From the NCBI GenBank assembly GCA_000091205.1, contig AP006500.2: a stretch of 64,000 nucleotides of DNA; one strand, written 5' to 3'. The stretch is from Cyanidioschyzon merolae (lineage: Eukaryota). A program made the translations under genes and the position numbers. The notes beneath the pieces are model-generated. The model did not search any database and was not told where the DNA came from. It worked only from the letters and a program-made list of their open reading frames with translations. This document shows positions 1-64,000 of this stretch, piece after piece. Position 1 is the stretch's first letter, and each line of letters starts with the position of its first letter.

Positions 1-318
1 GAGTTCCGTGAAGCGAACGCGCACGGAGCGCTAGCCGCATTACCCAATGTACGAAAGTGCGCTGGTTCAGCGTGAAGAGCAGCTTTTGGTGTGAGCCCAC
101 CTATACTGTCTACGCAGCTGCTGGGCAACACTGGGCAACCCTGACACCGCGAGTCCGTGCTGACTACCACGTACAGAGCAAGACTGTAGCATCGATCCGT
201 CGACAATGCGATATTCCATACACTACAGGGCGCTGCGTTCATACCTGCGCGCACGAACGCGTTGGCAGCCACGTCGGTGGATGTGCTCGGATCGACCGGT
301 TTGCGCAGTTGATATCGT

Positions 319-2037
319 TTACGCTTCCTGTTCTTTTTGACCGATCACCCGTTGCAAAGTAGCACACATTTCCCCAAAACGTATGCGATCCTCGCGATGC
401 GCGAACCGTAGACACCATACCTGAGCTCGTCGTTGCGCGTTTGGCGCTGGCGCATCAGTGACTGTGCCGGACGCAGTACCTGATGGGGCTGTGCTCGCAG
501 TTGCATCGGCAGCCTCCTCACTTGCGTTTTGCGTTGCAACAAAACGCACCATCGCTTCTCCGGCCTCGTCGAGCCGCGGGGTCTCCCGCGTAATCGGAAC
601 GTTCAGGATGACCCGCAACGTTCCGTCAACGCGCATCACCATCCTAGCAGTTTGTTTAGATGGATGGTACAAAAGTCGGAGGAGGCCGCGTCCTCGCTCC
701 CGCCACTGCTTATCGACGAGCTCAAAGAGTTTTGCTCGCGTTTGGAGACGCATCTCTTCTTCAGATTCGTTGTTGAAAATATCTGGAACCGTTGATGGCA
801 TCGCCTCCGATACGTTGGCGTCGTCGTCATTATCACCACCACCACCACCACCACCATCATCGTCGTCGTCGTCGTCATGAGCTGTTTCGTGGGCGCTCTT
901 ATGATCGCCTTCGGATGCCTCTACATACGCGTCATGCTCTCCGCAATGCCTACCATCTGTGGATTCTAGAGCCCGGCCAGGAACTTTGACTCTTGAGGGC
1001 GTTCCCTTCGAGGCCGCTCCACCAGCTAGTTCCGGGAAGAGCGGCGTGCTACCCGGTAGTGCGGATGCATTGTTTTGCAGAGCAGGCGTTGTCGCATCCT
1101 GAAAACGGAAACTCGCCAGTCCCGTCATTTTTTCACTGTGTGATGTTGACAAGTTTCCAAACGTAAAGCCAGCAAACACCTTCGCGGCGCCAGACAGAGG
1201 TTGATTTTTCTCGGCATCATGTTTTGGGACGTCGTCGGCCTGCTTCTCCTTGTTCGAGCGCTGTCCAGCCTCGGAGTCGCCTGCGCTTGAGGGAGCATCA
1301 GCTGTGAGCGCAGCCGCCTTCGACGCGACAGCACCTGAGCTGATGGTCTCCGAGTTCGCTGCGCTGCCTGTCTCGGTGGATCCAACTCCAGCAGAAACCG
1401 ACCGTGCCCTCTTCTCTGCTGTTTGAGCAGGCACTGCCTGCGGTGCGGCCTTGGGCACTGCAGCGGACACGTTATCTGGTGGAAGCGGAGATGCTGTCCC
1501 AGCGGCTCGCTTCTCGACAGCGTCACCGGATGCAGGATGCTTAGGCGCAGCACCATCCTCACCGGAGGAGTTGTGCACGAGCGCTGCTTCCGAGCCTAGA
1601 GGCCGCGCTGTCGACGCTACTTGCTCGCCGGGAGCACCACCAGATAGACGATTTGCTTCTTGCGTCGATACTGGAGCCGCTGTCAAAGTCGACTCCCGAG
1701 TGGAAGCGGGCGATTTCTCCACGGAACGAGCAGCCTCGCTGGACGCCTGTGCGACGGGCAGTTTCCGCGTTGTGCTTTCGCTGCTGAGGCCTTGGGTAGC
1801 GGGCCCCGCGGAGTTCCGCCCCGCGTTCTGTTCAGAGCTGGGTAGCGCCTGTGCTCCAGTGCGGCGAACGCGAACGATGCGACGTCCTGCCAGGGTCGGT
1901 GCTGCGTTCCACTGGGTCGAGTTGGTGCCTCCCGCCGGTCTAGTGTCGGCAGATCTGCATTGCTCCTCGGAATCATCATCAGCCAGAGCGCTGTCCTTAT
2001 TCAGTTGCGTGTCCGCTAAGCGTTTTCGCGAAGCCAT
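319..2037 (-). CDS. Nucleoporin Nup50/Nup2-like protein with C-terminal Ran-binding domain
   Basis: 572-aa ORF. Acidic/basic N-terminus MASRKRLADTQLNKD...DDDSEE resembles the Nup50 N-terminal segment. FxF-type motifs are present (FAGFTFG, FRFQ). Near the C-terminus there is a RanBD-like block: KQWRERGRGLLRLLYHPSKQTARMVMRVDGTLRVILN ... RAQVWCLRFAHREDRIRFGEMC. An internal poly-Asp/Gly tract is encoded by a (CAC/GTC)n repeat. Confidence 0.7.
   Translation of the reverse strand: MASRKRLADTQLNKDSALADDDSEEQCRSADTRPAGGTNSTQWNAAPTLAGRRIVRVRRTGAQALPSSEQNAGRNSAGPATQGLSSESTTRKLPVAQASSEAARSVEKSPASTRESTLTAAPVSTQEANRLSGGAPGEQVASTARPLGSEAALVHNSSGEDGAAPKHPASGDAVEKRAAGTASPLPPDNVSAAVPKAAPQAVPAQTAEKRARSVSAGVGSTETGSAANSETISSGAVASKAAALTADAPSSAGDSEAGQRSNKEKQADDVPKHDAEKNQPLSGAAKVFAGFTFGNLSTSHSEKMTGLASFRFQDATTPALQNNASALPGSTPLFPELAGGAASKGTPSRVKVPGRALESTDGRHCGEHDAYVEASEGDHKSAHETAHDDDDDDDGGGGGGGDNDDDANVSEAMPSTVPDIFNNESEEEMRLQTRAKLFELVDKQWRERGRGLLRLLYHPSKQTARMVMRVDGTLRVILNVPITRETPRLDEAGEAMVRFVATQNASEEAADATASTAPSGTASGTVTDAPAPNAQRRAQVWCLRFAHREDRIRFGEMCATLQRVIGQKEQEA
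826..880. repeat. Coding trinucleotide microsatellite (CAC)n(CAT)n(CGT)n inside the Nup50-like CDS
   Basis: Direct reading gives caccaccaccaccaccaccaccatcatcgtcgtcgtcgtcgtc. On the minus strand this encodes DDDDDDDGGGGGGGDNDDD within the 319..2037 ORF. Confidence 0.8.
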
Positions 2038-4244
2038 ACCTTGAAGCTGCTGTGCGCTGTTGGCTCAGGAACGTGGTGCCGGGCAAGGCTCCCTGAAGAA
2101 CGCGCGAACGTTGGCGCTCACCGGGGCTTGAACTTTTCCGGTGACGACTCTGTGCGCTACGACCACCGGCTCCAGAACAGGGTGGAGCAGCGGAGCCCCT
2201 CAGTTCAGTGCAGTTCAATATATTGCAGTGCAGCAGGCAGCAAAGATTTTGGCGTCGAAGCGTCGCTTCCGCGGCGTCCGTCGTGCTGCAACAAGTATAT
2301 CGCGTTCGCGCGGGCCGTTCTCGCCTTTGATAGCAACAGAGAATAGAGGTTTTGTCTGGATTCTCAATGTTTTTCGTGAATGCGCTTTTAGAGACAAGGA
2401 TCGTCGAGGAGGACGCCTTTCTCGGCTGTGAGCCCAGCTCTTTGAATCGACATACACACCGATATCAGGCGTTTGGTACGGCTGTGTCGAGTTTGCCCCT
2501 GATCATGCATCGATCCTAGTCCAGTATAGACCATTTCATCACCAAAAGTTGGACGGGTACTCCAGTTTCCAGGTCAAACTCGTCAATGGGTGTTCCTCGC
2601 GGGCGTACCGGCACGAGGGTGTTTCCGGTGGCAAGCCAATATCTAGTGCGGACGAGAAAGACGCTGTCTGGGCTTCCGGAAACCCACTATGCTCATCAGC
2701 ACATGGGCTTTCTGCATATTCCCACATCCATAAACGAAAAATGCGTCATATAGTGACTTGTAGGTTTACCCATGCGGACACTGTTCGGCGTGTGCTGTGT
2801 ATATTCGTAGCGCACGTACGGTACCAAGGAAGATTCCCAGAGCGAAACCATCCGTACAGTCCAACAGTGTGCACCCGTGACCTCTGTAGGCCAATACGTG
2901 CACAGAAAGCGGCGGAGTCTGCTGTTCTTTTTCCTCTTCCAACGAACGTCAAGGAAAAATGAACAGACGCTCCGTCCGGCGCAACGTACCAGCCGCCACA
3001 CCCTGAGCATGTCTTCGAGTCTGGATGGTTCGTTCAAGAGACCTCCGAAAACGCGAATCCAGCGCGTACCGACTCACTGCTCGTAAAATACTTGCTTCGA
3101 GTTGTTGGCAAGGACAGGTGCCGCTATCCAGCGGTAAGCAGCGAAGCCCGCAGCCACTCTCGTGGTTGCGGGCGTGCTGCACGCTCAAAGCGGTGTTTCT
3201 CTCGCCGTCTCTGTTAATCTGCGGTCGACTCTCGATCCCGAACTTCCTAGAATAGGGTCTCCAGGCGTTCCCCTTGCGACCGCGAATGTCGTCCGAGTTA
3301 CGCACTCACAGCGCTTGGCCGTCTGCGCCACTGCGTCGCTGTCTCTGGCGAAGCTCACGTCTATCGTGCATTCCTCGAGCAGTTCAAGCGCTGAATCCAG
3401 CTGGGCTCCGCTCCTGTCGCGTAGTCCCAGCCGCAGCAACCAAAAGCGGCTGCTTCGACGACGTCCGCACCCTGGCTAGACGTGAAGCGAGTCCCTGTGT
3501 GCGAAGCGCGCAGGGCGCTCGTGCACGCGCAGGGGAACGAGCTCGGCTCCTCCGCAGACGCGTCCACGTTCCATCAAAGCCAGTAAGGCATGCCCCTGGG
3601 TTAGCAAAAAGACTTCGTCGGTCCAGCAGCATTGCTCCAGCTGCGGAGCCTGATTCAGACGCCCAACGAACAAGGCTCTAGTGCATCGTGTCCACCGAAG
3701 TGTCCACTCGACGCAGGTACGCTCGCATCGAACAGACACCTTCACCACAACCTTTTTATGGTGGAGGCTCAATTCCATCAAATGGAGGAATTTTGCATAC
3801 GCTAATGTTATTGGCGTCAAAGCAAGCATCTATCAAGATGAACCAGATCCTCCGTGCTCCGTCAACTGCCACCGGCCAGACCTCACGCTGGAGTTCACGC
3901 TACCTTGAAAGGATCCTCTGGGTGCCGAACCTGCCGTTTGAACATATGGCGACAGACGTAGCGTCGCTACGGACGCTTTACAGACACCAAATGTCACAGA
4001 CGTGTCCTGAAACACGTCTACCCGTGGTACTGGTACCCATTGTGCCCCAACATCGCGTCCAAAAGCTCAACTCCGGTACCAGTACCGGTAACAAGCTGCG
4101 GGAGATGATCTCGAGGCGCAGCTGCCCGCGCCTTTGTTCGCATCTGAAGAAACGCAGACGTACGACCGCGGCTACACGCGGACGCTTAGCGTGTCGTTGC
4201 AACCGCTAGAGGTTCCCCCGAACACACCGACATAAACTTAAAGA

Positions 4245-6734
4245 ATGGAGGAGGCAGTAGCGACTCAGCGTCGCGGTGTCAAGCGAGAACGGACGGTGCG
4301 ACGGCAGCGTGTGCTGCGCTTGGCGGTGCCGACGCGTCTGCTTCCCACGCTCAAACGAAGCGTTATAGAACAGCTTCATTCTCAGAACGGGAGTATGAAG
4401 TACGACGGCAATAAAATCGAGGATCTCATCTTGCGTGCACTATGTGACTTTGCAACGTTTGCGGGGATACCGCCCGCGCACCGGCTGGCGGCTCTCGAAC
4501 GAGCGCTCCCGCGTCACATTGCCCAGAGCCCCCGGTACCGCAGCTCCTTTTGCGCTGCCTGGCACTTTTCAGCATCTACTGGTGCTCAAGACGAAAATGA
4601 TCAAGATGGCACTCTATCGAGTGAGCTTGCCGCTCTTCGAGCACTGATTCTAGAAACCCTTTCGGAACGCGAAGAGCAGCAGCGGTCTCAACGATCAGCA
4701 TCCAGTGATTGCTCGAAGGCAATCCCCGAAACGCCTCCGTATGCTACCTCAGCGTGCGATGTCGCGTCAACGCAAGCAACTGTCGAAACGTTGCGACAGT
4801 CAGGTTGTCGAATCACACGCAGTGTCCAGGCATGGCTGACGACTGCGGCAACCACAACAGCACAGCAGGGCCCTGCAACCGATGCAGCACCGAGTCGCAT
4901 GCAACCAGTAGCACTGAACGCGCACACGACAACCTCAGACACAGGGCAATGCTGCGGAACTGTGCAGCAGCTCCACCATCAACGTCAAGGCACAGCGCGT
5001 ATTCGAACGCGCTGTGGCAGCTCGTCAGCCATTCCGACGAGGGTGCCACTGAGTCTCGCTCCGATGCTCTTACGTTTCCTCGAATTGCAGCTGCCTGAGG
5101 CAGTGGAATATCACCTCCAGGACCTCCTCCTAACTGAATTACTCCGAATTGACCGAGTGCAATATGTGTACCTGCCGGGGCGAGGCCTCGATACGAGCCG
5201 TGGGAGCATACGCGCTTCGTCGCACGCAGCGGGTACAGAGCGGCAGGCATCGTCGTCGTGTACGCGTCGAGCCGCGCCCCAGACCCGCACCGATACCGAG
5301 TGTCCGTACGAGCGGGTGCGCTCAGCTCGTATCACGGAGCATCGAGCGCTACTTGCCGCACTGGGACTCGGTCGATCTGTGGCGGGTACAGTTACGCCGA
5401 CGTCGAAGAAGCGCGAGGAGGCGACATCGATGATCCAGTGCAAGGAGATGCGGCACGAGCGCTTATTGCCACGCAATGCAGACACCATGTCTAGGAAGCA
5501 GAGCTCGCCGCTGACGTTTGCCGAATATGTGCGAAGAGCAGACCCAGCAACGAGTGCTTGGATGGGTGCGCTCGACCCGCTCTGGATACAGGCTGCGGAG
5601 CAGGTTGTTGCGGCGTGTCTGGTACGTGCACGCGACCCGAACGCTTGCTCCGAGGGCGCAGCGCCCGCCTGGAGCACAGCGTACATGCAGCGCTCCATCT
5701 GGGAACGCAATGATTCCACTCAGTATCGCAAGCATGTCCAAAGGATCAGTGAACGTTATCTCCTGGAATTGGATAGTGCTGAAAATCGACGGAAACGCGG
5801 CTTCCGGAATCATCCCACGGTATATGCGGCAGCTCGCCGAAACGCGCAGCCCGGGACGCTGTCCGCTGATGCCTGCCTCGCCCGGCTGACGACAGCTACG
5901 CTTGGAGCGCGCTCAACTTGCGGCTCGACATTGACGGAGGAGAAGGAGACGACGATGACGACGGCTCTGCAGCGCCGCGGCAGCGTCGAGGAAGCGTATC
6001 TCTGGACAGAGGCGGACTACGATGCGTTCTTTACGGCATGGAGGCGCTTCGGGAACAGCGTTCATGCCAACAGAAAAATCGCGCAGGCGATGAATGAAGC
6101 GTACTGGGCGCGAGTTCCGACGCGTAAGCGGCACGCTTTAACCCTGAAAACACGGCAAGGAATCGGGGGTCGAGTTACGTTCCTGCCGACTCATATTGTC
6201 TATCAAAAGCGATTGCATCGGGGGTGGTTGGAAATGCATCGCTCGGAAAACGAACTCAAGTTGGAGCAACTGATGCCGGCACCGCACCAGACGCGCTGTG
6301 GTCTGTGCCGGCGTGACGCGTCGCACGACGACAGCACCCAGACCGGGGCCCTGATTGGACCCTTCTGGGAGATGCTTCCTGATGCACCATCCACTCCGGT
6401 GTGGATGCATAGGGAGTGCCTTCTGTGGACACCCGAAGTCTTTGAAACCTGTGAAGGCACCATGATGAATGTGCGGCGGACGTTTCGACGGGCGATACGT
6501 ATCCGCTGTGCCTACTGCGGACGCACCGGCGCTGCAACCGGCTGTTTCCTGCGCTATTGTCGACGAAGTTATCATGCGCCGGTTTGTGCAGTGGCGGCGG
6601 GCTGTAGTCTCGACCACCGTCATTATCGTCTGCTATGTATGCAGCACACGCAAGTCTATGCAAAAATATCAGCAAAGGGTGCGGCTTTATTCTGGGAGAG
6701 TCTGGAACAAGAAGGCATCTCCAGCGTCAAGTAG
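4245..6734 (+). CDS. Extended-PHD (ePHD, zf-HC5HC2H-like) zinc-finger protein, probable chromatin reader
   Basis: 829-aa ORF. The C-terminal Cys/His pattern CGLCRRD...WMHRECLLWTPEVFE...CAYCGRTGAATGCFLRYCRRSYHAPVCA...HYRLLCMQH is typical of ePHD fingers of the BRPF/JADE/AF10 class. A SANT/Myb-like segment (WTEADYDAFFTAWRRFGNSVHANRKIAQAM) lies upstream of it. Confidence 0.6.
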   Translation: MEEAVATQRRGVKRERTVRRQRVLRLAVPTRLLPTLKRSVIEQLHSQNGSMKYDGNKIEDLILRALCDFATFAGIPPAHRLAALERALPRHIAQSPRYRSSFCAAWHFSASTGAQDENDQDGTLSSELAALRALILETLSEREEQQRSQRSASSDCSKAIPETPPYATSACDVASTQATVETLRQSGCRITRSVQAWLTTAATTTAQQGPATDAAPSRMQPVALNAHTTTSDTGQCCGTVQQLHHQRQGTARIRTRCGSSSAIPTRVPLSLAPMLLRFLELQLPEAVEYHLQDLLLTELLRIDRVQYVYLPGRGLDTSRGSIRASSHAAGTERQASSSCTRRAAPQTRTDTECPYERVRSARITEHRALLAALGLGRSVAGTVTPTSKKREEATSMIQCKEMRHERLLPRNADTMSRKQSSPLTFAEYVRRADPATSAWMGALDPLWIQAAEQVVAACLVRARDPNACSEGAAPAWSTAYMQRSIWERNDSTQYRKHVQRISERYLLELDSAENRRKRGFRNHPTVYAAARRNAQPGTLSADACLARLTTATLGARSTCGSTLTEEKETTMTTALQRRGSVEEAYLWTEADYDAFFTAWRRFGNSVHANRKIAQAMNEAYWARVPTRKRHALTLKTRQGIGGRVTFLPTHIVYQKRLHRGWLEMHRSENELKLEQLMPAPHQTRCGLCRRDASHDDSTQTGALIGPFWEMLPDAPSTPVWMHRECLLWTPEVFETCEGTMMNVRRTFRRAIRIRCAYCGRTGAATGCFLRYCRRSYHAPVCAVAAGCSLDHRHYRLLCMQHTQVYAKISAKGAALFWESLEQEGISSVK

Positions 6735-7386
6735 TGTTGCGTACGCCTGGGTGCCAGCATCGAAACGAAGAACAAGGTCACCGCTGCAACGCGACGGCTG
6801 GTATGGATGCACGCTACGCGATGGACACTGTAACGGATATATGTGGTGCAACCGTGATTTCGTCGGCTCCTTTCGATTTTACGGAATCAAGTCTCGTGCT
6901 CCGAAGCGATGAGACGAAGAACAAGGCCGTCGCTGGAAGAACTTGTGCAGGAGCTGGGCTGGTCTTCCGCAGGCCGGCATTCGGTTAGTGCCAAACCTAG
7001 CGCCAGCAGCTGTGTGCTCGTGCGAGTGCCAAGGCGTCAGGCTCGCGCACTACCTGCAACCGATATCGTTAGCGTTGATGCAGCACCCGTATCGTGGTGT
7101 ATGGACCTCATCGTGCTGCGGCGCCAGCGAGCCGGATCGGTCGATACCTGATCGTCGGTCGACGAGCCTTTTCAGATATCCTGATTTTTCGGTTACTGTT
7201 GGGCAACTGGCGGCTTTGGATGCCAGTTGCCCAATGCCCATGAACGGATACGCACCCACTACCGCGTTCAGAGTGATCTGCCTCAGCGCGGGACGCACTC
7301 GACTGATCTGGATCAAAGCATGTACTATACTCAGCACACTAGCTTTGGCGAGGAAACGCTCCCTTGTCTATCGCTTTGCGCTGGCC

Positions 7387-9195
7387 CTACGACGATGTCA
7401 ACGGTGGGGAAGGCGCGCGCTCCTGCTCACTTCGTCGCGACGCTCTTCGTGGCTGTAGAACCGGATGCTGTACCGTATCTTGGGCTTCATCGTCAGAGGA
7501 ATCGATCAGGTGCTCGTTCACAGAGACGCCACGATGCACTTCATTCGTGCTCTCCATGCGGGTGTGTGCAGTCTCCACATCGATCAGGTCCTCGGCAGCC
7601 GGGGCCGTTGGCGACAATGCCGCCCAACTAAGATTCTCGTGGAGCGGTAGCAACTCATGTTCTGGTTCCGCTTGCATCGGAGCGGAGGTGCATCCGTCAC
7701 CATCTTCTGGCGGTACGATGGGAGCAGGCGCACGCTGTGCAACGTGGCCATCCGGGGATAATGCTGCTCTGAAAAATGCATTCGTTTCGCAGAGCGTTCG
7801 AAACTCTGTGAGAGCTCGCTCTGCATCACAAAGCAGCCGTGATGCCTCCTGTCGTAGCGGAGGCTCCACGATGCGCGGTACAAGGCTAGCGAGCCCGTCG
7901 CGCATCATTTGGACTCGTTCAAAGCGACTGCGTGCGTTCTCCAGCGTCTCCGAGTTGGGCGAAGTACCCACTGGTGCATCTCGAAAGCTATCGCACATTG
8001 CCTGGAAGAGGTCAATCGTTTCACGCGTCTCCTGGAACGCAGCCCGCAAGCGGTTCAGCATCTGGTCTCGACGGTTTGGCGGAGCCTGCACCGGACTCGG
8101 TGTCGGATACCAGGTCGGACCGCTCCCGTACTGACAGAAAACGCCAGCGTGCATGGACGCAGTCCATGCCCACATCCACGCTTGCGGTAAAATCATTGGT
8201 GCTCGATAAAATCGTCGCACTGAGGCCGCTGGTGCCCCAACGTTCGCTGACGCCGGCACCGTTGTCCCAGGCACTGGTCGTCGTTCGGCAGTGCCGGCTG
8301 TCGGCCGGGGCCCAGCTCCGCTCCCGGACGTTGACGCTGGGCGACGAACCCTCCGGTATCGTGCGGAGAGAGAGAGGCCGTCGCGCTGGACTGCAGCAGC
8401 GGCCTGCTGGAACTCGGGAATCTCTGCAACCAGGGGCGTCATGACCTGCGCCCAATGGATCAGGCACTGGCGAGCTCGAACGACCAAGACCTGGCACTCT
8501 ACTGGGACAGCCGATGGACTCGTTACCCCTTTTGGTGCCGGCGGTTGCTGCGGATCATCGACGCAGAGCGGCAGAAGCGCGATCTGCTGGATGAGCGGCA
8601 AGTTGTATCGGATGAGCACCCGATTCACAGCTATGTTCGTGTTCATAACGCAAACGTCCAGCAGGGCAAGCGCTGCTAGCGCGTCACAGATTGCTCGAGT
8701 GTCAGCGGGGGGGCACTTTGCCGGCGCGACTGCTGACGGTTGGCGAACGACCTGAGCATACTTCTGTTTTTGGCGCCAGGGCCAGTGCCAACCGAAACTA
8801 CGCGATCGTGAGGTACCAGAAGCCGACACTGGCTCTAGAGCCGCCTCCGAGACACCGTCACCTCCTGGACCCTGCCTCCGTTGCAGAACGCCCTGGGCCC
8901 AGGGCGAAAGCACGCGCTGTACCGCCGTGAGCGCTGTGCGCAGTGTCTGCTCGAGTGCCTCCGCTCTGGAGTGCTCCTCGACAGCTGCGTGCGCAATGTC
9001 CAGCTGACGACACCTGAGCGCAGGTGTTACCGCTTCTCTTAAAATATCGGTAGCGTACTGCTCACTGGCCTGACGAAGCACCTGGTTGAGGTCTCGTTCA
9101 AATGCCTCCGCCTCAGCGGTGGCTCGCTTACCGCCGTCCGTGCGGAGCATCCAGTCTACCACACGTGTTGGCAATGGTCTCGTATACGCAATCAC
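7387..9195 (-). CDS. Hypothetical protein (Glu/Ala/Leu-rich, helical), no recognised domain
   Basis: 602-aa uninterrupted ORF with protein-like composition. The overlapping plus-strand ORF 7364..8134 is S/R-rich and looks like an antisense shadow. Confidence 0.45.
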   Translation of the reverse strand: MIAYTRPLPTRVVDWMLRTDGGKRATAEAEAFERDLNQVLRQASEQYATDILREAVTPALRCRQLDIAHAAVEEHSRAEALEQTLRTALTAVQRVLSPWAQGVLQRRQGPGGDGVSEAALEPVSASGTSRSRSFGWHWPWRQKQKYAQVVRQPSAVAPAKCPPADTRAICDALAALALLDVCVMNTNIAVNRVLIRYNLPLIQQIALLPLCVDDPQQPPAPKGVTSPSAVPVECQVLVVRARQCLIHWAQVMTPLVAEIPEFQQAAAAVQRDGLSLSARYRRVRRPASTSGSGAGPRPTAGTAERRPVPGTTVPASANVGAPAASVRRFYRAPMILPQAWMWAWTASMHAGVFCQYGSGPTWYPTPSPVQAPPNRRDQMLNRLRAAFQETRETIDLFQAMCDSFRDAPVGTSPNSETLENARSRFERVQMMRDGLASLVPRIVEPPLRQEASRLLCDAERALTEFRTLCETNAFFRAALSPDGHVAQRAPAPIVPPEDGDGCTSAPMQAEPEHELLPLHENLSWAALSPTAPAAEDLIDVETAHTRMESTNEVHRGVSVNEHLIDSSDDEAQDTVQHPVLQPRRASRRSEQERAPSPPLTSS

Positions 9196-11726
9196 TTATA
9201 AAGGTCCAAGAAACTTCGCCTTCATTGCCCTCGAGCGTACGGTTATGCCGAGGAATTCCCTGCCCTGTAACGGGAGCGCGACATAGGGCGCTCTGCTGTC
9301 CGCAGATTGCGGCGAAGTGGCAGCGCGCAGCTGGACAGCAGCATCCCCCGGAGCGTATCGCCTTTTCGTGAGAGCGGAGCGTATCCGAAGGAGGGATTTC
9401 CTTCGGGTGCAGGATTATAGACGTGAGCTTGTTTTTCCCAATAGCGCCATGGTTATGGGATATCCGGGAGAGCGTCTGGTTTTCTGAAGGATATGGCTTG
9501 CACTGCCCCAGCGTACAGACAAGGCGAGCTGGGGCTTGACTTTACGGCATCGTCGCTGGATACGTTCGACGTGCTTGCACTGCATCTGCGTCTTTTCACT
9601 AAACATTGTTTGATCGGGCGGGTTTTTCTTTTGGAATGCTAAGCTGATGCGTGCGCATAGAAGCGGTTGGATGCCTGCATCATGAGTGTCAGCATGGGAA
9701 CGGGCCAGGTACACGTTCCGAACTCGGGCGTGAACGCTAGCTTTCTTGTTTCTCTCAGGTGTGATGGACAGCTGCCGTTGGGGAATTTTTTTCGGCGACT
9801 GTTCACGTTTTCTCTCTTAGTTCCAGATTACAATATGCTGGTCTATTCTTTCCATCCAGCTCTGTTCACAGCAGTTGACGGATGTTGGCGGTAGCGTTCA
9901 AGTCCGGATTTCGTACCTGCCGACAGTTGTCAACGCATTTCATGCACAGACGCAAGATGCGGTGTAGGCTCGCTTGACATCTTCATCTTTTTCATGTACA
10001 GTCTCGGTACGCAGTTTGCAGCTGTGACTCCTGGATATGGACAAATGAAGTATAAATCTATCTGCCATACCCTCTCGACTGAGATCCACGTTGAAGCGCG
10101 TAAACGCCTGCTAGATCGCTCCGTATACGCCCTTATATGAAAGGCGATCCTCGATGCCCTGCTCCGTTTCCGTGCCAGGAGCGATGCCCTGCAATGACGC
10201 GCTTGGTTTGGACTATACCGTCGGCGAATGTGCTGCCGGCTGAACGTGCAAGCGCATGCCGTCCATGATAAAAATTAGCTGAGGGCATATCATAACTGGA
10301 CAACAAGTCGAGAAATGTCGATTCGTCTACGCTTTCCTCGTGCGGCACGGTAACGAACGCCCGACTGCAAAACGATCGCCGTGCTGACTGAACGCCGAGT
10401 CCAGGATGCGTATCGGGGCAAACCGAAGCGAGGCGAGCCTCTGGGCGCTCATCGTGTGAGAGCGATCATGCTGCAGCTGTCGAGTTCTGGTTCGCCGGCG
10501 GCCACCCAGGGTGGGCATTGTCTTTCGAAAGAAATCGATTCCTTGACATGACAAGTTCAGAGAAGTTTCGATTTGAACTTGTGAGAATGTCATCAAAGAG
10601 CGATGTGAATTTATGTGACTTCTTCGTCAATCCATCGCAGCGCATCGCTGTGCGCATGCGGTGCCTTGAAATGTAGAGATCGAAAACTTGAATCATGTTT
10701 GATAGGAGCACGATACACACGTACGTGAGGGAGAAGATTCGCGGATTCTACTTGTGCATTGGACAATGATATCGGTTATTATACGAACTCTTGTTCGCCG
10801 GCGTCGCAAAACATCTCGATTTCGGTAACGGAATGAATTCCTTGTCCAAAGCGTTAAAGGAGCGATTCCGAAACAAAGGAAAAACACCGAGCATCTTTAA
10901 ACTACGTTCAAGTAAGACTTGATTCCTGCACTCCGAATATCGAGGTTGCACAGCTAGAACATAGTTCCGGAAAAGAATCGAACTGGATGAACAAAGCGAG
11001 TCATCCCCTACTCGATTTTATCGTCAGCGAAATGAGAAATGTTCTACGATAATTGAGGGTGTATGAATACATACATACGCAGACGCCTCCCAGCCTTGTT
11101 TTGACCGGTTCCCCGATACCGGTTTCAGCTTCTCCCTGTATACTTCGATCCTGAGAGGCTGCTGGACAAAAGTTGGACCGGGGCAGCTTCGAGGGTCACG
11201 TCCCCGGTACCAAACTTCTTCTGATATTGATGGCGGCGTTGAAGTCTCGGTTCACGAACTCCATGCGTTTATTGCCGCTGGTGAAGCGTATCATTGCAAA
11301 GATCCCTAGAACTCGTACCCTCTGTCCCAGTACAATCTCGCTATCGTCCCATCGGACAAACAGCTGTTCTCGAGTATATATCCCCTGTTCTTGTTCTTCG
11401 TCACTTGCTTTTCTTCGCTAGATAGTCGACGAGAAGAGGATCTTTTTCGGTTTTTATCCCGGTCGCCAGCGACACCAGCCCTCTAGAATCCCCGACTCCC
11501 ATGTCCATACGGTTCGCTTAGATTTCTTATTTCTTCAAATGAACGCTTTTCGGACGCTTCGATTACAAACCGAGAAAAAGCGTTTGATGCGACGCACCCG
11601 GAGATGGCGCACAATTCAAGAAAGCGTCTACAATCTGACACGAGCCCACCGCGGCTCGAGCAGGCAACGTACGCTCAGTGCCGCCTTTCGCTTCCTCGGT
11701 GTCGGTCTGGTACCTGGGCGCCACGA

Positions 11727-12692
11727 ATGGGGCGCTGCAGCTCGTGTCGGAACAAGACGATATACTTTTGCTATGTAAATCGAGAGTTTATTTGCTTGAA
11801 CTGCGTGTTCCAGCCGAGGTATGAACTTTCCGTTGTGCGCTCGTACAAGGAATGGATTCGAGACTCGAGCTACGAGCAGCCTCCACGTTGTCCGTTTACC
11901 GGAGCGCCTCTCCGACACGGTGAGGAGCTGGTTCGGCTACCACCCCCTGACCTACGTGTGGTTTCCGCCGCGGGACTCGCAGCTTATCTTCGTGGGCGTT
12001 TCGGCCCGGACACAACACCAGCAGGATTCCGTTCGAACGAGCTGCCTTTCGGGTTGGTGCCGGACCCGCAGGATGACTCTGCAGTGGCGCAGCGTTTGCG
12101 GAGGTTCCTCGCGTTGCTCGGCTATGATGCAGCTCTAGCCGTAGCAGAGCCGCTGGAAGACAAACGTTCGAGTCCCGGCACCGTCTCGGCAGAGGGAGGC
12201 ACGCAAGCCGCCAGCGAGGCAACGCTGTTGGAGCGGCGCCTCCCGAGCGAGCAACGCCCGGTGTCTCGCCCGCTGGAGGCCACCACAGAGGCCGTGAGTC
12301 GCACGGCGCCGCGAACGGGCTCCAACACAACGATCGTGGTGGAGTCTCACAAAACCTCCGAGCCCGACTCCACGACAGCGATCGCTCCGGCACGGAAGCA
12401 GAACGCTGCTGGTCGTACAGCGGATAATGACAGCAAGGAACGCAAAATACGACAACAGAAAATACGGCGGTTCCTCAACTTTTTAGGTCAGAGCGCTGAA
12501 GTGCTCCCTTTGCCACATCCACGACCTAATCGTCGAAACCGTCGTCTGACGGGGCTCGCGCTGTCCTTCGGCTTCGGCGTGGGTATTTTAGTGTTTCTCG
12601 CGTACGTGGTTCGTCATGGTCTATTCAATCCGCTGGCTTTATGGGAATATGTCGTCGAAAGACGTCAGGGCATGTTGAGCGTTGAGCGTTGA
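11727..12692 (+). CDS. ZFPL1: Zinc finger protein-like 1 (ZFPL1) homologue: N-terminal B-box/RING-like zinc fingers plus C-terminal transmembrane anchor (Golgi-type)
   Basis: MGRCSSCRNKTIYFCYVNREFICLNCVFQP...VVRSYKEWIRDSSYEQPPRCPFTGAPL aligns with the ZFPL1 N-terminus [29 protein letters not shown]...[24 protein letters not shown]. A C-terminal hydrophobic helix is present (LTGLALSFGFGVGILVFLAYVV). The six-frame ORF opens at 11604, but the conserved MG(R/L)C start is the internal Met at 11727. Confidence 0.65.
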   Translation: MGRCSSCRNKTIYFCYVNREFICLNCVFQPRYELSVVRSYKEWIRDSSYEQPPRCPFTGAPLRHGEELVRLPPPDLRVVSAAGLAAYLRGRFGPDTTPAGFRSNELPFGLVPDPQDDSAVAQRLRRFLALLGYDAALAVAEPLEDKRSSPGTVSAEGGTQAASEATLLERRLPSEQRPVSRPLEATTEAVSRTAPRTGSNTTIVVESHKTSEPDSTTAIAPARKQNAAGRTADNDSKERKIRQQKIRRFLNFLGQSAEVLPLPHPRPNRRNRRLTGLALSFGFGVGILVFLAYVVRHGLFNPLALWEYVVERRQGMLSVER

Positions 12693-14249
12693 AAGCGCTA
12701 CTCGAAACAGCGAATCATCCCAGCGAATGTGTACCTCATGGAACCGTGTGCGCGCTTTTCACGCAACTGCTCGCTGCTCGCTATGCTGCCCAGACTGCAC
12801 ATAGCGCGTTGCCTCGAGCAGTATGCCCATATTCGCTCGATATACGAATGGCGACCTGTTCAAGGGCGAAGCGCAAGCTCCCGGCGTACGCGCTCTTCGT
12901 CAAGTGCGTCACGGCGGTCTCGTATGTGCACACGCCAGCGTCAAGCTGCCCGGAGAGAGACTGCAGCGCCCTGCCGCCGTACCACAGTGGCCTCTGGGCG
13001 CCCTACTCGGGCGATAGCCATGATCGATATCAAAGCATAGCGGAAACCATGCGGTGTCGCTTGTGCTCGCGAGGCTCCAGGGAAGATTCGTATCAGTTCA
13101 TGAACAGCGGCATGTTTTTCTTGTCGCATGAGAGCACGATGCGCGAGTCACTTCATGCGCAGCGTACAGAGAAGCAGAACTGTGTTATCCGCAGTATACC
13201 GGAAGCAGGTCGTTGAGATGATGGCGATTCCCAACTTAAGCGTGGATGCTTTTTGTCTGCTTCATAGCATATTCCGATGAATCCGCATCTGCGTATCGAC
13301 CAAGGCGCGGAAGTTTGTGTGGCGTATGCTAAGCATGCTTTGGCGAGCGTATGCTTGTAGACGAGGCCCGAAGACATTGGACGCAAGCCCGCGGACGTCG
13401 CAGCTGATACGACGCGCTCTTATGGGAAATACTTGCAGGTATCATAGCGGTTGTAAAAAACCCCCAACGAGATGCCGCTGCCAATGGTCCAGACTGTTGT
13501 GTTGCGGTGGACGACACGAACGCGCGCTGCCTCCACCTGCACCCGAGTTCGGAACAGCACACAACCACAGCGTCTAGCTCTGGTTGCGCGTAACGGCCGA
13601 AGTAGCTAGCATCCTCTGCGCTTCTGGACGGACGGTTATTCTGGGATGAACCAGTTGCGCGAGAGGATTATCGCCGCTCAGAAACAGATGCTCGCACTGT
13701 AGCGCGAGTGCTGCACCTTCCGAAAAAGCGCTTGGGCCGCACTTGCCTTAAGTGGCGGTTTCCAGTGGTGCTGGGCGCCATCGAACCCTTTGGATTGTGA
13801 GCGGGAAGAGCGGCAACCATGCAGTGACTGGCAAAGTGCACGCTGCACAACAAACCGAGCCAGACACGGAGAGCGCAGCTCATGACCTGTGCTGCAGCAG
13901 TGACCCTGCCTCGCTCACAGAGCCCAACTCGTGTCCATTGGTGAGTTCTAACAGCGACCTGCCGTCAACTATGTGTTCTACAGGTGCCTGAGACACGCGC
14001 TTCAGGTCTCCGGTCAGCGCTATGCGGGTATGGCCGGTTAGTCACCGGGTACGAGCGGACTGCAACTGACCACCGTGTTGACTGCTCAACGCGAAACAGC
14101 TCTTGCGCCGGAAAGCGCTCTCTATGAACGCTTCGACCAGGTGGTATGTTCACCCTTCAGACAAGTGACGAGTTGTATGCGTATACCAGCGACTGGCCCG
14201 GAGCGTCTGGGGCCGCGGCAACCACTACCCTAGCGAGCACCGGTACCTC

Positions 14250-15335
14250 ATGGGGCGCGCGCTCCTGAACCAGGTACCAATGGAAGCGTTCTTTATCTTC
14301 CCAGAGGAGGTCCCAGAGACTGCGGGCAACATGCTCACACCATCCAGAACGACAGAGACTGCAGAGGAAGGGTCCCGGACACTGTTTACGGTGGATAGAA
14401 ACGCAGGAAACACTGGCTCAGAGCTGCCCCTACCCGCGCTATCCGACGTGCTCACGGCGACCTCGCTGCAAGTAGATCACTCGCTGGAGAACATCGATGA
14501 AGAGATAGGATGCGGAGGAATCCCTGAAGCAAGCGCAGTAGGCCATGGCATTTCAGTCGATATAGATGCACTGGACCTCTACCTGGATATGCGGGACGGC
14601 ACGCAAACCACAGCGTCAGAGCGTCGCGCTCAGGTCGATAACGCGGAAGATTCAATAGCATCGGTAAGAGAAGTCTCGATAGATCAGCCCGAGCATTCAA
14701 GAGCCCGTTTGCTATCATGGTGTCGGAGGACGGCCCTACTAGCTCGAAACTTGGCGCTGGAATATGACGGCCCGTACAAGGATCTCGTGCGTCTGCAGGC
14801 TCACTGCTTAGCGAATCAAGTTGAGCAGCTATGGGCCGAATCGCCGTGCCGGCACGAAGCGAGAGCACCTGTCGCAACGAGACACTCAGTGAGTGCGTCG
14901 GCTTCACTGGCAACTGCTAGCGCAGCTGAACCCCGCGATACACTGTATCGATTACCGACGAATGTTGTCCAGGGTGCCTGTGATGCGTCCGCATCCGATT
15001 CGAACACTTGCTCGAAACAAGGAACTGCGGCACGATGCAAGCGGAAACGGCGGAGCTTCGGCGGGATTCACGGATATCAAGCGCGAGCAACGAAGCACCG
15101 AACACGAGCGTCTACGAACGAGTATGCCAGCCGCATTCTGAAGCAGTGGCTCCTCGATCACTTTCTAAACCCGTACCCCGGTGATGAGGAGAAGCATCAG
15201 CTCATGAGGCGAACTGGTCTCACGTACAATCAACTCAACAACTGGTTTATTAACGCTCGCGTCCGTCTTTGGAAGCCGCTGGTTGACGCCTTGGCGTGCA
15301 AACGGCAACGGCAGCAGGAGCAGCCGGGTACTTGA
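14250..15335 (+). CDS. TALE-class homeodomain transcription factor (KNOX/BELL/MEIS-like)
   Basis: 361-aa ORF. The C-terminal homeodomain carries the three-amino-acid loop extension and the diagnostic helix-3 motif: [52 protein letters not shown]. Homeodomain is at about nt 15117..15300. Confidence 0.7.
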
Positions 15336-18300
15336 CGTTCATTCGTGTCGGCAGCTCGGCAGCACGAGCGCTAGTCAGAACGGCGCTTGCACCCAGAAAC
15401 GCGCTTGAACGACAGAAATATTTGTTAAGCGAGCAATGGGGTCTCGCTTGCCAAACCAGCCGGAGCAATGTTCGGTTGTTGGCGAACTCTACACCCGTGT
15501 CAGAGTAAAATGGGACACTGAACCGCTCGCTCTCTTCATTCCCATGGATTTTCTTACGACAGATCTTAGATGTCCAGCATCGACGTGAGCAGTGCGGCAG
15601 TACGAGATGATGGACTCATGCGTACTTTAAGGATGCTTGGACGTCTTTTCGGAGCGACTTGCCCGAGTGTATGTCGCAGGGATTCGGTACGGCATTGTCG
15701 TACTGATGGTCCTCGCCACCCTCGAACGAGGGTTCGTAATCTAACCGATACCGTTGTTCAATGCATAGGTACAGGCCTCCGCTGCCTCAAGTTTCTAGCG
15801 TGAAACATGTTCAAATCACGCATTCTTCAAGGTTTCGATCTTTGTGTTTCAAGTCGTGGATACAGTAAATCCGCCTTCGGATTCACGACGAACAAAAGCT
15901 CCATGTCGCGCCTCAACGACTTGTTCACAGGCGCGTACCCAAAGTCCACTGGACTTGGAACCTCAAATAATAACCGATTCCAGTCGATAGACAAATCATC
16001 GTTTCTTGCTGACGATTCGCGAAACCGGATTCCACAGTAGCAGGACGCTTCTCGACAGATTTGTTTCCAGTGGCTCCAGTTTCTTCTGTTTGCACGGGAA
16101 AGGGCCTTAAATTCAGAACTGAGTCATCACAGCGATCGATTCCAGCTGAGCATACGTCACCTCTTTGCAACAAAACAGCGTAGACCGATCGACATTTCTC
16201 GACTTGTTCTTCAACCTGGATTTTCCTTCCGGTACTTTTTTTCATCTCGGATAACATTGCATTCCGCAAATCCTCGATCGAATGCGACGCAGTGCGCTAG
16301 CGTATGCAGCGGACAGTGTACTCGCCCAGGGCATGTATCCGAACTGGCGCGTGTGAACGTCGGGCACGGCACCGGGCGCGGAAACGGTGGCCTGCATCGA
16401 GGCGCGCCTTGTGTTCGCGTCAAGCTCATGTACCGAACGATAAAGCAAGCGCTCACGCTCCACAGAACGGATACCAGAGGCGGAGGAGAACCTGTGATGG
16501 GCGTGCCAGAGAACATCACCCCAGCTCAATATCACCGCCGCAATGGGTGCACCGCGGCTTCATACGAAAGAAGATGAACATGGCAAGCGAGACGTAGATT
16601 GCAAGTTTCGTCGATACATGGAATTCGTCAACAGCAGCCGGAATCAACGACATCGGGACATGAACGCTGCCAGCAACAGCCTTTAAATACTAACAACACG
16701 GTACACGATAGAACCTATGCAGCAACCAGTATATCCCAGAGCACGTATGGAGTTTGGGGCTTGGAAGCAGGGCGCGGAATCATGTATGCTTCACCGCGCG
16801 CTGATATCGAGCGCACTGTCGGGGAACGCTAGCGTGCTTCAACGTTTTTGTCACAGAAACAAGAATGCTGACAACGGGACTGGAGGGAAACGATAGACCG
16901 GCGTATTCAAATCCGGAGAAAACGTGTTGAAAAGGAAGCATTCGCAGAGAACGCCCTCCTAGACGAGAACTGATGACACTGGGAACAGATCCAGACTTTA
17001 GCATGTACGCTTTCGTCAGCAAAAGTGGACCCCTTCCATTTTATTCTTATATAGATGTAGGCCCGGGCTGCGCGGAACACGCGCACCCCCGCCCGGGTTT
17101 CGAACCTGCATCGTGCATGTGCGACGAGGAACCTTGTACCATTTCCGCCATCCAAGGGCGAGGTTTAAAACACACAACAGGTACGCAGTGCTGCAAACGC
17201 TGTTCTCGGAAGCATCGCTCGGGCAACAGCGTTCCCACATGGAGAGCGGGAACGTCCCTCCGCCACCTCCTTGGGAACAGTGCCTTTCGCAGTGCGCTGC
17301 TTTGAAACACCACAGGGACGGATACGGCTTGCCGCAAATCACTCCAGTTTGAACCGCACTCGGATTCGGGTTCCACGCAGGTACGCGGACCCTCCGTCGA
17401 AACCCCAATGAGCGTACGCAATGCAGCGCTGTGGCGTTCTCCCGCAGCACCCCAACATGACCAGCACTGCCAGACAGTCCCAACTTGCGGCCACAAGCGT
17501 TGCAGGTACCCGTATTGTCGCGACGCGTTTCGACCGGATAGCCTCCCTGGATATGATGCTTTCGAACAAAAGCACTCAATTCCGATGCGCCGCAGTTAGC
17601 ACAGCCCCGCGAACGGATGCTCGCAGCAGCACATATGCGGCGGCCTTGGGCCCAATACCACGGGGTATGTCTGGGCGATTCCACTGCCGGACACTGTACT
17701 GGCTCGTTGTGCATTGGACAAATGCGAACCGACGCAACGAAGCGCACTTGCTTGCGACATGGAATGCGTACCACTGAATGGCGGCAACTGGTGCGACCCG
17801 TCGCTGCACTTACATGTTCGCCTCCAGGAATATTCTCTGCAGAATTGTTTGAGGCGGACAGACGCGTATGCACCTGCAGTAGCGAAGATGAGCCAGACAA
17901 GTGCCGATCCATGGTTCGTACCAGCGACTTGGATGATGTTTTTGCGGCTTTCCACGCTCGAACACGGGAGATGCGCTCTCATCTCGACGGCACAGTGCTG
18001 GTTGGTAGCCACGGATGCTGTACCACGAGCCAGGTCCGCCTGATTCTCCAGCTACATAGAGACTGCGCTGACCGCTCCGCACAAAACTTTCTTCGGCAAG
18101 TGCGAGTCGCGAAGCTCAGCTCCATGGCGCTTATCTAACGCGATTTGCAGGAACATGACGCGGAACGGAAACTGTTCGTAGTATACAGAATGGCGCGAAC
18201 ACGCTGCGCTCAGCGCCAGCGTGTCGAATGCCAAACCGGAAGCGGCATCTGGCAACGCACGCTGAACACAAGTGCAACCAGAACAGGGTTCTTCACTAAT

Positions 18301-18493
18301 GCGGGAATTCTCTCACATATACACACATCGCCCAGAGGACACGCTTTCGAGAGTGACACGGCGCGTGGACGCGTCGACGTGTCGGTCGCGTGGCGGTAGC
18401 ACAGGCCTCTGCTGGGCAGCCAAACTGCGCGCGTGTGCTCGAGTACACACGTTCTCCCTCTGCAAGTCGACCTTATGTTCCTTCGTTCATGAA

Positions 18494-19219
18494 CTAGGCA
18501 GCTTTCTCGAAACGACCGTACTGCATTTCATAGACTTGATCGTACGCTCCAAGGCGGATGCGAACTGGGCCTGCATCTGCTTTCGGTGTTGAAGAACACG
18601 TCAGAATGAACCCCTCTTTCCGAATGTTCGCATCCAGCGCTGCGAACGGGTCCTCCACGTCCCCTGAGAGAAGCCAGGCAGCGCACGTAGTGCAGACGCC
18701 AGCTCTGCACGAGCTTGGAACCTCTGTCCATAAACCGCTTGCCTCAACCGCTTCCAGGATACTCTGTCCAGGTTGACAACGAACCACCTCCGTTCGGTCC
18801 TGGTACTCTACGGTGATTTCGATCGCTCCGTCCGCTCCCGCTTTCTCGTTCAGACTCGCAGTTGCGCGCAGTTTGCGTAGCGCTGCACGCCGCACGCCCA
18901 GCTGCTTGTGTGCCCAGCACGCCGGTCTCCGCGGCAAGGCTCGGACGGTTTCCCAGCGAGTTGCAAACATTCCAGTCAGTTGCTTCCAGCTGCGATGCGA
19001 GCTCGTCGTTTGTCCTACTAACCAAGGTTGGCACCCAGCCACAAACATTGGACGTGTTTGACTCATGGTGGCTCGTATACATACACTCGCCTGTGAGGAG
19101 CAGCGCAGTCGCCGTGCGCCGCATGCGCACCCCGTAGGTTGGCGCATGCGCTCACTCTGTCCATCAAGGAATCCATGAATCATTCCTCTATTCGACGACT
19201 CGATCCGTGAATCGTTCAT
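18494..19219 (-). CDS. Plant-type [2Fe-2S] ferredoxin with N-terminal targeting extension and C-terminal extension (FdC-like), probably plastid-targeted
   Basis: Cys ligand pattern SCRAGVCTTCA...(29 aa)...ILTC matches plant-type Fd (CRAGSCSSCAGK...LTC). The ORF is 241 aa and the mature domain starts near ...EKAGADGAIEITVEYQD. The upstream segment MFATRWETVRALPRRPACWAHKQLGVRRAALRKLRATASL is Arg/Ala/Ser-rich and lacks acidic residues, like a transit peptide. The true start Met is uncertain. Confidence 0.75.
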   Translation of the reverse strand: MNDSRIESSNRGMIHGFLDGQSERMRQPTGCACGARRLRCSSQASVCIRATMSQTRPMFVAGCQPWLVGQTTSSHRSWKQLTGMFATRWETVRALPRRPACWAHKQLGVRRAALRKLRATASLNEKAGADGAIEITVEYQDRTEVVRCQPGQSILEAVEASGLWTEVPSSCRAGVCTTCAAWLLSGDVEDPFAALDANIRKEGFILTCSSTPKADAGPVRIRLGAYDQVYEMQYGRFEKAA

Positions 19220-19420
19220 TCATAGGATCAATATGTCCATGATTCAGTCATTCTTTTATTCTGCGCTGCATACGGCATCAGCACAAGCGAAGCGCGGCGC
19301 TCAGCGCCGCCTTCCAGCAGCGCGTGCGTCGTCGAAGCGCAGCGCACCGAACGGTGTTGTTGTAACGATACCGCCGCTTCACGGACGGCAACGCAACACC
19401 GTGCTGTGACGACGTGAGCG

Positions 19421-19651
19421 ATGCCAGCAAAGCCAAACATCCGTCTCAGAGGTCAGATCGAGTACTTTGTTTCTCCGTATGAGCAGCGAATTTTTGCGGA
19501 CTGGTTCGATCCCAAGTTGGTTCTAACAAAGCTCCAACGGAAAGTCAGCGAGAATGCGAAAGACGTTTTACCCGCCTTCTTTGTGCTCGTTGGCACAATA
19601 TATTTGGGAGACAAACTCCACGAAGAAGAGGCCAAACGGCACCGCTTTTAA
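19421..19651 (+). CDS. QCR8: Cytochrome b-c1 complex subunit 8 (QCR8/UQCRQ, ubiquinone-binding protein QP-C), small single-TM mitochondrial protein
   Basis: 76-aa ORF. IEYFVSPYEQRIFADWF...LPAFFVLVGTIYLGDKLHEEEAKRH parallels human UQCRQ ISYSLSPFEQRAYPHVF...[24 protein letters not shown]. It sits in the intergenic space between the ferredoxin and L12 genes. Confidence 0.55.
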   Translation: MPAKPNIRLRGQIEYFVSPYEQRIFADWFDPKLVLTKLQRKVSENAKDVLPAFFVLVGTIYLGDKLHEEEAKRHRF

Positions 19652-19816
19652 AGAGGAAACTCGAGGGACTATGTCTTCGAGTGTGTGCAAGCGCTGGTCG
19701 CGTTCATCTCGGGGTGCGCAGGGAGCAGTCGCTGCTCGCTTTTTATGTTCACGGTGACCCCGGGGCGCACCGCGCAGAGTGGCGTCGTTTCCGCCGATTG
19801 CAAACCCAGCGCGTGC

Positions 19817-20470
19817 TTATTTTAGAGCGAGGGTAGCGCCGAACTGTTTCAAACGGTCAACGAGAGCCTCGGCCTCGTTTTTGGGCACGGCACTTTTGAT
19901 GACCTTGGGTGCAGCCTCAACGAGTTCTTTGGCCTCTTTCAGGCCGAGTCCTAAAGCAGAGCGAACTTCTTTAATAACCTGAATCTTTTTCGCCGCATCA
20001 TATTTTTCCAAGACGACGTCGAACTCGGACTTTTCTTCCGTCTTCTCTGCAGAACCAGTAGCAGCTGCCTGTGCACCAGCAGCGGCGTTGCCTGCAGTGA
20101 ACATAGCCTGCTGCATCGCGGCCAGTGCTGCTGGTGTCAGGGCACCGCCTCCGAGGGCTGGAGTGCCCTCGATCCCCAAACGCGATCGAAGCACATCGCT
20201 TAACTGCTTGGCTTGCAGTAGGTTCAGAGATAAGATTTCGTCTGCCAGACGCCCGACCCGCTCGTCGACAGGATCGTGGCGCGCGTCTCCGCTTTCGGTG
20301 ACATTCGGCTGCGTCTTGACGTGAGGAGCAGCCTGCGCAGAGACAGTGCTCCATCGTCTGCCGTCGTGTCGCCAGGAGAGACACAGCTGTGTCGACCGTC
20401 GCCCGCAGAAGAGCGTCGGTGCGAGGTACCGCACACACTGGGCAGCCTTTGCCAAGCGTGTGCCAGGCAT
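19817..20470 (-). CDS. Organellar (bacterial-type) ribosomal protein L7/L12 with N-terminal presequence
   Basis: 217-aa ORF. N-terminal dimerisation segment [29 protein letters not shown]. Canonical L7/L12 C-terminal domain [72 protein letters not shown]. Arg-rich N-terminal extension of about 45 aa. Confidence 0.8.
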
Positions 20471-21359
20471 CGCTGTACGAAAGCCTACGGTGTGCTGCTC
20501 TTAGCCAGAAGCGGAAGCGGCGTGTGGAAAATGCAGGCGCGGCGCCCTGGAAAGGCGCTTTGGTCATTCGCGCGACGCCCGGTGATTTCTATGAAAACGA
20601 GGGCTGCAATTGTTGCAGGCGGCGTGGATCGCGCTGCCCAGTAGCATCGCCGGTAGAATAGTAAACGAGAATCTCTGGATGTTCATCGAGATCGAGACAT
20701 TACTCAGAAGCGAGTCTTCATCGTTTCAAGTGCGCTAATCTCGATCAGATGATTCGCCAGCGTCATTCGGCAGTCGGTGCAGCAGACAAGGGGTGCAGTT
20801 TCCAACGAAATCGTTGAACACTGCGTCTGCGACACGGTCAGGCGTGCTGTCCCCACTGGCTGTCTTCTTGAAGATGCTCGCGAATATGCCCTGCTGACAG
20901 ACACCAGCGATGCTTGTGAGCACAACCCCGCCAGCTGACCAAACATTGGCGAGCAAGTGGGCGCGCTCCCGACGAATCCTATTCGCGTGGATCGGCGAAG
21001 CGTCAGTCTTTTGAAAACGCTCCCGAAAGCAGCGTCATTTGGCGAGCATCCGCCCATCCACTGGGATGAGGCCCCTCATTATGAACGTCATTCTCCCCGA
21101 TGATCATCGTCTGTACGGCACGCACAAACGACACCTTTTGCGGACCTGATCCCGTGGTCGTCGAGAACAAGATACGATGGAGACCTGATCCCCTGGCGAG
21201 TGGACCAAGCGCAGGTAATGCGGCACGACAGGTGCCAATACTCGGGTGTTTGACGCTGGCCTGGTGATGCAGGATCTCGTCCACGAGAACACTGGACGCC
21301 TGTCGATTGCACGCCGGGTCCCGGGGTTACGCACCGAAGGCATGACGACTCCGTTTGCG

Positions 21360-21502
21360 CCACAAAGTCGCTAAAGTTACATTAAATTCATATTTAGTAT
21401 AGATATGTACAGGCGATGCGCGACTCGAATGGCAACCTTCGCTCCACCATAAAGTCGCTAGAGTTCCATTCAATGCCAGTTTATTCCATATATGTTCGTA
21501 CT
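21360..21502. repeat. AT-rich imperfect direct repeat (about 50 bp x2) in the divergent L12 / TGD3 promoter region
   Basis: caaagtcgctaaagttacattaaattcatatttagtatagatatgtac at 21363..21410 and cataaagtcgctagagttccattcaatgccagtttattccatatatgttcgtac at 21448..21501. They share the ...aaagtcgcta[a/g]agtt.cattaaa/caatgc...tat.tatgt.c.tac framework. Confidence 0.6.
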
Positions 21503-21664
21503 GCAAATCGTCAGGCAAGCGTGCCCAGAATCGCCACAGGGTGCTATCAACCAGCATTGGCTTGCGAGCCGGTTACCGTCGATAGCACGTCTGCCTGTGT
21601 GTGAAAACGACTGACCAGGAGCGGGTACCGTGTTGGCTGCCAGTTCCCGTACCTCTATGGGGTT

Positions 21665-23575
21665 ATGAACGGTACACGAGTCTTCCAACGGGAACATCTG
21701 CGAAGTAGCACGGAGCAAATAGCATCCGCTGTAGGTCCGCCTGGCGGGATACCGGCGAACGCCCGGCGACTCCAGACGCTCAGGTTGCAACGCGTCGCGG
21801 CAACCGCTCCTGGTGCGGAGCCAGACACAGGCGAGCGCCGACAATTATTCGCCCAGTTCATGGCTACCAGTGTGCTGTGCGGATTTCGTTCAAGGGTGCT
21901 GCGATCACCGGGCACCTCGGTGACGAGACACGGCAGCAGCGCCGAGCCGGCTTTCCTCCTGGCTCGCCATGCGGCTTTTCTAGGAGCGCAGGCAGTCACA
22001 AGACGTGCGAACACTTGCGAGCGCGATAGGGATAGCCTGCAGCCTCTCCCCGGAAGGTATCTGCAAGGAAGTAAACGTACTTGCGTCCGCCGGCGTTGCG
22101 GACGGGAACGATTGCCGCCCCCGTGCCACTGTCAGTCGGCAGCTTTCGATGACGCACAGGCGCCCGGCGGTGAGTCGTGGCGCCCGCAACGCCCGCGTCG
22201 CGATGAACCAAAACAGCAGCAGCAGTCTGCGCATGAGACGACTGCGCGAGAAAACAAACCCCGCGCTTCGGAACGGATACCTCCTACGGAATCTCCGCCT
22301 CCAGATAAGGCGCGTCTAGACAGAGCCCATAACAACGAGTCGTCCCGTCACGCAGGCGATGGCAATGAACATGGTATTGTGGACACCGTCCCGTATGGCT
22401 GTCGATCCAGCCTACCAGAACGCCGTCCAGACCGGGAAGCAGCGCCTGATGATGCGGCCATTCAGGACAACACGAACGGCACCGAGGATACCGTTGTGGA
22501 GGATGCGTCCTCGGTGGACGCGGTTGGACAAGCGAAATCCCACGTATCGCCGTCTATCCGCGAGTCGCACCGCGCCCTCATCACTAGCCCCCAACGTGCC
22601 GCCATGTCCCTGGTGAGCGGTTTCGCCACAGCCTTGGCTTATGTGACAAGTCGCGTTGTCGATCGAGCGCTGGGACCAGGCACCGCAGCGTCCGTGCAGA
22701 GCTTTCTTTCGCATGATCCGTCGCGGCTGCATCCCGAGCTCGCAGACCCTAGTGCTGCGTACGAGATCGAGTTCGAGGATGTGTGCAAATCATTCGAAGC
22801 GCGGCCGGTTCTCAAGGGCCTCAACCTTCGGATTCGTCGAGGAGAAGCTGTGGGCATCATGGGGCGCTCAGGGTGTGGAAAATCCACAACACTGCGACTC
22901 ATTGCGGGCTTTGAATTACCGGATTCTGGGAGCGTTCGCATCCGCGGATGGACGCGAGACGAGCCCATCCAATATGAGCTGGGACCAATCAAAATCGGTA
23001 TGGTGTTCCAACATGCTGCACTCTTCGATTCGCTCACCGTCTTTGAGAATGTAGCGTTCGAATTGGAACATAACACCGACCTTGAGGACGATGAAATTGA
23101 AAAGGCTGTCGATATCATCCTCAGTCGCCTAGGTCTGCGGGATACCCGCGATCTTCTACCAAACCAGCTGAGTGGCGGCATGCGGAAACGCGTAAGCCTT
23201 GCTCGGAGCCTGGTCTCGGATTTAGGTAAGGGTGCCAAACCTTTACCCGACGTACTGCTGTATGATGAACCCACTGCCGGCCTCGATCCAATTGCATGTA
23301 CTCGAATCGAGAATCTGATTCGAGAGGTCCGCGAAACCGTTCCGACGTGTATAGTTGTTTCGCATCAGCTCTCAACCATTCAGCGCACCGTTGATCGAGT
23401 GGTGCTTCTGCACGGCGGCCGTATTCGCTGGGACGGACCGGTGTCGGACCTGGGGCACACCGACAACCCGTTCGTTCGCCAGCTACTCTCTGGCGACGAA
23501 AACGGCCCCATGAGTGGACCCGAATTCGACCCGGACTCATCGCTCTATGTACCCGAAGACATACAGGACGCCTGA
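21665..23575 (+). CDS. TGD3: TGD3/MlaF-family ABC transporter ATP-binding protein (plastid lipid-trafficking ATPase orthologue) with long N-terminal extension
   Basis: The C-terminal 300 aa align closely with Arabidopsis TGD3 as I recall it (from memory, not searched). GMVFQHAALFDSLTVFENVAF matches GLVFQSAALFDSLSVRENVGF. DVLLYDEPTAGLDPIACT matches EVLLYDEPTAGLDPIAST. VVSHQLSTIQRTVDRVVLLHGGRIRWDG matches VVTHQHSTIQRAVDRLLFLYEGKIVWQG. Walker A GRSGCGKST and the signature LSGGMRKRVSLARSL are present. The N-terminal extension of about 330 aa is low-complexity. Confidence 0.8.
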   Translation: MNGTRVFQREHLRSSTEQIASAVGPPGGIPANARRLQTLRLQRVAATAPGAEPDTGERRQLFAQFMATSVLCGFRSRVLRSPGTSVTRHGSSAEPAFLLARHAAFLGAQAVTRRANTCERDRDSLQPLPGRYLQGSKRTCVRRRCGRERLPPPCHCQSAAFDDAQAPGGESWRPQRPRRDEPKQQQQSAHETTARENKPRASERIPPTESPPPDKARLDRAHNNESSRHAGDGNEHGIVDTVPYGCRSSLPERRPDREAAPDDAAIQDNTNGTEDTVVEDASSVDAVGQAKSHVSPSIRESHRALITSPQRAAMSLVSGFATALAYVTSRVVDRALGPGTAASVQSFLSHDPSRLHPELADPSAAYEIEFEDVCKSFEARPVLKGLNLRIRRGEAVGIMGRSGCGKSTTLRLIAGFELPDSGSVRIRGWTRDEPIQYELGPIKIGMVFQHAALFDSLTVFENVAFELEHNTDLEDDEIEKAVDIILSRLGLRDTRDLLPNQLSGGMRKRVSLARSLVSDLGKGAKPLPDVLLYDEPTAGLDPIACTRIENLIREVRETVPTCIVVSHQLSTIQRTVDRVVLLHGGRIRWDGPVSDLGHTDNPFVRQLLSGDENGPMSGPEFDPDSSLYVPEDIQDA

Positions 23576-23988
23576 GACCCGAATCCGCCCAGGGATGTTG
23601 CAGTGCGCGTCAACAAACCGCCAATGTTCATGAGGAATCGATCTGCATGTCGCGTGCTGCCTCGTGGAGCATACCAGCGTTGCCACCGCACGCAATTTGT
23701 TGGCGTCCTGACATGCACTGGGACGCATCCAGCATCAAAACGTCGTTCTGGACGATTCTTGAGGCGGTACCCTCGCGAATACCATCCTCAGACAAGCTCC
23801 ATCGCTAGCGTCTCTGTGCCTCGGGAGACGCGTCCACGAAACGATCCCGCTGCGCTGCAGCGATTCTGATGCTGTGGTACGAACGATGTCGGATGCAGCT
23901 TGTCGATATGCATCGCGCATCATCGCGGGTGCCCTGATTCACGTCGACGAGCGTAGAGTGTCCGCACAAGGTGATATCCGATGCTGCT

Positions 23989-25593
23989 CTACCGCGGCGG
24001 CAGGTACTCGATAGCGCGCGTAGGTAAAGCGAAATCCGCCAATTCGCTTTTCACGATGCGATTCAGTTCGATGAGTACCTGTTGTTGAATTTCGAGAAAC
24101 CTCCGTCCGTCCGTCACATTCACAATGCAACTTAACTGAATCGGCAACGAGTACTCCGCAAATTCCGTGAAGAATACCGAGATGGACTCTCGGTAGGCCG
24201 CGATCTCCGGAACCTCCGCCAGCATTTCCCGCACCCGCTCCACGATCCTACCGATTTTGTCGATATCCTGGTACCGGAGTCCGAAGCGAAGATTGATCCT
24301 TCGATTTGTTATTCGAGAGTTATTGGTGAGACGTTCGTTCAAGAGCTGCGCGTTTGGAATCCAGATCGGTCGCCCGTCTGCACCGATGAGCTCGGTTTTA
24401 TAGAAACCGATCTGGCGCACTTGCCCCGATACACCGAGCGTATTCAACTGGACGGATTCACCGGGTGCAAACGGCGCCCCCAGGGCAAGCATGATGCCGC
24501 TGATAAAGTTCTTGGCAAGTTCCTGTGTGGCCAAGCCGACGGCCAAGCCTCCGATACCACCAAACGCTAAGATGGAGCGCAGTGGCAGACCGGTGGTTTC
24601 AACGAAAACCAGGAACGCAACAGCGTAAATGAGAACCGTTCCGAGCCTTCCCAGCACAAATATCTGAGACAACGACAGGTCCTCGCGTTCATACAAGAAC
24701 CAGTTGTAGAACGTGTCGAGCACGAAAGCAAAGTACCCAATCGTAGCGAGACGGGAGATAACGTACGGCAGTTTAGGCCAGATGGTGATTCCCAGTCGTG
24801 CACCCAGCACGAGCCCAAACTGACAGGCCATGACCCCCAGCCGCAGTGTTAGGAAAAGTCCCACAGCCCGCTCCGTAGACTCTATCCAGCGCACAAGCCC
24901 GTGTTCGTCAGCGGGAATAAGTTTTCTCGTTAACCACTTGTCCGGCAAACGAGCACCGGCTGGTTGAAGAACGCTTCGCGCTAAGATGCGGACCATGCGA
25001 CGATACGCAACCAACAAAATAAGAATGACGAGCAGGTCAGACAGTGTAAACGCCGCCACGAGCCTTGATTTGCCCCCCAGCGAAACTGGTGTTTCGAGGA
25101 TGCTCCCAATATCCAGGTTGTGAACGTGCGTCGAAAGGTGCGCTTGCCACAGGCTCGACAGTGCCTGCCGCTGGTGCTGCCCTGCGTGCGCCAGCAGCAG
25201 TCTACCGACGCCACGCGGCAACACAGACACCGCCGGGAGCGCTCGTTTTTTCCATCGACACAGCTTCAGTCGTGCATCTCGAGAAAAGATCCTATGCGTA
25301 TGATATCCTACACCAGAGAAGGGGTTCCCCTGCAGCGGTACGAATGAGAGCGTTTGCGTCGCTAGCTTCTCCATAGGCGTACCAGAAGCGATCGAGCAGC
25401 AATGCTTGCTTCGTTTACGCGTCGATCCACCTCGCATAGGTACAAATATTGGAGGCGCGGCGTCCTGGCGCGCGATCCGTGATGCCGCGCTGGATCCGTT
25501 TGGCGCGCGACGTGCAAGGCTTCCATGAAACAGAACAGAACTACACATTTCTTTCCTATCTTCGATCGCAGCCGCCGCAGATCGCTTGCTCAC
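23989..25593 (-). CDS. MscS-like mechanosensitive ion channel (MSL family) with N-terminal extension
   Basis: 534-aa ORF. Pore-lining TM3-like segment ILAFGGIGGLAVGLATQELAKNFISGIMLALGAPFAPGESVQL. Beta-domain block GVSGQVRQIGFYKTELIGADGRPIWIPNAQLLNERLTNNSR. Multiple upstream TM helices. The N-terminal region of about 150 aa is Arg/Ser-rich and presequence-like. Confidence 0.75.
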   Translation of the reverse strand: MSKRSAAAAIEDRKEMCSSVLFHGSLARRAPNGSSAASRIARQDAAPPIFVPMRGGSTRKRSKHCCSIASGTPMEKLATQTLSFVPLQGNPFSGVGYHTHRIFSRDARLKLCRWKKRALPAVSVLPRGVGRLLLAHAGQHQRQALSSLWQAHLSTHVHNLDIGSILETPVSLGGKSRLVAAFTLSDLLVILILLVAYRRMVRILARSVLQPAGARLPDKWLTRKLIPADEHGLVRWIESTERAVGLFLTLRLGVMACQFGLVLGARLGITIWPKLPYVISRLATIGYFAFVLDTFYNWFLYEREDLSLSQIFVLGRLGTVLIYAVAFLVFVETTGLPLRSILAFGGIGGLAVGLATQELAKNFISGIMLALGAPFAPGESVQLNTLGVSGQVRQIGFYKTELIGADGRPIWIPNAQLLNERLTNNSRITNRRINLRFGLRYQDIDKIGRIVERVREMLAEVPEIAAYRESISVFFTEFAEYSLPIQLSCIVNVTDGRRFLEIQQQVLIELNRIVKSELADFALPTRAIEYLPPR

Positions 25594-25878
25594 CTAATCG
25601 ATGGATCGATGCATGGATCGATGAACGTAGCGTGGCCGTCACGCGACACACCACGTGTCGCAGCGCGCCGCGCTTCACCGCGATCTGCAGCCACGCGAGC
25701 GCACCGAGCGCTGGGCGCCGCACGAACGCACGCACGCGATCGACGTTCGCGCGAATCACGCATTCGCCGGTGTTCCGTACGTGCGCTGTTACGAACACCA
25801 CCAACACCAACACCAACACCAACACCACAACCTTCATCGTCATCGTCTTAAACTCTGATAGCGGTTCGATCACGAGTC

Positions 25879-26547
25879 ATGTCAGCGGCGTCAAAGAAAA
25901 AGTATTTTGAAGATATTGCGGGGGGTTCCACGAAACCGACGGACGTGCTCGAAAGTGGTCCGACGGCGCCGAGTGCCGGCAGCGATCGGAAGCTGGCAAC
26001 TGTCGCTGCAAAGGAGACTGATCGTCAGTTTTCCGCTGCAAGCAGTCCGATGGAGACTACAAAACCAGCGCAGCCAGCGGCATCGGCAGTGAGCGCACGT
26101 GAAGCCACGACGAACGGCCTGTCGAACGCGAAGACGGTTGGCGCGGCTGCGGACACGGATCGCCCAACGCAGACGGCAGCGGCAGCAGCACCGACTACAA
26201 CCGCCAAGCAGGCTGCCCAGCCTACGAGGCCGTCGGCTCCGACTGCTGTCGAGAACGCCGCCGCGCAAACGAAACCGGAGAAAGAGGCCAAGCCCGCTGC
26301 TGCGTCGACCAAGCCCGAGTCGTCGTCGTCGTCGTCGAAGCGGCTCCTTACCATTGGAGAGAAAGCCTACGAGTTGTGGCAGAGTGGAAACAGCCAGGAC
26401 TCGGAAAAGAACTGGAACGACGCGATCTATCAGCTAGCATGCCAGCGGGCGCACGAGATCTGGTTGGAAACGGGATGTGAGGACTCGGAAGCCAACTTCC
26501 ACAAGGCACGCGAGGAAGTGATCGCCAACGGCGGTTTGTACGTCTAG
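25879..26547 (+). CDS. Ala/Thr/Pro-rich low-complexity protein with two C-terminal DUF2934-like motifs
   Basis: 222-aa ORF. The C-terminus KAYELWQSGNSQDSEKNWNDAIYQLA and RAHEIWLETGCEDSEANFHKAREEV each resemble the bacterial DUF2934 consensus (AYxLWExxGxPxGxDxxDWxxAE). This is a weak by-eye assignment. Confidence 0.45.
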   Translation: MSAASKKKYFEDIAGGSTKPTDVLESGPTAPSAGSDRKLATVAAKETDRQFSAASSPMETTKPAQPAASAVSAREATTNGLSNAKTVGAAADTDRPTQTAAAAAPTTTAKQAAQPTRPSAPTAVENAAAQTKPEKEAKPAAASTKPESSSSSSKRLLTIGEKAYELWQSGNSQDSEKNWNDAIYQLACQRAHEIWLETGCEDSEANFHKAREEVIANGGLYV

Positions 26548-26840
26548 GCACGGGTCCGTGCGGAATCGTCCGGATGCCAGCCACCGGTTCGATCAAGGGA
26601 TTGGCGTGTGTGCGCAAGGCAAGACATGTACGATATGCAGGTTAGTGCTTCTGGGAGAGTTTACCACACACACACACACAGATCTGTATTATATACAAAA
26701 GTAAACGCACGTGTGTTGAACACCATTCTTTTCGCCGTGGGAACCTGGATGGCATCTCCGATGATGATGCGCACCGCTAGCGCCACGAGTCGATCGCTCT
26801 TCGCAGCAGTTCGTCTGGTGCGCATGCGCACGCGCGCAGG

Positions 26841-29800
26841 CTAGCCTTGCCCGCGGTCCGGCGCCCGTCGCTGTCCACGGTGACCGGTGGCATCCGTGGT
26901 CGACGACGTGGCATCGATTGAGGTAACAGGCACCAGGCCGGCAACCTGTGCAACCGAACTCGAATGCCGTTTCAGTGCCGGCATCTGTCCGTACATGGCC
27001 TGTACCAGATCATGCACATCCAGGGGCGGCGACGGCGACGGCGACGGCGACGATCGTGCTGACGGCGATGTCGGCAATGGTGATGGTGAACGTGTGGATT
27101 TCGCATCCACCACCTTGTCGTAGTCGTAGGAAAAGGAATCTGCACGAGTGATTCGCTCGCTCCCGGTCAACCGAGGATCATCGTGTGCGTGTGTCCATGA
27201 CGCGTCTCTGGTCAGCTCTGGAGCACACTCGTCGGTTCGTGAAGATTTCCCAACGAACGATTTCATGAACGACTCATCTACGGTTACAACATGCAAGCCG
27301 CTGAGCGGAACCTCGCTCGCCGGTTCCGAGGTTGCCCTCCGCGACGGACCTGCAGCAGGCATATCATTCGTTATCGCCGAGTCGCTGCTCGTCGCCGGTT
27401 GCAGCGCCGAACTTTCATACACTGGCGTCTGCAAACAAGCACCTTCATCGAGAATGGCGCCTGCGGATTGAGCCGGGCGATAGAGCACAGAGGCGCCCTC
27501 CAAAAACGATGCCGCATGACACGTGTCTACTTCAGAGGCGTGCACGCATCGCGTCTGATCCGTGCTGAGATTTTCCCGCGCATCCGACGGTGGCGTTTCC
27601 ATAACAACGACAACAGGCACGCCAGCGGCATTGGGTACACTGCTTGCCGGTCGCAGGGGTGGTGCAGTTGGCGCAACGCTGCTGCGTAGCACTTGGGCAA
27701 CACAATCTGGGGTGCCCAGAGGCGCACCAGGAGGCAAGCCCTGTGCGGCTTCGCGCCTGTCGTTGCCCGCTCGCTCACTGGGCTTCGGTGCCGTATGCAC
27801 CGCTCTAGTGTCGCTGTTCGAAATCTCTGTGATCGTCGATAATCCCGAAATCGTCTGTGCGGGTGTTCTCTCAACAGGCGGAGACGCAGACGAACGAAGA
27901 GCCGTTGGCGCCGGCGCTCCAGGTACACTGACGAGATTGGGGCTCGCCTCCGACTCGGGCGGCTCTTGAAGACGCTCCAGCGGGGTGGTAACGACTCGAA
28001 TCGTGGGTATGCTGGAGACCGTCTCGACGGGCAGTGGCTTGGTTCGCGGTAATCCGGCGGTCGCTGTCGGTTGCAGATGAAGATCGAGTTGTCGATCAAT
28101 CGCCTGTGCAATGTTCTCAGCTTGGGCTTCGTCGAGGTTCAGTTCTTCGACCATCTCGCGAGCGACCTGCTCCGCTGACTCCCGATACGGGTCCATGGCG
28201 AAGGTGATGCGCTTCACCGCGCCAGACACTGGAATTCGCACTGAAAGCACCAAAATCCCCGAGTATACAAGTTTCCTGTCATTGACGCCGGAACGATTCG
28301 TAGCGTCGACCGAGGTGACATCTACGCTCAGGGCGTGTTGCGAATCCGGTACAGCGCTGGTGTCTGTCCCGCTGATACTACCCGATTCCGCCGGAAGGAT
28401 ACTTCGGAAGGACTCATCCGCTCGGCCGATAACACGCACAATGGGACGCGTTGGCGGTGCTGCGGCCGCCTCGTCGATATCCACGCCCTCAAAGATGCGT
28501 CTGCGTCCCGGGCCTTGATGTAACGCACCCGCGGCCGCGTCTGCTTGCTGGACACCAAGGAGACCGCAGATAGCGTCCTTCGTGCGTTCTTCTCCCGCGA
28601 CCGCACTCGAGTCCTTCGCATTCGGGGACTGGTCGTGTAAAGCCGAAATCGTCGGCGATGCATTGTGCGACGCACGACCAGCGATGATGTAGTTCACCGT
28701 AATATTGCCAGCCGATGTTGCTTTCCCAGTAGCTGGGTGTTCCACGATGCTATGCGCCTCGGCATCAGGTGTCGTTTGGTCGCCGTTGCGTGCCCGGGCT
28801 CGCGACGGTGCATGCTCCATAGACAGTCGCGACACTGTGGTCGATGATGGCGAGGGTGACAGGTTCGATGTCAACGACTGCTTGGCAGCGTTCGTGTCAC
28901 CGTCGGGAAATTGCGTCATCGACCGCGGAACTTCCAGCGACGAGCGCGAGCGCCCGCTGTTTGGCGAGACCATCAAGTCTACGTTCGAGAGTGAACCATC
29001 GTCGCTTTCCCAGTCGGCGAAGAGCGGGTGATTGAGCAGCTGCAATGCTGTCGGGCGCTGCGACTCGGACGCCAAACACTGGAGGATGACGCGCTTCAGA
29101 TCGCACTCGACCATCCGGCTGAGCGCTTCCGGAAGCACCCCGTTGAGAACCTTCTTGAAGATCTGGCCCGCATTTTCGCATTCTGCGTACGGATACTCTG
29201 TGCTGACCATTTCGAGCATGCACATGCCAAAGGCATAGATGTCAATTTTTTCACTGTAATTCTCATCGTACAGTTCGGGCGCCATAAATTCGGGTGTCCC
29301 AATGACCGTGTACCCGCATTTGCTCGCGCGATCCTTCACCGAACTCAAACCAAGATCCCCGATCTTCACCTCGCCAATGTTTCCGTTGATGAAAATATTG
29401 TCGCATTTGAGGTCACGGTGCATAATCGGTGGCGTACACGAGTGGAGATAATGGATCGCTTCGAGGACGTTGCGGCACCACTTGCGAATAACCTTGACCT
29501 TGATCATTTTCACCTTCGCAATATACTGTTTCAAGGTCCCACTCGTCATTAGTTCCGTGATAAAATGCGCTCCTCGGACCCGGCCGCGCTCGTCGCGAAC
29601 CTCCCAACCTGCAAACAAATTGATAATATTCGGATGCTGAATAGAGCGCAGGATATTCACTTCATTCATCACTCGCTCTGTGTCCTGATTCGTCAGTCTC
29701 TGAATATTCAACTTATTCCAGGCCACCTCTATCCCGTTATCTGTATCGAAACCCTTGTACACGGTTTTATAGGCACCGGTTCCGAGAACTTCGGGAAACC

Positions 29801-30224
29801 TGAGGAATCGGCCATCAGGAGAGCGCTCCTCGAAACAGTCATCGTTGTCTTCCGTGCTGGGGCTCTGAGCGCTAGGCGCAGTCACTATGCCAGCCGGAGC
29901 ACTGGCAGCTTCACCACTGCGATGCATACCGCCGGCTGCGGCACCAGAAATCATAGCCCCAGCGCCCGGCTGTCCACCGTTCACTGGACTCAACACAGGC
30001 GGCGCCGACTGCTCCTGTGTGACAGTTGTTTCGGAGCACACACCAAGCAGAACTGGCGCCGCCTCCGTTGAATCAAAACACGCTGCGGCACTGGGCACCG
30101 CCGCACCGGCATCAGCTGGAACCGCGCGCCTAGCCGGCATCACAGGGTCCCACAGCTCCGCCCGCCTAGACACGAACGGCCCATTCACTGAAGAAGGTTC
30201 GCCCTGCTCGTCGTCTCCCATCAT
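26841..30224 (-). CDS. WNK: WNK (With-No-Lysine) serine/threonine protein kinase with autoinhibitory CCT-like domain and long disordered C-terminal tail
   Basis: 1127-aa ORF. The kinase domain shows the WNK hallmarks. The catalytic Lys sits in the glycine loop (GTGAYKTVYKG). The subdomain VI-VII block CTPPIMHRDLKCDNIFINGNIGEVKIGDLGLS matches WNK1 PPIIHRDLKCDNIFITG...VKIGDLGLA. Downstream, KRITFAMDPYRESAEQVAREMVEELNLDEAQAENIAQAIDRQL matches the WNK autoinhibitory/PF2 domain (nt about 28085..28275). Confidence 0.85.
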   Translation of the reverse strand: MMGDDEQGEPSSVNGPFVSRRAELWDPVMPARRAVPADAGAAVPSAAACFDSTEAAPVLLGVCSETTVTQEQSAPPVLSPVNGGQPGAGAMISGAAAGGMHRSGEAASAPAGIVTAPSAQSPSTEDNDDCFEERSPDGRFLRFPEVLGTGAYKTVYKGFDTDNGIEVAWNKLNIQRLTNQDTERVMNEVNILRSIQHPNIINLFAGWEVRDERGRVRGAHFITELMTSGTLKQYIAKVKMIKVKVIRKWCRNVLEAIHYLHSCTPPIMHRDLKCDNIFINGNIGEVKIGDLGLSSVKDRASKCGYTVIGTPEFMAPELYDENYSEKIDIYAFGMCMLEMVSTEYPYAECENAGQIFKKVLNGVLPEALSRMVECDLKRVILQCLASESQRPTALQLLNHPLFADWESDDGSLSNVDLMVSPNSGRSRSSLEVPRSMTQFPDGDTNAAKQSLTSNLSPSPSSTTVSRLSMEHAPSRARARNGDQTTPDAEAHSIVEHPATGKATSAGNITVNYIIAGRASHNASPTISALHDQSPNAKDSSAVAGEERTKDAICGLLGVQQADAAAGALHQGPGRRRIFEGVDIDEAAAAPPTRPIVRVIGRADESFRSILPAESGSISGTDTSAVPDSQHALSVDVTSVDATNRSGVNDRKLVYSGILVLSVRIPVSGAVKRITFAMDPYRESAEQVAREMVEELNLDEAQAENIAQAIDRQLDLHLQPTATAGLPRTKPLPVETVSSIPTIRVVTTPLERLQEPPESEASPNLVSVPGAPAPTALRSSASPPVERTPAQTISGLSTITEISNSDTRAVHTAPKPSERAGNDRREAAQGLPPGAPLGTPDCVAQVLRSSVAPTAPPLRPASSVPNAAGVPVVVVMETPPSDARENLSTDQTRCVHASEVDTCHAASFLEGASVLYRPAQSAGAILDEGACLQTPVYESSALQPATSSDSAITNDMPAAGPSRRATSEPASEVPLSGLHVVTVDESFMKSFVGKSSRTDECAPELTRDASWTHAHDDPRLTGSERITRADSFSYDYDKVVDAKSTRSPSPLPTSPSARSSPSPSPSPPLDVHDLVQAMYGQMPALKRHSSSVAQVAGLVPVTSIDATSSTTDATGHRGQRRAPDRGQG

Positions 30225-30620
30225 GCGAAGCAGCTCAATACGCTAACCCTATGCCGGGAACGACGCGATGGGAGAAGGCTTGCGCCAGAAACGCACGTCC
30301 AGTGTGTGTGTGTATGCGAGACAGAGAGCGCCTACGCGAGTCCCGTGCGCGCACCGTTTGCAGCAATGCGCGCGCGCCGTTTGACGCCCCCCAGCGCGCC
30401 TGGACGCGCACCGCACCGAGGCGCTGGCCCCGCGCACCGGTGCCGTTTGATGGCGCGCCTGGACGCGCGAAGCGGCGCCTTCGGTACATCGCGCGGCGCT
30501 CGAGCGCGCGCCGGCACGCATCGATCCACGAAAGGTGCCCGCGACGTCGCGATGGCAGCTGCACGCACAGCATGTGACGTGACAACACGTTTCGGGGACA
30601 CGCTGCGGCGTGTTGCGTCG

Positions 30621-30659
30621 AATTACGTTGCGCGCTGGTAACTAGCGCGCAACGTAATT
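30621..30659. repeat. Perfect inverted repeat (16-bp stem, 7-nt loop) aattacgttgcgcgct-ggtaact-agcgcgcaacgtaatt
   Basis: Read directly: 30621..30636 is the exact reverse complement of 30644..30659. Confidence 0.9.
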
Positions 30660-30864
30660 GTATTCCGTGGCCGGGAGCGTGTCGTCGAATGCTGTTTCGC
30701 GGTTGATGGCAGGGGCGTTGACGTGCGTTCATTTGAATGAACGAAAAAAATCCAAAGGAAATGCATGGAGATAAAGGTCGGGGATTCCAGAGGGCTGGCA
30801 TCTCTGGGTACCGTGAAAGGACTGAAAATTCTCTTCTCGTTGACTATCGGGCGTAGGAGAGCAA

Positions 30865-31050
30865 GTGACGAAATGGAAGAAGAGAAGATATCATCGAGAC
30901 AAGGCGTTTGTCCTACGGGACGATGACGGGACTATAGTGGGACGGAGGATGCGAGCTCTAGGAATCCTGGCAATCATGCGTTTCACTGGAGGCAATAAAC
31001 GCAAGGAAACCGTGAACCGGGACTTCAACGCCGCCATCAATACCAGATGA
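30865..31050 (+). pseudogene. Short ORF ending in a TnpB/Fanzor-like RuvC-III motif (NRDFNAAIN); possible remnant of an IS605-TnpB/Fanzor-type nuclease gene
   Basis: 61-aa ORF (GTG start) ending ...GGNKRKETVNRDFNAAINTR*. The TnpB/Cas12/Fanzor RuvC-III consensus is D-R/A-D-x-N-A-A-x-N-I near the C-terminus. No zinc-finger cysteines are present and there is no upstream reading frame (in-frame stop at 30841..30843). If real, this is a degraded fragment. Confidence 0.2.
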
Positions 31051-31254
31051 TGCGCGGCGCTGGAGACGAGACCCGAGGAGCAGAGGCGAGCGAGCTTTGT
31101 GGGGCCCCCTCTGAGGCTCGATGTCTACGTCGAGGAAAGTGATACCGAGCGCAGGCGGTCGGTCAAGAAAGGTTGGGCAGCGTCTGCGCGTGGACACGTA
31201 CGTAGATCTTCCATGGCTGCGAAACGTTTGCGTTTACTGTCATGTTTAGTAGAG

Positions 31255-33245
31255 TTTTTTGGTTTGACACGTCGTCTACAGCGACGATAGATCCCAGATT
31301 GCGGGATGGAATCTGGTATTCGGGAAAGCATCGAACATGCAGCACCCTACCTTCAAGCTTTGTAACCCCGAATGCTTCTCGTATATATTGGTAGTTTCGT
31401 ACAGTCTATTGCGCATCGAGTGCCTGCCCTGAGCACCCGCTACAGCGCTTATACCGCTGGTGCGCATGCAGCACAGTAACGGAACGCCTTTGCCATACGA
31501 CTTGGGGCGTCGCCTGGAGGCGAACTGCCCCTGAACCAGGCTCCGGTCTTGTCGCCGCTGCGCGACGCTCTGGAGAAACCAGACAGCAGCTAGGATGAAT
31601 CCTGAGCGCCGCCTCTCACGTTCGCGATGTTGTACGCAAAGCGTTGTCGGTTGGCGACGCGGGCTTTTGCTTGGCATTCACCAGTGAGCAGGTGTGCAAG
31701 GCACCGGGCCTTCCGACGAGAAGGTAGAATGTGAGTTTGCTGGCCGCTACTGAGCGTTGGGGCTCGCTCAGTTACGAGACCGACGCCTCAATCGATACGA
31801 GCGCGGATGGATTGGACGGGCGTATGCGGCCTGTGGGGTGGTCTTGTGCCACAGGCGCTTCCGCTGACGGGTACGCGGTGCGCTCGGAGCTCGGGTGCTC
31901 TGCGCGTTTGTTACGGAGTATTGGGGTCAGCGCTGGACACGTTCAGGTACGGAGTAGGAAAATAAGCATGCATAGGATGGGGGTTTGTTGTCTTGTGCGC
32001 ACACTTGTTTCGGAATGAAGCGGAACGTGTCTATGGAGCCAGGTAGGTTGTGCGCGCTAACGCCTGGGTCTGTTGCTAGTGGTACCAGTACCAGCTTTGG
32101 TGGACCTTTCCAGCGGCGGATTTGTTTGCCGGTCCCTTAGTTTTGGATTTAAATGGGCAGGTCTTTCGTGTTGCTCCAGCTCCGTTGCCGGCAGTCGAAA
32201 GACGGCGAAAGCAGGTCAAGTCCCGAATGGTCTGCTTTGCGTAGTTGACGACACATCCCGTGCACAAGTAGTTGCTGCGGTCGACGATTCGCTTCCCATG
32301 CTCATTTTCCTTGTATGCAGCATCGGTGCGCGAGTCGCAGCAGCAGTACTCGGCTGTGGTCAGGTGTTCTCATATGACCAATAGACTTGTTCCCCGTTTG
32401 AGAGCAGGTCTGTGGCGTACGAACACCTGCTTCGGCGCTCGTTGCGTACCCTTCACGGGCACCGAAGGCGTCAGTCGGTACCCGCTTCCATCAGCGAGCC
32501 CGGTGCCGTAGCCGCCGATCACTGGCCTCCGCTGGGGTATCCCGTCGACGAGTACGGTGACCGTTGCAAACGCGTACCCTGTTGCCTTCCATAGAGGATT
32601 TGTGGAACGCGATGTTCCATATAATGAAACGAGGAACGGAAGAAGAATCAAGGCCGGAGAACAAGTTGAGGAAACTCGATCCGTCTTGGCTTCTTTCATG
32701 CAGCGCAGTGAAGCATTCTTTATTGGAATCGATTGCTGGGATGGCTCAAGTCCGAGTCCAAGACCTTCGTCTGCGCAGGATTGAGGACACGACGCGGGCC
32801 CTGCTGGAGGTTATCGCGTAACAGGCATCACGCTACAGTCGAGACCAGTTTCGCCGATGACCCTGCAGCCAATACGTATTTCTCTTTCGAGCACGAATCG
32901 GCTACTTGACTTGAGACGTCCACTGAGCATTCGGATGGAGCCTGTAACCAAGTCCTCTGTGGACAAGGTCCAGTTTCTCGCCTCGTGAACAGCGCTGTGC
33001 GAATCGCTGGGCGCACCTGACGCTTTGAAACACAAAAGATCCAAAACTTGATGCGTCCTTGATCCGAGCATGCTACTCGCACGGAAAGGCCAAGAGTGAA
33101 TGCTCCTACGCATGGTTTTGAGAATGATATCCGTTATTTTAGAATTCCGTGTTTGAATGCGTTGCGAATTGACTTGCTTTCCGTAACGCAACGAATACCA
33201 GCCGCAAAGCGTCGAGGGATCCCGCTTCGAAATGACGGCCAAGGC
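31255..33245 (+). repeat. Dispersed repeat family, full-length copy A (about 1.99 kb), unclassified, no transposase/RT
   Basis: About 97-98% identical, in inverted orientation, to 48372..50362. The same small ORFs recur in the paired copies: 31276..31677/49945..50268, 31731..32018/49604..49891, 32073..32384/49238..49558, 32370..32699/48923..49252 and 32811..33341/48380..48811. The boundaries are defined by where similarity to copy B begins and ends. Confidence 0.85.
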
Positions 33246-33434
33246 CCCTAAACAGTACGTTTCAATCAGCAGGCCCCTAGAGATGCGCTGCGAATATCGT
33301 GACTGTATATCTGGGATGCTTTTCGGAGAAAAAAATCGCAAGCCACGAGCAGAGCCAGCAGTTCATTGTTCCATTTTTATTTGTAACCGGTGTAAGGCGT
33401 TGTGCATCTCGATCAAATCAGGGTGCAGGGGTGC

Positions 33435-35891
33435 TCACTCGGGTGTCATGTGCCAGTCCTCATGCCAACGCGTGTTCCAGAGACGTAACGTTTGGTCGGC
33501 GGCACCGCTCACGAGGCCGTATTCACTCAGTGCGAGGCAATTGACGGCGCCGGTGTGGCCGAAAAACGCCCGACGTAGCATGGACGGACGACCTTGTGCG
33601 GGTTCCAGCAGCTGATGCATATCGTAGGCGCGAACGACTTGGTCCGCGCACCCGACATAGAGACGATCGCGGTCGAAGCGAAGCGCATTGATGCTGGAGC
33701 CAGTCTCGAGCACTTGGCGGCATTTGGCTGTTCGCAAATCCCACACTCGCACACACTCATCGCTGCTACCCGTGATCAAACGACTCTCATCGAACTGGAG
33801 ACAGGTGACAGAGGCCTGGGTTGCCTCACCGTCCCCAGACTGCGTCACTGGCAATGTGCGGTGGCAACGTCCGGTTCGCATGTCCCACATTTTGACAGTA
33901 CCGTCAGCACTTGCCGTGGCGAGCCCGTAGCGCCAAAACTGCAGTGCAGTGATGCCAGCCTCGTGTCCTTCCATGCGCAGGACGCGAGCGCGAGTTTCCA
34001 AGTCCCAACAGCAGAGCGTTCGATCGGTCGAACCAGTGATAACACGAGCATCATCCATTTGAATAGCCATGATAGCACCACGATGACCTCCAGCGAATAC
34101 GTGCAGACATCGGTGACGTCGTGTGTGCGGCAGAGAAGTCAGCGGCGACGAAGCGCTTTCCTCGGCGTCGTATAGTTTCCACAGACGAGCGGTGCGGTCC
34201 GCAGATCCCGACACCAACAGTGTGCCTGTTGGATGGATATCGAGGGCGTGTACCCAGCCCTCGTGGCCGTGCAGAGTGTCCTTCCGCGATCCAAACGGAT
34301 CCTTTGAGTCCACAAAAGACTCATCCAAAGACATGCAGACTGAAAGATCCCAGATGCGCAGCGTGCGATCAGCAGACGCAGAAACAATGATATCTGCTTC
34401 CTCGTGCACATCAGCAGCGAGCACCTGGCCAGTGTGCCCGTAAAGCGTACGAATGCAGAGGCGAGGGGTCAGGGAGTCGCGTTCGGAGCCCCGGGCGCCG
34501 CTGCTACTGTGGCGGCTTTCATTGGCAACGGCTCCGAGACGTGCTCCGGTCGGCATGTCCGCTGCTGCTTCGTCGGAGCTCTGTGGAGGATTCTCCGTTT
34601 TGAGCTCGGGAGGCGCACTCGTTGCACTGGGTAGGAAACTCGATCGACCGCGCCGCTCTTTGAGCGCTCGCTCCACCGCCTGAGCGACACCCGAGCCCTT
34701 GAGTTGCCGGATACGCTCCTCGAATGCAACGCTTTCAGAGCCAATAACGGTAACCTTCTCGTCCAAATTTCCAAGAAGTAGACGACTCAGTTCATCTCGC
34801 TCGCCCAGACTCTCCAGTTTCTCTTCCAAGGCATGTTTCTTGGTCAAAAGCTCTGCGAGCGCGGCCTCAACTTCCCGCAAGTCTTGAACGGTAGCGGCGC
34901 GCGCACGATAACATTTTTCGGACTCTCGAATGAGGTACTCTCGATCCGCTTGAAGCTCCAGATATAACCTCGCGATGTTTTCCAGAGACACAATATGCAT
35001 GTTTGGCGACATGCGCATAAGCCGTCTCTGTAACGGCGATGGCGCAGCGAGTGGCCCTTGATGACGATCGCTTTCCTCTGGTGCATTTTCCAATAAACCT
35101 CGGACTTTCTCTTCGGTCACATGCGGAGGCACATCGCTGGCTCCTTGCGACTGCAGAATGCGCGTCAGTGGCGATACCTGATCGTCTTTGGTTGAGGCAA
35201 GGTTTTTCGCCGCACCGAGCCAACCAGGCGAATCGGCTTCTTCATCCTGGTGGCCGAACGGAGATGCCGGTTCGACTGAGCTCGCGCCGTCCGCACCGAT
35301 AAGCGTGGACGCAGCCTGTCGGTCACTGCGTCCGTCTCTGTCAGGTGCTTCACTGACCTGCTCGTCTGAGTGGTCGATACCAGCGTGTGCACCCTGCGGC
35401 GTCCGCGTATTATGAACGGCATTTTTCACCGCCAGTGCCCTGTCCGCGTTTCTGCCAAGAGGCTCCCGAGTCGCCCCGGGACGTAGACGCGCCGCCCCGC
35501 GCTCTGGAGGCTTGCCCTCGTTCGCAGACGGCTCGACGCTTCCACGAAACTTCTGAAAAGCAGCTACTGGATCCAGTGCCTGGAGGTTCTCAGACTGTTG
35601 GTTGGTCCGCTCCCGTAGGGGCCTACTTGTGCCCTCACCTGGCCCATGGACCTTGTTCCGGGTCACAGTTGCTGCTACTTTCTTATCTTCTTTGGTCGCT
35701 TGCTTCGACTTGGTGCGCGCCCGAGTCCCTTCGGCACGAGCAGCGCTGTTCGTCCAAATACCCATCCCAGAAAGAGCCTCAAACATTTCAAAGGGAACGC
35801 TAATCGCGCAGTGCAGATAAAGCACGCCGAGCACTACCCCAAGAACAGGGAACGGTTCTGGGGTTCCGCGAGTCCCACCGCCAGCCCCCAT
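33435..35891 (-). CDS. WD40-repeat protein with N-terminal coiled-coil (striatin-like architecture)
   Basis: The six-frame ORF runs 33435..36119, but its first 76 aa are encoded by or adjacent to the 61-bp tandem repeat. The probable start is Met77 (MGAGGGT..., nt 35891). There is a central coiled-coil (IARLYLELQADREYLIRESEKCYRARAATVQDLREVEAALAELLTKKHALEEKLESL). C-terminal WD40 repeats are present (LHGHEGWVHALDIHPTGTLLVSGSADRTARLWKL, ITGSTDRTLCCWDL, ATASADGTVKMWDM, ITGSSDECVRVWDL, VSGAADQTLRLWN). Confidence 0.7.
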   Translation of the reverse strand: MGAGGGTRGTPEPFPVLGVVLGVLYLHCAISVPFEMFEALSGMGIWTNSAARAEGTRARTKSKQATKEDKKVAATVTRNKVHGPGEGTSRPLRERTNQQSENLQALDPVAAFQKFRGSVEPSANEGKPPERGAARLRPGATREPLGRNADRALAVKNAVHNTRTPQGAHAGIDHSDEQVSEAPDRDGRSDRQAASTLIGADGASSVEPASPFGHQDEEADSPGWLGAAKNLASTKDDQVSPLTRILQSQGASDVPPHVTEEKVRGLLENAPEESDRHQGPLAAPSPLQRRLMRMSPNMHIVSLENIARLYLELQADREYLIRESEKCYRARAATVQDLREVEAALAELLTKKHALEEKLESLGERDELSRLLLGNLDEKVTVIGSESVAFEERIRQLKGSGVAQAVERALKERRGRSSFLPSATSAPPELKTENPPQSSDEAAADMPTGARLGAVANESRHSSSGARGSERDSLTPRLCIRTLYGHTGQVLAADVHEEADIIVSASADRTLRIWDLSVCMSLDESFVDSKDPFGSRKDTLHGHEGWVHALDIHPTGTLLVSGSADRTARLWKLYDAEESASSPLTSLPHTRRHRCLHVFAGGHRGAIMAIQMDDARVITGSTDRTLCCWDLETRARVLRMEGHEAGITALQFWRYGLATASADGTVKMWDMRTGRCHRTLPVTQSGDGEATQASVTCLQFDESRLITGSSDECVRVWDLRTAKCRQVLETGSSINALRFDRDRLYVGCADQVVRAYDMHQLLEPAQGRPSMLRRAFFGHTGAVNCLALSEYGLVSGAADQTLRLWNTRWHEDWHMTPE

Positions 35892-36070
35892 TTCAAATTG
35901 CCGCACCTGGGCGACGCGCCACCCCGGAGGCGCATCCCGAGCGCGCCATCCGCGACTGACGGCAGCGCAGCGATCGATGCGCTCGCGGCTCCGGAGCGGA
36001 GAGCGCTGGTGCGCGTGCGCTGCCTCGGGGCATCCTCCCTGGACGAGTGAGGCACCCGCGGTACCTTGTC

Positions 36071-36320
36071 GGCGATTTGTAGAGCTGCATAGGCCGACGC
36101 GCATACAGCAGCTTCTCACTCGATATTTGGTGGCGATTTGTAGAGCTGCATAAGCCGACGCGCATACAGCAGCTTCTCACTCGATATTTGGTGGCGATTT
36201 GTAGAGCTGCATAAGCCGACGCGCATACAGCAGCTTCTCAGTCGATATTTGGTGGCGATTTGTAGAGCTGCATAAGCCGACGCGCATACAGCAGCTTCTC
36301 AGTCGATATTTGGTGGCTGA
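36071..36320. repeat. Tandem repeat, 61-bp unit x about 4.2 (ggcgatttgtagagctgcataagccgacgcgcatacagcagcttctcactcgatatttggt)
   Basis: Four near-perfect units at 36071, 36132, 36193 and 36254, followed by a partial unit. It lies immediately 5' of the WD40 gene. Each unit encodes MRSCCMRVGLCSSTNR in the gene frame, which artificially extends the ORF. Confidence 0.9.
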
Positions 36321-37812
36321 TGGCGACCAGCTGGACGCTCCAAACAGCATCGTAAGCAGGGCTTTATCCGAAGAGTACTTGCAACGCTTCTCGGTTGTGC
36401 GCAGCGCGCGCCAGTGATCACCAGGTTTGGTGCTTTTCCAGAAGGCATTAATCGGGGTTGAGCAAACCCATTGCCATAGAGGCAGCGCATGTGCAAATGT
36501 TTTTTGAGATCCTGTACTTGAGATGAGCACCCGCTTGCGTAGGCTTCCCCGAGTCTGCTGATCTATTCGGACCTGATTCATGTGTAGCGCTGGGAGCGCC
36601 ACTGCAATGCTGTGTATTTTTACTAGTTCGCGTCCGGGTGCGCGCAGGTTTATCTCCGAAACAGCCGTGCGGCGTCGGAGATCCCGTCCCAGTTTCTCGC
36701 TAGCTGCGCTGGTCCAGCTAGCTGACTTGAAGTCAACGAACGCTTGCGACTGGCCGTTCATTTTGGGGATCGTTCCGCTCGTTGAGAAGCCCGCACAAAC
36801 ACTGTCTACGACCTCGTCAGAGACTGGAATGAACCCATCAGTTGAGAGCCGGGATTGCTCAATATCTCCGCATTTATCACACAAACCGAATGACAGGGTC
36901 TCCGCCTGTGATCGTCCTCATCCCTCACGATCAAGAATAGAGGCAGTGTGCTTCCGGTCGCGAAAATGAGGTGCAACTGGATTCCACGGCCGACGCACCG
37001 AAGCATGTGCATCGTCGGCAGCGCGATGCCTCACATGCCATAGCTCTGGAGCGTTCGACTCGCCACGTGAATCACCAAGCGATGCAGAAAATAGTATTGC
37101 AGGCGTCAGCAGGCAAGACGATTGGTGCCGATTACTTGGGATCAACAACGCATTCGTCGCGACAGCGCGAATGCATCGCAAAGAATAAACGCTTTATGGC
37201 CCGGAAGCGTATTCTTTAGCGCACTCGGCCGGAAACGCCTGACGGTTGCATCCCCCGAAGACGCTCGTACGCACCTCTCCGCTCTAATAGTCTCAGTGCA
37301 CGCATGAGCGGCTTCGAAACGCGAACTGACGTGCCCCGAACGGGGCTGGCGTTAGCGCACCCCCATCTTACGGATTGATGCATACCAGTCCAGGGCGAGA
37401 AACATTTCAAAGGCAACGCAAAAGAACCTAGAGCGAACAGAGGACAGCTATCCGCATTGTGCGCTGTGAACTTGTACAGCGCTCCACCTCATCCAGTCCA
37501 GTGGCGGGAACACAGGAGAAAACGAGCCACCAATCCTCTTTGATATGTCCCATTTTTATCACCAAGTGTACCCATTCGCACCGTCGAACAGGGACTTGCC
37601 TTTGTCGCTCGAGAGCACACTGCTCATTCTCGAGGGTGCTGCGTGGAGACACAACCCCCATTGCTTCCGAGAAGAGAGGTCTCGAGGTGAGCATCTGCGC
37701 AATGGATTGTTCTCGTTCGTCGCGTATGTACTCGACCTGTTCGGTGCTTGCCGAGGAGCATTCGAGCATCGAGAAGCCCTGCGGTCGCAGACAATCCGGC
37801 ACATCAGTAGTG

Positions 37813-38517
37813 TCACAAGGATTCTCGCTTCGACTCAAATAGTTCCCGCACAACAGTGTCCACAATCGCATCGAGTCGATCTCTGGTGATCCACTGGTCA
37901 CTCTGTGCTTGGAGTATCTGTGCAAGGCGCATACGCTTCAGCTGCGTCAACCGCAACTCGACATGCTTTCGCATTATTGCTCGGGAGCGTTCCGCATCTC
38001 GCAGTGCTTGCGTTGATGCTGTTCCTTCGTCCGCGCGACGCAGTTCCTTCTCAACCGCTCGGCGTGCCAGTGTCACATAGCCCAGGCCAAACTCGTCACA
38101 GTACGCATCAAGCTGAACGGGATCGATCACGACAACCGGAGCAGCGTCCGGTGAGGGTTTAATCGGCTTCACCTCCTTCCGTAGCCGCTCCTTCAGGGTC
38201 TCCAGCTTTCGATGGTGCTCGGCTGCTTCTCGTCGTTGTTGCTGCTGCGCAGCCTCCACGCGAGCCTTCCGTGCACGTTCGATGTCCGCGCGCTCGAGTT
38301 CGTAGGCTTCACGGAACTGGCGGCGCAGTGTGTGGAGCGTTTTCTCGTATTCACGCCTCTCTCGAACAAACGGTGTGTCGGTACCGTACAACCGGAAGAA
38401 CACCCGCCGCGTCACCTCCTCTGTACGCCGTCGCAGAACGTAGGATGGAAGCGACATGGAACGGGGCAGCACGTTGCCTACGCACGCAATAGCCTCGGCT
38501 GCTATAAACGACAACAA
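37813..38517 (-). CDS. Arg/Glu-rich coiled-coil protein, uncharacterised (possibly a mitoribosomal mS26/mL64-like protein; speculative)
   Basis: 234-aa ORF with a long charged heptad region: REYEKTLHTLRRQFREAYELERADIERARKARVEAAQQQQRREAAEHHRKLETLKERLRKE. No diagnostic motif was recognised. Confidence 0.4.
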   Translation of the reverse strand: MLSFIAAEAIACVGNVLPRSMSLPSYVLRRRTEEVTRRVFFRLYGTDTPFVRERREYEKTLHTLRRQFREAYELERADIERARKARVEAAQQQQRREAAEHHRKLETLKERLRKEVKPIKPSPDAAPVVVIDPVQLDAYCDEFGLGYVTLARRAVEKELRRADEGTASTQALRDAERSRAIMRKHVELRLTQLKRMRLAQILQAQSDQWITRDRLDAIVDTVVRELFESKRESL

Positions 38518-38719
38518 CTCGATCCAGCACCAATAAACGCCTCCGTGCAGCGGCAGTGCAGTCGTTCACTGCGGTCGACACGGCAGGAACGCTGGTGAGC
38601 GTCCAACAACAACCGAACGTACCCTGTACCGATTCCCTTAAGCGCAGCGTACGCTGCGCGATCGTGGTGTCGGGGCGTAGCGCGCCGCAGGCGTGAAGCC
38701 TGCAACAGCACCCCCTTGC

Positions 38720-39075
38720 AAACGTTTTGTCTGCGAGGTGCAGCGCAAACTAGCAAAGCTAAATCGGTTCGAAGAAGCCTCTGGTGAAGGTGGGAAGGTT
38801 CCCCTATCGTAAGCGTCTTGTTTGCGAGGTGCAGCGCAAACTAGCAAATCTAATTCGCTCAGAGGAAGCCTCTGGTGAAGCTGGGAACCTATCCCCTATC
38901 GTAAGCCTCTTTTCCACAAGGTGCTACGCAAACAGGCAAGGCTGAACCGCTTCGAGGAAGCTTTTCGTGAAGGTGGGAACCTTTCCCTGTCATAAGCGTC
39001 TTTTCTACAAGGTGGTACGCAAACAACCAAAGCGACGTAACTTCGAGGAAGCTTCTCTCAAACGAACCGCTTTTC
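38720..39075. repeat. Imperfect tandem repeat, about 90-bp unit x4, in the divergent promoter region directly upstream of NDUFV2
   Basis: Four units, each containing ...gcgaggtgcagcgcaaactagcaaa...gaagcctctggtgaaggtgggaa...cctatcgtaagc.... Divergence increases toward the 39077 start codon. Confidence 0.8.
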
Positions 39076-39076
39076 A

Positions 39077-39826
39077 ATGGCGCCGTTTCCCCGAGTGGGA
39101 GCTCTAGGCATAGTTCGCCAGTGGTTTTCCCACGTGAGGCGTGGATCAGGCGGCTACTTCGAATGGAACCCGCGCCGAGCGCTTGCTGGCCGGAGTAACG
39201 TTCACCGAGACTCGGAGGGCAATAGCGAGTTTACAACATTTGACTTCAGTGAGGATAACTACAAAAAGATTGCTGAAATCCTCAAACGATATCCGGTGAA
39301 CTACAAACAATCCGCTGTGATTCCGGTGCTCGATCTCGCACAGCGCGAGTGCGGTGGCTGGCTGCCGCTGGCTGCCATGAACAAGGTTGCCCAGGTGCTG
39401 GGAATGCAGCCGATGCGCGTCTACGAGATAGCGACCTTCTACACGATGTTCAACACTGTTCCGATTGGCAAATACAATGTTCAGGTTTGTACAACGACGC
39501 CCTGCATGCTCCGTGGGGCATACGATATTCTTCGCGCCTGCGAGGAGGAGTCCGGCGCCCGTGCTGGTGGCGACTCTCCGGATGGCCTGTTCCATATCAT
39601 GGAGGTCGAGTGCCTCGGTGCATGCGCTAACGCTCCAATGATGCAGATCAACGATGACTACTACGAAGACCTGACGCCCCAGAGTGCAAAAGCCGTTCTC
39701 AAAAGCTTTCGCGACGGCAACCCGTTGAAGCCGGGGCCGCAAGTCGCGCGGAAGAGTAGCATGGGTATTCAGGGGAAAACGACGCTGCTCGAGGAGCCCC
39801 CGGGGCCCTCGTGCCGCGATTTGTGA
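39077..39826 (+). CDS. NDUFV2: NADH dehydrogenase [ubiquinone] flavoprotein 2 (24-kDa subunit of complex I, NuoE/NDUFV2), mitochondrial precursor
   Basis: FSEDNYKKIAEILKRYP..YKQSAVIPVLDLAQRECGGWLPLAAMNKVAQVLGMQPMRVYEIATFYTMFN...CTTTPCMLRGAYDILRACEEE...LFHIMEVECLGACANAPMMQINDDYYEDLTP shows the full 2Fe-2S thioredoxin-like fold signature, including the four Cys. It has an N-terminal presequence. Confidence 0.85.
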   Translation: MAPFPRVGALGIVRQWFSHVRRGSGGYFEWNPRRALAGRSNVHRDSEGNSEFTTFDFSEDNYKKIAEILKRYPVNYKQSAVIPVLDLAQRECGGWLPLAAMNKVAQVLGMQPMRVYEIATFYTMFNTVPIGKYNVQVCTTTPCMLRGAYDILRACEEESGARAGGDSPDGLFHIMEVECLGACANAPMMQINDDYYEDLTPQSAKAVLKSFRDGNPLKPGPQVARKSSMGIQGKTTLLEEPPGPSCRDL

Positions 39827-41371
39827 TGCGCATGTACCATGGAGGCTGTTCTTTTCGGCAAACGTTGGATGCTGGTCGGGTATCGATATGGTGTACCCGA
39901 CGGCGGGTGTCGAGTCTTGATGTCAGCGCTTGGCGCCAGAGAGGCGTGTAGCAGAGCGCACGTCCGCATCAGCGCGACGAAAAGCACTGAAATCCTGTCG
40001 GTGACGAGGGATGCATCCTGAGCGACGCTAACATTGCCTCGTTCAAGTGTGGTACAGCGAGCACTGTTTCCATCTGCTTGGACGCATATAGCTACTGTGG
40101 TTCGCGCAAGCGTCGTCGCAAATATTTGTATCCCTAATCATTAAAGATCGAGAAACGGGTACCCGCTGAGAAGCCTGGACCCCAAACCGAGTCATCTTGC
40201 CGCTCAACGAGGGCGATAAGTTGCCGCCGCTCGCCACCCAGCGCATTCCATGAAATCATGCGAACTGGATACCGGGGACGAAGCGGCCGCAGCCTCGTGC
40301 TTTCAGTTGCGTTCGTGCCCGCGAGCGCCACATCCAGTGCATTGCCCATTCGGAGGCCGACGCACCTGCCATCGTCCTGGTTGCCCGTGCACGTCTGCGG
40401 TAATATAGAGGCCGTGTCATGCCTGTTATTGTTTCCGTGCGCGCTGCTTGACAGCCAGGCCCGATTTGCGCTTTGTCGTATACGGTGGCTGCTGATGGCG
40501 AACCGCGACTTGACCGCGCAACCAGTCTGCGCACAGGGCATGTGGCATGCGTGGCGGCAGTCTGGACTATCCATACGCTCGGATGCATGGCGCTTGTGAA
40601 CATCCCAGGTCCAACGAGGTACGCGCTCATGGTGCCGAACTTGTACGCGACTCTGTGAAAAGCAAATCGGACCTGAGTCCGGGGTTCACGGGTACAGTCC
40701 TTCCGCGGATCAAGGCTCTCGTTGTAGTTTTAGCTGCACTTGCTATCTGGATCATCATGGTAACCGTGTCGGTCCGCGGAGGTCACAGATGCGCTAAACG
40801 CATGCCAGCATAAAATGGAATGGGCGCACTGACCTCACTGCTGCATACGCGCTAATATTGGGCTCTCTCTTTTCCAACTGGTATCGAATCCAGCTTTTGC
40901 GGGGTTTTTCTCTGGAACTGCCTCCACTTTCTCCACCTCACTTCCGGTTTTCGAAAGAACGCGCTCTCTTGTGCTTACTTCCTGGTTGTCAGCAGTCGAA
41001 GCGTGTTGATTGCTGGGCCAAAGTCCCAATATCGGTGTTTTCGGATGCTGTAGACGCATGTCATGCACAGATGAAAGGTGTGATCGGCGCAATGTTCACC
41101 TGCTTTGGAGACAGACTCGGTGCATACTTCAGAGCGGTGACAATCGGCTGTTTTCAGGTGTGACCATGTATCCACCATGCCGTTTCTTCAGCAGGCTGCC
41201 CTGTGGCGCGTGAACGCTTCCGTCATCGCTCGGTACATGCTCTGGACGGCTCCAGGATGCTGCCCGCGATACCCTCTCCGTTTCAGAGCTGGATGAGGTA
41301 CCCTACGATCACAGGCTTCTTCCGGGCGATCCGCTCGGCGAGGTCCCTGTCCACTGCATAAGGAAGCGCAC

Positions 41372-42063
41372 GCTGTTGCCTTCCATAGAGGATTTGTGGA
41401 ACGCGATGTTCCATATAATGAAACGAGGAACGGAAGAAGAATCAAGGCCGGAGAACAAGTTGAGGAAACTCGATCCGTCTTGGCTTCTTTCATGCAGCGC
41501 AGTGAAGCATTCTTTATTGGAATCGATTGCTGGGATGGCTCAAGTCCGAGTCCAAGACCTTCGTCTGCGCAGGATTGAGGACACGACGGGGGCCCTGCTG
41601 GAGCTTATTGCATAACAGGCATCGCACTGCAGTCGAGACCAGTTTCGCCGATGACCCTGCAGCCAATACGTATTTCTCTTTCGAGCACGAATCGGCTTCT
41701 TGACTTGAAACGTTCAGTGAACATTCGGATGGAGCCTCTAAAAAGTCGCCAGGTAACAAAGTCGAGTTGCCTTGAAACCAGAGGATCAAAAACTTGAGGA
41801 ATGCGTGATTCGAGCATGCGACACACGAGGAACTGAGCGGCCCGAAAGCGCATAGCTATGCGTTGCCTAAACCGGTCATTTATTTTAACGAACCCTAGCT
41901 CAGGGGCGTTGCGATTTATGTCGACTCCCGAGACGTAACGAATTCCAGCTTCAGGAGTATCGAACAAATGTGTCCGACACACCATCTGAGGATCCTAAAC
42001 CTCCGTATGAATCCATAAGCCATCAGTACTGCACCTCGAGTCTCGAGGCTGCACATCTGAAAA
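41372..42063 (+). repeat. Dispersed repeat family, 5'-truncated copy C (diverged subfamily)
   Basis: The 5' part matches the copy A core (A about 32579..32940) at high identity. The 3' part is a diverged homologue (about 70%) of the A/B 3' region. It is near-identical to copy D over its length (ORFs 41376..41615/56970..57227, 41514..41789/57126..57401, 41605..41985/57217..57597). Confidence 0.8.
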
Positions 42064-45000
42064 CACTGCGGAAGAATCGCATGGGCGCAACTGAGCGCCC
42101 TGTTCTGTGTTCCATTCGAATCTGACACGGGAGTCGCGAAACTTCAGGCTTCGCAGTACTGAACGCAATCGTTTCGACGGTCGTTATTCGTGCAATCCAG
42201 CGGGCTCGTCTCAAAAATCCCAAGTCATATCGAATAACCGAACACCGTGACCGTCACTCGTTGCCGGGGATAATCTATCACGGTGTATGCGTGCGGCGCA
42301 TCAACTTTGCTTCCCGTACCGTACCAGTGCCGTACTCGAGATGTGGACCCAATTCTCTGTCTCCTGGACAGTGACTTTCGTCAATGGAAGCCTTCAGAGT
42401 CTCAGCACAATGCTCCCACTGAGTATAAAGCGGCTCCCTCGAGAGTTCGGTCGACACACGAAGCCGCTGGACGCTCCGGAAAAGGCGAGTACCTCGGGGA
42501 TGCTCATCGATGCATTCAAGCGTCGGTGCGGAATGGCATGCTCGCATGGCCACGAACGGAATCGTACCCGAGTCTCCAGGGCGTGTTCGATCGCCCAGCC
42601 GTCTGACGTTCGCCCTTCCTAACGTACACGATCTCGTGGAACCTGCTCTGTTTCACGCTGGTTTTCTAGATCCGTTTCAATGTGCACCCGTCTTCGTGAC
42701 AGCCGCGTGTCGTCCTGAACGTATCGACGGGAATCGTATGGAACGGATACCTGCAGTCGTGGCACGCTCGCAGCAAACATGCAGGCGTGCAGTCCTTGCG
42801 CGCTACCGCGCGTCCATTTCCATAGGCTGCCATCGAGCGACGCGACGTATCGATGAAACCCATTTTCAACGCACTGAACGAGCAGGCGAATGCATGGTTG
42901 TTGCCTCTGTACCTCGGAAACTGTTGGCGACTCCAGCGTGCTCTCATGTAGGCCCGCCGCAGATCGCATACACGAGCCATCCGGACGCTCATGTACTCGA
43001 TGAAGTGTGGAATTCCTTCCACCATTCACCATTTTTCTCTGCAAGTGAGTGACGATGCTACGCACATAGAGCGTAGCTCATGAAGCGCCCGAAATTGACC
43101 AGCACGTGATTTGGGTTTTTGAGGTTTGCCTGATACGTTTTCGGACCGGCGCTTCACGTGCCCCGATCGTCGACTTGTCGCTGCGGCGCGTCGCGGTGCA
43201 CTGAGAAGCGAGTGTGCAGTTCTCGGAACCCCCAACCAGGTTCAGAGATGTATGCTGTGTCCGAACATCGGTCGCACTGTCGCATTAAGGTGTGATCAAT
43301 CAAGTCCAGAGGAATGTGGAAAGCTGGCAGCCCTGCCTCCGGAACTCGTAAGAAAAGCTGCTCGACGAGGTATGCCACAGCGAGAGGAGCTGGGCGAGCC
43401 TTCATCGAGAAGGAAGCCTCGCGACGCTCGACGGCGTCTTGTATCTGCTGTTGTCACGGATGTGAACAACTCGACTACTGATGCGTGAGCATAAAAAGTG
43501 GACTTTGACGGCAGGGAAAACCCCTTCGACTGGATTGTACAATAGAGCATGGGCTGGCATAAGCGCGGCCCGACGCCATTCTGCGTTGCGGCTCCTTGAT
43601 TGATTTTGAATCATGGAAAGCGACGGTATCTAAGAACAAACCAGAAGAACGCGCGAGTGAAAGGCCACAAAGTGCTCCGACGAAGAATGACCTAATGAAT
43701 GCTCCTATGCGTTTGGCGACTGATATGCAACCATGAAGCTGAATCGCCGCTTGGACTGATATTGTCGGAATGTCCGCTTGTCTCGTGTTTACGAACAGTG
43801 GGTAGCTTCGCTTTGAGTACTCATGTACAAATCTACCAACTCGACCGCATAACGTCTCACCGAGTGAAATGAACACCCGTCCTTCGCGTTTCAGTACGGA
43901 AACGCATGGAGGTTATGGAGCACTCGACGGTCGTCCAGTGAAGCGCGCTTTCCTCTTTGTGCATTCGTGTAGCGTTACCGCAATTCGTACCCAGGGAGCG
44001 GAAACTTGACATCCTGTAGATTTTCTCGCAGTATTCTGCAAAGAACTAGTGGAATGGAATGGATTGACGAGCGGGCAGCCGTGGGAAGAGAATGTAAAAA
44101 GTTTCCTTTTAGGTCTACAACGATCAGGTTCATGACTACAACGACGATGGTTCGTCCGCCTGTTGACGGTACAGAGATTGCCTTTTGGACGGAAAGCCGT
44201 TCTTTGCATGCCAGCACTGACAGCCTTAATCCTTTGCGCGACTTGTCTCCAGTTGACAGGAGACACACCCCTTGGGTTCGATATCTGCGAGAGAAACGAG
44301 GGAAAATGGGGTGTGTTGGTTTCGGCATGCCAAGTTTCACTGCGCTGAGCATAACAGCGGCAAGCGAACCCCCTCTGAGCATTGGACTCGTTCAAACAAA
44401 CTGTGCTTCTTTTGTACCAGTACATTCGACAAACGCTACGCTTCTGTTGAGCGCCCCACGCCCGCCAAGCAGTGCTCCGGCTACCCACAGCAGCGTCGGC
44501 GGCAGTTCTTGTGGTCTCACGGTTTGCACACGATGCGTTTGTTGGTGCTTTCGTGCGACTCCCGCCACTGGAAACCTTTGAAAAACCCGCACTGTAAACG
44601 TTTCGCTGCGGTTTGGTCGAAACTCGAGCGCACGGACGCTCGCAGCACCACGCTTCGCGGGTGGCAGCGCGATCGTCACCGGGTCCGGTGCCGACCTGTC
44701 GCTGACCACCCAGAAGCCCGTGCTACACCCTGTTCACCTACTGGTCTCCTAGTCAAACCGGTACGTTGCCGCGTCTCGCATGCCGTCTACTGCTTCCGCC
44801 TCCGCTCGTATAGATGCGGTAGTTGCTTCGGGGTACGCGCCTGCCGCGTTCCACGATAGAGCCGCCAGCGTCTCCGCAGCGCCGAACGATGGCTGAACGA
44901 GGGCGCGCGGAGACGCACCAGCGTCAGCTTCGTCTCCGCAGCTGCAGGCGAGGCGTCGCCGCTCATCCACAACCGTTCTGTGTGTGTGTGTGTGTCGAGT

Positions 45001-45177
45001 GCCTGGCGCACGACCTACGGAAACGCACACCGAGTAGCTCTGGAGACAGCGACGTGTCTACGAGCCCGTTTCGCGATACCAGAGACTGAACCGGTTACGG
45101 TCTGAGCACAACCAGAACGCTCTCCGTGTTCCGCTGCGGAAAGGTCGGCCAGCGGAGGCGTTAGCGGCAGCAACACC

Positions 45178-45819
45178 ATGAATCTCTTTCGTTTGTGCGG
45201 GGACCTCTCGCACGTTGTGTCGATTGTATTGCTCTTGCTGAAGATCCGTGCTACGCGCTCCTGCGTTGGCATCTCACTGAAAACTCAGTTTTTGTACCTG
45301 GTGGTCTTCGTCACTCGCTACCTGGACCTATTCGTTACGTTCATCTCCCTGTACAACAGTGTGATGAAGGTAGCGTTCATCTCAACGACGGCCTATATCT
45401 TGTATTTGATGTTTTTTAAGTTCAAACATACCTACGATAAGGACCACGACACTTTCAGGATTCAATTCTTGATCGCGTTCGCAGCAGCGCTTGCGTTCGT
45501 TACACCGCACCGCTACTCGTTGCTCGAGGTGCTGTGGACGTTCAGCCTCTGGTTGGAGTCGGTCGCCATCCTGCCACAGCTCTATATGCTGCAGACGACT
45601 GGCGAGTGCGAGAACCTAACGAGTCATTACATTTTCGCGCTGGGGCTTTATCGAGCGCTGTACGCTGTCAACTGGGTGTACCGCTACAGCACCGAGCCCG
45701 GCTACTGGCAACCTGTGACTTGGATAGCGGGTATCCTTCAAACAGCACTCTATGGAGACTTCTTTTACTATTACGTCGCGAGCAGAAGACGAGGTAAAAG
45801 GCTCAAGCTTCCAACTTGA
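45178..45819 (+). CDS. ERD2: ER lumen protein-retaining receptor (KDEL receptor, ERD2)
   Basis: 213-aa, 7-TM protein. MNLFRLCGDLSHVVSIVLLLLKIRATRSCVGISLKTQFLYLVVFVTRYLDLF... matches the ERD2 N-terminus ([37 protein letters not shown]) closely. Length and hydropathy are typical. Confidence 0.85.
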   Translation: MNLFRLCGDLSHVVSIVLLLLKIRATRSCVGISLKTQFLYLVVFVTRYLDLFVTFISLYNSVMKVAFISTTAYILYLMFFKFKHTYDKDHDTFRIQFLIAFAAALAFVTPHRYSLLEVLWTFSLWLESVAILPQLYMLQTTGECENLTSHYIFALGLYRALYAVNWVYRYSTEPGYWQPVTWIAGILQTALYGDFFYYYVASRRRGKRLKLPT

Positions 45820-45892
45820 TCAGGTTGCGAGGCCCCATTGCCCCGTGCTTCAATGCGAGCACTTTCAACACTGACCAGTGCGCGCTGCACGG

Positions 45893-46095
45893 TGTCATGT
45901 CATGTTCTATTCTATTCTATTCTATTCTGTTCTGTTCTGTTCTGTTGTGCGATGCTGCACTGCCGCATCGACATGCGTCCAGCGACGCTGATAACGGCAG
46001 GTGTTCTCGCGGTGCACGATCGACGAACGCATACACATACAGATAGACATATACATACATACATACATATACATACACATACACATACCGCCAAG
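45893..46095. repeat. Compound microsatellites (ttcta)n(ttctg)n and (catac/ata)n in the KDEL-receptor 3' region
   Basis: Read directly: tctattctattctattctattctgttctgttctgttctgttg, and catacacatacagatagacatatacatacatacatacatatacatacacatacacatacc. Confidence 0.85.
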
Positions 46096-46203
46096 GCATG
46101 GCGGGCAACGCGTCCGATGATGCGCGCACACAAGGCGAACGTGCAGGCACCGCCGAGGCCGGGGCTCGCATTCACCTGTCGTGTTGTGCGCTCGTTTCGC
46201 TGT

Positions 46204-48069
46204 TCATTCGCTTGATAGATTCCTTGGACTAGGTGCATTCGCTGGTGCACTCTGAGGTTTGATTTGCGTCTGAGCCGGCGGTCGACGGTTGCAGATCAGT
46301 GCTTGACCATCGGCGGAAACTTGCGCGCCACTTAGTGTCAAGATTTGTTCTAACGAGGAGCACCGCTCTGGATGCAGCGTGCTGTTGCGATGCTGCTTCA
46401 CCGATGCGCGATGTGGCGATCGCCTTTCGGGTATCGAGGAGTCTTCAGGATTGAGATCCACGAGCTCTTCGATGAAACCCAACGGGACGCTGGGACGGTA
46501 AGCAGTCTGAACGGCGTTGAGAACTTGTTGAACAATGCGCGTGTCGAACCAGGACACCAAATGCCTTGCCGTTGGTGGCAATCTCTTTCGGATACGCATA
46601 AACGAAAAGTAATCGTGGCGAGCGAGCGCTAGAACGAGCTGCACAGTAGTGCTCCACAGGTCTATCGTGTCGCGTGCAGCGCTTGATTCGGCGACAGTTT
46701 CGGCAGCAGCATCGCCAAGCAGGTCTTCGTCGCGCAAAATGAGCCGAACATCGAGCAGACTCCCGGTATACAGAGCCAACAAAACGCTGTACGAGAGAAA
46801 TTCTCTCTGATTGGAACGATATTCGGAGCGACTCGCCTGGAACAATGATTTCAGCATCGAAAGGCACTGGCTGAGCTCTGCGACGTCGTCGTGGAAGATG
46901 GCGAGGCGAGCATGCGTCTCGTATACATCGAAAGCGAGGCGATGTTCAGCACCTAGACCTTGCACTTGCATATCCTGCCGAATGGCTTTCAACTGCTCGC
47001 GAAGGAAGGTATAGTCTATGCTGCCATGCTCCCATCGCGACATGAGCTGGGCGAAAGCCGTCTCCAGAACGGAAAGCGGGCGAACTTGATCAGCTTGGGC
47101 CTCTTTCGTGAGTCGCAAATATGTTTTCTCCAGGACAGCCGACGTTCCGACGAGCCGATGTGCATGCGCATCCGTCTGCTGCAGAGACGCCCGCGAGTTA
47201 TCCTTGGACACGATAAGCTGGGATGCTTCCAGGCGCTGTCCGCATTTCAGGTGTTCCCGGAAACGTTCCGCACGGGCACGTCGCCGGGATGCTTCCGCGT
47301 GTGCACTGGGAGTGTGCATTGGCGAGCCACTTTGATGCCGCAGTAGCGTATCGGGAGAAACTGGATCCCAACCGGCCCTTAAATGATGGTTTCCTAACTG
47401 GTTTTCCAACGGGTAAATTGCCGCATCATTGCCCGACAAGGCGGAAGCAGCTTGCAAGGGTGTCATTCCCAGCGGGTGTGCAGCCGGTCGCTGAGGCATA
47501 TCCGCTATGCCTCGTCGGTCGGGAACTCGCGTTCCCGTCATCGCTTTGGGGAAAAACGCGTGGTTGCCCAGCGAAATACCCGCTTTTTCCGAGACCTTCG
47601 GTGCGGTGGCTTGGAGCTTGGGCCCTGCTGGCTGGGCCTGCAGGCGATTGTCCCGGGAACCGGTCCGTTCTCTTTGCGTGACGGCTTCCGCGAGTCCACC
47701 CGCCGCTAGACAGGTCGTTTCCGTCTTGGACAAGCTTTTACCCGAGCCGTCCCCGTCCTGTTTAGCGCCCGGACGAAAAATGGGCGGTGCAGGGGCGCGT
47801 CTCCCGTCGACGCAGTTCACATAGACGGTGAGCGACCGACCGGCGTCGGCTGCGGCAGGGTTCGGAAGCTTTCGGCGCTCCCAGAGCCAGCGCGTTCTAT
47901 CCAGTCGCGAATCATACAAGAACTCTCGTCCCGCTTCGTCCAGGTGATATGAAATGTGCGACGGAAGCAGCGCTCGATAGTATTGTCGGTTGGCCTCGAA
48001 GAGTTGCGCTCCGATCGCTGGGACCTCCATCAGTCCGCAGCTGCTGGCAAAGTTGACCTGTACGGTCAC
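46204..48069 (-). CDS. SAC3/GANP-domain (PCI-type) protein, LENG8/Thp3-like
   Basis: 621-aa ORF. The C-terminal half contains the SAC3/GANP core YTFLREQLKAIRQDMQVQGLGAEHRLAFDVYETHARLAIFHDDVAELSQCLSMLKSLF (consensus ...LRSIRQDLTVQ...VYE.HARIALE..D..EFNQC). The N-terminal half is low-complexity. Confidence 0.6.
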   Translation of the reverse strand: MTVQVNFASSCGLMEVPAIGAQLFEANRQYYRALLPSHISYHLDEAGREFLYDSRLDRTRWLWERRKLPNPAAADAGRSLTVYVNCVDGRRAPAPPIFRPGAKQDGDGSGKSLSKTETTCLAAGGLAEAVTQRERTGSRDNRLQAQPAGPKLQATAPKVSEKAGISLGNHAFFPKAMTGTRVPDRRGIADMPQRPAAHPLGMTPLQAASALSGNDAAIYPLENQLGNHHLRAGWDPVSPDTLLRHQSGSPMHTPSAHAEASRRRARAERFREHLKCGQRLEASQLIVSKDNSRASLQQTDAHAHRLVGTSAVLEKTYLRLTKEAQADQVRPLSVLETAFAQLMSRWEHGSIDYTFLREQLKAIRQDMQVQGLGAEHRLAFDVYETHARLAIFHDDVAELSQCLSMLKSLFQASRSEYRSNQREFLSYSVLLALYTGSLLDVRLILRDEDLLGDAAAETVAESSAARDTIDLWSTTVQLVLALARHDYFSFMRIRKRLPPTARHLVSWFDTRIVQQVLNAVQTAYRPSVPLGFIEELVDLNPEDSSIPERRSPHRASVKQHRNSTLHPERCSSLEQILTLSGAQVSADGQALICNRRPPAQTQIKPQSAPANAPSPRNLSSE

Positions 48070-48371
48070 TGGTGGTAAAGATAGCGTTTATGTCCGTCCT
48101 TTTCGAACGCAAACGTACTGACCTACGATATTTCTTTTACGAGCTGCTTGGTGGTCGTACAGTCAAATCCCGTGAAAATACGCAGTTTCGACCTGGGTTT
48201 CGTTGTAGCGGGCGAAGGACGTCACGGTCGCTACGCACTCGAGTCAGATTGCGATGGAGCACTGAACTAGTCGGTACGTTCCTTTTTTCTCGATTTGCCC
48301 CGAACCTTATAGACCTGCAGGCTCAAGATTCGAAATTCAGAAATAAAGACTTCAAGATGCATGCATAGTCT

Positions 48372-50362
48372 TCGGATTCTTGGTCGTCATTTCGAAGCGG
48401 GATCCCTCGACGCTTTGCGGCTGGTATTCGTTGCGTTACGGAAAGCAAGTCAATTCGCAACGCATTCAAACAAGGAATCCTAAAATAACGGATATTATTC
48501 TCAAAACCATGCGTAGGAGCATTCACTCTTGGCCTTTCCGTGCGAGTAGCATGCTCGGATCAAGGACGCATCAAGTTTTGGATCTTTTGTGTTTCAAAGC
48601 GTCAGGTGCGCCCAGCGATTCGCACAGCGCTGTTCACGAGGCGAGAAACTGGACCTTGTCCATAGAGGACTTGGTTACAGGCTCCATCCGAATGCTCACT
48701 GAACGTCTCAAGTCAAGTAGCCGATTCGTGCTCGAAAGAGAAATACGTATTGGCTGCAGGGTCATCGGCGAAACTGGTCTCGACTGCAGTGCGATGCCTG
48801 TTACGCGATAACCTCCAGCAGGGCCCGCGTCGTGTCCTCAATCTTGCGCAGACGAAGGTCTTGGACTCGGACTTGAGCCATCCCAGCAATCGATTCCAAT
48901 AAAGAATGCTTCACTGCGCTGCATGAAAGAAGCCAAGACGGATCGAGTTTCCTCAACTTGTTCTCCGGCCTTGATTCTTCTTCCGTTCCTCGTTTCATTA
49001 TATGGAACATCGCGTTCCACAAATCCTCTGTGGAAGGCAACAGGGTACGCGTTTGCAACGGTCACTGTACTCGTCGACGGGATACCCCAGCGGAGGCCAG
49101 TGATCGGCGGCTACGGCACCGGGCTCGCTGATGGAAGCGGGTACCGACTGACGCCTTTGGTGCCCGTGAAGGGTACGCAACGAGCGCCGAAGCAGGTGTT
49201 CGTACGCCACAGACCTGCTCCCAAACGGGGAACAAGTCTATTGGTCATATGAGAACACCTGACCACAGCCGAGTACTGCTGCTGCGACTCGCGCACCGAT
49301 GCTGCATACAAGGAAAATGAGCATGGGAAGCGAATCGTCGACCGCAGCAACTACTTGTGCACGGGATGTGTCGTCAACTACGCAAAGCAGACCATTCGGG
49401 ACTTGACCTGCTTTCGCCGTCTTTCGACTGCCGGCAACGGAGCTGGAGCAACACGAAAGACCTGCCCATTTAAATCCAAAACTAAGGGACCGGCAAACAA
49501 ATCCGCCGCTGGAAAGGTCCACCAATGCTGGTACTGATACCACTAGCAACAGACCCAAGCGTTAGCGCGCACAACCTACCTGGCTCCATAGACACGTTCC
49601 GCTTCATTCCGAAACAAGTGTGCGCACAAGACAACAAACCCCCATCCTATGCATGCTTATTTTCCTACTCCGTACCTGAACGTGTCCAGCGCTGACCCCA
49701 ATACTCCGTAACAAACGCGCAGAGCACCCGAGCTCCGAGCGCACCGCGTACCCGTCAGCGGAAGCGCCTGTGGCACAAGACCACCCCACAGGCCGCATAC
49801 GCCCGTCCAATCCATCCGCGCTCGTATCGATTGAGGCGGCGGTCTCGTAACTGAGCGAGCCCCAACGCTCAGTAGCGGCCAGCAAACTCACATTCTACCT
49901 TCTCGGCGGAAGGCCCGGTGCTTTGCACACCTGCTCACTGGTGAATGCCAAGCAAAAGCCCGCGTCGCCAACCGACAACGCTTGGCGTACACCATCGCGA
50001 ACGTGAGAGGCGGCGCTCAGGATTCATCCTAGCTGCTGTCTGGTTTCTCCAGAGCGTCGCGCAGCGGCGACAAGACCGGAGCCTGGTTCAGGGGCAGTTC
50101 GCCTCCAGGCGACGCCCCAAGTCGTATGGCAAAGGCGTTCCGTTACTGTGCTGCATGCGCACCAGCGGTATAAGCGCTGTAGCGGGTGCTCAGGGCAGGC
50201 ACTCGATGCGCAATAGACTGTACGAACTACCAATATATACGAGAAGCATTCGGGGTTACAAAGCTTGAAGGTAGGGTGCTGCATGTTCGATGCTTTCCCG
50301 AATACCAGATTCCATCCCGCAATCTGGGATCTATCGACGCTGTAGACGTCGTATCAAACCAA
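48372..50362 (-). repeat. Dispersed repeat family, full-length copy B (about 1.99 kb), inverted relative to copy A
   Basis: See copy A. The reverse complement of 48372..50362 aligns end-to-end with 31255..33245, with a few substitutions and one or two small indels (for example the frameshift near LYET/LYEL). Confidence 0.85.
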
Positions 50363-50684
50363 AAATAGAATCAGGGGATCGCAACGGAGATCATTTCGAC
50401 GCCACGCGGGGACGTCCTGACGGCCTCTCCGACGCCCGCAAGCCGCACCGAACGGTTATTGTGGCAGAAACGATCCCAGTTCGAGCGGATCCCCGGCGAC
50501 GGGTGGTAGACAACGCTGCTGGACCCGCTGGTGCTGCCATGCGGGGACCGACCCGCCCGACGGACAGAGCAGTGGACGCTCTGACCAGCGTTGGCATCGT
50601 CACTTGGTCAAAGCCTCTGCTCAGAGACTGTGGAGGTGTCGTCTCCGCGGGCCCTGGAGCACGGTTTTTTCCGTTCTGTGACGG

Positions 50685-51764
50685 ATGTCTTTGTCGGTGA
50701 CCGAGTGGTGCGCTGAGGCCGGCTCACGCGGTGTCCATGAACCGAGCGCGTCGGCAGTGGGCGAAGCAGGTACAGCGAGTTGTAGCTACCGAGCTGACGA
50801 AACGTTGGCAACACAGCTGATAACGGAGCGATGTGCGGTGCCAGGCGAGTCACACGCCCCCGTGGACGGCACAAACGATCCAGAGTCCGTGAATGCAACT
50901 GCGAGCTCGGATGAGGGTCGGAATCGTAAGCTCTCCTTGATAAGTACCTCGTGCGGTAGTGACTATGGAGAGCAGGGCGAGCTTCAAGAGCCTTTAGCCG
51001 GTTCAGGCGACGCCGGCCTCTTGCAAGGAGTCTGTGAGCGTTGCCGGGCTGTACACGACCGGTCTTACGGCAGCGGTCGTTTCTGCAGCGTCCAGTGTGC
51101 TCGGAAAGTAGCAGCCAAGGCCAAATGGGAGCGCCACCGTTCTCAAAGACGTGCCACAGTCCCGCATGAGACCAGCAAGGGCTCGACGTACAAGCAGGTG
51201 ACGGAGCGTCCCGGAAAGGAGCACCCCCATAAGCGATGGCGAACATGCGCTCTCTCGCGGACGCATCAAGACGCTGGGAGGCAGGCTCTGATAGCTTCAG
51301 ATGCGCTGCTGCAACGTACGCGCTCGCCACACATCCTGGGCCGCCTCTATCCGGCAACCGCACCAGGTATCTATCTACCATATTCGTGGACGCATCTGGA
51401 CGCGCTGCTGCACCAGCAGCCTAAACATGGATTGCATGAACCGGAGGCTGTCCAGCAGGGCGAACTCGGCTCGAACGGGTGGCCTCTTCCTGGTCACGCG
51501 TGCACGGCTGCTGCTGCCGCCGCCACCGCCACTGCCACGGTGTCGCGGGGCATCGGCCAGGTACCGCTCCCGCCGTTCTCGGTGGCGTTCCGTAGACATT
51601 GCGCTCAGAGCACGCAGCACCTGTGCAGAAGCGTACAACCTCTACATTGTCGTGAGCAGAATCTGCCCTCGTTCGAGAAAGTGCTTCGATTCGCAAAGGC
51701 GATGCCGTCGATATGGTCCGTGCAGACGACATACCTGCGGGATCCTTTCCGCTACACCATTTGA
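50685..51764 (+). CDS. Putative FCS-type zinc-finger protein
   Basis: 359-aa ORF with CERCRAVHDRSYGSGRFCSVQCARK, matching the FCS zinc-finger pattern (C-x2-C-x7-12-FCS-x2-C). The rest is low-complexity. The overlapping minus-strand ORFs look like antisense artefacts. Confidence 0.35.
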   Translation: MSLSVTEWCAEAGSRGVHEPSASAVGEAGTASCSYRADETLATQLITERCAVPGESHAPVDGTNDPESVNATASSDEGRNRKLSLISTSCGSDYGEQGELQEPLAGSGDAGLLQGVCERCRAVHDRSYGSGRFCSVQCARKVAAKAKWERHRSQRRATVPHETSKGSTYKQVTERPGKEHPHKRWRTCALSRTHQDAGRQALIASDALLQRTRSPHILGRLYPATAPGIYLPYSWTHLDALLHQQPKHGLHEPEAVQQGELGSNGWPLPGHACTAAAAAATATATVSRGIGQVPLPPFSVAFRRHCAQSTQHLCRSVQPLHCREQNLPSFEKVLRFAKAMPSIWSVQTTYLRDPFRYTI

Positions 51765-52799
51765 TGCGCACGCCCGCGGCGGACGCTTCTCGTGGACCAT
51801 ACACAGACACAGACAGACATGTGCCATAAAATGTATCCCGCTTTGTTATACCGCGAGGATGCGCTCGCACGCAAGTAGCGTGGCAATGCGTCGTAACGCA
51901 GAAGCGTGCATGCGAGGACTGAGTGGGTGCTGTGCTTCCCGCGCAGCGACACTGCGACCTCTGCTGTGCCGTGGTTGCAGCAGCAGCAGCAGCAGCATCA
52001 GCAGCAGCAGCAGCAGCGCTCTGACAACTGGAACCGGTATCCATGCGCTTCAGCTTGCACGAGTTGAGTGCTCCGATTGCTAGAAGCGGCCAGGAATCCG
52101 CGCGAGCGAGCGTACGCATGGCAACGTCACGCTCGATGCCGGAAACCTGAATGACACTGGCTGTCGGCAGGCGTTGCTGAGCGGACACCAAGGTCTGCGG
52201 GTAGCCGCGACAAGTCGGACACATGCTGCAACCGACTCGGCAGCGATGCAGCGGTACAATCTCCCAGTGCGCTGCGCGTCTCGACGCATCCACGTAGACG
52301 GATATCGGTGCGGCATCGACATCGCTGCACTGGAAGCACCGAATTCACTACGCGACCCGGACATTTGTATCCAGGTCAATGCAGCTTTTGAAACGTGTTG
52401 AGTAAAGCCGCGCTTCGAATCATGCGGTGAACAGCATCATGGTGGCGGGTCGCGTCCCTCGAACGGGCGATGTTGGCGCTCTCGAAGCGCATGATGTTGC
52501 CTTCGAACGGGCGCTGCGGATGCGTCCCGTCGCTCATCAATCCAATGAGGGCGTCATCCACAGTACGCGGATACCGCAAGCACGGTCGTCGACGGCAGGG
52601 GTGTCGAACGGCGGCAGCGTTTCCTATCGGCAGTGGAGCGTCTCCAAGCCAGGGCCAGCATGGCCTACTTCGAAGGAGGCACGTGCTGGGCGCATTTCAC
52701 GTCGCAAGGCAGCGTCCGTATCGGGGCTGCCTTCGACTGTGGCCCGCAGGTCATGTTGCAATAAAGTCAGCTGGATGGTTTACGGTGTCCTGGAGTGCC

Positions 52800-54293
52800 T
52801 CAGGTTCCGTGGTGCGGCACATAGGTGAAGCCCTCAAAGACCTTGCCTGGAGTCTTCGTCCATGGGATGAGGTTTCCATCAAGCACGTTCAGTGCGTCCG
52901 TAGCAGACCGATTCGCTGGCGGCAGTGACGCCGTCGCCTGCATCCGCTCATGTGCTGCTTTCTGGAGCAATTTCGCACGAACTCTTTCCTCTTCCGCTGA
53001 GGTATCGAAAGTTGGAGCCTCGTCCGTAAACGATGTATCAAAGTTCTCCGTAGAATCCAGAGGCGCATCGCTGCGAACCGGCTGGAATGGTGCCGGAATC
53101 TTCCGCTGCATCAGCGCGTCCCAGTCCAGACCGCTGAAAAACGGGTGTCGTTTGATGGCGGCGGCACCGTTTGCCCCAGACCCAAGTCTCTTGGACGGAT
53201 CGCGCGTCAAGAGGCCTGCAATCAGGGAGCGCGCCTCCGGTGATACGTACTCTGGGAGCCGGAGCTCCGCTTTGAGAATTCGCTCCATCATCAAGTTCAC
53301 ATTTGTTGAGTAGAATGGCGGTAGGCCAGATATTAATTCGGCCATGAGGGTGCCCATGGCCCACCAGTCGACCGCAAACGAATGCCCTTGCGCGGTGATC
53401 ACCTCCGGCGCCAGGTACTCGACCGTTCCTACATACGTCATCGCTTTGTCCTGATTATCTTGAAGCAGTTTCGATAATCCGAAATCCGCCAATAAGACGT
53501 GGCCCTCACGGTCCAGTAAGACATTCTCTGGCTTCAGGTCACGATAAATAATATTCCGCGCGTGTAGATACTCGAGCGCGAGCGTAATCTCCGCAATGTA
53601 CACGCGCACCGTGCTCTCTGGAAAGCGTCCCTCGCGCTTCAGATGGAAAAACAGTTCACCGCCGCTGCAATAGTCCAGAACCAAGTACAGCTGATCTTCG
53701 GTTTGGAATGCGTAGCGCAGTGCTACGATGTATGGATGCTGAACGTTTCCCAGGATTAGCCGTTCCGCCATAGTATGCTCTATCTGGTTACGTGCCATAA
53801 TCGCTTTCTTCGATAGGATTTTCATTGCGAAGAGCTCCCCGGTGTCGCGCTTACGAACGAGCAGCACTTTTGCAAACGACCCACGTCCAAGGGTCTTCAA
53901 GGGCATAAAGTCCTCCCGGGTGACTCGGGCTTGTCCGAAAATCATTGACGATTTTTGTGGCGGAGACGAAGCGTTGAGTCCATACGCCGCTTGCGACAAG
54001 TCACGCGCCGCGCAGCACGGGCGTTCGGCGCGCGGTTTCCCGCCCGCCGCTGTGCCAGTGGCGCCTGGCTGACTGATGACGACCGGGGTCGGCGCCTCGA
54101 GCGGCTTACGTGTTCCACCAGCCTCCAGACCTGTACCCCGGTAGGCTTGGTCCCGCAACGACTCGTGGGAGGAGGTCTTCGGCTTCCGCGGGGCAGAACG
54201 TGCCGACTGTCCAGCGAGCTTACGCTGAATACGTGCGAGCTCACCACTACTCCTAGAGTGTCGGGCCTCTGAAGACGAAGGCTGGTTGCCCAT
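52800..54293 (-). CDS. AGC-family serine/threonine protein kinase (S6K/SGK/Akt-like) with N-myristoylation motif
   Basis: 497-aa ORF. It has GRGSFAKV...AMKIL, HRDLKPENVLLD, DFGLSK and TVEYLAPE. The C-terminal AGC tail carries the hydrophobic motif FEGFTYV. The N-terminus MGNQPSS fits the MGxxxS myristoylation consensus. Confidence 0.85.
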   Translation of the reverse strand: MGNQPSSSEARHSRSSGELARIQRKLAGQSARSAPRKPKTSSHESLRDQAYRGTGLEAGGTRKPLEAPTPVVISQPGATGTAAGGKPRAERPCCAARDLSQAAYGLNASSPPQKSSMIFGQARVTREDFMPLKTLGRGSFAKVLLVRKRDTGELFAMKILSKKAIMARNQIEHTMAERLILGNVQHPYIVALRYAFQTEDQLYLVLDYCSGGELFFHLKREGRFPESTVRVYIAEITLALEYLHARNIIYRDLKPENVLLDREGHVLLADFGLSKLLQDNQDKAMTYVGTVEYLAPEVITAQGHSFAVDWWAMGTLMAELISGLPPFYSTNVNLMMERILKAELRLPEYVSPEARSLIAGLLTRDPSKRLGSGANGAAAIKRHPFFSGLDWDALMQRKIPAPFQPVRSDAPLDSTENFDTSFTDEAPTFDTSAEEERVRAKLLQKAAHERMQATASLPPANRSATDALNVLDGNLIPWTKTPGKVFEGFTYVPHHGT

Positions 54294-55207
54294 TATACAA
54301 CCAGCCTTTGATCAGGCACAGGACGCACAGGAAAAGAGTCAAAAGCTGAAAACGTGCTCGATGGATAGGCGCAGCGGAATTTGTGCGCCAAACTTGTCTG
54401 GAAGGTACGGTGACGTGTTCGCATCACAGCTTGTCACGTGGCGGCGAAAACGGCGTGACAGATTGTAAATGGCCCGCCCAGTGTGTGCGCGATCACCGCT
54501 GTCTTGACATTCATGTAAAACTCAGTAAGAAACTGTATTTTTAGGATAAAAACGCGCCGAGATCAGGTTTCCCCGGCGGTGTCGGATCTCGTGTACCCGC
54601 CACGCGGCGCACGCATCCCGTGTATTTGCATGATTTTTTCTGTCTGGCATATCGTTGACGAGCGGATCAGGAATCCCTGATTGCGCGCTTGATAGCAGCG
54701 CGAGGTCAAACGTAAATGATTCCACAAATAAAGTCCAAGTTCCACGAGCCATACATTCACTCAGAGGTTCTGGTTATTTTTTACGCTCTATCGCGTGCCA
54801 AGTGCATGCAATGAGCGTCCGCAATGGCACCGAGAGCGCCGGTGCAGGCATTGCACGGAGAGAGAACGGCTCTGTTGGACAACTGGAGTCGTCGTTTCGT
54901 GGCCTACACCATGTACGCAGCGTACACTAGCACTTGCGCTCCGAGGTTGCCCTATTTTCCAGTTCGGACGACCTGGTCAAGCGCTGCCTGGCGAGCGCCA
55001 GTGGGACGATTTCGTGGATGAAGCGCCAAAATCGTTCAGTTCCATGTAGCAAGTTGGAATTGATCACATTCCGACGATAAGCGCACAATACCCCGCGGAC
55101 AGTACACACACACACACTCGATAGAACGCGAGTTCGGCGCCGTTGGAGCACACACCCTGTTGCGTGCTGTCCAGGCACGCAAACCGATAACATGAGCGCT
55201 CGGGGTA

Positions 55208-56188
55208 CTACACCAGTCGCAGGCTCGACAGCTTCTGGCGTTGTTTCATCGGGGTACGCTCATCCAGAAAAACGCATTCATGAATGTACAGAACTTGGTA
55301 CTGCACAGCCTGGAGATCCTGTAACGTCCATGCCCTGATCCGAGGCCGGCCGCAGCTCACGCCCTGGCTCGGGTCAATGAGCAGCAGGCAAGACTCATTT
55401 CGCCTCAGATCGATCTCAACGCCGATTACTGTAACCGAATGACCTGCATACTGGAAAAAAAGAGGCGGTATCCAGTCATTGCGTTTGCTTCCAGCATGAA
55501 CTGCTCGCGCGTTCGATACGTCACCATCGCTTGCTCTGGCGGTGCTGCGTCCGGACTGGCGGCAGACGATGCAACCGCCAGCTCGAGCGCATCGACGCAC
55601 GTAGTACTGTAGTGCCCAGCGCATGAGGGACTGGTGCCGGCTCTCGCGCTCGCTCTGAAACTGCGGGTCCGAGTCAACCAGCCGGACATCGATGCCCCAG
55701 TACCGCAGCAACGCGGCAGCATCGCTCGTCCCGATCCACTGGCGACTTCCGCGGAGAGGCTCGTAAAAGTGGCTTCTGTCCATTTCGTCAAATCCGCATG
55801 ACCAGGCGATTTCTAGCGCCTCCTGTATCGCCAGAACGTTTGGGACTTGACCTGTTCGCCAGGGCGTGGCTGGCGGCCCCTGGCCACTTGCCGAGTACGT
55901 GGCGTTGTGCGTCGTTTGGACCAAGCCTTTAACCAAAGCCGATAGCAACATCTGCAGGTTACGGTACCCGCAGTCCCAACCGTCTCCGTCAACCGTGGCC
56001 AAGTGGATGTCAAGTTCGGAGCACGCGTGCCGGGTCCTCCGAGGTCGCAGCATTCTTTCGATAGCGTACCGGTTGTCGCGTAAGCGCTCGCGGTCCTCCT
56101 GTGCTTGGTCCCATTGACTGAGCAGCAGCCTCGAAATACCTGATGCAAGGTGCGGCTCCGCACGTTCGAACGCCTCGCCGGCCAACAT
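55208..56188 (-). CDS. Peptidase C78-family cysteine protease (ZUFSP/UfSP-like, DUF1671)
   Basis: 326-aa ORF. The motif DGDGWDCGYRNLQMLLSAL resembles the catalytic-Cys block of ZUFSP/ZUP1-type peptidases (GWxCGYRNxQML). The C-terminal region ...IGVEIDLRRNESCLLLIDPS fits the fold. By-eye assignment only. Confidence 0.5.
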   Translation of the reverse strand: MLAGEAFERAEPHLASGISRLLLSQWDQAQEDRERLRDNRYAIERMLRPRRTRHACSELDIHLATVDGDGWDCGYRNLQMLLSALVKGLVQTTHNATYSASGQGPPATPWRTGQVPNVLAIQEALEIAWSCGFDEMDRSHFYEPLRGSRQWIGTSDAAALLRYWGIDVRLVDSDPQFQSERESRHQSLMRWALQYYVRRCARAGGCIVCRQSGRSTARASDGDVSNARAVHAGSKRNDWIPPLFFQYAGHSVTVIGVEIDLRRNESCLLLIDPSQGVSCGRPRIRAWTLQDLQAVQYQVLYIHECVFLDERTPMKQRQKLSSLRLV

Positions 56189-56554
56189 CGAGGCGCTTCT
56201 CTGCGCACAGCGCTGCTCAACAACCCGGCACCGTGTGAAACTCCATTCCGACGACGCTAGAACTCATGAATCCGGCCACAAACCTGAGACCGAATCCACG
56301 AAAAAGCGGCCCAGACGCTTTGGTACGCTGTTCAGCGAGCGCAGACGGAGACTAGATCCTCACGAGGTATAGCAGCACACCAGCGTTTTGCGGAAGCAGC
56401 CACTCCAACGTCAACACGAAATGCAACTGGTCCGCTCACGCCACACAGGCGTACGCGTTCATCTTCGGGTCTCTTACACCTGTTATCATCATCATCAACG
56501 CTTGCGGCTTTTGTTTCTGTGACGGCTGCCTGTTTCTGTGACTGATCACCGGCT

Positions 56555-57675
56555 TTAAATGGGCAGGTCTTTCGTGTTGCTCCAGCTCCGTTGCCGGCAG
56601 TCGAAAGACGGCGAAAGCAGGTCTAGTCCCGAATGGTCTGCTTTGCGTAGATGTCGACACATCCCGTGCACAAGTAGTTGCTGCGGTCGACGATTCGCTT
56701 CCCATGCTCATTTTCCTTGTATGCAGCATCGGTGCGCGAGTCGCAGCAGCAGTACTCGGCTGTGGTCAGGTGTTCTCATATGACCAATAGACTTGTTCCC
56801 CGTTTGAGAGCAGGTCTGTGGCGTACGAACACCTGCTTCGGCGCTCGTTGCGTACCCTTCACGGGCACCAAAGGCGTCAGTCGGTACCCGCTTCCATCAG
56901 CGAGCCCGGTGCCGTAGCCGCCGATCACTGGCCTCCGCTGGGGTATCCCGTCGACGAGTACAGTGACCGTTGCAAACGCGTACCCTGTTGCCTTCCACAG
57001 AGGATTTGTGGAACGCGATGTTCCATATAATGAAACGAGGAACGGAAGAAGAATCAAGGCCGGAGAACAAGTTGAGGAAACTCGATCCGTCTTGGCTTCT
57101 TTCATGCAGCGCAGTGAAGCATTCTTTATTGGAATCGATTGCTGGGATGGCTCAAGTCCGAGTCCAAGACCTTCGTCTGCGCAGGATTGAGGACACGACG
57201 CGGGCCCTGCTGGAGCTTATCGCGTAGCAGGCATCGCACTGCAGTCGAGACCAGTTTCGCCGATGACCCTGCAGCCAATACGTATTTCTCTTTCGAGCAC
57301 GAATCGGCTACTTGACTTGAAACGTTCAGTGAACATTCGGATGGAGCCTCTAAAAAGTCGCCAGGTAACAAAGTCGAGTTGCCTTGAAACCAGAGGATCA
57401 AAAACTTGAGGAATGCGTGATTCGAGCATGCGACACACGAGGAACTGAGCGGCCCGAAAGCGCATAGCTATGCGTTGCCTAAACCGGTCATTTATTTTAA
57501 CGAACCCTAGCTCAGGGGCGTTGCGATTTATGTCGACTCCCGAGACGTAACGAATTCCAGCTTCAGGAGTATCGAACAAATGTGTCCGACACACCATCTG
57601 AGGATCCTAAACCTCCATATGAATCCATAAGCCATCAGTACTGCACCTCGAGTCTCGAGGCTGCACATCTGAAAA
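56555..57675 (+). repeat. Dispersed repeat family, 5'-truncated copy D (diverged subfamily, same as copy C)
   Basis: It begins at the position equivalent to copy A about 32148 (tttaaatgggcaggtctttcgtg...). The core is about 97% identical to A/B (ORFs 56678..56917, 56776..57105, 56818..57030). The 3' part is identical to the copy C variant and ends at ...gctgcacatctgaaaa. Confidence 0.8.
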
Positions 57676-57886
57676 ACGTTTCGGGCGAAACCGAAGCACA
57701 ATAACAGTGCGAGCAGCCCAGTATTCCATTCTCAGATGCGATGGACTTGACGAGCGGCAGGCGTGCGCCTCGAAGTCGGAACTGTGAACGCAGCGCGCAC
57801 GCGTAAAGTCACCAGTAGCGGCACGAGCAAGAATACCACTAGCAAAACCAACATCAACATCAACAACAATAACAGCTTTTCTCAGT

Positions 57887-58633
57887 TTGACCGCATCGCA
57901 GCGAAATCGCCCTGTCGAAAGACGCTTCGAGACCTGTTCTCCTTCGTGTCCTCGGGGCGTAGCGGACGCGGAAGAATCTCGTAGGCACTTGCCGCAGATG
58001 AAAAGAAGCGGCCTTGTCGCAGACAAACACCAAAGTGCACGCGAAGAGGAAACGTCACTTGACTGGTGTGCCGAACAGCTTGCACAGCTCGGTCTGTCCG
58101 ATGCAAAAGACTTTATCGCAGAGTGCGTGTTTGCACTGGGCAGTGAGCAAGAGGTGCGAGCCTGTCTAGCTGCGCTGCTGCCTGAACAGTCGTCCGGGCT
58201 TGTGGACGCCCTCCTGAAGCACTGGCAAACCCTTCGGACGTCGGCGGACGCGAACAGCAAAGTCGCAGGCACAGCGGTGTCGTCCGAACCGCGCCAACGA
58301 GTCGAACCAGTTTCGTCGAAAAAGCTTTGCGAATGTGGCGGTTTGGAGCACACTCCCTGGAATAACTGTTTATGTTGTGGGAGAATTTCGTGTTTTTGGG
58401 AGCGTGCAACAGTGGAAGAAGCTGGCCGATGCCCCTTCTGCCAGACGCCCTTCCAGGCTGATCGAACGTTCATCGCCGAACGTGCGATGCAGCTTGCTGC
58501 TACAGCGTCGGAAACCCGCGCCCAGGACGACGACCCAGAAGCTCCTTGTTCACGACAAAACAGACGGCGACGACGAGGACAACAGCAACAACGACGGCAG
58601 ACGAGCTTTGCCTGCGAACGCTCACCTCGATGA
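57887..58633 (+). CDS. ASC-1/TRIP4-like protein: N-terminal ASC-1 domain plus zf-C2HC5 zinc finger, no ASCH domain
   Basis: LDWCAEQLAQLGLSDAKDFIAECVFALGSEQEVRACLAALL...VDALLKHWQ parallels the TRIP4 N-terminus (HWCTQQLRKTFGLDVSEEIIQYVLSIESAEEIREYVTDLL...FIEELITKWQ). The zf-C2HC5 pattern CECGGLEHTPWNNCLCCGRISC...CPFC is present. The likely start is the internal Met at about 57998. The longer antisense ORF 57607..58740 is rejected. Confidence 0.6.
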   Translation: MTASQRNRPVERRFETCSPSCPRGVADAEESRRHLPQMKRSGLVADKHQSAREEETSLDWCAEQLAQLGLSDAKDFIAECVFALGSEQEVRACLAALLPEQSSGLVDALLKHWQTLRTSADANSKVAGTAVSSEPRQRVEPVSSKKLCECGGLEHTPWNNCLCCGRISCFWERATVEEAGRCPFCQTPFQADRTFIAERAMQLAATASETRAQDDDPEAPCSRQNRRRRRGQQQQRRQTSFACERSPR

Positions 58634-59030
58634 GCCGGCTCGTAGGTGCGCGTGCGCGCCTCTCGAGCGTCTGCCCATGAGACAGACGCCACCGCTGCAC
58701 GTCGCACGGGCCTTTCGCTGCTGGCGCCTTTTCTGGGCAACCAGGCACTCTAGCCGTGTATCCACAGAGTGTCCACAAGTTGACAGAGCCGCAGCAGTCA
58801 TCGCCATGCGGATGACGTCTCCGGAGCTGCCCGCAATCCGATCCAGTTGCAAGGCACGGCTCATATCCGATGCGACGGTTCTCGGTACGGCCGTCTGCCA
58901 ACACAAACGCATGATCCGTAAAACTCGGCAAGGCCGGTTGCCGCGAACATACTTCAGAACTTGTCATCTACAAACCAATAAAGGGGCTGTATGGACGCGC
59001 CATTTTCACTGATGCGCTAGGCATCGCAGG

Positions 59031-60071
59031 CTACTGACTTTCATCGCCATCGCCGCCGATAACCCGCGGAACACGGAGCAGGTCATGCTCCCGTGCCGGA
59101 AACTGTGCCCGGATAGCCTCCCTGTCTCCAAACTCCGTCACGACATCGGGTCGAAGATCCCGCCACGACCGCGCGCTTGTCGGCGTCCAGACTGTCGATT
59201 CGGCCTCAGACTCGTCGGCGCTCTCAGCTAGCCGGAGCGTCTCCACAAACTGGAGCATCCCCTGGAACGCGGGAACCAGTGCTTCAAGCTCCTCCTCGGA
59301 GTACTCCAGGTTTGCAAGTCGTGCCGTACGCTCAACAAGTGACCGATCAACGCGCACTGCCGACACTTGCGGGCTCGTTTTCGGTTCATCGCCGTCGCTG
59401 CTGCCAGACGCTCGCGCACAGAGACACCGCTGCTGCCGCCTCGACCTCGATGCGGCAGCGTGTTGAAGCCACTGGTGCGGCAACTGGCGTGCAACCCGAG
59501 TTTCAGTTCCCCCGTGACGCCAACGAAGCAGCCACTGCACTGCATGGCGTTGAGCGACTACGCTTGCGAAACCGGTGCCCGTCATGAAACGAGTCGCTGC
59601 TTGTGAACCTGGCACTTGCGAAACCAACACCTGGCGGCTTGTAAGCAACGCGTGACGCTGCGGGGCGTCATGAGCTTGGGTCACTGACACCAAGACGTGG
59701 ATGTACTTGAGACATTTATGGATTCTACGGACAGGGGCGCGTCGCTGCCTGGAAGCGCCCGCTCGACACACAAAGCGGCCTTGGGCGGCTCCGGAGGGCG
59801 CTTCCCGCAACAGGACGCTCGCTGCTGCCGAAGCACACCCGGTGACCAGGGTTTGGGCTTCGCCACCTCTACATCCGCTTCCGTGTTCTGGGTTGAAAGC
59901 ACCGCCAGCATCACGCGTTGGAGCACTGAGGCTACGACCGGTCCCGGAGCAAGCCCGGGCTAGGCAGCGGTGTCCTGGACGGTGTCGACGTGGCCGACTC
60001 GCAGCGTTCGTGGCGCAGGTACCGCGTGCCGAGCCATGACGAGTGCTGCGGCTGGCAACCATTCCCCGCAC
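59031..60071 (-). CDS. Glu-tRNA(Gln) amidotransferase subunit C (GatC)-like, organellar, with long low-complexity N-terminal extension
   Basis: The C-terminal 95 aa (EEELEALVPAFQGMLQFVETLRL...WRDLRPDVVTEFGDREAIRAQFPAREHDLLRVPRVI) fit the GatC consensus (...L..Vdt......R.D.v....re..L.nAP......f.VPkVi). The true start is probably downstream (for example Met163, nt about 59585). The upstream part of the ORF overlaps the RPAC2 5' region. Confidence 0.5.
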   Translation of the reverse strand: MRGMVASRSTRHGSARGTCATNAASRPRRHRPGHRCLARACSGTGRSLSAPTRDAGGAFNPEHGSGCRGGEAQTLVTGCASAAASVLLREAPSGAAQGRFVCRAGASRQRRAPVRRIHKCLKYIHVLVSVTQAHDAPQRHALLTSRQVLVSQVPGSQAATRFMTGTGFASVVAQRHAVQWLLRWRHGGTETRVARQLPHQWLQHAAASRSRRQQRCLCARASGSSDGDEPKTSPQVSAVRVDRSLVERTARLANLEYSEEELEALVPAFQGMLQFVETLRLAESADESEAESTVWTPTSARSWRDLRPDVVTEFGDREAIRAQFPAREHDLLRVPRVIGGDGDESQ

Positions 60072-60389
60072 AGCGGTGACGCTAGTCTAGAGCTAGACGG
60101 AAAAGACGTCCACATCCAAGAAAACGCCGATCGAACCGAGCTCGTGCTGACACTACGGGGAGAAGGGCACACGCTGGGAAACGCGCTGCGCTACATGCTC
60201 ACTCGGGAGCCAGGTGTGCAGCAGGTAGGCTATACGATACCGCACCCGTCCGAGGACTGTTTGAAACTGTACGTTGTGAGTAAACCAGGTTCGCGGGCAC
60301 TCGATTCTGTGAAGCTTGCCCTGTTTCACCTCACGCAGCTATGTGATATAGTTGGCGAAAAATATGAAGAAGCGTTCATGAAAACTTGA
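59970..60389 (+). CDS. RNA polymerase subunit of the Rpb11/AC19 (RPAC2) family
   Basis: TELVLTLRGEGHTLGNALRYMLTREPGVQQVGYTIPHPSEDCLKLYVVSKPGSRALDSVKLALFHLTQLCDIVGEKYEEAF matches the RBP11-like dimerisation fold (EDHTLGN...V.F.GY..PHP...). The likely start is the internal Met at about 60036, giving about 117 aa. Confidence 0.7.
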   Translation: MSWTVSTWPTRSVRGAGTACRAMTSAAAGNHSPHSGDASLELDGKDVHIQENADRTELVLTLRGEGHTLGNALRYMLTREPGVQQVGYTIPHPSEDCLKLYVVSKPGSRALDSVKLALFHLTQLCDIVGEKYEEAFMKT

Positions 60390-61354
60390 GCCGAAGCAAC
60401 GTTTCACCTAGGGCGCCGAAGTGTCCAGGGCGCCTGTTCATTCCGAGAGAGGGCGCAGCACGCTCGCTTGACAGCAAGCCCTGTACGGACCTCATCCGCG
60501 AACTGAACGTATAATCGAGTCGAGGCTCGTAGGGCGGGCGTTACGTTCACTGCACGTGGCTCCAGCTGAGCCTCGCTGCCGGTCGGGGACGCGACGCTGA
60601 CCATAGACACGTTCTCACTGCAGATGCTTCCGTTTTGTGCCCGAATTCCGGTAAGCAGACCGTGCTGGAAGCGTGGGTCTCATCGTCGAGAAGAAGAGGA
60701 ACCCTTCGTATGCATCTCTCACCCAAGCGGGGCAGCTGCTGCCCAGGCCCGCATGTCATTGGGATCAACGTCAGGCACCGAAGATCATCCGGCACCGATC
60801 GTCATAGAGCACGGTCCAGGAGATCGCCAACCGATTTCGTAGCGGTATTGCTCTCTCGGCAAAGATTTACTTTGGTGTGCACGATTCGGCAGCGCGATGC
60901 ACTGCATACAAGTCGTGACCGGTATCCACGCGCGCATACCACGGCACTATCCAAGTCGTCGCTCAGGCGCGACATCAACTTGACTACCCGACGAACCTTG
61001 CGTCCCGTACACCAGTATGCTCGGTCGCGTGTCCGGAGAATGATTCAGGTTTGCGGTTGCGAAGAGCGTCCAAGGTAGTGATTGAATACGTATGGGGAGA
61101 AACGCGAAACATATCGACGGCAATCAACGATTCCCTAAACAATCCACAACACCAGTGATCTGGCGGGCGCCTCTACTTTCGATGAGGCTATTTTGTCGGT
61201 GATCACGCCCAAAACTGAAGCTGCACGCACGCCAGCCTAAACTAAACGACAGAGGCAGCGTCTGTGCAAACTCGAGCGCTCTGTTGCGTGATGCGGGGTC
61301 CAGGCTCGATCGTTGCGGACTAGGTGCGGAACCTCGGGTAGCTCGGGCCACTAT

Positions 61355-61714
61355 CACGTTCTTCGCGCTTGCAGCATCTTCTTCAGCCGCATGCTTCTTC
61401 TTCCGCCAACACATGCCGTACAGCTGCGAGCACCGCTGGATACACACGTTCTTCGCGCTTGCAGCATCTTCTTCAGCCGCATGCTTCTTCGTCTGCCAAC
61501 ACATGCCGTACAGCTGCGAGCACCGCTGGATACACACGTTCTTCGCGCTTGCAGCATCTTCCTCAGCCGCATGCTTCTTCTTCCGCCAACACATGCCGTA
61601 CAGCTGCGAGCACCGCTGGATACACACGTTCTTCGCGCTTGCAGCATCTTCTTCAGCCGCATGCTTCTTCTTCCGCCAACACATGCCGTACAGCTGCGAG
61701 CACCGCTGGATGCA
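61355..61714. repeat. Tandem repeat, 90-bp unit x4
   Basis: Units start at 61355, 61445, 61535 and 61625 (cacgttcttcgcgcttgcagcatcttcttcagccgcatgcttcttcttccgccaacacatgccgtacagctgcgagcaccgctggatacaca). The last unit overlaps the stop of the SAL1-like gene. In another minus-strand frame it encodes a repeated 30-aa peptide (ORF 61124..61735). Confidence 0.9.
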
Positions 61715-62996
61715 TATGGCCGTTCGTCGCAACAATACCTCGAACGTTCAACAGCTTTCGGCCTCGGCTGAAATCCAGTTCGTTTCCGAACGCATCGGTA
61801 ACGAGACCGCCGGCCTCCTTAAGCACGACAGCACCCGCAGCATGATCCCATATGTTTTCAACATAGTCGACGCGAGGAAAGCGCAAGAACACGCACGCTT
61901 CTCCGCGTGATAACAAACCGTACTTGCATTGACTATCGACTCCAAGACGTTGCCGAATACCAAGAATTCGAATTATCTTCCCAGTCAGGGTGTGCGAAGA
62001 ATGCCCCCGTTCCACGGACTCTGCCATAATGGCCCAGGACGGGTCCGCGTTACCGTTGACGTGGATCTGGCGGGGCAGCGCTTGTCCGGGATCCTGCACG
62101 AGTGACTTCATAAAGGCGCCAGCACCGCGAGCGGCGAAAAAGACACAGCCATCCGGTCCGTTCACGATCGTTAGACATTTTTCATCCGCTGCACCTTGGG
62201 TGTACGTGGATACCACCCGCTCCGCCTCCTGGGCTGCGCTCAAGTTGGGGCAACCGAGGACCCCGAGCTCCGCGCTCCCGTCGACCAGCAAAGCCAACGC
62301 GATACAAAACTGCTGGTTACGAAGGAAGCCCTTGGTCCCATCGACCGGATCGAGGACCCAGATGCGTCCCTGTGCACCGCCAGCGTCGGCACCGAGGTCG
62401 ATGGATGCCCGAACGCGCTCCTCGACGCCGTGTCTCGCGTGCTGGGCAAGCCAGGACCGGATACCATGCTCCATCGCTGCATCACGAATGCTCCCCGAAG
62501 TCTCTTCCGCAACAAACCGATCCTGCGGGAAGACAGCGTGCAACTCCCCGAGAATCAACGCTTGAACTGCCAAGTCCGCTATGGTTACCGGTGAAGCGTC
62601 CGCTTTCGCAACCGTGGTCGCCTGGTTCGTGCTCGCACCAGCGTCGCAGTAGTGTCGCTGGATCTCTCGTGCCATGCGCGATGCCCGCCCTACAACGTCC
62701 ACAGCACACTCGAGCTCGTGCCGAAGGCGGTGTCCTACGAAGAGTGACCAACTCATGGTGAGGATCTCGGTTAAAGTCGACCGTCCGCGTGGTGCTACGC
62801 CAGCGCCGGACCACCGGTCGCGACAACGCTTGACCGCTACGCGTCCGGCGTCTGCGCACCCGCCCTGGATATTGATGAAAAAGTGACGACTGCTGGGAAA
62901 CTGACAATGTGGATATTGCCAGCTTATTACGGATGCAGATATGCCCGCGTGGTCGATAATGCTCACGTGCACTCGGGGATCACCGGGTACCGTCAC
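61653..62996 (-). CDS. SAL1: 3'(2'),5'-bisphosphate nucleotidase (SAL1/HAL2, inositol monophosphatase superfamily) with N-terminal extension
   Basis: 447-aa ORF. IWVLDPVDGTKGFLRNQQFCIALALLVDGSAELGVLGCPNL matches the HAL2/SAL1 metal-binding block (WVLDPIDGTKGFLRG.QYAV.LALI..G.V.LGV.GCPNLP). WDHAAGAVVLKEAGGLVTDAFGNELDF matches the C-terminal IMPase motif. The N-terminal extension of about 80 aa may be an organelle presequence. Confidence 0.8.
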   Translation of the reverse strand: MTVPGDPRVHVSIIDHAGISASVISWQYPHCQFPSSRHFFINIQGGCADAGRVAVKRCRDRWSGAGVAPRGRSTLTEILTMSWSLFVGHRLRHELECAVDVVGRASRMAREIQRHYCDAGASTNQATTVAKADASPVTIADLAVQALILGELHAVFPQDRFVAEETSGSIRDAAMEHGIRSWLAQHARHGVEERVRASIDLGADAGGAQGRIWVLDPVDGTKGFLRNQQFCIALALLVDGSAELGVLGCPNLSAAQEAERVVSTYTQGAADEKCLTIVNGPDGCVFFAARGAGAFMKSLVQDPGQALPRQIHVNGNADPSWAIMAESVERGHSSHTLTGKIIRILGIRQRLGVDSQCKYGLLSRGEACVFLRFPRVDYVENIWDHAAGAVVLKEAGGLVTDAFGNELDFSRGRKLLNVRGIVATNGHMHPAVLAAVRHVLAEEEACG

Positions 62997-64000
62997 CCAT
63001 CCGGTATTATGGAAACCCGGATGAGTGCTTGACGGGTCTGCAGCTGCACGTGGTACACGGTTCCGCGTATATCTCTTCTTCTTATGCTGCTGGTGCTGCC
63101 GCTGCTAATGCTCTGGGGTGCGAATAACGTCTACCGTTCCGTCGCGAAAACGGCACGGCACTTTGGCTGCTGCAACGTGTCCCGGGACTGTCAGTCGCAT
63201 AAATCAAATCCACTAGATGCTGTGACGACTGAGCTGGAGAGCGCGTCGATCCACATCCTGAACCGGGAGGTTTCCGCGGAGCCCTTGGCTCCTGATAACC
63301 GCTCCGGTACCGCGCATGAAGGACACTGGCAGCAGCAGCAGCGGCAGCAGCAGCAGCGATCCCACCAAACCCGGCTCGCACGTGGATATCGATGCTGGTG
63401 CGGTGCGTTTCCATTGGCCAAACTGGTGGAGCTGAGCTGTTGGTAGCCGCCGTATCGCCCAGCAGAGCGGGTATGCGGCAGACCTTGTCGCTCGTATCGA
63501 GTCGGGCGCTGCGAGCCGGACAGGCACCGGAAGCGCCGAACGCAGCGTAGCGACCCCCGCGATGCACCTCGTACGTGTCCGCAGGCGATATCCCCGAGAC
63601 CCGTCCAAGGGTTTTCTACTTCAGCGCGTGGTGGCGGTGGCGTCCATCAACCCGTGATAACCTGGTGTTCGCTCCTGCGTCTCTCCGCAGAGTCGCGAAT
63701 TTGCCCTACGGAATCGATGCACGATGGGGTGCTGGCGCTGAGCACCCCTCTGTCATGTTCGTTTCGAATCATATATACCATATATATCCATTTATATTCC
63801 ATCTCTGGATGACGCCCGCCTCAGGATCGCCTCATGACCCGCGCGACTCGAAACGTCGCCCTCGTCTCCGGTAGGCACACACGGGTGGTGTGGAGCTCGC
63901 TGTCACCACAGCGAACGCGTGCTGACCGATCAGCTCAGCTGTGGCCAGGACGACGCGTGGGCTGCTCCCAGACTTTATGTCCTTTTCCGAATGCACTGGG

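What the first reader, a model, noticed from the sequence alone, without database searches (positions are those of the whole stretch)
18494..25593. Contiguous cluster of five nuclear genes for organelle-targeted proteins
In 7 kb, on alternating strands, sit five such genes. They are a plant-type ferredoxin (plastid-type), cytochrome bc1 subunit 8 (mitochondrial), bacterial-type L7/L12 with a presequence, a TGD3 orthologue (plastid inner-envelope lipid-import ATPase in plants) and an MscS-like channel with a presequence (plant MSL2/3 are plastidial). Several of the encoded proteins are homologous to bacterial proteins. Such clustering could be chance in a compact genome. It could also reflect co-regulation through the shared divergent promoters (19220..19816 and 20470..21665, the latter containing an AT-rich direct repeat).
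Basis: partly seen in the sequence, partly recalled or inferred. Interest (0 to 1): 0.5.

Follow-up and report, generated by a model that had tools for sequence, protein, structure and literature searches.

The report
Chance run of five organelle-protein genes

Summary
The window is Cyanidioschyzon merolae 10D, chromosome 18. The five genes are real and already annotated as CMR177C to CMR181C. They are a plant-type ferredoxin, complex III subunit QCR8, mitochondrial ribosomal protein L12, a MlaF/TGD3-like ABC ATPase of cyanobacterial affinity, and a YnaI-like MscS channel.

Two are mitochondrial. Two or three are probably plastidial, but the MscS location is inferred only from its N-terminus.

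The run is not beyond chance. If 20-30% of about 4,775 genes encode organelle proteins, 1-8 runs of five or more are expected genome-wide.

Synteny is not cluster-specific:
- Cyanidiococcus keeps the five genes together with their non-organelle flanks.
- Cyanidium keeps four, with a WNK-like kinase in the ABC slot.
- Galdieria keeps only the tail-to-tail L12/QCR8 pair, as it does for about 11% of adjacent pairs.
- Gracilaria keeps none next to its ABC gene.

No intergenic sequence is conserved between genera. The motifs shared by the spacers also occur upstream of unrelated genes.

In Cyanidiococcus, mL12 and ABC differ about 6-fold in transcript level across their shared spacer and shift in opposite directions between diploid and haploid cells.

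The AT-rich repeat is real but species-specific.

Verdict: ordinary genes whose adjacency reflects chance plus inherited gene order.

The parts
18494..19066 (-). CMR177C, 'similar to ferredoxin' (BAM82422.1, 190 aa). It is a plant-type [2Fe-2S] ferredoxin with a roughly 80-aa N-terminal extension and a C-terminal extension ending ...MQYGRFEKAA.
   Evidence: Exact match to BAM82422.1. Pfam Fer2 and NCBIfam fdx_plant. The best PDB hits are plant and cyanobacterial ferredoxins. Cys spacing is C-x4-C-x2-C-x28-C. It is listed as CmFd2 CMR177c in PMC6304933. The N-terminus MSQTRPMFVAG... has its first acidic residue at position 39.
19067..19420 (.). Divergent spacer between the ferredoxin and QCR8 start codons (354 bp).
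   Evidence: Coordinates. It cannot be aligned with the orthologous spacers of Cyanidiococcus or Cyanidium.
19421..19651 (+). CMR178C, cytochrome bc1 (complex III) subunit 8 / QCR8 (BAM82423.1, 76 aa). It has one hydrophobic helix and no presequence.
   Evidence: Exact match. Pfam UcrQ and Cyt_b-c1_8 score above their cut-offs. PDB hits are complex III subunit 8 of mammals and Arabidopsis.
19652..19816 (.). Tail-to-tail spacer between the QCR8 and mL12 stop codons (165 bp). The same adjacency and orientation are kept in Cyanidiococcus (147 bp), Cyanidium (52 bp) and Galdieria (about 81 bp).
19817..20470 (-). CMR179C, mitochondrial ribosomal protein L12 precursor (BAM82424.1, 217 aa). It is a bacterial-type L7/L12 with a roughly 65-aa basic, acid-poor presequence.
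   Evidence: Exact match and source name. Pfam and NCBIfam L12. Homologues include G. sulphuraria 'L7/L12 (mitochondria)' and the non-photosynthetic Phytophthora. First acidic residue at position 36.
20471..21664 (.). Divergent spacer between the mL12 and ABC start codons (1194 bp). It holds no tRNA, no Rfam hit, no ORF conserved in Cyanidiococcus and no relic of the kinase gene that occupies this slot in Cyanidium.
21360..21495 (+). AT-rich direct repeat: two 49-nt copies (21360-21408 and 21447-21495), 76% identical and 87 nt apart, lying 170-305 bp upstream of the ABC ATG. It may be a gene-specific promoter element, but this was not tested.
   Evidence: 2 copies in the window, 0.02 expected. 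It is present in C. merolae-like metagenome contigs but absent from Cyanidiococcus.
21665..23575 (+). [quoted passage not shown] The C-terminal roughly 270 aa form a MlaF/TGD3-type ATPase with intact Walker A, signature, Walker B and H-loop. The N-terminal roughly 360 aa are a low-complexity extension.
   Evidence: Exact match. Pfam ABC_tran. The best single-domain PDB hits are MlaF. The nearest non-red-algal relatives are cyanobacterial K02065 ATPases at 50-52% identity. Motifs are shown.
23989..25374 (-). [quoted passage not shown] It is a YnaI-like MscS channel with about 105 residues before the first hydrophobic helix.
   Evidence: Exact match. Pfam MscS domains. PDB scores are YnaI 157 bits against Arabidopsis mitochondrial MSL1 89 bits. 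The nearest relatives outside Cyanidiales are gammaproteobacterial, at 34-37% identity. Phobius predicts 5 TM helices in the Cyanidiococcus orthologue. Hydrophobic segments are shown.
25375..25878 (.). Divergent spacer between MscS and CMR182C, a hypothetical protein with no organelle evidence. The run of organelle genes ends here.

Best explanation
These are five ordinary, independently transcribed nuclear genes of Cyanidioschyzon merolae (CMR177C-CMR181C).

Shown: two products are mitochondrial, namely QCR8 of complex III and mitoribosomal bL12m.

Inferred: two products are very probably plastidial. One is a non-photosynthetic plant-type ferredoxin. The other is a cyanobacterium-derived MlaF/TGD3-type ABC ATPase, presumably the motor of an inner-envelope lipid transporter. 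The fifth product is a YnaI-like MscS channel that is probably organellar, with plastid favoured on N-terminal features.

Their adjacency has no common mechanism. It results from a high density of organelle-protein genes (about 20-30% of about 4,800 genes) in a compact, intron-poor genome whose genes mostly alternate in strand, together with slow rearrangement within Cyanidiaceae.

The run was assembled piecemeal. The tail-to-tail mL12/QCR8 pair is old and is shared with Galdieria. Ferredoxin and, at one remove, MscS joined it in the Cyanidiaceae ancestor. The run became uninterrupted only in the Cyanidioschyzon/Cyanidiococcus lineage, where the ABC gene occupies the slot that holds a WNK-like kinase gene in Cyanidium.
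For: - Identity: exact matches to the annotated C. merolae proteins, plus domain and PDB evidence.
- Chance: 1.2-7.9 runs of five or more are expected genome-wide for p = 0.20-0.30. Among 42 neighbouring genes in the Cyanidiococcus table, at least 7 (17%) are organelle residents by name, which is 7 of the 23 named genes (30%). The same window also holds NDUFV2, a GatC-domain gene and Mda1.
- Strand alternation extends beyond the cluster (14 of 18 adjacent annotated pairs in the window). C. merolae is flagged in the literature for non-random gene orientation (PMC2871058).
- Synteny equals the background. Cyanidiococcus keeps the five genes plus CMR182C, WNK and the 608-aa gene. Cyanidium has MscS, WNK-like kinase, L12, QCR8, Fd, ZFPL1, Hox ... 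PHD, so the ABC gene is absent from the slot while the flanks are kept. Galdieria sulphuraria and G. partita keep only L12/QCR8. Gracilaria and another eukaryote have none of the others next to their ABC gene.
- Background adjacency retention is 74% in Cyanidium and 11% in Galdieria.
- No conserved non-coding blocks and no RNA genes.
- Expression in Cyanidiococcus: logFC (2n/n) is +0.41, +0.60 and +0.36 for Fd, QCR8 and mL12, against -0.70 and -0.28 for ABC and MscS. TPM is about 208 for mL12 against 32 for ABC across their shared spacer.
Against: - A run of five in one 23-gene window has only a 0.5-3% prior probability. For this window alone it is mildly unusual, and it becomes expected only across a whole-genome scan.
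- The organelle fraction p is estimated from a 42-gene sample and general knowledge, not from a genome-wide C. merolae proteome.
- The expression evidence covers two conditions in a sister genus, not a time series in C. merolae.
- Fd, QCR8 and mL12 do move in the same direction by similar amounts.
- The mL12/QCR8 pair has survived to Galdieria, which only about 1 adjacent pair in 9 does.
- The localisation of the ABC and MscS proteins is inferred, not shown.
Confidence: 0.85

Rival explanations
1. Functional neighbourhood. The genes are kept together because shared divergent promoters, or a common chromatin domain, co-regulate organelle biogenesis genes.
For: - Three head-to-head spacers exist.
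- Fd and QCR8 share a short 354-bp spacer. In Cyanidiococcus both, together with mL12, are slightly higher in diploids (+0.36 to +0.60).
- The octamer CGCACCGA and the motif GCGCCGCGC each occur in all three spacers.
- Head-to-head pairs are often co-expressed in eukaryotes (PMC2871058).
Against: - Each divergent pair mixes organelles: plastid Fd with mitochondrial QCR8, and mitochondrial L12 with the plastid-type ABC.
- mL12 and ABC differ about 6-fold in level and change in opposite directions.
- The shared motifs are equally present upstream of WNK, UFSP and CMR509C, so they are general promoter-proximal motifs.
- No spacer sequence is conserved in the sister genus.
- The ABC gene is not in this slot in Cyanidium, and four of the five genes are dispersed in Galdieria.
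- The number of such runs expected by chance is at least 1.
Confidence: 0.06
2. Only the tail-to-tail mL12/QCR8 pair is under selection. Overlapping or shared 3' ends (52-165 bp between stop codons) would couple two mitochondrial genes. The rest of the run is chance.
For: - The pair is adjacent and convergent in Cyanidioschyzon, Cyanidiococcus, Cyanidium, G. sulphuraria and G. partita.
- Both products are mitochondrial.
- The other seven single-copy genes flanking this pair in the table rows (CMR172C-CMR191C) are scattered in G. partita.
Against: - In the sample, 6 of 54 (11%) immediately adjacent pairs are still adjacent in G. partita, so survival of one pair is unremarkable.
- Very short convergent spacers leave few viable breakpoints, which by itself favours retention.
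- The pair is not adjacent in an unidentified alga (L018) or in Phytophthora.
- A WNK-like kinase, which is not an organelle protein, also stays next to L12 in Galdieria and Cyanidium.
Confidence: 0.1
3. The block is a relic of a single transfer of organellar or bacterial DNA, such as an operon fragment, into the nucleus.
For: Four of the five proteins have bacterial homologues.
Against: - The affinities differ. ABC is cyanobacterial. MscS is gammaproteobacterial YnaI-like. L12 groups with eukaryotic mitochondrial L12. QCR8 is a eukaryote-specific subunit with no NCBIfam hit.
- The genes alternate in strand and each has its own N-terminal extension.
- The run was assembled stepwise across lineages.
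- GC content is uniform with the flanks.
Confidence: 0.01

Closest known systems
Head-to-head (bidirectional-promoter) gene pairs in compact eukaryotic genomes, as surveyed by Davila Lopez et al. 2010 (PMC2871058)
   Same: The region contains three head-to-head pairs with 354-1194 bp spacers. C. merolae is noted in that survey for non-random gene orientation.
   Different: Conserved, co-expressed pairs in that survey are usually functionally related, for example HSP60/HSP10 or the histones. Here the pairs mix plastid-type and mitochondrial functions, their spacers are not conserved, and mL12/ABC are not co-regulated in the one data set available.
Reported chromosomal clustering of nuclear genes for mitochondrial or chloroplast proteins in Arabidopsis (recalled from memory: Elo et al. 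2003; Alexeyenko et al. 2006; not checked here)
   Same: Neighbouring nuclear genes whose products go to organelles.
   Different: Those reports rest on genome-wide statistics and co-expression. Here a single run is at the level expected by chance, and no genome-wide test could be run.
TGD3 / MlaF, the ATPase of the TGD1-2-3 / MlaFEDB lipid transporter
   Same: It is a single-NBD ABC ATPase. Its best full-length PDB matches are MlaF. It shares about 50% identity with cyanobacterial K02065 ATPases, and its catalytic motifs are intact.
   Different: It has a roughly 360-aa low-complexity N-terminal extension that plant TGD3 and bacterial MlaF lack. Its NCBIfam MlaF score is 137 bits against a cut-off of 441. 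The partner subunits, the localisation and the lipid phenotype were not examined.
E. coli YnaI and the plant class I MscS-like channels (MSL1 mitochondrial, MSL2/3 plastidial)
   Same: The MscS pore and beta-domain and the C-terminal domain are present. There are five predicted TM helices, as in YnaI.
   Different: It is closer to YnaI (157 bits) than to MSL1 (89 bits). Its nearest relatives outside Cyanidiales are gammaproteobacterial. The Msl2-3_C Pfam domain also hits those bacteria, so it does not indicate a plastid location.
Non-photosynthetic plant-type ferredoxins with C-terminal extensions (FdC1 / FdC2 / Fed2; PMC6304933)
   Same: It has the plant-type Cys motif and a C-terminal extension ending in Q-Y-G-R-F, which resembles the Q-F-G-R/K-Y-F motif described for Fed2/FdC2.
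   Different: That paper labels CMR278C, not CMR177C, as the C. merolae FdC2, and calls CMR177C 'CmFd2'. Its subgroup was not resolved here.

Membership tests
Co-regulated gene cluster driven by shared bidirectional promoters | Neighbouring genes are arranged head-to-head with a short shared spacer. | tested here: met
Fd|QCR8 is 354 bp, mL12|ABC is 1194 bp and MscS|CMR182C is 504 bp.
Co-regulated gene cluster driven by shared bidirectional promoters | The members are co-expressed above the genomic background. | tested here: inconclusive
   Only a two-condition data set from the sister genus was reachable. Fd, QCR8 and mL12 have logFC of +0.36 to +0.60, while ABC has -0.70 and MscS -0.28. mL12 is at about 208 TPM and ABC at about 32 TPM. 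The stored C. merolae time-series supplements hold none of the CMR17x/18x identifiers.
Co-regulated gene cluster driven by shared bidirectional promoters | Gene order is conserved beyond the background level of synteny. | tested here: not met
   Cyanidium keeps 2 of the 4 internal adjacencies, against a 74% background. Galdieria keeps 1 of 4, against an 11% background. The non-organelle flanks are equally conserved. Gracilaria keeps none.
Co-regulated gene cluster driven by shared bidirectional promoters | The spacers contain conserved or cluster-specific regulatory motifs. | tested here: not met
   There is no blastn or tblastx similarity between the C. merolae and Cyanidiococcus spacers. The shared k-mers also lie upstream of unrelated genes.
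Plant-type [2Fe-2S] ferredoxin, plastidial | Fer2 fold with the C-x4-C-x2-C-x~29-C ligand motif. | tested here: met
   Pfam Fer2, NCBIfam fdx_plant as best hit, plant and cyanobacterial ferredoxins as PDB hits, and Cys spacing of 4/2/28.
Plant-type [2Fe-2S] ferredoxin, plastidial | The protein is located in the plastid. | not testable with these tools
   The only evidence is a roughly 80-aa acid-poor extension with Phe near the N-terminus in three genera: MSQTRPMFVAG, MVNHSVGFALP and MAFFIGGVP. That a Phe-containing motif marks red-algal transit peptides is recalled from memory.
Cytochrome bc1 subunit 8 (QCR8 / UQCRQ) | A protein of about 70-80 aa with a single helix that matches the UcrQ / Cyt_b-c1_8 profiles. 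| tested here: met
   Both Pfam models score above their gathering cut-offs. PDB hits are complex III subunit 8. It has one hydrophobic segment. The source name is 'cytochrome c reductase ubiquinone-binding protein'.
Mitochondrial ribosomal protein bL12m | The bacterial L7/L12 C-terminal domain and hinge, preceded by a mitochondrial-type presequence. | tested here: met
   NCBIfam L12 scores 93.9 bits against a cut-off of 84.4. The presequence of about 65 aa is basic, with its first acidic residue at position 36. It aligns with mammalian MRPL12 over residues 34-216.
Mitochondrial ribosomal protein bL12m | It is the mitochondrial copy rather than the plastid copy. | tested here: inconclusive
   It is annotated as a mitochondrial precursor. 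Its homologues include G. sulphuraria 'L7/L12 (mitochondria)' and Phytophthora. That red-algal plastid genomes encode their own rpl12 is recalled from memory. No phylogeny or localisation was done.
TGD3 (plastid lipid-import ABC ATPase) / MlaF | It belongs to the MlaF-type (K02065) clade of ABC ATPases and has intact catalytic motifs. | tested here: met
   It shares 50-52% identity with cyanobacterial K02065 proteins over about 81% of the query. MlaF gives the best full-length PDB matches. Walker A, the signature, Walker B and the H-loop are present. It falls below NCBIfam's equivalog cut-off for bacterial MlaF.
TGD3 (plastid lipid-import ABC ATPase) / MlaF | TGD1 (MlaE-like) and TGD2 (MlaD/MCE) partners are present in the same organism. 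| not tested
   They are not encoded in the window, and no search was made.
TGD3 (plastid lipid-import ABC ATPase) / MlaF | Location on the stromal side of the inner envelope, and a role in ER-to-plastid lipid transfer. | not testable with these tools
   No C. merolae localisation or mutant data were found.
Plastidial MscS-like channels (MSL2/3) | The MscS pore-lining helix, the beta-domain and the C-terminal domain are present. | tested here: met
   Pfam MS_channel_2nd, MS_channel_3rd and Msl2-3_C score above their cut-offs; MS_channel_1st scores 21.6 bits, just below its 23.1-bit cut-off. It aligns with YnaI over residues 211-455.
Plastidial MscS-like channels (MSL2/3) | A specific relationship to plant MSL2/3 or to cyanobacterial channels. 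| tested here: not met
   The nearest relatives outside Cyanidiales are gammaproteobacterial YnaI-like channels (34-37% identity), which also carry PF24956. No plant or cyanobacterial protein appears among the 33 hits. That search is limited by its word index.
Plastidial MscS-like channels (MSL2/3) | The protein is located in the plastid envelope. | not testable with these tools
   The only evidence is about 105 residues before the first TM helix, with a Phe-containing N-terminal motif in three genera: SFVPL, SFVTP and LFFAPT.

The most novel reading that the evidence does not exclude
The convergent mL12/QCR8 pair has been kept adjacent in all four sampled genera of Cyanidiophyceae, with only 52-165 bp between the stop codons. 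It might be held together by selection. For example, overlapping 3' ends could couple the expression of a mitoribosomal protein and a respiratory-chain subunit. The Cyanidiaceae-wide Fd-QCR8-mL12 trio might then be a small co-regulated organelle module. My evidence does not exclude this, but about 11% of adjacent pairs survive equally long.
Probability: 0.08. Interest if true: 0.35.

Novelty: already known. Interest (0 to 1): 0.1.

Why it matters
It matters little. If the run had been a selected, co-regulated module, it would have been a rare eukaryotic example of physical clustering of nuclear genes that serve two different organelles. The evidence instead shows annotated housekeeping genes whose adjacency fits chance and inherited gene order.

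The work has some by-products:
- Corrected gene boundaries and spacer assignments for this region.
- A local base rate for retention of gene adjacency in Cyanidiophyceae: 74% to Cyanidium and 11% to Galdieria.
- A caution that the C. merolae MscS gene cannot be called plastidial by homology.
- A few probable annotation errors in related genomes.

Tried and rejected
- C. merolae time-series expression. The stored supplements of PMC6606799 and PMC6374488 hold none of the CMR17x/18x identifiers, and the PMC6606799 files hold no CMR or CMT identifier at all, so they appear truncated. Co-expression in C. merolae itself could therefore not be tested.
- Literature on TGD3 or MSL proteins in C. merolae. 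No localisation or functional data were found. Among the five locus tags, only CMR177C appears in any main text.
- A published organelle-proteome size for C. merolae. None was found. A 42-gene local sample and a range were used instead.
- Targeting predictors (TargetP and similar) are not available here. PMC11581415 (abstract) reports that their reliability declines with evolutionary distance from the training species. Only descriptive N-terminal features were used.
- A hidden gene or RNA in the 1.2-kb mL12|ABC spacer. There is no tRNA, no Rfam match at E <= 0.1, no conserved ORF and no relic of the Cyanidium kinase gene.
- The bacterial promoter and terminator scan is irrelevant for a eukaryote and was ignored.
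- The first exact look-ups of the minus-strand genes failed because I had trimmed the start codon instead of the stop codon. They were repeated correctly.
- The PDB search could not separate mitochondrial from plastid L12.
- The single-transfer (operon relic) origin was rejected because the genes have differing phylogenetic affinities.

Full report
**Source and gene identities.** The window is nuclear DNA of Cyanidioschyzon merolae 10D, from a 1,253,087-bp chromosome whose locus tags begin CMR. Exact-sequence look-ups match the five ORFs to consecutive GenBank proteins:
- BAM82422.1, 'similar to ferredoxin', 190 aa
- BAM82423.1, 'cytochrome c reductase ubiquinone-binding protein', 76 aa
[quoted passage not shown] A published gene table gives their locus tags as CMR177C-CMR181C. 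They are followed by CMR182C (hypothetical) and CMR183C (WNK-like kinase). Pfam confirms all five domain assignments.

- The annotated ferredoxin starts at 19066 (MSQTRPMFVAG...), not 19219.
- The annotated MscS starts at 25374, not at the GTG at 25593.
- The head-to-head spacers are 19067-19420 (Fd|QCR8), 20471-21664 (mL12|ABC) and 25375-25878 (MscS|CMR182C).
- QCR8/mL12 and ABC/MscS are tail-to-tail, with 165 and 413 bp between them.
- The AT-rich direct repeat is real. It has two 49-nt copies at 21360-21408 and 21447-21495, 76% identical, and occurs nowhere else in the window. It is present in C. merolae-like metagenomic contigs but absent from the sister genus.

**What each protein is.**
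- Ferredoxin. It has a plant-type ligand motif (C-x4-C-x2-C-x28-C), and its best PDB matches are plant and cyanobacterial ferredoxins. It has a C-terminal extension ending Q-Y-G-R-F. Schorsch et al. 2018 list it as CmFd2, distinct from the plastid-encoded PetF and from CmFdC2, which is CMR278C (PMC6304933).
- QCR8. It matches the UcrQ and Cyt_b-c1_8 profiles over its whole length and has no presequence.
- L12. It has a basic, acid-poor presequence of about 65 aa. Its eukaryotic homologues include Galdieria 'L7/L12 (mitochondria)' and the non-photosynthetic Phytophthora.
- ABC protein. The C-terminal roughly 270 residues form a MlaF-type ATPase with intact motifs. MlaF gives the best full-length PDB matches. 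The nearest non-red-algal relatives are cyanobacterial K02065 ATPases at 50-52% identity. That fits a TGD3-like, endosymbiont-derived plastid protein. Orthology to Arabidopsis TGD3, the partner subunits and the location remain untested. The first roughly 360 residues are a low-complexity extension, and the frame is also open in Cyanidiococcus.
- MscS. It is closest to E. coli YnaI (157 bits, against 89 for Arabidopsis mitochondrial MSL1). Outside Cyanidiales its nearest relatives are gammaproteobacterial channels that themselves carry the 'Msl2-3_C' Pfam domain. Homology therefore does not place it in the plastid.

About 105 residues precede the first hydrophobic helix of the MscS protein. The MscS and ferredoxin orthologues of three genera carry a Phe-containing motif close to the N-terminus. 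From memory, such a motif is typical of red-algal transit peptides. On that basis I call the MscS and ferredoxin assignments 'probably plastid, inferred'.

**Is five in a row more than chance?** I simulated 4,775 genes on 20 chromosomes.

| Organelle fraction p | Expected maximal runs of 5 or more, genome-wide | Probability in one 23-gene window |
|---|---|---|
| 0.20 | 1.2 | 0.5% |
| 0.25 | 3.4 | 1.3% |
| 0.30 | 7.9 | 3.2% |

For p, I used the published Cyanidiococcus gene table, which is ordered along the chromosome and carries C. merolae-derived descriptions. Among the 42 non-cluster genes in the stretch around the cluster, at least 7 (17%) are organelle residents by name. These are NDUFV2, mS21, chloroplast AsnRS, an AFG1-like ATPase, glutamyl-tRNA reductase, OGDH-E2 and Miro. 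Nineteen are 'hypothetical', and 7 of the 23 named genes is 30%. At least one 'hypothetical' in the window has a GatC domain. So p of about 0.2-0.3 is reasonable, and a scan of the whole genome should meet one to several such runs.

Strand alternation is also not special to the cluster. In the window, 14 of 18 adjacent annotated pairs are on opposite strands. C. merolae has been singled out for non-random gene orientation (PMC2871058).

**Synteny.**
- Cyanidiococcus yangmingshanensis keeps Fd-QCR8-L12-ABC-MscS. It also keeps CMR182C, WNK and the 608-aa gene. Only the ZFPL1-Hox segment is inverted.
- Cyanidium caldarium has WD40(Mda1)-WNK-CMR182C-MscS-[WNK-like 450-aa kinase]-L12-QCR8-Fd-ZFPL1-Hox-...-PHD. 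Four of the five genes are there, a kinase occupies the ABC slot, and the non-organelle flanks are equally conserved. There is no relic of that kinase in the C. merolae spacer.
- In Galdieria sulphuraria only L12 and an intact but uncalled QCR8 ORF remain adjacent and convergent, with a WNK-like kinase upstream.
- The orthogroup table of PMC13353863 independently shows the same for G. partita. QCR8 is g2563 and L12 is g2562, while Fd is g7687 and lies elsewhere.
- The ABC orthologue of Gracilaria domingensis, and that of another eukaryote, have none of the other four genes within 10 kb. L12 of an unidentified alga and of Phytophthora has no QCR8 neighbour.

From the same table I estimated the background. 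Of 54 immediately adjacent single-copy pairs in Cyanidiococcus, 40 (74%) are adjacent in Cyanidium and 6 (11%) are adjacent in G. partita. The cluster's record is 2 of 4 internal adjacencies in Cyanidium and 1 of 4 in Galdieria. That is no better than the background. The uninterrupted run of five exists only in the Cyanidioschyzon/Cyanidiococcus lineage.

**Regulation.** None of the spacers shows any blastn or tblastx similarity between C. merolae and Cyanidiococcus, apart from two blastn matches of 21 and 26 nt and one weak tblastx match in the MscS|CMR182C spacer. No Rfam family or tRNA lies in the region.

K-mers shared by the three head-to-head spacers are GCGCCGCGC and CGCACCGA. Both also occur upstream of WNK. 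CGCACCGA, with 16 copies against 4.6 expected, is spread over 5' regions of unrelated genes across the window. They look like general promoter-proximal motifs.

The only expression data I could reach are for Cyanidiococcus diploid against haploid cells (PMC13353863).

| Gene | logFC (2n/n) | TPM in 2n |
|---|---|---|
| Fd | +0.41 | ~245 |
| QCR8 | +0.60 | ~189 |
| mL12 | +0.36 | ~208 |
| ABC | -0.70 | ~32 |
| MscS | -0.28 | ~207 |

All five proteins were detected in the proteome. Thus mL12 and ABC, which share a spacer, are not co-regulated in that comparison. The similar small shifts of Fd, QCR8 and mL12 are matched by unlinked organelle genes such as GluTR (+0.62) and chloroplast AsnRS (+0.34). 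This evidence is thin, because it covers two conditions in a sister genus. C. merolae time-series supplements were not retrievable for these genes.

**Conclusion.** The genes are known and correctly named in substance, but the MscS cannot be called plastidial by homology and the TGD3 orthology is unproven. The adjacency is best explained by chance in a compact genome rich in organelle-protein genes, preserved by the slow rearrangement typical of Cyanidiaceae.

The one element with deeper conservation is the tail-to-tail mL12/QCR8 pair. About one adjacent pair in nine survives as long, so it is at most a minor curiosity. Co-regulation through shared promoters is not supported, though it is not rigorously excluded for Fd|QCR8.

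Noticed in passing
window 19343, 21330, 25700, 30412, 32323, 49292, 50444, 52305, 56729 and others: The octamer CGCACCGA (either strand) occurs 16 times in the window, against 4.6 +/- 2.3 in dinucleotide shuffles (0 of 100 shuffles reach 16). Most copies lie in intergenic or 5'-proximal DNA of genes of any function. It is possibly a general C. merolae promoter-proximal motif.
   Followed up: partly
L017 (Galdieria sulphuraria KB454524.1) 10608-10838, minus strand: There is an intact QCR8 ORF of about 77 aa (MPPKAPPYKIKGVIEYFVSPNEQKLFADL...) that is not among the called genes of this record. It lies convergent to the mitochondrial L12 gene.
   Followed up: yes
window 15336-18493: A 3.1-kb stretch between the homeobox gene and ferredoxin has no annotated gene. 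Its 298-aa ORF (17016-17912, minus strand) has no Pfam hit, is not in the protein collection, and the stretch around it shows no blastn or tblastx similarity to the spacer upstream of Fd in Cyanidiococcus. The stretch coincides with one breakpoint of a C. merolae-specific inversion of the ZFPL1-Hox segment, relative to Cyanidiococcus and Cyanidium.
   Followed up: partly
L016 (Cyanidium caldarium) 11243-11818; L011 (Cyanidiococcus) 11934-13862: Two annotations appear to be truncated at the N-terminus. The Cyanidium ferredoxin (113 aa) has an open frame starting MAFFIGGVPLPL 78 codons upstream. The Cyanidiococcus ABC gene (440 aa) has an open frame 202 codons upstream that aligns with the C. 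merolae N-terminal extension.
   Followed up: partly
window 33435-36119 (-), 39077-39826 (+), 59031-60071 (-): The same window holds further organelle-related genes. The WD40 gene is the mitochondrial division protein Mda1 (CMR185C), which in Cyanidiococcus is almost haploid-specific (logFC -9.9 in PMC13353863). The other two are NDUFV2 (CMR188C) and a gene with a GatC domain.
   Followed up: partly
window 23989-25374 (-): The nearest relatives of the MscS channel outside Cyanidiales are gammaproteobacterial YnaI-like proteins (34-37% identity), not cyanobacterial or plant ones. This may hint at a non-endosymbiotic bacterial origin, but the search was limited by its word index.
   Followed up: no
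window 21665-22750 (+): The TGD3-like ATPase carries an N-terminal extension of about 360 aa that is rich in Arg, Pro, Glu, Gln and Ser and has no hydrophobic segment. That is far longer than a transit peptide needs to be. It is kept as an open frame in Cyanidiococcus but is poorly conserved.
   Followed up: no
L016 8410-9762 (Cyanidium) and L017 7433-9808 (Galdieria): A WNK-like kinase gene lies immediately upstream of mitochondrial L12 in both Cyanidium and Galdieria. In C. merolae the ABC gene occupies that slot, and the WNK gene (CMR183C) lies four genes from mL12, just beyond MscS and CMR182C.
   Followed up: partly

Follow-up and report, generated by a model that had tools for sequence, protein, structure and literature searches.

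We conclude with high confidence that the 61-codon open reading frame (ORF) analyzed here is not a gene and that it stands open by chance within a dead copy, with an internal deletion, of the Fanzor1 element CMe-1A, on chromosome 18 of the nuclear genome of Cyanidioschyzon merolae 10D. That copy is called the relic, or relic copy 1, and the window is the whole 64,000-nucleotide stretch of the chromosome that was analyzed. Fanzor1 is an omega-RNA-guided RuvC DNA endonuclease of eukaryotic transposons (PMC11423790). The Fanzor1 family of C. merolae is already known, having been described by Bao and Jurka (2013, Mobile DNA 4:12; PMC3627910), and the relic is one of its approximately 150 decayed copies, each reported to be about 80% identical to the 3169-bp CMe-1A consensus. 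According to their account of CMe-1A, the element encodes a 734-aa Fanzor1 protein, CMe-1, of which intact copies exist; it shares its 5' 635 bp with TE-N2_CMe, and no transposase, TIRs, hairpin ends or TSDs are reported for it. To the published family our analysis adds a short subfamily with a shared deletion, the L069-like origin of that subfamily, element ends lying about 10 nt past the published consensus, and the finding that Pfam misses the family.

The ORF was listed with a GTG start and encodes MTKWKKRRYHRDKAFVLRDDDGTIVGRRMRALGILAIMRFTGGNKRKETVNRDFNAAINTR, its C terminus reading KETVNRDFNAAINTR before the stop codon. GTG is not a normal start codon in eukaryotes; it entered the listing through a bacterial ORF rule, and the earliest in-frame ATG is codon 28. 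Because of its GTG start, the 61-codon stretch is merely a formal ORF, and its 61-aa sequence was uncalled as a gene or protein in every source checked. Eight long ORFs of the window match exactly annotated proteins CMR169C to CMR509C. The initial annotation had described an ORF ending in a RuvC-III motif, with neither an upstream open frame nor zinc-finger cysteines, and had proposed that it was, if real, a degraded TnpB/Fanzor relic. The motif and its stop codon are present as described (Table 1), with the RuvC-III block (RD-x-NAA-x-N) near the C terminus as NRDFNAAIN at 31015-31041. The frame upstream is indeed closed, with the intact frame of approximately 700 aa absent from the relic, and the ORF contains no cysteine. 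The missing zinc-finger cysteines are partly a family trait, since residues 645-680 of the CMe-1 consensus are cysteine-free too.

Table 1. Coordinates of the features discussed, given as positions in the window
Feature	Position	Strand	Basis or remark
Perfect palindrome, AATTACGTTGCGCGC-N9-GCGCGCAACGTAATT	30621..30659	.	15-bp arms, 9-nt spacer
5' leader and first ~21 Fanzor1 codons	30679..30828	+	blastn to CMe-1A consensus 826-968, 67% identity, E = 9e-13
Junction of ~1.8-kb internal deletion	30829..30913	+	gap between the two consensus matches
Formal ORF	30865..31050	+	residues 27-61 alone homologous to CMe-1 residues 645-680
Fanzor1 C-terminal coding remnant	30914..31191	+	blastn to CMe-1A consensus 2808-3088, E = 1e-31; ~aa 635-727
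RuvC-III motif codons D-F-N-A-A-I-N	31021..31041	+	ORF listing, motif scan
Premature TGA	31048..31050	+	stands where the consensus has Arg-681 (AGA)
Non-coding 3' tail of short element	31192..31255	+	aligned to four further short copies; 3' termini from 30 loci
Repeat copy A, composite	31256..33243	+	opens with ~265 bp of CMe-1A-type 5' terminus
Copy 2, same short deletion derivative	11079..11652	-	consensus 766-969 joined to 2833-3084; E = 8e-12
Third Fanzor1 relic	42531..43495	-	tblastn E = 3.5e-19 (CMe-1), 9e-21 (P0149)
Fourth C-terminal relic, very decayed	16612..16686	+	RYMEFVNSSRNQRHRDMNAASNSL then stop, including RHRDMNAASN

The CMe-1A consensus DNA and the CMe-1 protein used for comparison were taken from supplementary files of the published account (PMC3627910). 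The 61-aa ORF aligned with CMe-1 at 58% identity (E = 3e-9), and tblastn of CMe-1 against the window matched 30943-31128 to residues 645-707 at 56% identity (E = 1.6e-14), reading across the TGA. Past that codon the homologous frame resumes as CAALETRPEEQRRASFVGPPLRLDVY, compared with CAVLEKRPPELTRENFVGQPLKVELY in CMe-1. The relic motif aligns with NRDFNAAINI of CMe-1 and, through the family profile, with NRDMLSTCNM of SpuFz1. Together with the DNA homology to CMe-1A and the matches of the profile to Fanzor1 structures given below, these alignments bear out the proposed TnpB/Fanzor ancestry, and no observation spoke against the identification. The ORF is short, has a GTG start and has no Pfam match, and one could on these grounds suppose that the motif arose by accident in a spurious ORF within GC-rich intergenic DNA. 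We consider this vanishingly improbable, given homology to a published Fanzor1 protein that runs past the stop codon and nucleotide matches to the consensus that flank the shared deletion. The motif count also speaks against chance: translation of the window in six frames gave D.NAA.N at three places (31021 +, 11246 -, 16657 +), compared with a per-window mean of 0.005 when 200 sequences were simulated under a first-order Markov model.

The relic, a decayed deletion copy of CMe-1A, spans roughly 30679-31255; in it the 5' leader and opening ~21 codons of the gene are joined to its final ~100 codons, which include the RuvC-III aspartate block NRDFNAAIN, and the 3' tail follows. A remnant of the start codon was found at 30765 (ORF 30765..30926), where the relic reads MEIKVGDSRG... 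and the consensus MEKEVEDPGG.... Homology to the consensus begins near position 800-826, not at the 5' terminus of the element. The catalytic blocks of the family were located through alignment to SpuFz1; in CMe-1 they are GADPGNTN (RuvC-I) and VDEFRTS (RuvC-II), accompanied by an HH..C..C region. Consensus positions ~970/1010 to ~2807, which hold the pre-RuvC region, RuvC-I, RuvC-II and the HH..C..C region, are missing from the relic, and with the blocks of the RuvC-I aspartate and the RuvC-II glutamate absent its nuclease domain is incomplete. Loss of this ~1.8 kb accounts both for the frame being closed upstream and for the missing RuvC-I, RuvC-II and Cys-His regions. With this segment gone, a premature stop and frame disruptions, the relic cannot make a nuclease. 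The 3' tail contains GCGAAACGTTTGCG, similar to the 3'-terminal GAAAGRCGTTTG of the family. A close-strain contig (L081), 99.2% identical, stops short of the relic. A WNK-like kinase gene neighbors relic copy 1.

The same deletion was found in other copies. Copy 2 shares a segment of ~520 bp with the relic (11078-11601, minus strand; 71% identical), and its equivalent frame ends in KRMEFVNRDFNAAINIRRSLVPGT before a stop, with a longer reading ending in GNKRMEFVNRDFNAAINIRRSLVPGT before a stop. Among 80 Cyanidiales metagenome loci (L001-L080), which were fetched using the CMe-1 protein, the same junction was present in L026, L028/L041, L066 and L012/13/77, and an ORF of at least 300 aa containing the motif was kept in one of the 80. 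When 1.84 billion representatives were searched by phmmer with the 61-aa ORF as query, 33 matches were returned, all but one of which were 33-216 aa long. Except for three shorter matches (beginning at residue 29 or ending at residue 54), those with a reported stretch begin at query residues 1-15, indicating that most span the junction region; the matches represent genes called on further copies of the short derivative. The junction shared across copies suggests that the deletion product was amplified as a non-autonomous subfamily of ~560 bp. The 3' tail and the best full-length relatives of the short derivative point to an L069/L070-like subfamily of CMe-1, not to the published consensus proper. 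Divergence per codon position was 0.32/0.28/0.36 among five copies, and such even divergence points to neutral decay.

These observations fit a history in which a single deletion arose in a master element related to L069/L070, the ~560-bp product then multiplied as a non-autonomous element, and its copies afterwards decayed neutrally, the 61-codon ORF being an accident of that decay. The parent protein probably acted as an RNA-guided RuvC nuclease that supported the element, an activity that intact CMe-1 would have by analogy with Fanzor1; the relic copy itself would be inert.

The presence of one deletion product at several independent loci, and thus its amplification, would also fit a short element that is a non-autonomous passenger with only a guide RNA, for which intact Fanzor1 copies act in trans, or one whose ancestral in-frame form encoded a mini-protein of ~140-200 aa. 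In known OMEGA and Fanzor systems the guide RNA and the 3' gene end overlap. The short element retains the 3' gene end and the tail, where TnpB/Fanzor omega RNAs are encoded, and in some metagenome copies (P0165, P0168 and P0173) a single frame still links the K/R-rich N-terminal portion with the C-terminal one. We nevertheless regard both versions as very unlikely. For the passenger, the whole-window scan gave no Rfam match, and RNAalifold revealed no conserved structure in the 3' region of 10 copies, with covariation contributing -0.5 kcal/mol, a value that neutral decay after insertion makes uninformative. For the mini-protein, the flat codon-position divergence indicates no constraint at the protein level, and a functional mini-protein in the present copies was rejected on this ground. 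Relic copy 1 carries a stop codon and frame disruptions, which speaks against either version. Neutral decay of an amplified deletion derivative remains the preferred account.

The initial annotation had also pointed to a perfect hairpin about 200 bp upstream as the kind of end carried by IS605-type elements. The hairpin is real: the palindrome lies 206 bp upstream of the 61-codon ORF, has a fold z of -5.5 compared with shuffles, and adjoins the 5' limit of recognizable homology. As an element end it was rejected, since it is absent at that position from the four other aligned short copies and its arm sequence neither recurs in the window nor occurs in any of the 80 related loci. It is therefore highly improbable that the relic derives from a horizontally acquired prokaryotic IS200/IS605 element with the hairpin as its left end, even though its motif is common to TnpB. 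Its nearest kin are CMe-1, a Fanzor1 family of eukaryotes, and the Fanzor1 structures, the ORF listing holds no TnpA-like ORF near the relic, and the published account reports CMe-1A without TIRs and hairpin ends (PMC3627910).

Downstream of the relic, the link that had been suspected with a neighboring repeat was borne out. Repeat A starts 206 bp past the stop codon of the ORF and 65 bp past the coding remnant, and positions 4-256 of the CMe-1A consensus correspond to 31265-31520 at 77% identity; the repeat A twin carries the same terminus. Since repeat A opens with a CMe-1A 5' terminus, the 3' tail of the relic lies against the 5' end of a further member of this wider family, and repeat A would represent such an element inserted beside the relic. 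The twin is inverted, at 48379-50365, and is 98.6-99% identical. The pair brackets ~15 kb containing a WD40-repeat gene (33435-36119, minus strand), a SAC3/GANP gene (46204-48069, minus strand) and a Fanzor1 relic, and could mediate inversion of this interval. An 831-bp module of repeat A (32145-32975) has further copies at 56551-57380, at 41298-41768 (in part) and at 16120-16380, with identities of 97%, 89% and 69%; it is unclassified and has no match to the CMe-1A consensus.

Further remnants of the family were found in the window. The third relic, which is internally deleted, retains residues ~66-200 and ~499-654, including a RuvC-II region (...TIPVDTFRTT...), and contains stop codons. It belongs to a more diverged subfamily, with ~43% aa identity to CMe-1, and is closest to the metagenome protein P0149. 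The fourth relic adjoins an inverted CMe-1A 5' fragment at 16696-16853 (minus strand; consensus 159-4), and an isolated fragment of the CMe-1A 5' region lies at 54734-54902 (plus strand; consensus 90-256, 70% identical). This part of chromosome 18 is thus a transposon graveyard, with four Fanzor1 relics and several CMe-1A 5'-end fragments in the window, and this bears on the annotation of neighboring genes. As annotated, CMR174C (362 aa) begins within relic copy 2, at 11604-11652, and its close metagenome orthologues are called at 295 aa, so the annotated N terminus may be too long.

The window also contains tandem repeats of 90 bp x 5 (61265-61804), 61 bp x 4 (36066-36370) and ~91 bp x 4 (38711-39070). 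The region around the hypothetical gene CMR509C (50685-51764, plus strand), at 50608-52293, has four overlapping ORFs longer than 250 aa, distributed over both strands; CMR509C has no Pfam domain, and its cluster includes many short metagenome contigs.

Comparison of the metagenome loci extended the element at both ends. Independent copies (for example L043 1215, L072 3097, L040 3192 and L033 4096) share ~10 extra bases on each side of the CMe-1A consensus, with GATTTTTTTC ahead of CGATGACAAAACGTTTAC at the 5' end and TTTGTTG... following TTTTGAAAGRCG at the 3' end. Both ends carry a T-run and an A(A/G)ACGTTT core, with the palindromic core AAACGTTT, and the likeness of the two termini is marginal by shuffling (P ~0.04 in direct and 0.11 in inverted orientation). 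Head-to-tail arrangements were seen at L031 2512-2568 and L034 3642-3698, where a full 3' end is followed after 55 bp by a 5' piece of 644 bp, the size reported for TE-N2_CMe. The coordinate offsets of L031 and L034 are identical, so they may be one locus; their arrangement resembles the abutting elements at 31191/31265 of the window. It is an unlikely conjecture that the ~560-bp derivative may persist by retaining a guide-RNA module, or ends recognized by mobilization machinery, and that the ends (T-run, palindromic core) and the abutting arrangements could point to integration beside resident copies via a circular intermediate. If true, the short derivative would be a eukaryotic counterpart of the guide-RNA-only non-autonomous derivatives of IS605.

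Two further variants were observed among the metagenome elements. An 80-bp in-frame tandem repeat in the Fanzor1 gene (consensus 2117-2196), encoding KHEEKKEADPATQEVQENDFVV, varies from 1 to 4 copies (L001, L027, L035 and others). In a large subgroup (L018-L020, L029, L030, L032, L064, L078 and others), consensus 84-255 is inverted and precedes consensus ~671 by ~140 bp; this rearrangement of the 5' region sets these elements apart as a subfamily of their own.

Detection of the family by standard profiles was poor. The Pfam scan of the relic ORF returned no families at E <= 10, and the scan of the metagenome homologues gave nothing significant. Cas12f1-like_TNB (PF07282), the current name covering OrfB_IS605 and OrfB_Zn_ribbon, matched the full CMe-1 consensus with E = 0.51 and 11 bits, against a cut-off of 26.3. 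The initial annotation had named the lack of a profile match among its grounds for refutation, a test that would wrongly reject the relic, since even the full CMe-1 consensus scores no better than this and the relic scores nothing. Reading for the C-terminal D-x-N-A-A-x-N motif can reveal Fanzor relics overlooked by Pfam. CMe-1 was combined with seven metagenome homologues (8 sequences) into a profile, which was searched against the PDB and matched only 8gkh (Spizellomyces punctatus Fanzor1, E = 5.8e-7) and 9cer (Guillardia theta Fanzor1, E = 0.009).

Compared with known systems, the relic resembles the TnpB of IS200/IS605 and IS607 and Cas12f in its C-terminal D-x-N-A-A-x-N RuvC-III signature. 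Relic and CMe-1 differ from bacterial TnpB in having no significant Pfam score, TnpA or conserved hairpin ends, and in their eukaryotic nuclear setting. The CMe-1 family is like SpuFz1 and the Guillardia Fanzor1 (8gkh, 9cer), its profile aligning across the RuvC domain with DPG (RuvC-I), DEF/DEY-xTS (RuvC-II) and NRD... (RuvC-III) in register; the relation is distant (31 bits), and the relic retains the RuvC-III block only. Unlike CMe-1A, the relic is an internal-deletion derivative of ~560 bp with ~1.8 kb missing; its short-deletion subfamily apparently goes without mention in Bao and Jurka's account of CMe-1A (PMC3627910). The 3' tail of the relic matches the L069/L070 subfamily, whereas the published consensus tail has a GCCGCCA...TGGCGGC hairpin instead. 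The opening of repeat A with a CMe-1A 5' terminus parallels the 5' 635 bp reported as shared with TE-N2_CMe. The relic and CMe-1A stand in the same genome and are homologous over consensus 826-968 and 2808-3088, and the protein homology to CMe-1 (aa 645-707) includes NRDFNAAINI(R). The relic is ~70-77% identical to the CMe-1A consensus, which fits the ~80% reported for this old family. It is a member of the CMe-1A family by descent and not a functional one.

Follow-up and report, generated by a model that had tools for sequence, protein, structure and literature searches.

On chromosome 18 of the red alga Cyanidioschyzon merolae 10D, two near-identical repeats of about 2 kb, copies A and B, lie in inverted orientation on either side of a block of genes. 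The locus raises the question whether the repeats and the enclosed genes form a mobile or switching unit, or whether the bracket is incidental. We addressed this in a window of 64,000 nucleotides of contig AP006500.2, to which all coordinates refer, together with metagenome contigs and the genomes of two related cyanidiophytes.

Extent and content of the repeat pair

The blastn alignment of 31256-33243 to 50365-48379 had 1,988 columns and 98.642% identity, the 27 differing positions being 26 mismatches and 1 gap. The inverted-repeat search returned two arm pairs, 31396-33243/48379-50226 (1,848 nt, 99%) and 31256-31396/50225-50365 (141 nt, 98%), which represent a single repeat because a 1-nt indel splits the A/B alignment. 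In a MAFFT alignment with 100-nt flanks both edges were abrupt, the left one at 31256/50365, where the repeats start with TTTTTGGTTTGA, and the right one at 33243/48379, where they end with GACGGCCAAG; the spacer between the arms measures 15,135 nt. The pair of near-identical inverted 2-kb repeats claimed in the initial annotation is thus real (98.64% over 1,988 bp) and each of its ends had been placed correctly to within 1-7 nt, while the 97-98% given there slightly underestimates the identity.

Repeats are classic sites of mis-assembly, but it is very improbable that the duplication is an artefact of the reference assembly. Two metagenome contigs, L008 (covering 26598-32268) and L010 (49357-56997), which are 99.2-99.6% identical to the window, reproduced the outer junctions of A and B, respectively, and independent short-read contigs also gave a further repeat copy (D) and the core boundary of another (C). 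As the outer junctions of both copies are independently confirmed, mis-assembly is unlikely, and A and B moreover differ from each other. A, B and the mosaic pattern described below are also present in independent strains that are 0.4-0.8% diverged from the window.

No gene was found in A or B, the longest entry in the ORF listing being 176 aa, and tblastx between diverged copies of the 3' module (X) scored all frames alike, with stops in all and no frame-specific conservation. The 734-aa CMe-1A consensus protein gave no Fanzor1 similarity inside A/B in tblastn searches, and the whole window contained no tRNA and no Rfam match at the gathering threshold. Terminal inverted repeats (TIRs) were not found in A/B, as their scores stayed inside the shuffle range, which is a negative trait of weak discriminating power. 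Likewise, no target site duplication (TSD) was found at A or B, with a longest flank match of 4-5 nt. A and B are non-coding, composite repeats made of transposon-derived modules.

Features of the locus, with positions in the window
Feature	Position	Strand	Remarks
Copy A	31256..33243	+	1,988-bp unit, 98.64% to B (inverted-repeat search, blastn, MAFFT)
Copy B	48379..50365	-	A unit inverted, located between the divergently oriented SAC3 (-) and a 359-aa ORF (+), in the intergenic region
Head of A	31256..31537	+	homologous to 5' end of CMe-1A/TE-N2_CMe
Middle segment of A	31538..32007	+	about 470 bp, seen in A and B only
X in A	32008..33397	+	profile core 32148-33316
X in B	48226..49614	-	profile core 48307-49474
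X copy C	40949..42062	+	left part about 55% to A, core 97-100%, right part D-like
X copy D	56554..57674	+	56551-57353 98.6% to B; C-type from 57353 on
X copy E	15564..16739	-	old, about 60% to A
X copy F	9829..10958	+	old, nhmmer E=1.2e-126
CMe-1A (Fanzor1) remnant 1	30671..31188	+	internally deleted, RuvC-III motif VNRDFNAAIN kept
CMe-1A remnant 2	11078..11601	-	internally deleted, 71% to remnant 1
Fanzor1 remnant 3	42669..43459	-	protein level only, aa 66-192 and 509-620
Solitary head fragment	54635..54906	+	head profile positions 4-273
Bracketed ancestral block	33435..48069		five genes and repeat debris

Modules of the repeats

CMe-1A is the Fanzor1-encoding element of C. merolae, with about 150 copies, and TE-N2_CMe is its 635-bp non-autonomous relative, with about 70 copies; the family has neither TIRs nor TSDs (Bao & Jurka 2013, PMC3627910). 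Against the CMe-1A consensus, taken from supplement 2 of PMC3627910, the head of A was 76.6% identical over positions 4-256, the homologous stretch being about 265 bp, and an nhmmer profile of the head matched those of A and B with E=4.5e-83 and 3.2e-80. The family-invariant 21-mer GATCCCAGATTGCGGGATGGA is found in the A head at 31290-31310, and A begins with TTTTTGGTTT, as does the independent TE-N2 copy L023/L026; the A/B head starts at the 5' terminus of the family. With regard to the hallmarks of a non-LTR retroposon or SINE (A-rich 3' tail, TSD of variable length, 5' truncation), nearly every head is preceded by a run of T, which is A-rich in the complementary strand, and head fragments of 170, 256-273 and 635 nt have this T-rich-flanked end in common. 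Past position 256, comparison of A/B with CMe-1A/TE-N2 gave only a collinear 18/21 island (score 15, shuffle maximum 18), and A/B do not match the 635-bp TE-N2 unit over its whole length. The far end of TE-N2 itself is sharp, at consensus 635-636 in four distinct loci, and one TE-N2 copy inside X is flanked by a possible degenerate 13-bp duplication. RNAalifold on 12 head copies gave a weak consensus (-18.6). For the middle segment, neither the remainder of the window nor the 25 metagenome loci contained a match, orthologous contigs excepted, and its similarity to CMe-1A 251-900 was not significant.

The 3' module of A and B is formed by X, an older dispersed repeat of about 1.2-1.4 kb with six full-profile copies in the window. 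It was also present in 7 of the approximately 8 other distinct head-bearing metagenome loci sampled, at about 57-72% identity to the window copies. In the cited C. merolae repeat literature X was not found under a name; it may already have one in Repbase. A truncated third copy of the repeat had been proposed at about 41.3-41.8 kb, and a third copy (C) does lie there, but it is a full-length, diverged 3' module. Copy E has a head fragment (16696-16863) immediately upstream on the same strand, with a head/X junction that differs from that of A/B, and copy F lies tail-to-tail with remnant 2. Matches to Fanzor1 in tblastn searches of the window were confined to 11.1-11.4, 30.9-31.1 and 42.7-43.5 kb, the last of these (remnant 3) with E=3.6e-19 and 3.2e-7, and the 3' end of remnant 1 reaches the start of A.

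Mosaic copies, bracketed genes and the origin of the pair

Identity between A and B holds at 98.6% up to 33243 and is 48% over the following 75 nt, inside continuous X, and in both copies these 75 nt can be aligned in register to where X ends in C, D and E. The last approximately 150 nt of X in A (33244 onward) fall outside the A/B identity block. The tail of B (48305-48378) is X-derived as well, with 48% identity to that of A and a score of 21 against that of C (shuffle maximum 11). The core of C (41366-41741) shares 97-100% identity with A, B and D, and its right part (41741-42063) agrees with D at 322 of 323 positions and with A at only about 50%. Four of the local X copies are mosaics, with sharp in-register switches between about 99% and 50% identity. 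At the B-D and C-D tracts X extends about 140 nt upstream and about 80 nt downstream of the tract ends, so that the breakpoints are internal to the repeat. A complete X at both the A and B sites, with near-identity that stops about 150 bp before its end, suggests that each site held an older, diverged member of the family.

Several other accounts of these patterns were considered and rejected. Selection on the 380-bp X core, which is the same in A-D, does not fit with copies elsewhere, which are only about 70% identical there, and the old copy E is just mildly better in the core than outside it (67-71% vs 50-60%); the identity of the core is due to recent copying rather than constraint. Had the B-D and C-D tracts begun at the termini of X, transposition would have been favoured, but longer alignments showed their breakpoints to be internal. 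B is also not a 3'-truncated copy of A, as the flank of B has its own diverged X tail. Near-identical donors for the B tail, the left part of C and the A/B private segment were not present in the 25 metagenome loci.

The mosaic suggests that older copies resident at their sites have recently been subject to ectopic copying, probably by gene conversion, and in this respect the recent duplication or ongoing gene conversion suggested by the initial annotation holds. Older, diverged members of the repeat family would already have resided at the A and B sites when about 2 kb of one locus was overwritten, non-reciprocally, with the sequence of the other, an event that would have taken place before 10D and the metagenome strains diverged. 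Ectopic gene conversion or another form of recombination-dependent copying is the likely mechanism, and the same process would also have patched C and D, the X copies nearby. The inverted layout around 15 kb would be a by-product of where the repeats sit. The identity and limits of the repeats, the family to which each module belongs, the lack of coding capacity, the ancestral synteny and the mosaic pattern are observed directly. While the direction and the mechanism of copying are steps that we infer, we regard this account as a whole, of a composite repeat, local copying between older copies and an incidental bracket, as likely to be correct. The account does not explain how the tracts would start, as homologous recombination between old X copies of about 55-60% identity should be inefficient.

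The block between the repeats contains genes for a WD40 protein (-), a 234-aa protein (-), NDUFV2 (+), the KDEL receptor (+) and SAC3 (-), all of them conserved, single-copy housekeeping genes. The block is gene-bearing as had been proposed, but with five conserved protein-coding genes instead of seven, the remainder being repeat debris. Its NDUFV2 ORF is 100% identical to the C. merolae 10D protein. In a close relative, the WD40 gene is adjacent to a kinase gene and SAC3 is followed by the genes for a 345-aa protein, a kinase and C78; the two junction spacers, of 1.0 and 1.27 kb, showed no repeat similarity. In Cyanidium caldarium, one contig carries SAC3-KDELR-NDUFV2-217aa-WD40-kinase-184aa-MS channel. 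Gene order and orientation in both relatives match the window across both junctions, and the repeats are absent at both sites. As relatives without the repeats keep this order and orientation, no inversion has been fixed here, nor is the block the cargo of a transposon; it is an ordinary 15-kb stretch of ancestral chromosome that has kept its orientation.

The proposal of a composite or foldback transposon that has A and B as arms and the gene block as cargo, suggested by near-identical inverted arms around a discrete block, is accordingly hardly credible: the enclosed genes and their outside neighbours are syntenic in two relatives that have no arms, TSDs were absent at all candidate outer ends examined, and the cargo would consist of single-copy housekeeping genes. 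An inversion of the 15-kb segment by homologous crossing over between A and B, with the two orientations side by side in populations or cultures of C. merolae, is also unlikely. Inverted repeats of about 2 kb at 98.6% identity and 15 kb apart could serve such an exchange, gene targeting is reported as established in C. merolae (PMC3764038), and at five sites in 31630-31783 the A-locus contig carries B alleles and the B-locus contig A alleles. However, both junctions of the reference are oriented as in the ancestor, and each metagenome assembly has a single contig through the repeat, L008 (Ga0078972) and L010 (Ga0123519), so that the repeat was collapsed and the choice of allele in the assembly bubble was arbitrary. 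Two swapped blocks then have a chance of about 1 in 4, the sites at 32064-32096 are alike in both contigs and unswapped, and none of the contigs spans a whole arm. The reciprocal allele swap is ambiguous as an inversion signal, and collapsed-repeat assembly explains it best.

One-ended or read-through transposition is possible, although we consider it less probable than copying between residents. Here the CMe-1A/TE-N2_CMe machinery would have recognised the 5' terminus of the head at one locus and mobilised the head together with the private segment and X, with either B or A as the product, and the end of the 2-kb product would finally have been resolved against a resident X at the target locus. 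It would fit the left A/B edge, which lies exactly at the family 5' terminus, the lack of TIRs and TSDs in the family as in A and B, and the finding of one head with three bodies, namely nothing more (TE-N2_CMe), a Fanzor1 gene (CMe-1A; PMC3627910) and X (A/B and E). The right edge, on the other hand, is no element end but lies inside continuous X, in register at both loci, and a homology-dependent step is therefore needed in any case. Transposition also leaves unexplained the B-D and C-D tracts, with their internal in-register breakpoints at both ends. No further young copies of the A/B type were found in the 21-mer scan of metagenome contigs, and the family has no known transposase. A boundary exactly at the transposon terminus, which transposition predicts, speaks against simple conversion, which should leave a diverged anchor there; the excess of differences at the left end is mild, with 3 in the first 30 nt. 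We hold it doubtful that the approximately 265-bp head is the sole cis-acting part of one-ended mobilisation, or that the A/B pair flips the block naturally, or both. If true, one-ended mobilisation that drags downstream sequence along would account for the head on a 635-bp element, on a Fanzor1 gene and on X, and the step from A to B would then be a recent case of such capture.

Under the preferred reading of copying between resident repeats, the bracket looks incidental rather than like a mobile or switching unit. The initial annotation had regarded the pairing as probably incidental if the repeat occurred hundreds of times across the genome in random orientations, which describes half of what was found: the modules are multicopy on both strands, but the young 98.6% version, including its head, was seen at the A and B loci only when metagenome contigs were scanned for exact matches to the 21-mer.

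Significance and comparison with known repeats

In C. merolae, a 'minimal' eukaryote used as a model, repeats have been counted but hardly dissected. At this locus, the 5' head of one family is seen to be joined to three or more different bodies and to travel together with X, a second non-coding repeat that is abundant, and nearby copies swap sequence in kilobase-scale tracts. Young local repeats of this kind are a hazard for engineering of C. merolae by homologous recombination and for the assembly of related genomes. A and B are ordinary transposon debris with modest local homogenisation, and reveal neither a new kind of element nor a gene-regulatory switch.

Like A/B, CMe-1A has a 5' end with the invariant 21-mer, no TIRs and no detectable TSDs; unlike A/B it carries a Fanzor1 ORF, the similarity to A/B ends at about position 256 with none at the CMe-1A 3' end, and its copies match their own consensus at about 80%, against 98.6% identity between A and B. 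TE-N2_CMe resembles A/B in being short and non-coding with the CMe-1A 5' end, and its copy L023/L026 has the same start, but A/B depart from it after about 256 nt and run 1.7 kb further through unrelated sequence and X. Previously, dispersed transcribed repeats averaging about 3.2 kb and making up about 5% of the C. merolae genome were defined by a truncated ORF similar to WSV486 of WSSV (2007, PMC1955436), a virus that encodes one Fanzor1 protein (Bao & Jurka, PMC3627910). These repeats share the genome with A/B, and the three Fanzor remnants of the window belong to their class, but A/B have no WSV486-like ORF.

In Y-chromosome palindromes and plastid inverted repeats, gene conversion takes place between the arms, and inverted repeats can mediate inversion. 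A/B resemble these systems in their inverted, near-identical arms with a sharp drop of identity at the arm edges, and could in principle invert the spacer as well; no orientation isomers of it were seen among the short-read contigs, none of which spans an arm. Unlike those systems, the arms of A/B are about 2 kb of transposon debris, and copies in direct orientation 8-9 kb away have also been homogenised.

Inverted copies and the genes between them

With blastn, the two inverted copies A and B aligned over 1,988 columns at 98.642% identity; the differences were 26 mismatches and a single gap. In an alignment with 100-nt flanks the similarity was abrupt at both ends. The initial annotation thus had the coordinates and the identity essentially right. 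The repeat search returned the pair as two pieces of 1,848 nt and 141 nt, divided at a 1-nt indel. Seven genes had been placed between the copies; our count was five conserved genes.

Features of the A/B region and of related repeats in the window
Feature	Coordinates	Strand	Basis or remark
Copy A	31256-33243	+	inverted-repeat arm
Copy B	48379-50365	-	inverted-repeat arm
WNK-like kinase	26841-30224	-	Pfam
WD40 protein	33435-36119	-	Pfam
NDUFV2 ORF	39077-39826	+	ORF, 100% identical to the C. merolae 10D protein; gene confirmed by Pfam
KDEL receptor	45178-45819	+	Pfam
SAC3	46204-48069	-	Pfam
Kinase	52800-54293	-	Pfam
C78 peptidase	55208-56188	-	Pfam
X copy in A	32148-33316	+	profile
X copy in B	49474-48307	-	profile
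X copy C	40949-42062	+	profile
X copy D	56554-57674	+	profile
X copy E	16739-15564	-	profile
X copy F	9829-10958	+	profile
Degraded Fanzor1 copy	30671-31188	+	reaches up to start of A
Degraded Fanzor1 copy	11078-11601	-	
Degraded Fanzor1 copy	42669-43459	-	
Solitary head fragment	54635-54906	+	head profile
Solitary head fragment	16696-16863	-	head profile

Gene order was compared with Cyanidium caldarium and with a close relative represented by contigs of NCBI GCA_041825655.1 and JGI metagenome contigs, with a coding identity to the window of ~72-80%. One contig set of the relative carried NDUFV2(+)-KDELR(+)-SAC3(-)-345aa(+)-kinase(-)-C78(-) and the other WD40-kinase-223aa-MS channel-ABC, in agreement with the window in order and orientation across both the A and the B junction. 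The relative's spacers at the A and B sites were only 1.0 and 1.27 kb (the latter compared to 2.6 kb between SAC3 and the 359-aa ORF in the window), and none of A, CMe-1A, X and Fanzor had a match in them. A single 487-kb contig of Cyanidium caldarium carried SAC3-KDELR-NDUFV2-217aa-WD40-kinase-184aa-MS channel, collinear with the window, and its WD40-kinase spacer was 524 bp compared to 3.2 kb in the window. This collinearity in both species shows that the 15-kb segment is not inverted relative to the ancestor and was not carried as cargo by a foldback or composite element; the earlier suggestion that A and B could be the arms of such an element is not supported, as the genes of the block are ancestral in order and orientation.

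B lies within the divergent promoter region of SAC3 (-) and the 359-aa ORF (+), 48070-50684. All contigs of the close relative (L001-L004, L031-L032) stopped between the WD40 and 233-aa genes, which suggests that this interval holds a repeat or a tandem array in the relative too. In the window, the WD40 ORF has a 61-bp tandem repeat (4 copies, 98% matches, 36071-36317) at its 5' end or a short distance upstream, and this repeat was also kept in the metagenome strain contig L030. A 91-bp tandem repeat (3.5 copies, 78% matches, 38736-39056) filled the divergent intergenic region directly upstream of the NDUFV2 start codon, and a 90-bp (30-codon) tandem repeat (4 copies, 97%, 61355-61711), which is covered by long, overlapping ORFs on the two strands, probably encodes a repetitive stretch of protein.

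Composition of A and B and their relation to known repeats

Previously, a ~3.2-kb interspersed element with 253 copies, making up ~5% of the C. merolae genome, was described to have a truncated ORF resembling WSV486 of WSSV (Nozaki et al. 2007, PMC1955436). Bao & Jurka (PMC3627910) listed one Fanzor1 (TnpB-like) protein for WSSV; CMe-1A is their name for the Fanzor1 element of C. merolae (3,169 bp, ~150 copies, ~80% identical to the consensus). The separate element TE-N2_CMe (~70 copies) is 95% identical to the first 635 bp of CMe-1A; neither element has TIRs, and the TSDs of both were given as undetermined (PMC3627910). The CMe-1A consensus used here was taken from the supplement of that paper.

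The 5' part, or head, of A (31265-31520) was 76.6% identical to positions 4-256 of this consensus, and B likewise; a profile of 12 head copies matched A with E=4.5e-83 and B with E=3.2e-80. The family-invariant 21-mer GATCCCAGATTGCGGGATGGA was present at 31290-31310 of A. As the opening bases of A, TTTTTGGTTT, also start an independent TE-N2 copy (L023/L026), the left edge of the A/B identity is a true element terminus. Past consensus position 256 no significant similarity of A and B to CMe-1A was detected. The private segment of A (~31538-32007) matched only orthologous contigs when the window and 25 metagenome loci were searched, and the remainder of A, starting at ~32008, is a copy of the older dispersed repeat that we call X. 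In A and B we found no ORF >176 aa, Fanzor similarity, frame-specific conservation, Rfam match, tRNA, TIR or TSD. The repeat population to which A and B belong is known and specific to this genome, and they are a new, composite addition to it.

Six full-length X copies, located by profile matches, were present in the window, and the profile also found X in seven of the ~8 other distinct head-bearing metagenome loci sampled. Pairwise homology spanned about -140 to +1250 from the profile start, and copies outside the window were only ~57-72% identical to those inside.

A degraded CMe-1A 3' end (30671-31255) adjoined the 5' terminus of A (31256 onward) head-to-tail, and at L014/L029 two heads stood in tandem, 1,929 bp apart; new insertions may favour the ends of family members already in place. 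Repeatedly (9829-11601; 40949-43459; L007 6083-7517) X stood tail-to-tail with an inverted CMe-1A remnant, whose 3' end it faced, and the arrangement common to F and L007 matched at 68.6% over ~500 nt past X. A single longer element may once have comprised X together with the 3' end of CMe-1A. At L023 1751-3565 (the same site as L026) an X copy was interrupted by an inserted TE-N2_CMe copy; X profile positions 576-589 occurred on both sides of it, and the flanks TTGTAATCTATCG / CTGGAATCAGTCG are possibly a degenerate ~13-bp target duplication. In the 5' flanks of ~10 distinct copies, nearly all CMe-1A/TE-N2 heads had a T-rich run, differing in sequence and length, ahead of their CGATGACAAAAC start. 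This run would be an A-rich tail if read on the other strand, and head fragments of 170, 256-273 and 635 nt have the CGATGACAAAAC end in common, which raises the possibility of a retroposon-like mobilisation in the opposite sense.

Mosaic structure and mode of copying

After 33243 the identity between A and B dropped from 98.6% to 48%, measured over the 75 nt that follow. The X tails of C, D and E aligned with this 75-nt stretch, in register, in A as well as in B (B tail against C tail: score 21; shuffle maximum 11), and therefore a complete X is present at both loci and the A/B identity block ends inside X. Copy C was 97-100% identical to A in a 380-bp core (32572-32950), but ~55% to the left of it and ~50% to the right. 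D was 98.6% identical to B at 56551-57353 and onward matched C at 322 of 323 positions. As the X core elsewhere is only ~70% identical, these mosaics point to recent local copying and not to selective constraint, which backs the earlier proposal of recent duplication or ongoing gene conversion. Metagenome contigs broke exactly at the mosaic junctions 41360 and 56997, indicating that the mosaic is real and common to other strains.

Ectopic gene conversion, or other homology-guided copying, among resident repeat copies 8-24 kb apart is favoured as the mechanism, because each breakpoint is internal and keeps the register. A serious rival is a transposition-type event that began at the head terminus and whose resolution involved a resident X copy, since the A/B identity begins at the element terminus and old copies, ~55-60% identical, would be a poor substrate for homologous recombination; both points count against pure conversion. 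Conversion-type copying is ahead of this rival, but not by much. With high confidence, A and B are transposon-derived repeats and their bracketing of the block is incidental.

The JGI metagenome contigs were scanned for the exact 21-mer, which gave 25 loci at ~10 distinct sites, mostly CMe-1A or TE-N2 copies. The A/B-type head was found in four loci, three orthologous to A (L008, L009, L015) and one to B (L010), all 99.2-99.6% identical to the window. As all four are orthologous to A or B, the young 2-kb version appears in this exact-match scan to be limited to these two sites, while its modules are themselves abundant. Both copies are older than the split of 10D from the metagenome strains.

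Orientation of the block and known systems

At five diagnostic sites (31630-31783) L008, at locus A, had the B alleles and L010, at locus B, the A alleles, a reciprocal swap as expected from a crossover inversion between 31395 and 31630. However, sites 32064-32096 were the same in both contigs, and each metagenome assembly had only one contig through the repeat, so that the repeat was collapsed and the allele blocks chosen arbitrarily. No contig spans a whole arm, and the swap, likely due to such collapsed assembly, with the crossover as a less probable source, was given no weight for or against inversion.

In sequence, A and B qualify for inverted-repeat-mediated inversion; of the two orientation isomers that define it, only the reference one was observed. 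None of the tests for a composite transposon was passed. To CMe-1A and TE-N2_CMe A and B are related through the head only: both the Fanzor ORF and the 3' end of CMe-1A are absent, and the full-unit homology test for TE-N2_CMe was failed. The locus is also a tidy local case of sequence exchange between repeats.

Follow-up and report, generated by a model that had tools for sequence, protein, structure and literature searches.

A probable decayed IS630/mariner-Fanzor repeat family and its high-identity tracts in the nuclear genome of Cyanidioschyzon merolae

The stretch of Cyanidioschyzon merolae DNA analysed here (64 kb, referred to as the window) is nuclear DNA of strain 10D. Three of its ORFs exactly match BAM82428, BAM82434 and BAM82435, and the domains encoded by its large ORFs (among them RanBP1, SAC3/GANP, WD40 and protein kinases) are eukaryotic. 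Tandem repeats are present. One, with a 90-bp period, is located at 61265–61804 within overlapping long ORFs (five in-register 180-nt members spaced by 90 bp, three of which are 97–100% identical), and another, with a 61-bp period, lies at 36066–36370, at the junction of the WD40 ORF 33435–36119 and ORF 36177–36884 (four in-register 122-nt members spaced by 61 bp, three of them 96–100% identical). A second repeat with an offset of ~91 bp and ~80% identity is found at 38720–39057.

Self-comparison of the window confirmed, far beyond chance, the dispersed repeat that a preliminary description had recorded as a four-copy family (A–D). The repeats are real, but more sensitive searches identified two extra, more diverged copies (E, ~69% identical, and F); six copies of a ~1.4-kb unit, which extends beyond the reported core, are thus clustered within 48 kb (Table 1). 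The termini of copy F were not recovered. A 23-mer conserved in copies A–E, scanned once against metagenome contigs, yielded 27 loci that collapse into nine clusters, namely A/B/D, C and E of the window and six other loci, indicating that at least six further loci of the family are present in closely related metagenome strains. The metagenome contigs that overlap the window are 99.2–99.8% identical to it. When one representative of each cluster was aligned (n = 9), the homologous block was sharply bounded, corresponding to ~1.4 kb of copy A (~31990–33410), with a mean pairwise identity of 50–75% inside the block and ~33% (background) outside. A 1.5-kb majority consensus of these nine diverged copies was used as the family consensus.

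Table 1. Features of the repeat family in the window and of related genes on metagenome contigs
Feature	Position	Strand	Remarks
Copy A	32000..33392	-	~74% identical to family consensus
Copy A, 5' TIR	33368-33392		TA at 33393-33394
Copy A, 3' TIR remnant	32000-32026
Copy A, IS630/Tc1-mariner (DDE_3) remnant	32569..33218	-	frameshifted, stop-interrupted
Copy A, 'DNxxFHK' second catalytic motif	32594-32616		inside DDE_3 remnant
Copy A, Fanzor/TnpB-like C-terminal remnant	32063..32552	-	RuvC-II, zinc-finger, RuvC-III region
Reported 'core'	32145..32975		identity of at least 97-99% between A, B and D; edges both within old element
Left arm common to A and B only	31256..31999	+	outside TIR family
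Copy B	48236..49622	+	48379-49622 ~99% identical to A
Copy B, old 5' terminus	48236-48378		only ~50% identical to A's terminus
Copy C	40797..42133	-	TA after 3' end
Copy D	56401..57747	-	both termini old, diverged
Copy E	15492..17057	+	old, unconverted, 60-70% identical to A-D
Copy E, terminal 25-nt inverted repeat	15489-15513 / 17036-17060		TA on both sides
Copy E, insertion	~170 bp		contains CMe-1A 5' fragment 16696-16791
Copy F	9721..11000	-	old, 69% identical to consensus positions 117-1426
Intact Fanzor-like genes	L039 6001-8377, L040 6001-7807, L043 5569-7281		on contigs that look giant-virus-like

The family carries one decayed reading frame, located on the minus strand of copy A, the strand that the preliminary description did not follow. 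If two frame changes are allowed, the family consensus can be read as a recognisable protein of ~430 codons. Its N-terminal two-thirds (~230 residues) correspond to an IS630/Tc1-mariner DDE_3 transposase, in which the HTH region and the regions of catalytic motifs one and two are present, and the C-terminal third (~170 residues) to the RuvC-II, zinc-finger and RuvC-III part of Fanzor/TnpB. The consensus matches Pfam DDE_3 (PF13358) with an E-value of 4e-7 (30.4 bits, above the gathering score of 28.6), and the same stretch, residues 16–226 in a single frame, matches the NCBIfam IS630 transposase model NF033545 over profile positions 21–238 of 299 with an E-value of 1.3e-11, at a score (44.5 bits) that is below the NCBI equivalog cutoff of 100. 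This stretch includes 'FVAIGETGFD', 'GYAPRGSR' and 'IMDNIAFHKS', and the most conserved 23-mer of the family is the 'NIAFHKS' codon block of the transposase. The match stops at profile position 238, short of the third catalytic residue.

For the C-terminal part, the Pfam match is Cas12f1-like_TNB (PF07282; E-value of 3.4e-6, 27.6 bits against a gathering score of 26.3). Its consensus, 'PVIVGYGTGRGNGGGHRGEPSVPVKGMYRAMKQAF...WEHLTTAECHRC...CMKC...NRDLNAAINILRLL', contains the RuvC-II motif 'WEHLTTAEC', a C4 zinc finger and the RuvC-III motif 'NRDLNAAINI', and conforms to the Fanzor/TnpB signature [TS][TS]-x-x-C4 zinc finger-x(5,50)-RD defined by Bao and Jurka (PMC3627910). The RuvC-I aspartate and the N-terminal REC/WED half have no counterpart: the 'LDPGRVNLYTT' region of the intact homologues is missing, and the N-terminal part of the frame resembles IS630 instead. 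By tblastn, both remnants could be placed in each of the copies A–F. The DDE_3/IS630 signal appears in the nine-copy consensus only, not in single copies. The minus-strand frames of copies A, D and C, searched singly, matched neither Pfam nor PHROG families, single-copy translations had no match in a 5.8-billion-sequence protein database, and a phmmer search of the consensus against the PDB also gave no match. No copy retains an open frame, all of them carrying frameshifts and stops, and a search for an intact, autonomous IS630-like partner gave only short decayed ORFs. Judged by its sequence, the element is a non-autonomous relic, because the transposase match ends before the third catalytic residue and no open frame is left.

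The two ends of the consensus are complementary at 24 of 27 positions and thus form terminal-inverted repeats (TIRs) of ~27 bp (5' TACACCCGTGTCAGATGAAAATGGAAC; 3' GTTCCATTTTATTCTGACA[CT]GGGTGTA). On the minus strand of A, the alignment of the copies opens with ...TA followed by CACCCGTGTCAGAT-GAAAATGGAAC and closes with GTTCCATTTTATTCTGACA[CT]GGGTG followed by TA. In copy E, the top hit of an inverted-repeat search was a 25-nt repeat of 76% complementarity located exactly at the termini, and copies A–D retain TIR remnants. TA dinucleotides border copy E and the copy on metagenome contig L016 on both sides; A, C and the copies on contigs L021 and L022 have TA on one side, and in the other copies the TA is degraded. 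The preliminary description had recognised neither a transposase nor TIRs or target-site duplications and had concluded that no standard transposable element class fits the family. As regards the transposase, the TIRs and the class, these statements do not stand: the consensus matches DDE_3 and Cas12f1-like_TNB above their gathering scores as well as the NCBIfam IS630 model, and, once the diverged copies are aligned, 24/27 TIRs and TA flanks (putative target-site duplications, degraded in several copies) are recovered. A non-LTR retrotransposon with 5'-truncated copies was also considered and dropped, as the element has TIRs but neither similarity to reverse transcriptase nor a poly-A tail.

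The near-identity that first drew attention to the family has a different distribution from the element itself. Copies A (31256–33243) and B (48379–50365) are inverted relative to each other and 98.6% identical over 1988 bp, D (56551–57380) is 96.8% identical to A (32145–32975) and 98.6% to B, and C (41298–42063) is 95.4% identical to D (56914–57675). Between C and A, the identity is 89% over A 32508–32975 and reaches at least 97% (98–100%) over 32590–32940 only. Windowed identities resolve these values into separate tracts. A and B are ~99% identical over 31256–33243 and then ~51% up to the terminus; A/B and D are 98–100% identical only over 32145–32975; and C and D only from position ~32570 to ~33290 of A. 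Outside the tracts, copies A–D are 40–74% identical to one another, as is copy E to any copy. Copy D is a mosaic that is A/B-like over 56551–57380 and C-like over 56914–57675, and copy C is 98–100% identical to D over ~41366–42063 and to A/B over ~41385–41740, with 50–74% identity in the remainder. With the left edge of the A–B tract as the sole exception, all tract edges lie at least 70–150 bp inside the element termini.

Judged from these identities, the 'core' is the region in which several high-identity tracts (A–B, A/B–D and C–D) coincide and not a conserved functional module. The core of ~800 bp and ~97% identity described for four copies applies to A, B and D, whereas C shares only ~350–470 bp of it; the lower similarity of the 3' parts of C/D to those of A/B was described roughly correctly (given as ~70%; 46–74% by our measurement). 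A mosaic of identities with edges inside the elements points to ectopic gene conversion or recombination between copies located 7–25 kb apart, a possibility that had already been raised and that fits the pattern. Ectopic (non-allelic) gene conversion among dispersed repeats is known from yeast Ty elements, mammalian Alu and LINE sequences and segmental duplications, and the situation is likewise one of sharp-edged blocks of near-identity in diverged neighbours on one chromosome. Neither whole-element transposition nor simple segmental duplication would give a pattern in which the tract edges are internal and each copy keeps its own diverged termini.

The tract with the exceptional edge is the one that lends some support to the view that the copies are plain segmental duplications unrelated to mobile DNA. 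The 1988-bp A–B tract (98.6%) runs ~740 bp past the TIR-bounded unit into a fragment of a different transposable element, related to CMe-1A. The left arm shared by A and B only contains a piece of the CMe-1A/TE-N2 type, because the CMe-1A consensus matches there: A 31265–31520 is 77% identical to positions 4–256 of the CMe-1A/TE-N2_CMe consensus, and B 50102–50349 also matches it (76–77% for the A and B matches). The left tract edge at 31256 coincides with the 5' end of this piece. The overrun is not explained by simple conversion between two solo elements, and an older composite duplication may underlie the A–B pair. As an account of the family as a whole, segmental duplication is nevertheless unlikely: the loci have no flanking genes or flanking sequence in common (no flanking-gene synteny around the copies was seen in the window), the 1.4-kb unit occurs at at least six unrelated loci with TIRs and TA flanks, and the tract edges fall within older homology.

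The high identities of the pairs (95–99%) and the clustering of six copies within 48 kb, reminiscent of the way in which cut-and-paste elements hop locally, could also be read as a recent transposition burst of one active subfamily, with A–D as young insertions rather than homogenised old copies. We regard such a burst as improbable. In no pair does the high identity extend over a whole element between its TIRs; the internal segment in common differs from pair to pair, and the termini are only 45–60% identical. Furthermore, frameshifts and stops are present in all copies, and the same copies occupy the same sites in closely related strains (99.2–99.6% identical).

Several contigs of related strains differ from the window in the arrangement of the copies. 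In contigs L006 and L007, window positions 43979–49477 are joined to 57380–54574, which connects copy B to the left flank of D; this join, found in strains ~99% identical to the window, would invert 49478–56550. In contig L026, 51930–57675 is joined to 42064–44776, which connects D to the right flank of C. These joins could be real repeat-mediated rearrangements or assembly chimeras, the latter being possible because the agreement of L006 with the window order also breaks off at 54574, next to a further repeat fragment. In addition, related-strain contigs (L001–L011, L018, L036 and L037) often end inside copies, for example at 32318, 32817, 48519 and 56842, so that the near-identical tracts evidently break short-read assemblies.

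The conserved core had also been proposed to represent a non-coding RNA or regulatory module. Its small ATG-initiated ORFs (79, 85 and 109 aa) are incidental and have no match in a collection of 15 billion protein sequences. When diverged copies are compared, the substitutions lack codon periodicity and the indels do not come in multiples of three, which fits neutral decay and makes dN/dS on the small ORFs meaningless; the earlier judgement that protein constraint on these ORFs looks unlikely is therefore supported. Fanzor and TnpB elements encode a guide RNA at their 3' end. A core under selection as functional RNA, such as an omega-RNA-like transcript of a Fanzor element, would agree with this and with the non-synonymous differences in the small ORFs noted in the preliminary description, and viral Fanzor loci show sequence conservation with the last ~80 nt of the element (see below). 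However, no Rfam 15 family matched anywhere in the window at the gathering score, RNAalifold predicted 0 pairs for the 3' region (12 sequences, the decay of the copies limiting the power of this analysis) and only -5.5 kcal/mol over 414 columns for the core, with an unfavourable covariation term; that is, essentially no conserved structure was detected. The core (32145–32975) also leaves out 32000–32144, where an omega-RNA would lie, the most conserved 23-mer consists of the transposase codons for 'NIAFHKS', and the old copies E and F are only 60–70% identical in the core. We thus consider selection on an RNA or regulatory module highly improbable.

CMe-1A, whose fragments lie near several of the copies, is a C. 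merolae Fanzor1 family of 3169 bp with ~150 copies and without TIRs, and TE-N2_CMe (~70 copies) corresponds to its 5' 635 bp (Bao and Jurka, PMC3627910). The same authors list Fanzor1 in white spot syndrome virus, and Nozaki et al. (2007) described 253 copies of a 3.2-kb element with a truncated WSV486-like ORF in C. merolae, together with eight class II elements whose closest similarity is to bacterial transposases (PMC1955436). Fragments of CMe-1A/TE-N2_CMe are located at 30943–31128 (+), 11079–11342 (-), 42669–43004 (-), 54734–54902, 16696–16791, 31265–31520 (+) and 50102–50349 (-) of the window, one of them overlapping ORF 42510–43052, a hypothetical protein found in metagenomes, and the transposable element content of this chromosome stretch is unusually high for C. 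merolae. A BLASTN comparison of the CMe-1A consensus (3169 bp, taken from the supplement of Bao and Jurka) with the 1.5-kb family consensus gave nothing better than an E-value of 0.59, and the two families are therefore distinct, with no nucleotide similarity between their consensuses. They share the genome and a Fanzor-type C-terminal motif, and CMe-1A fragments lie beside and within the copies, but CMe-1A lacks both TIRs and a DDE transposase part, whereas the 1.4-kb unit has both. That the repeat simply belongs to CMe-1A, i.e. the 253-copy element of Nozaki et al., is hardly credible: such fragments do adjoin or interrupt copies (31265–31520, 30943–31128, 16696–16791 and 42669–43004) and both families have Fanzor-type C-termini (E-value of 0.005), but the nucleotide comparison, the TIRs and a Fanzor module far closer to virus-like proteins (E-value of 1e-39) than to CMe-1 (E-value of 0.005) all argue against it. 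By our own inference, the family may instead correspond to the eight 'class II elements' of Nozaki et al.; it is absent from the C. merolae listing of Bao and Jurka (PMC3627910).

The virus-like relatives of the Fanzor part are intact proteins of 551–712 aa (P0044, P0046, P0047 and P0048), which it matches with E-values of 1e-34 to 1e-39. P0044, P0046 and P0048 are the closest intact relatives of the module (42–46% identity), and the motifs 'PVI[IV]GYGTGRGNGGGH[KR]GEPSVPVK' and 'RNRD[LF]NAAINIL' are common to the module and the intact proteins. The closest relatives are encoded on hot-spring metagenome contigs (L039–L043). Besides many ORFans, these contigs contain genes for Peptidase_S74, UvrD and RNA ligase and for a divergent Rpb2 that scores 485 bits with Pol II Rpb2 and 405 bits with archaeal RpoB. 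From this gene content, the contigs look like giant-virus DNA, and there are reports of giant viruses associated with Cyanidiophyceae mats (PMC11003980). The 3' ends of the viral Fanzor genes and the algal family have GTTCCATTTTT..ACA.(A/G)GGTG followed by TA in common, the sequence conservation extending over the last ~80 nt of the element. A search for the left TIR up to 6 kb from the viral Fanzor genes was negative, and a scan of IMG/VR with P0046 revealed no relative. These similarities suggest, as a tentative reading, that the repeats could represent an undescribed chimeric IS630/mariner–Fanzor family that has its Fanzor module and right end in common with the viral genes and would have been exchanged, as a mobile element, between giant viruses of Cyanidiophyceae and their host; we hold this to be possible, though not the likelier case.

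Mariner/Tc1-type elements that captured Fanzor1 have been described as PUl-1, PUl-4 and PGv-1, which have TIRs of ~24–33 bp and TA target-site duplications, some of them residing in giant viruses of algae (Bao and Jurka, PMC3627910). The C. merolae family has the same kind of TIRs, TA flanks (degraded in several copies) and a mariner/IS630-like DDE transposase followed by a Fanzor1 part in the same orientation. In contrast to these elements, a single frame of ~430 codons joins its two genes, presumably as the result of an internal deletion. The third catalytic residue is missing from the transposase and RuvC-I from the Fanzor part, the length of the unit is 1.4 kb as against 3.4–3.8 kb, and all copies are dead. 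With bacterial IS630 and eukaryotic Tc1-mariner elements, the family shares the NF033545 and PF13358 matches, the partly degraded TA flanks and the short TIRs, but its transposase is truncated at position 238 of 299 and fused to a Fanzor module, and an intact transposase was not found.

Taken together, the repeats probably represent a decayed, non-autonomous class II family of the IS630/mariner–Fanzor type, bounded by TIRs and TA, which would derive from an internally deleted ancestor, would have been mobilised in trans and would owe its 'core' to conversion tracts. The ancestor may have been a mariner/IS630 element with a captured Fanzor1 gene and the architecture of PUl-1 and PGv-1, in which an internal deletion would have fused the truncated transposase to the C-terminus of Fanzor. 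The deletion derivative would then have been mobilised in trans (a search for an intact copy or an autonomous IS630-like partner found none) and inserted at TA sites, after which all copies would have decayed to 70–75% identity to the consensus. Recent ectopic gene conversion or recombination among the four neighbours A–D would have produced the tracts, the old termini staying diverged. The family is thus probably a previously unrecognised relic that belongs to the known mariner/IS630–Fanzor kind, being neither a new element class nor, in all likelihood, a functional RNA.

C. merolae, a model 'minimal' eukaryote, is said to possess hardly any class II transposons and to be free of MITEs. The decayed IS630/mariner–Fanzor chimera adds one family to its small inventory of transposable elements and represents another case of the capture of Fanzor by mariner-type elements. 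This does not overturn the current understanding. The mosaic pattern provides a clean local example of ectopic gene conversion in the dispersed repeats of C. merolae, and such repeats can seed rearrangements and break assemblies. If confirmed, the link to the giant-virus-like contigs would bear on the movement of RNA-guided nuclease genes between viruses and algae.
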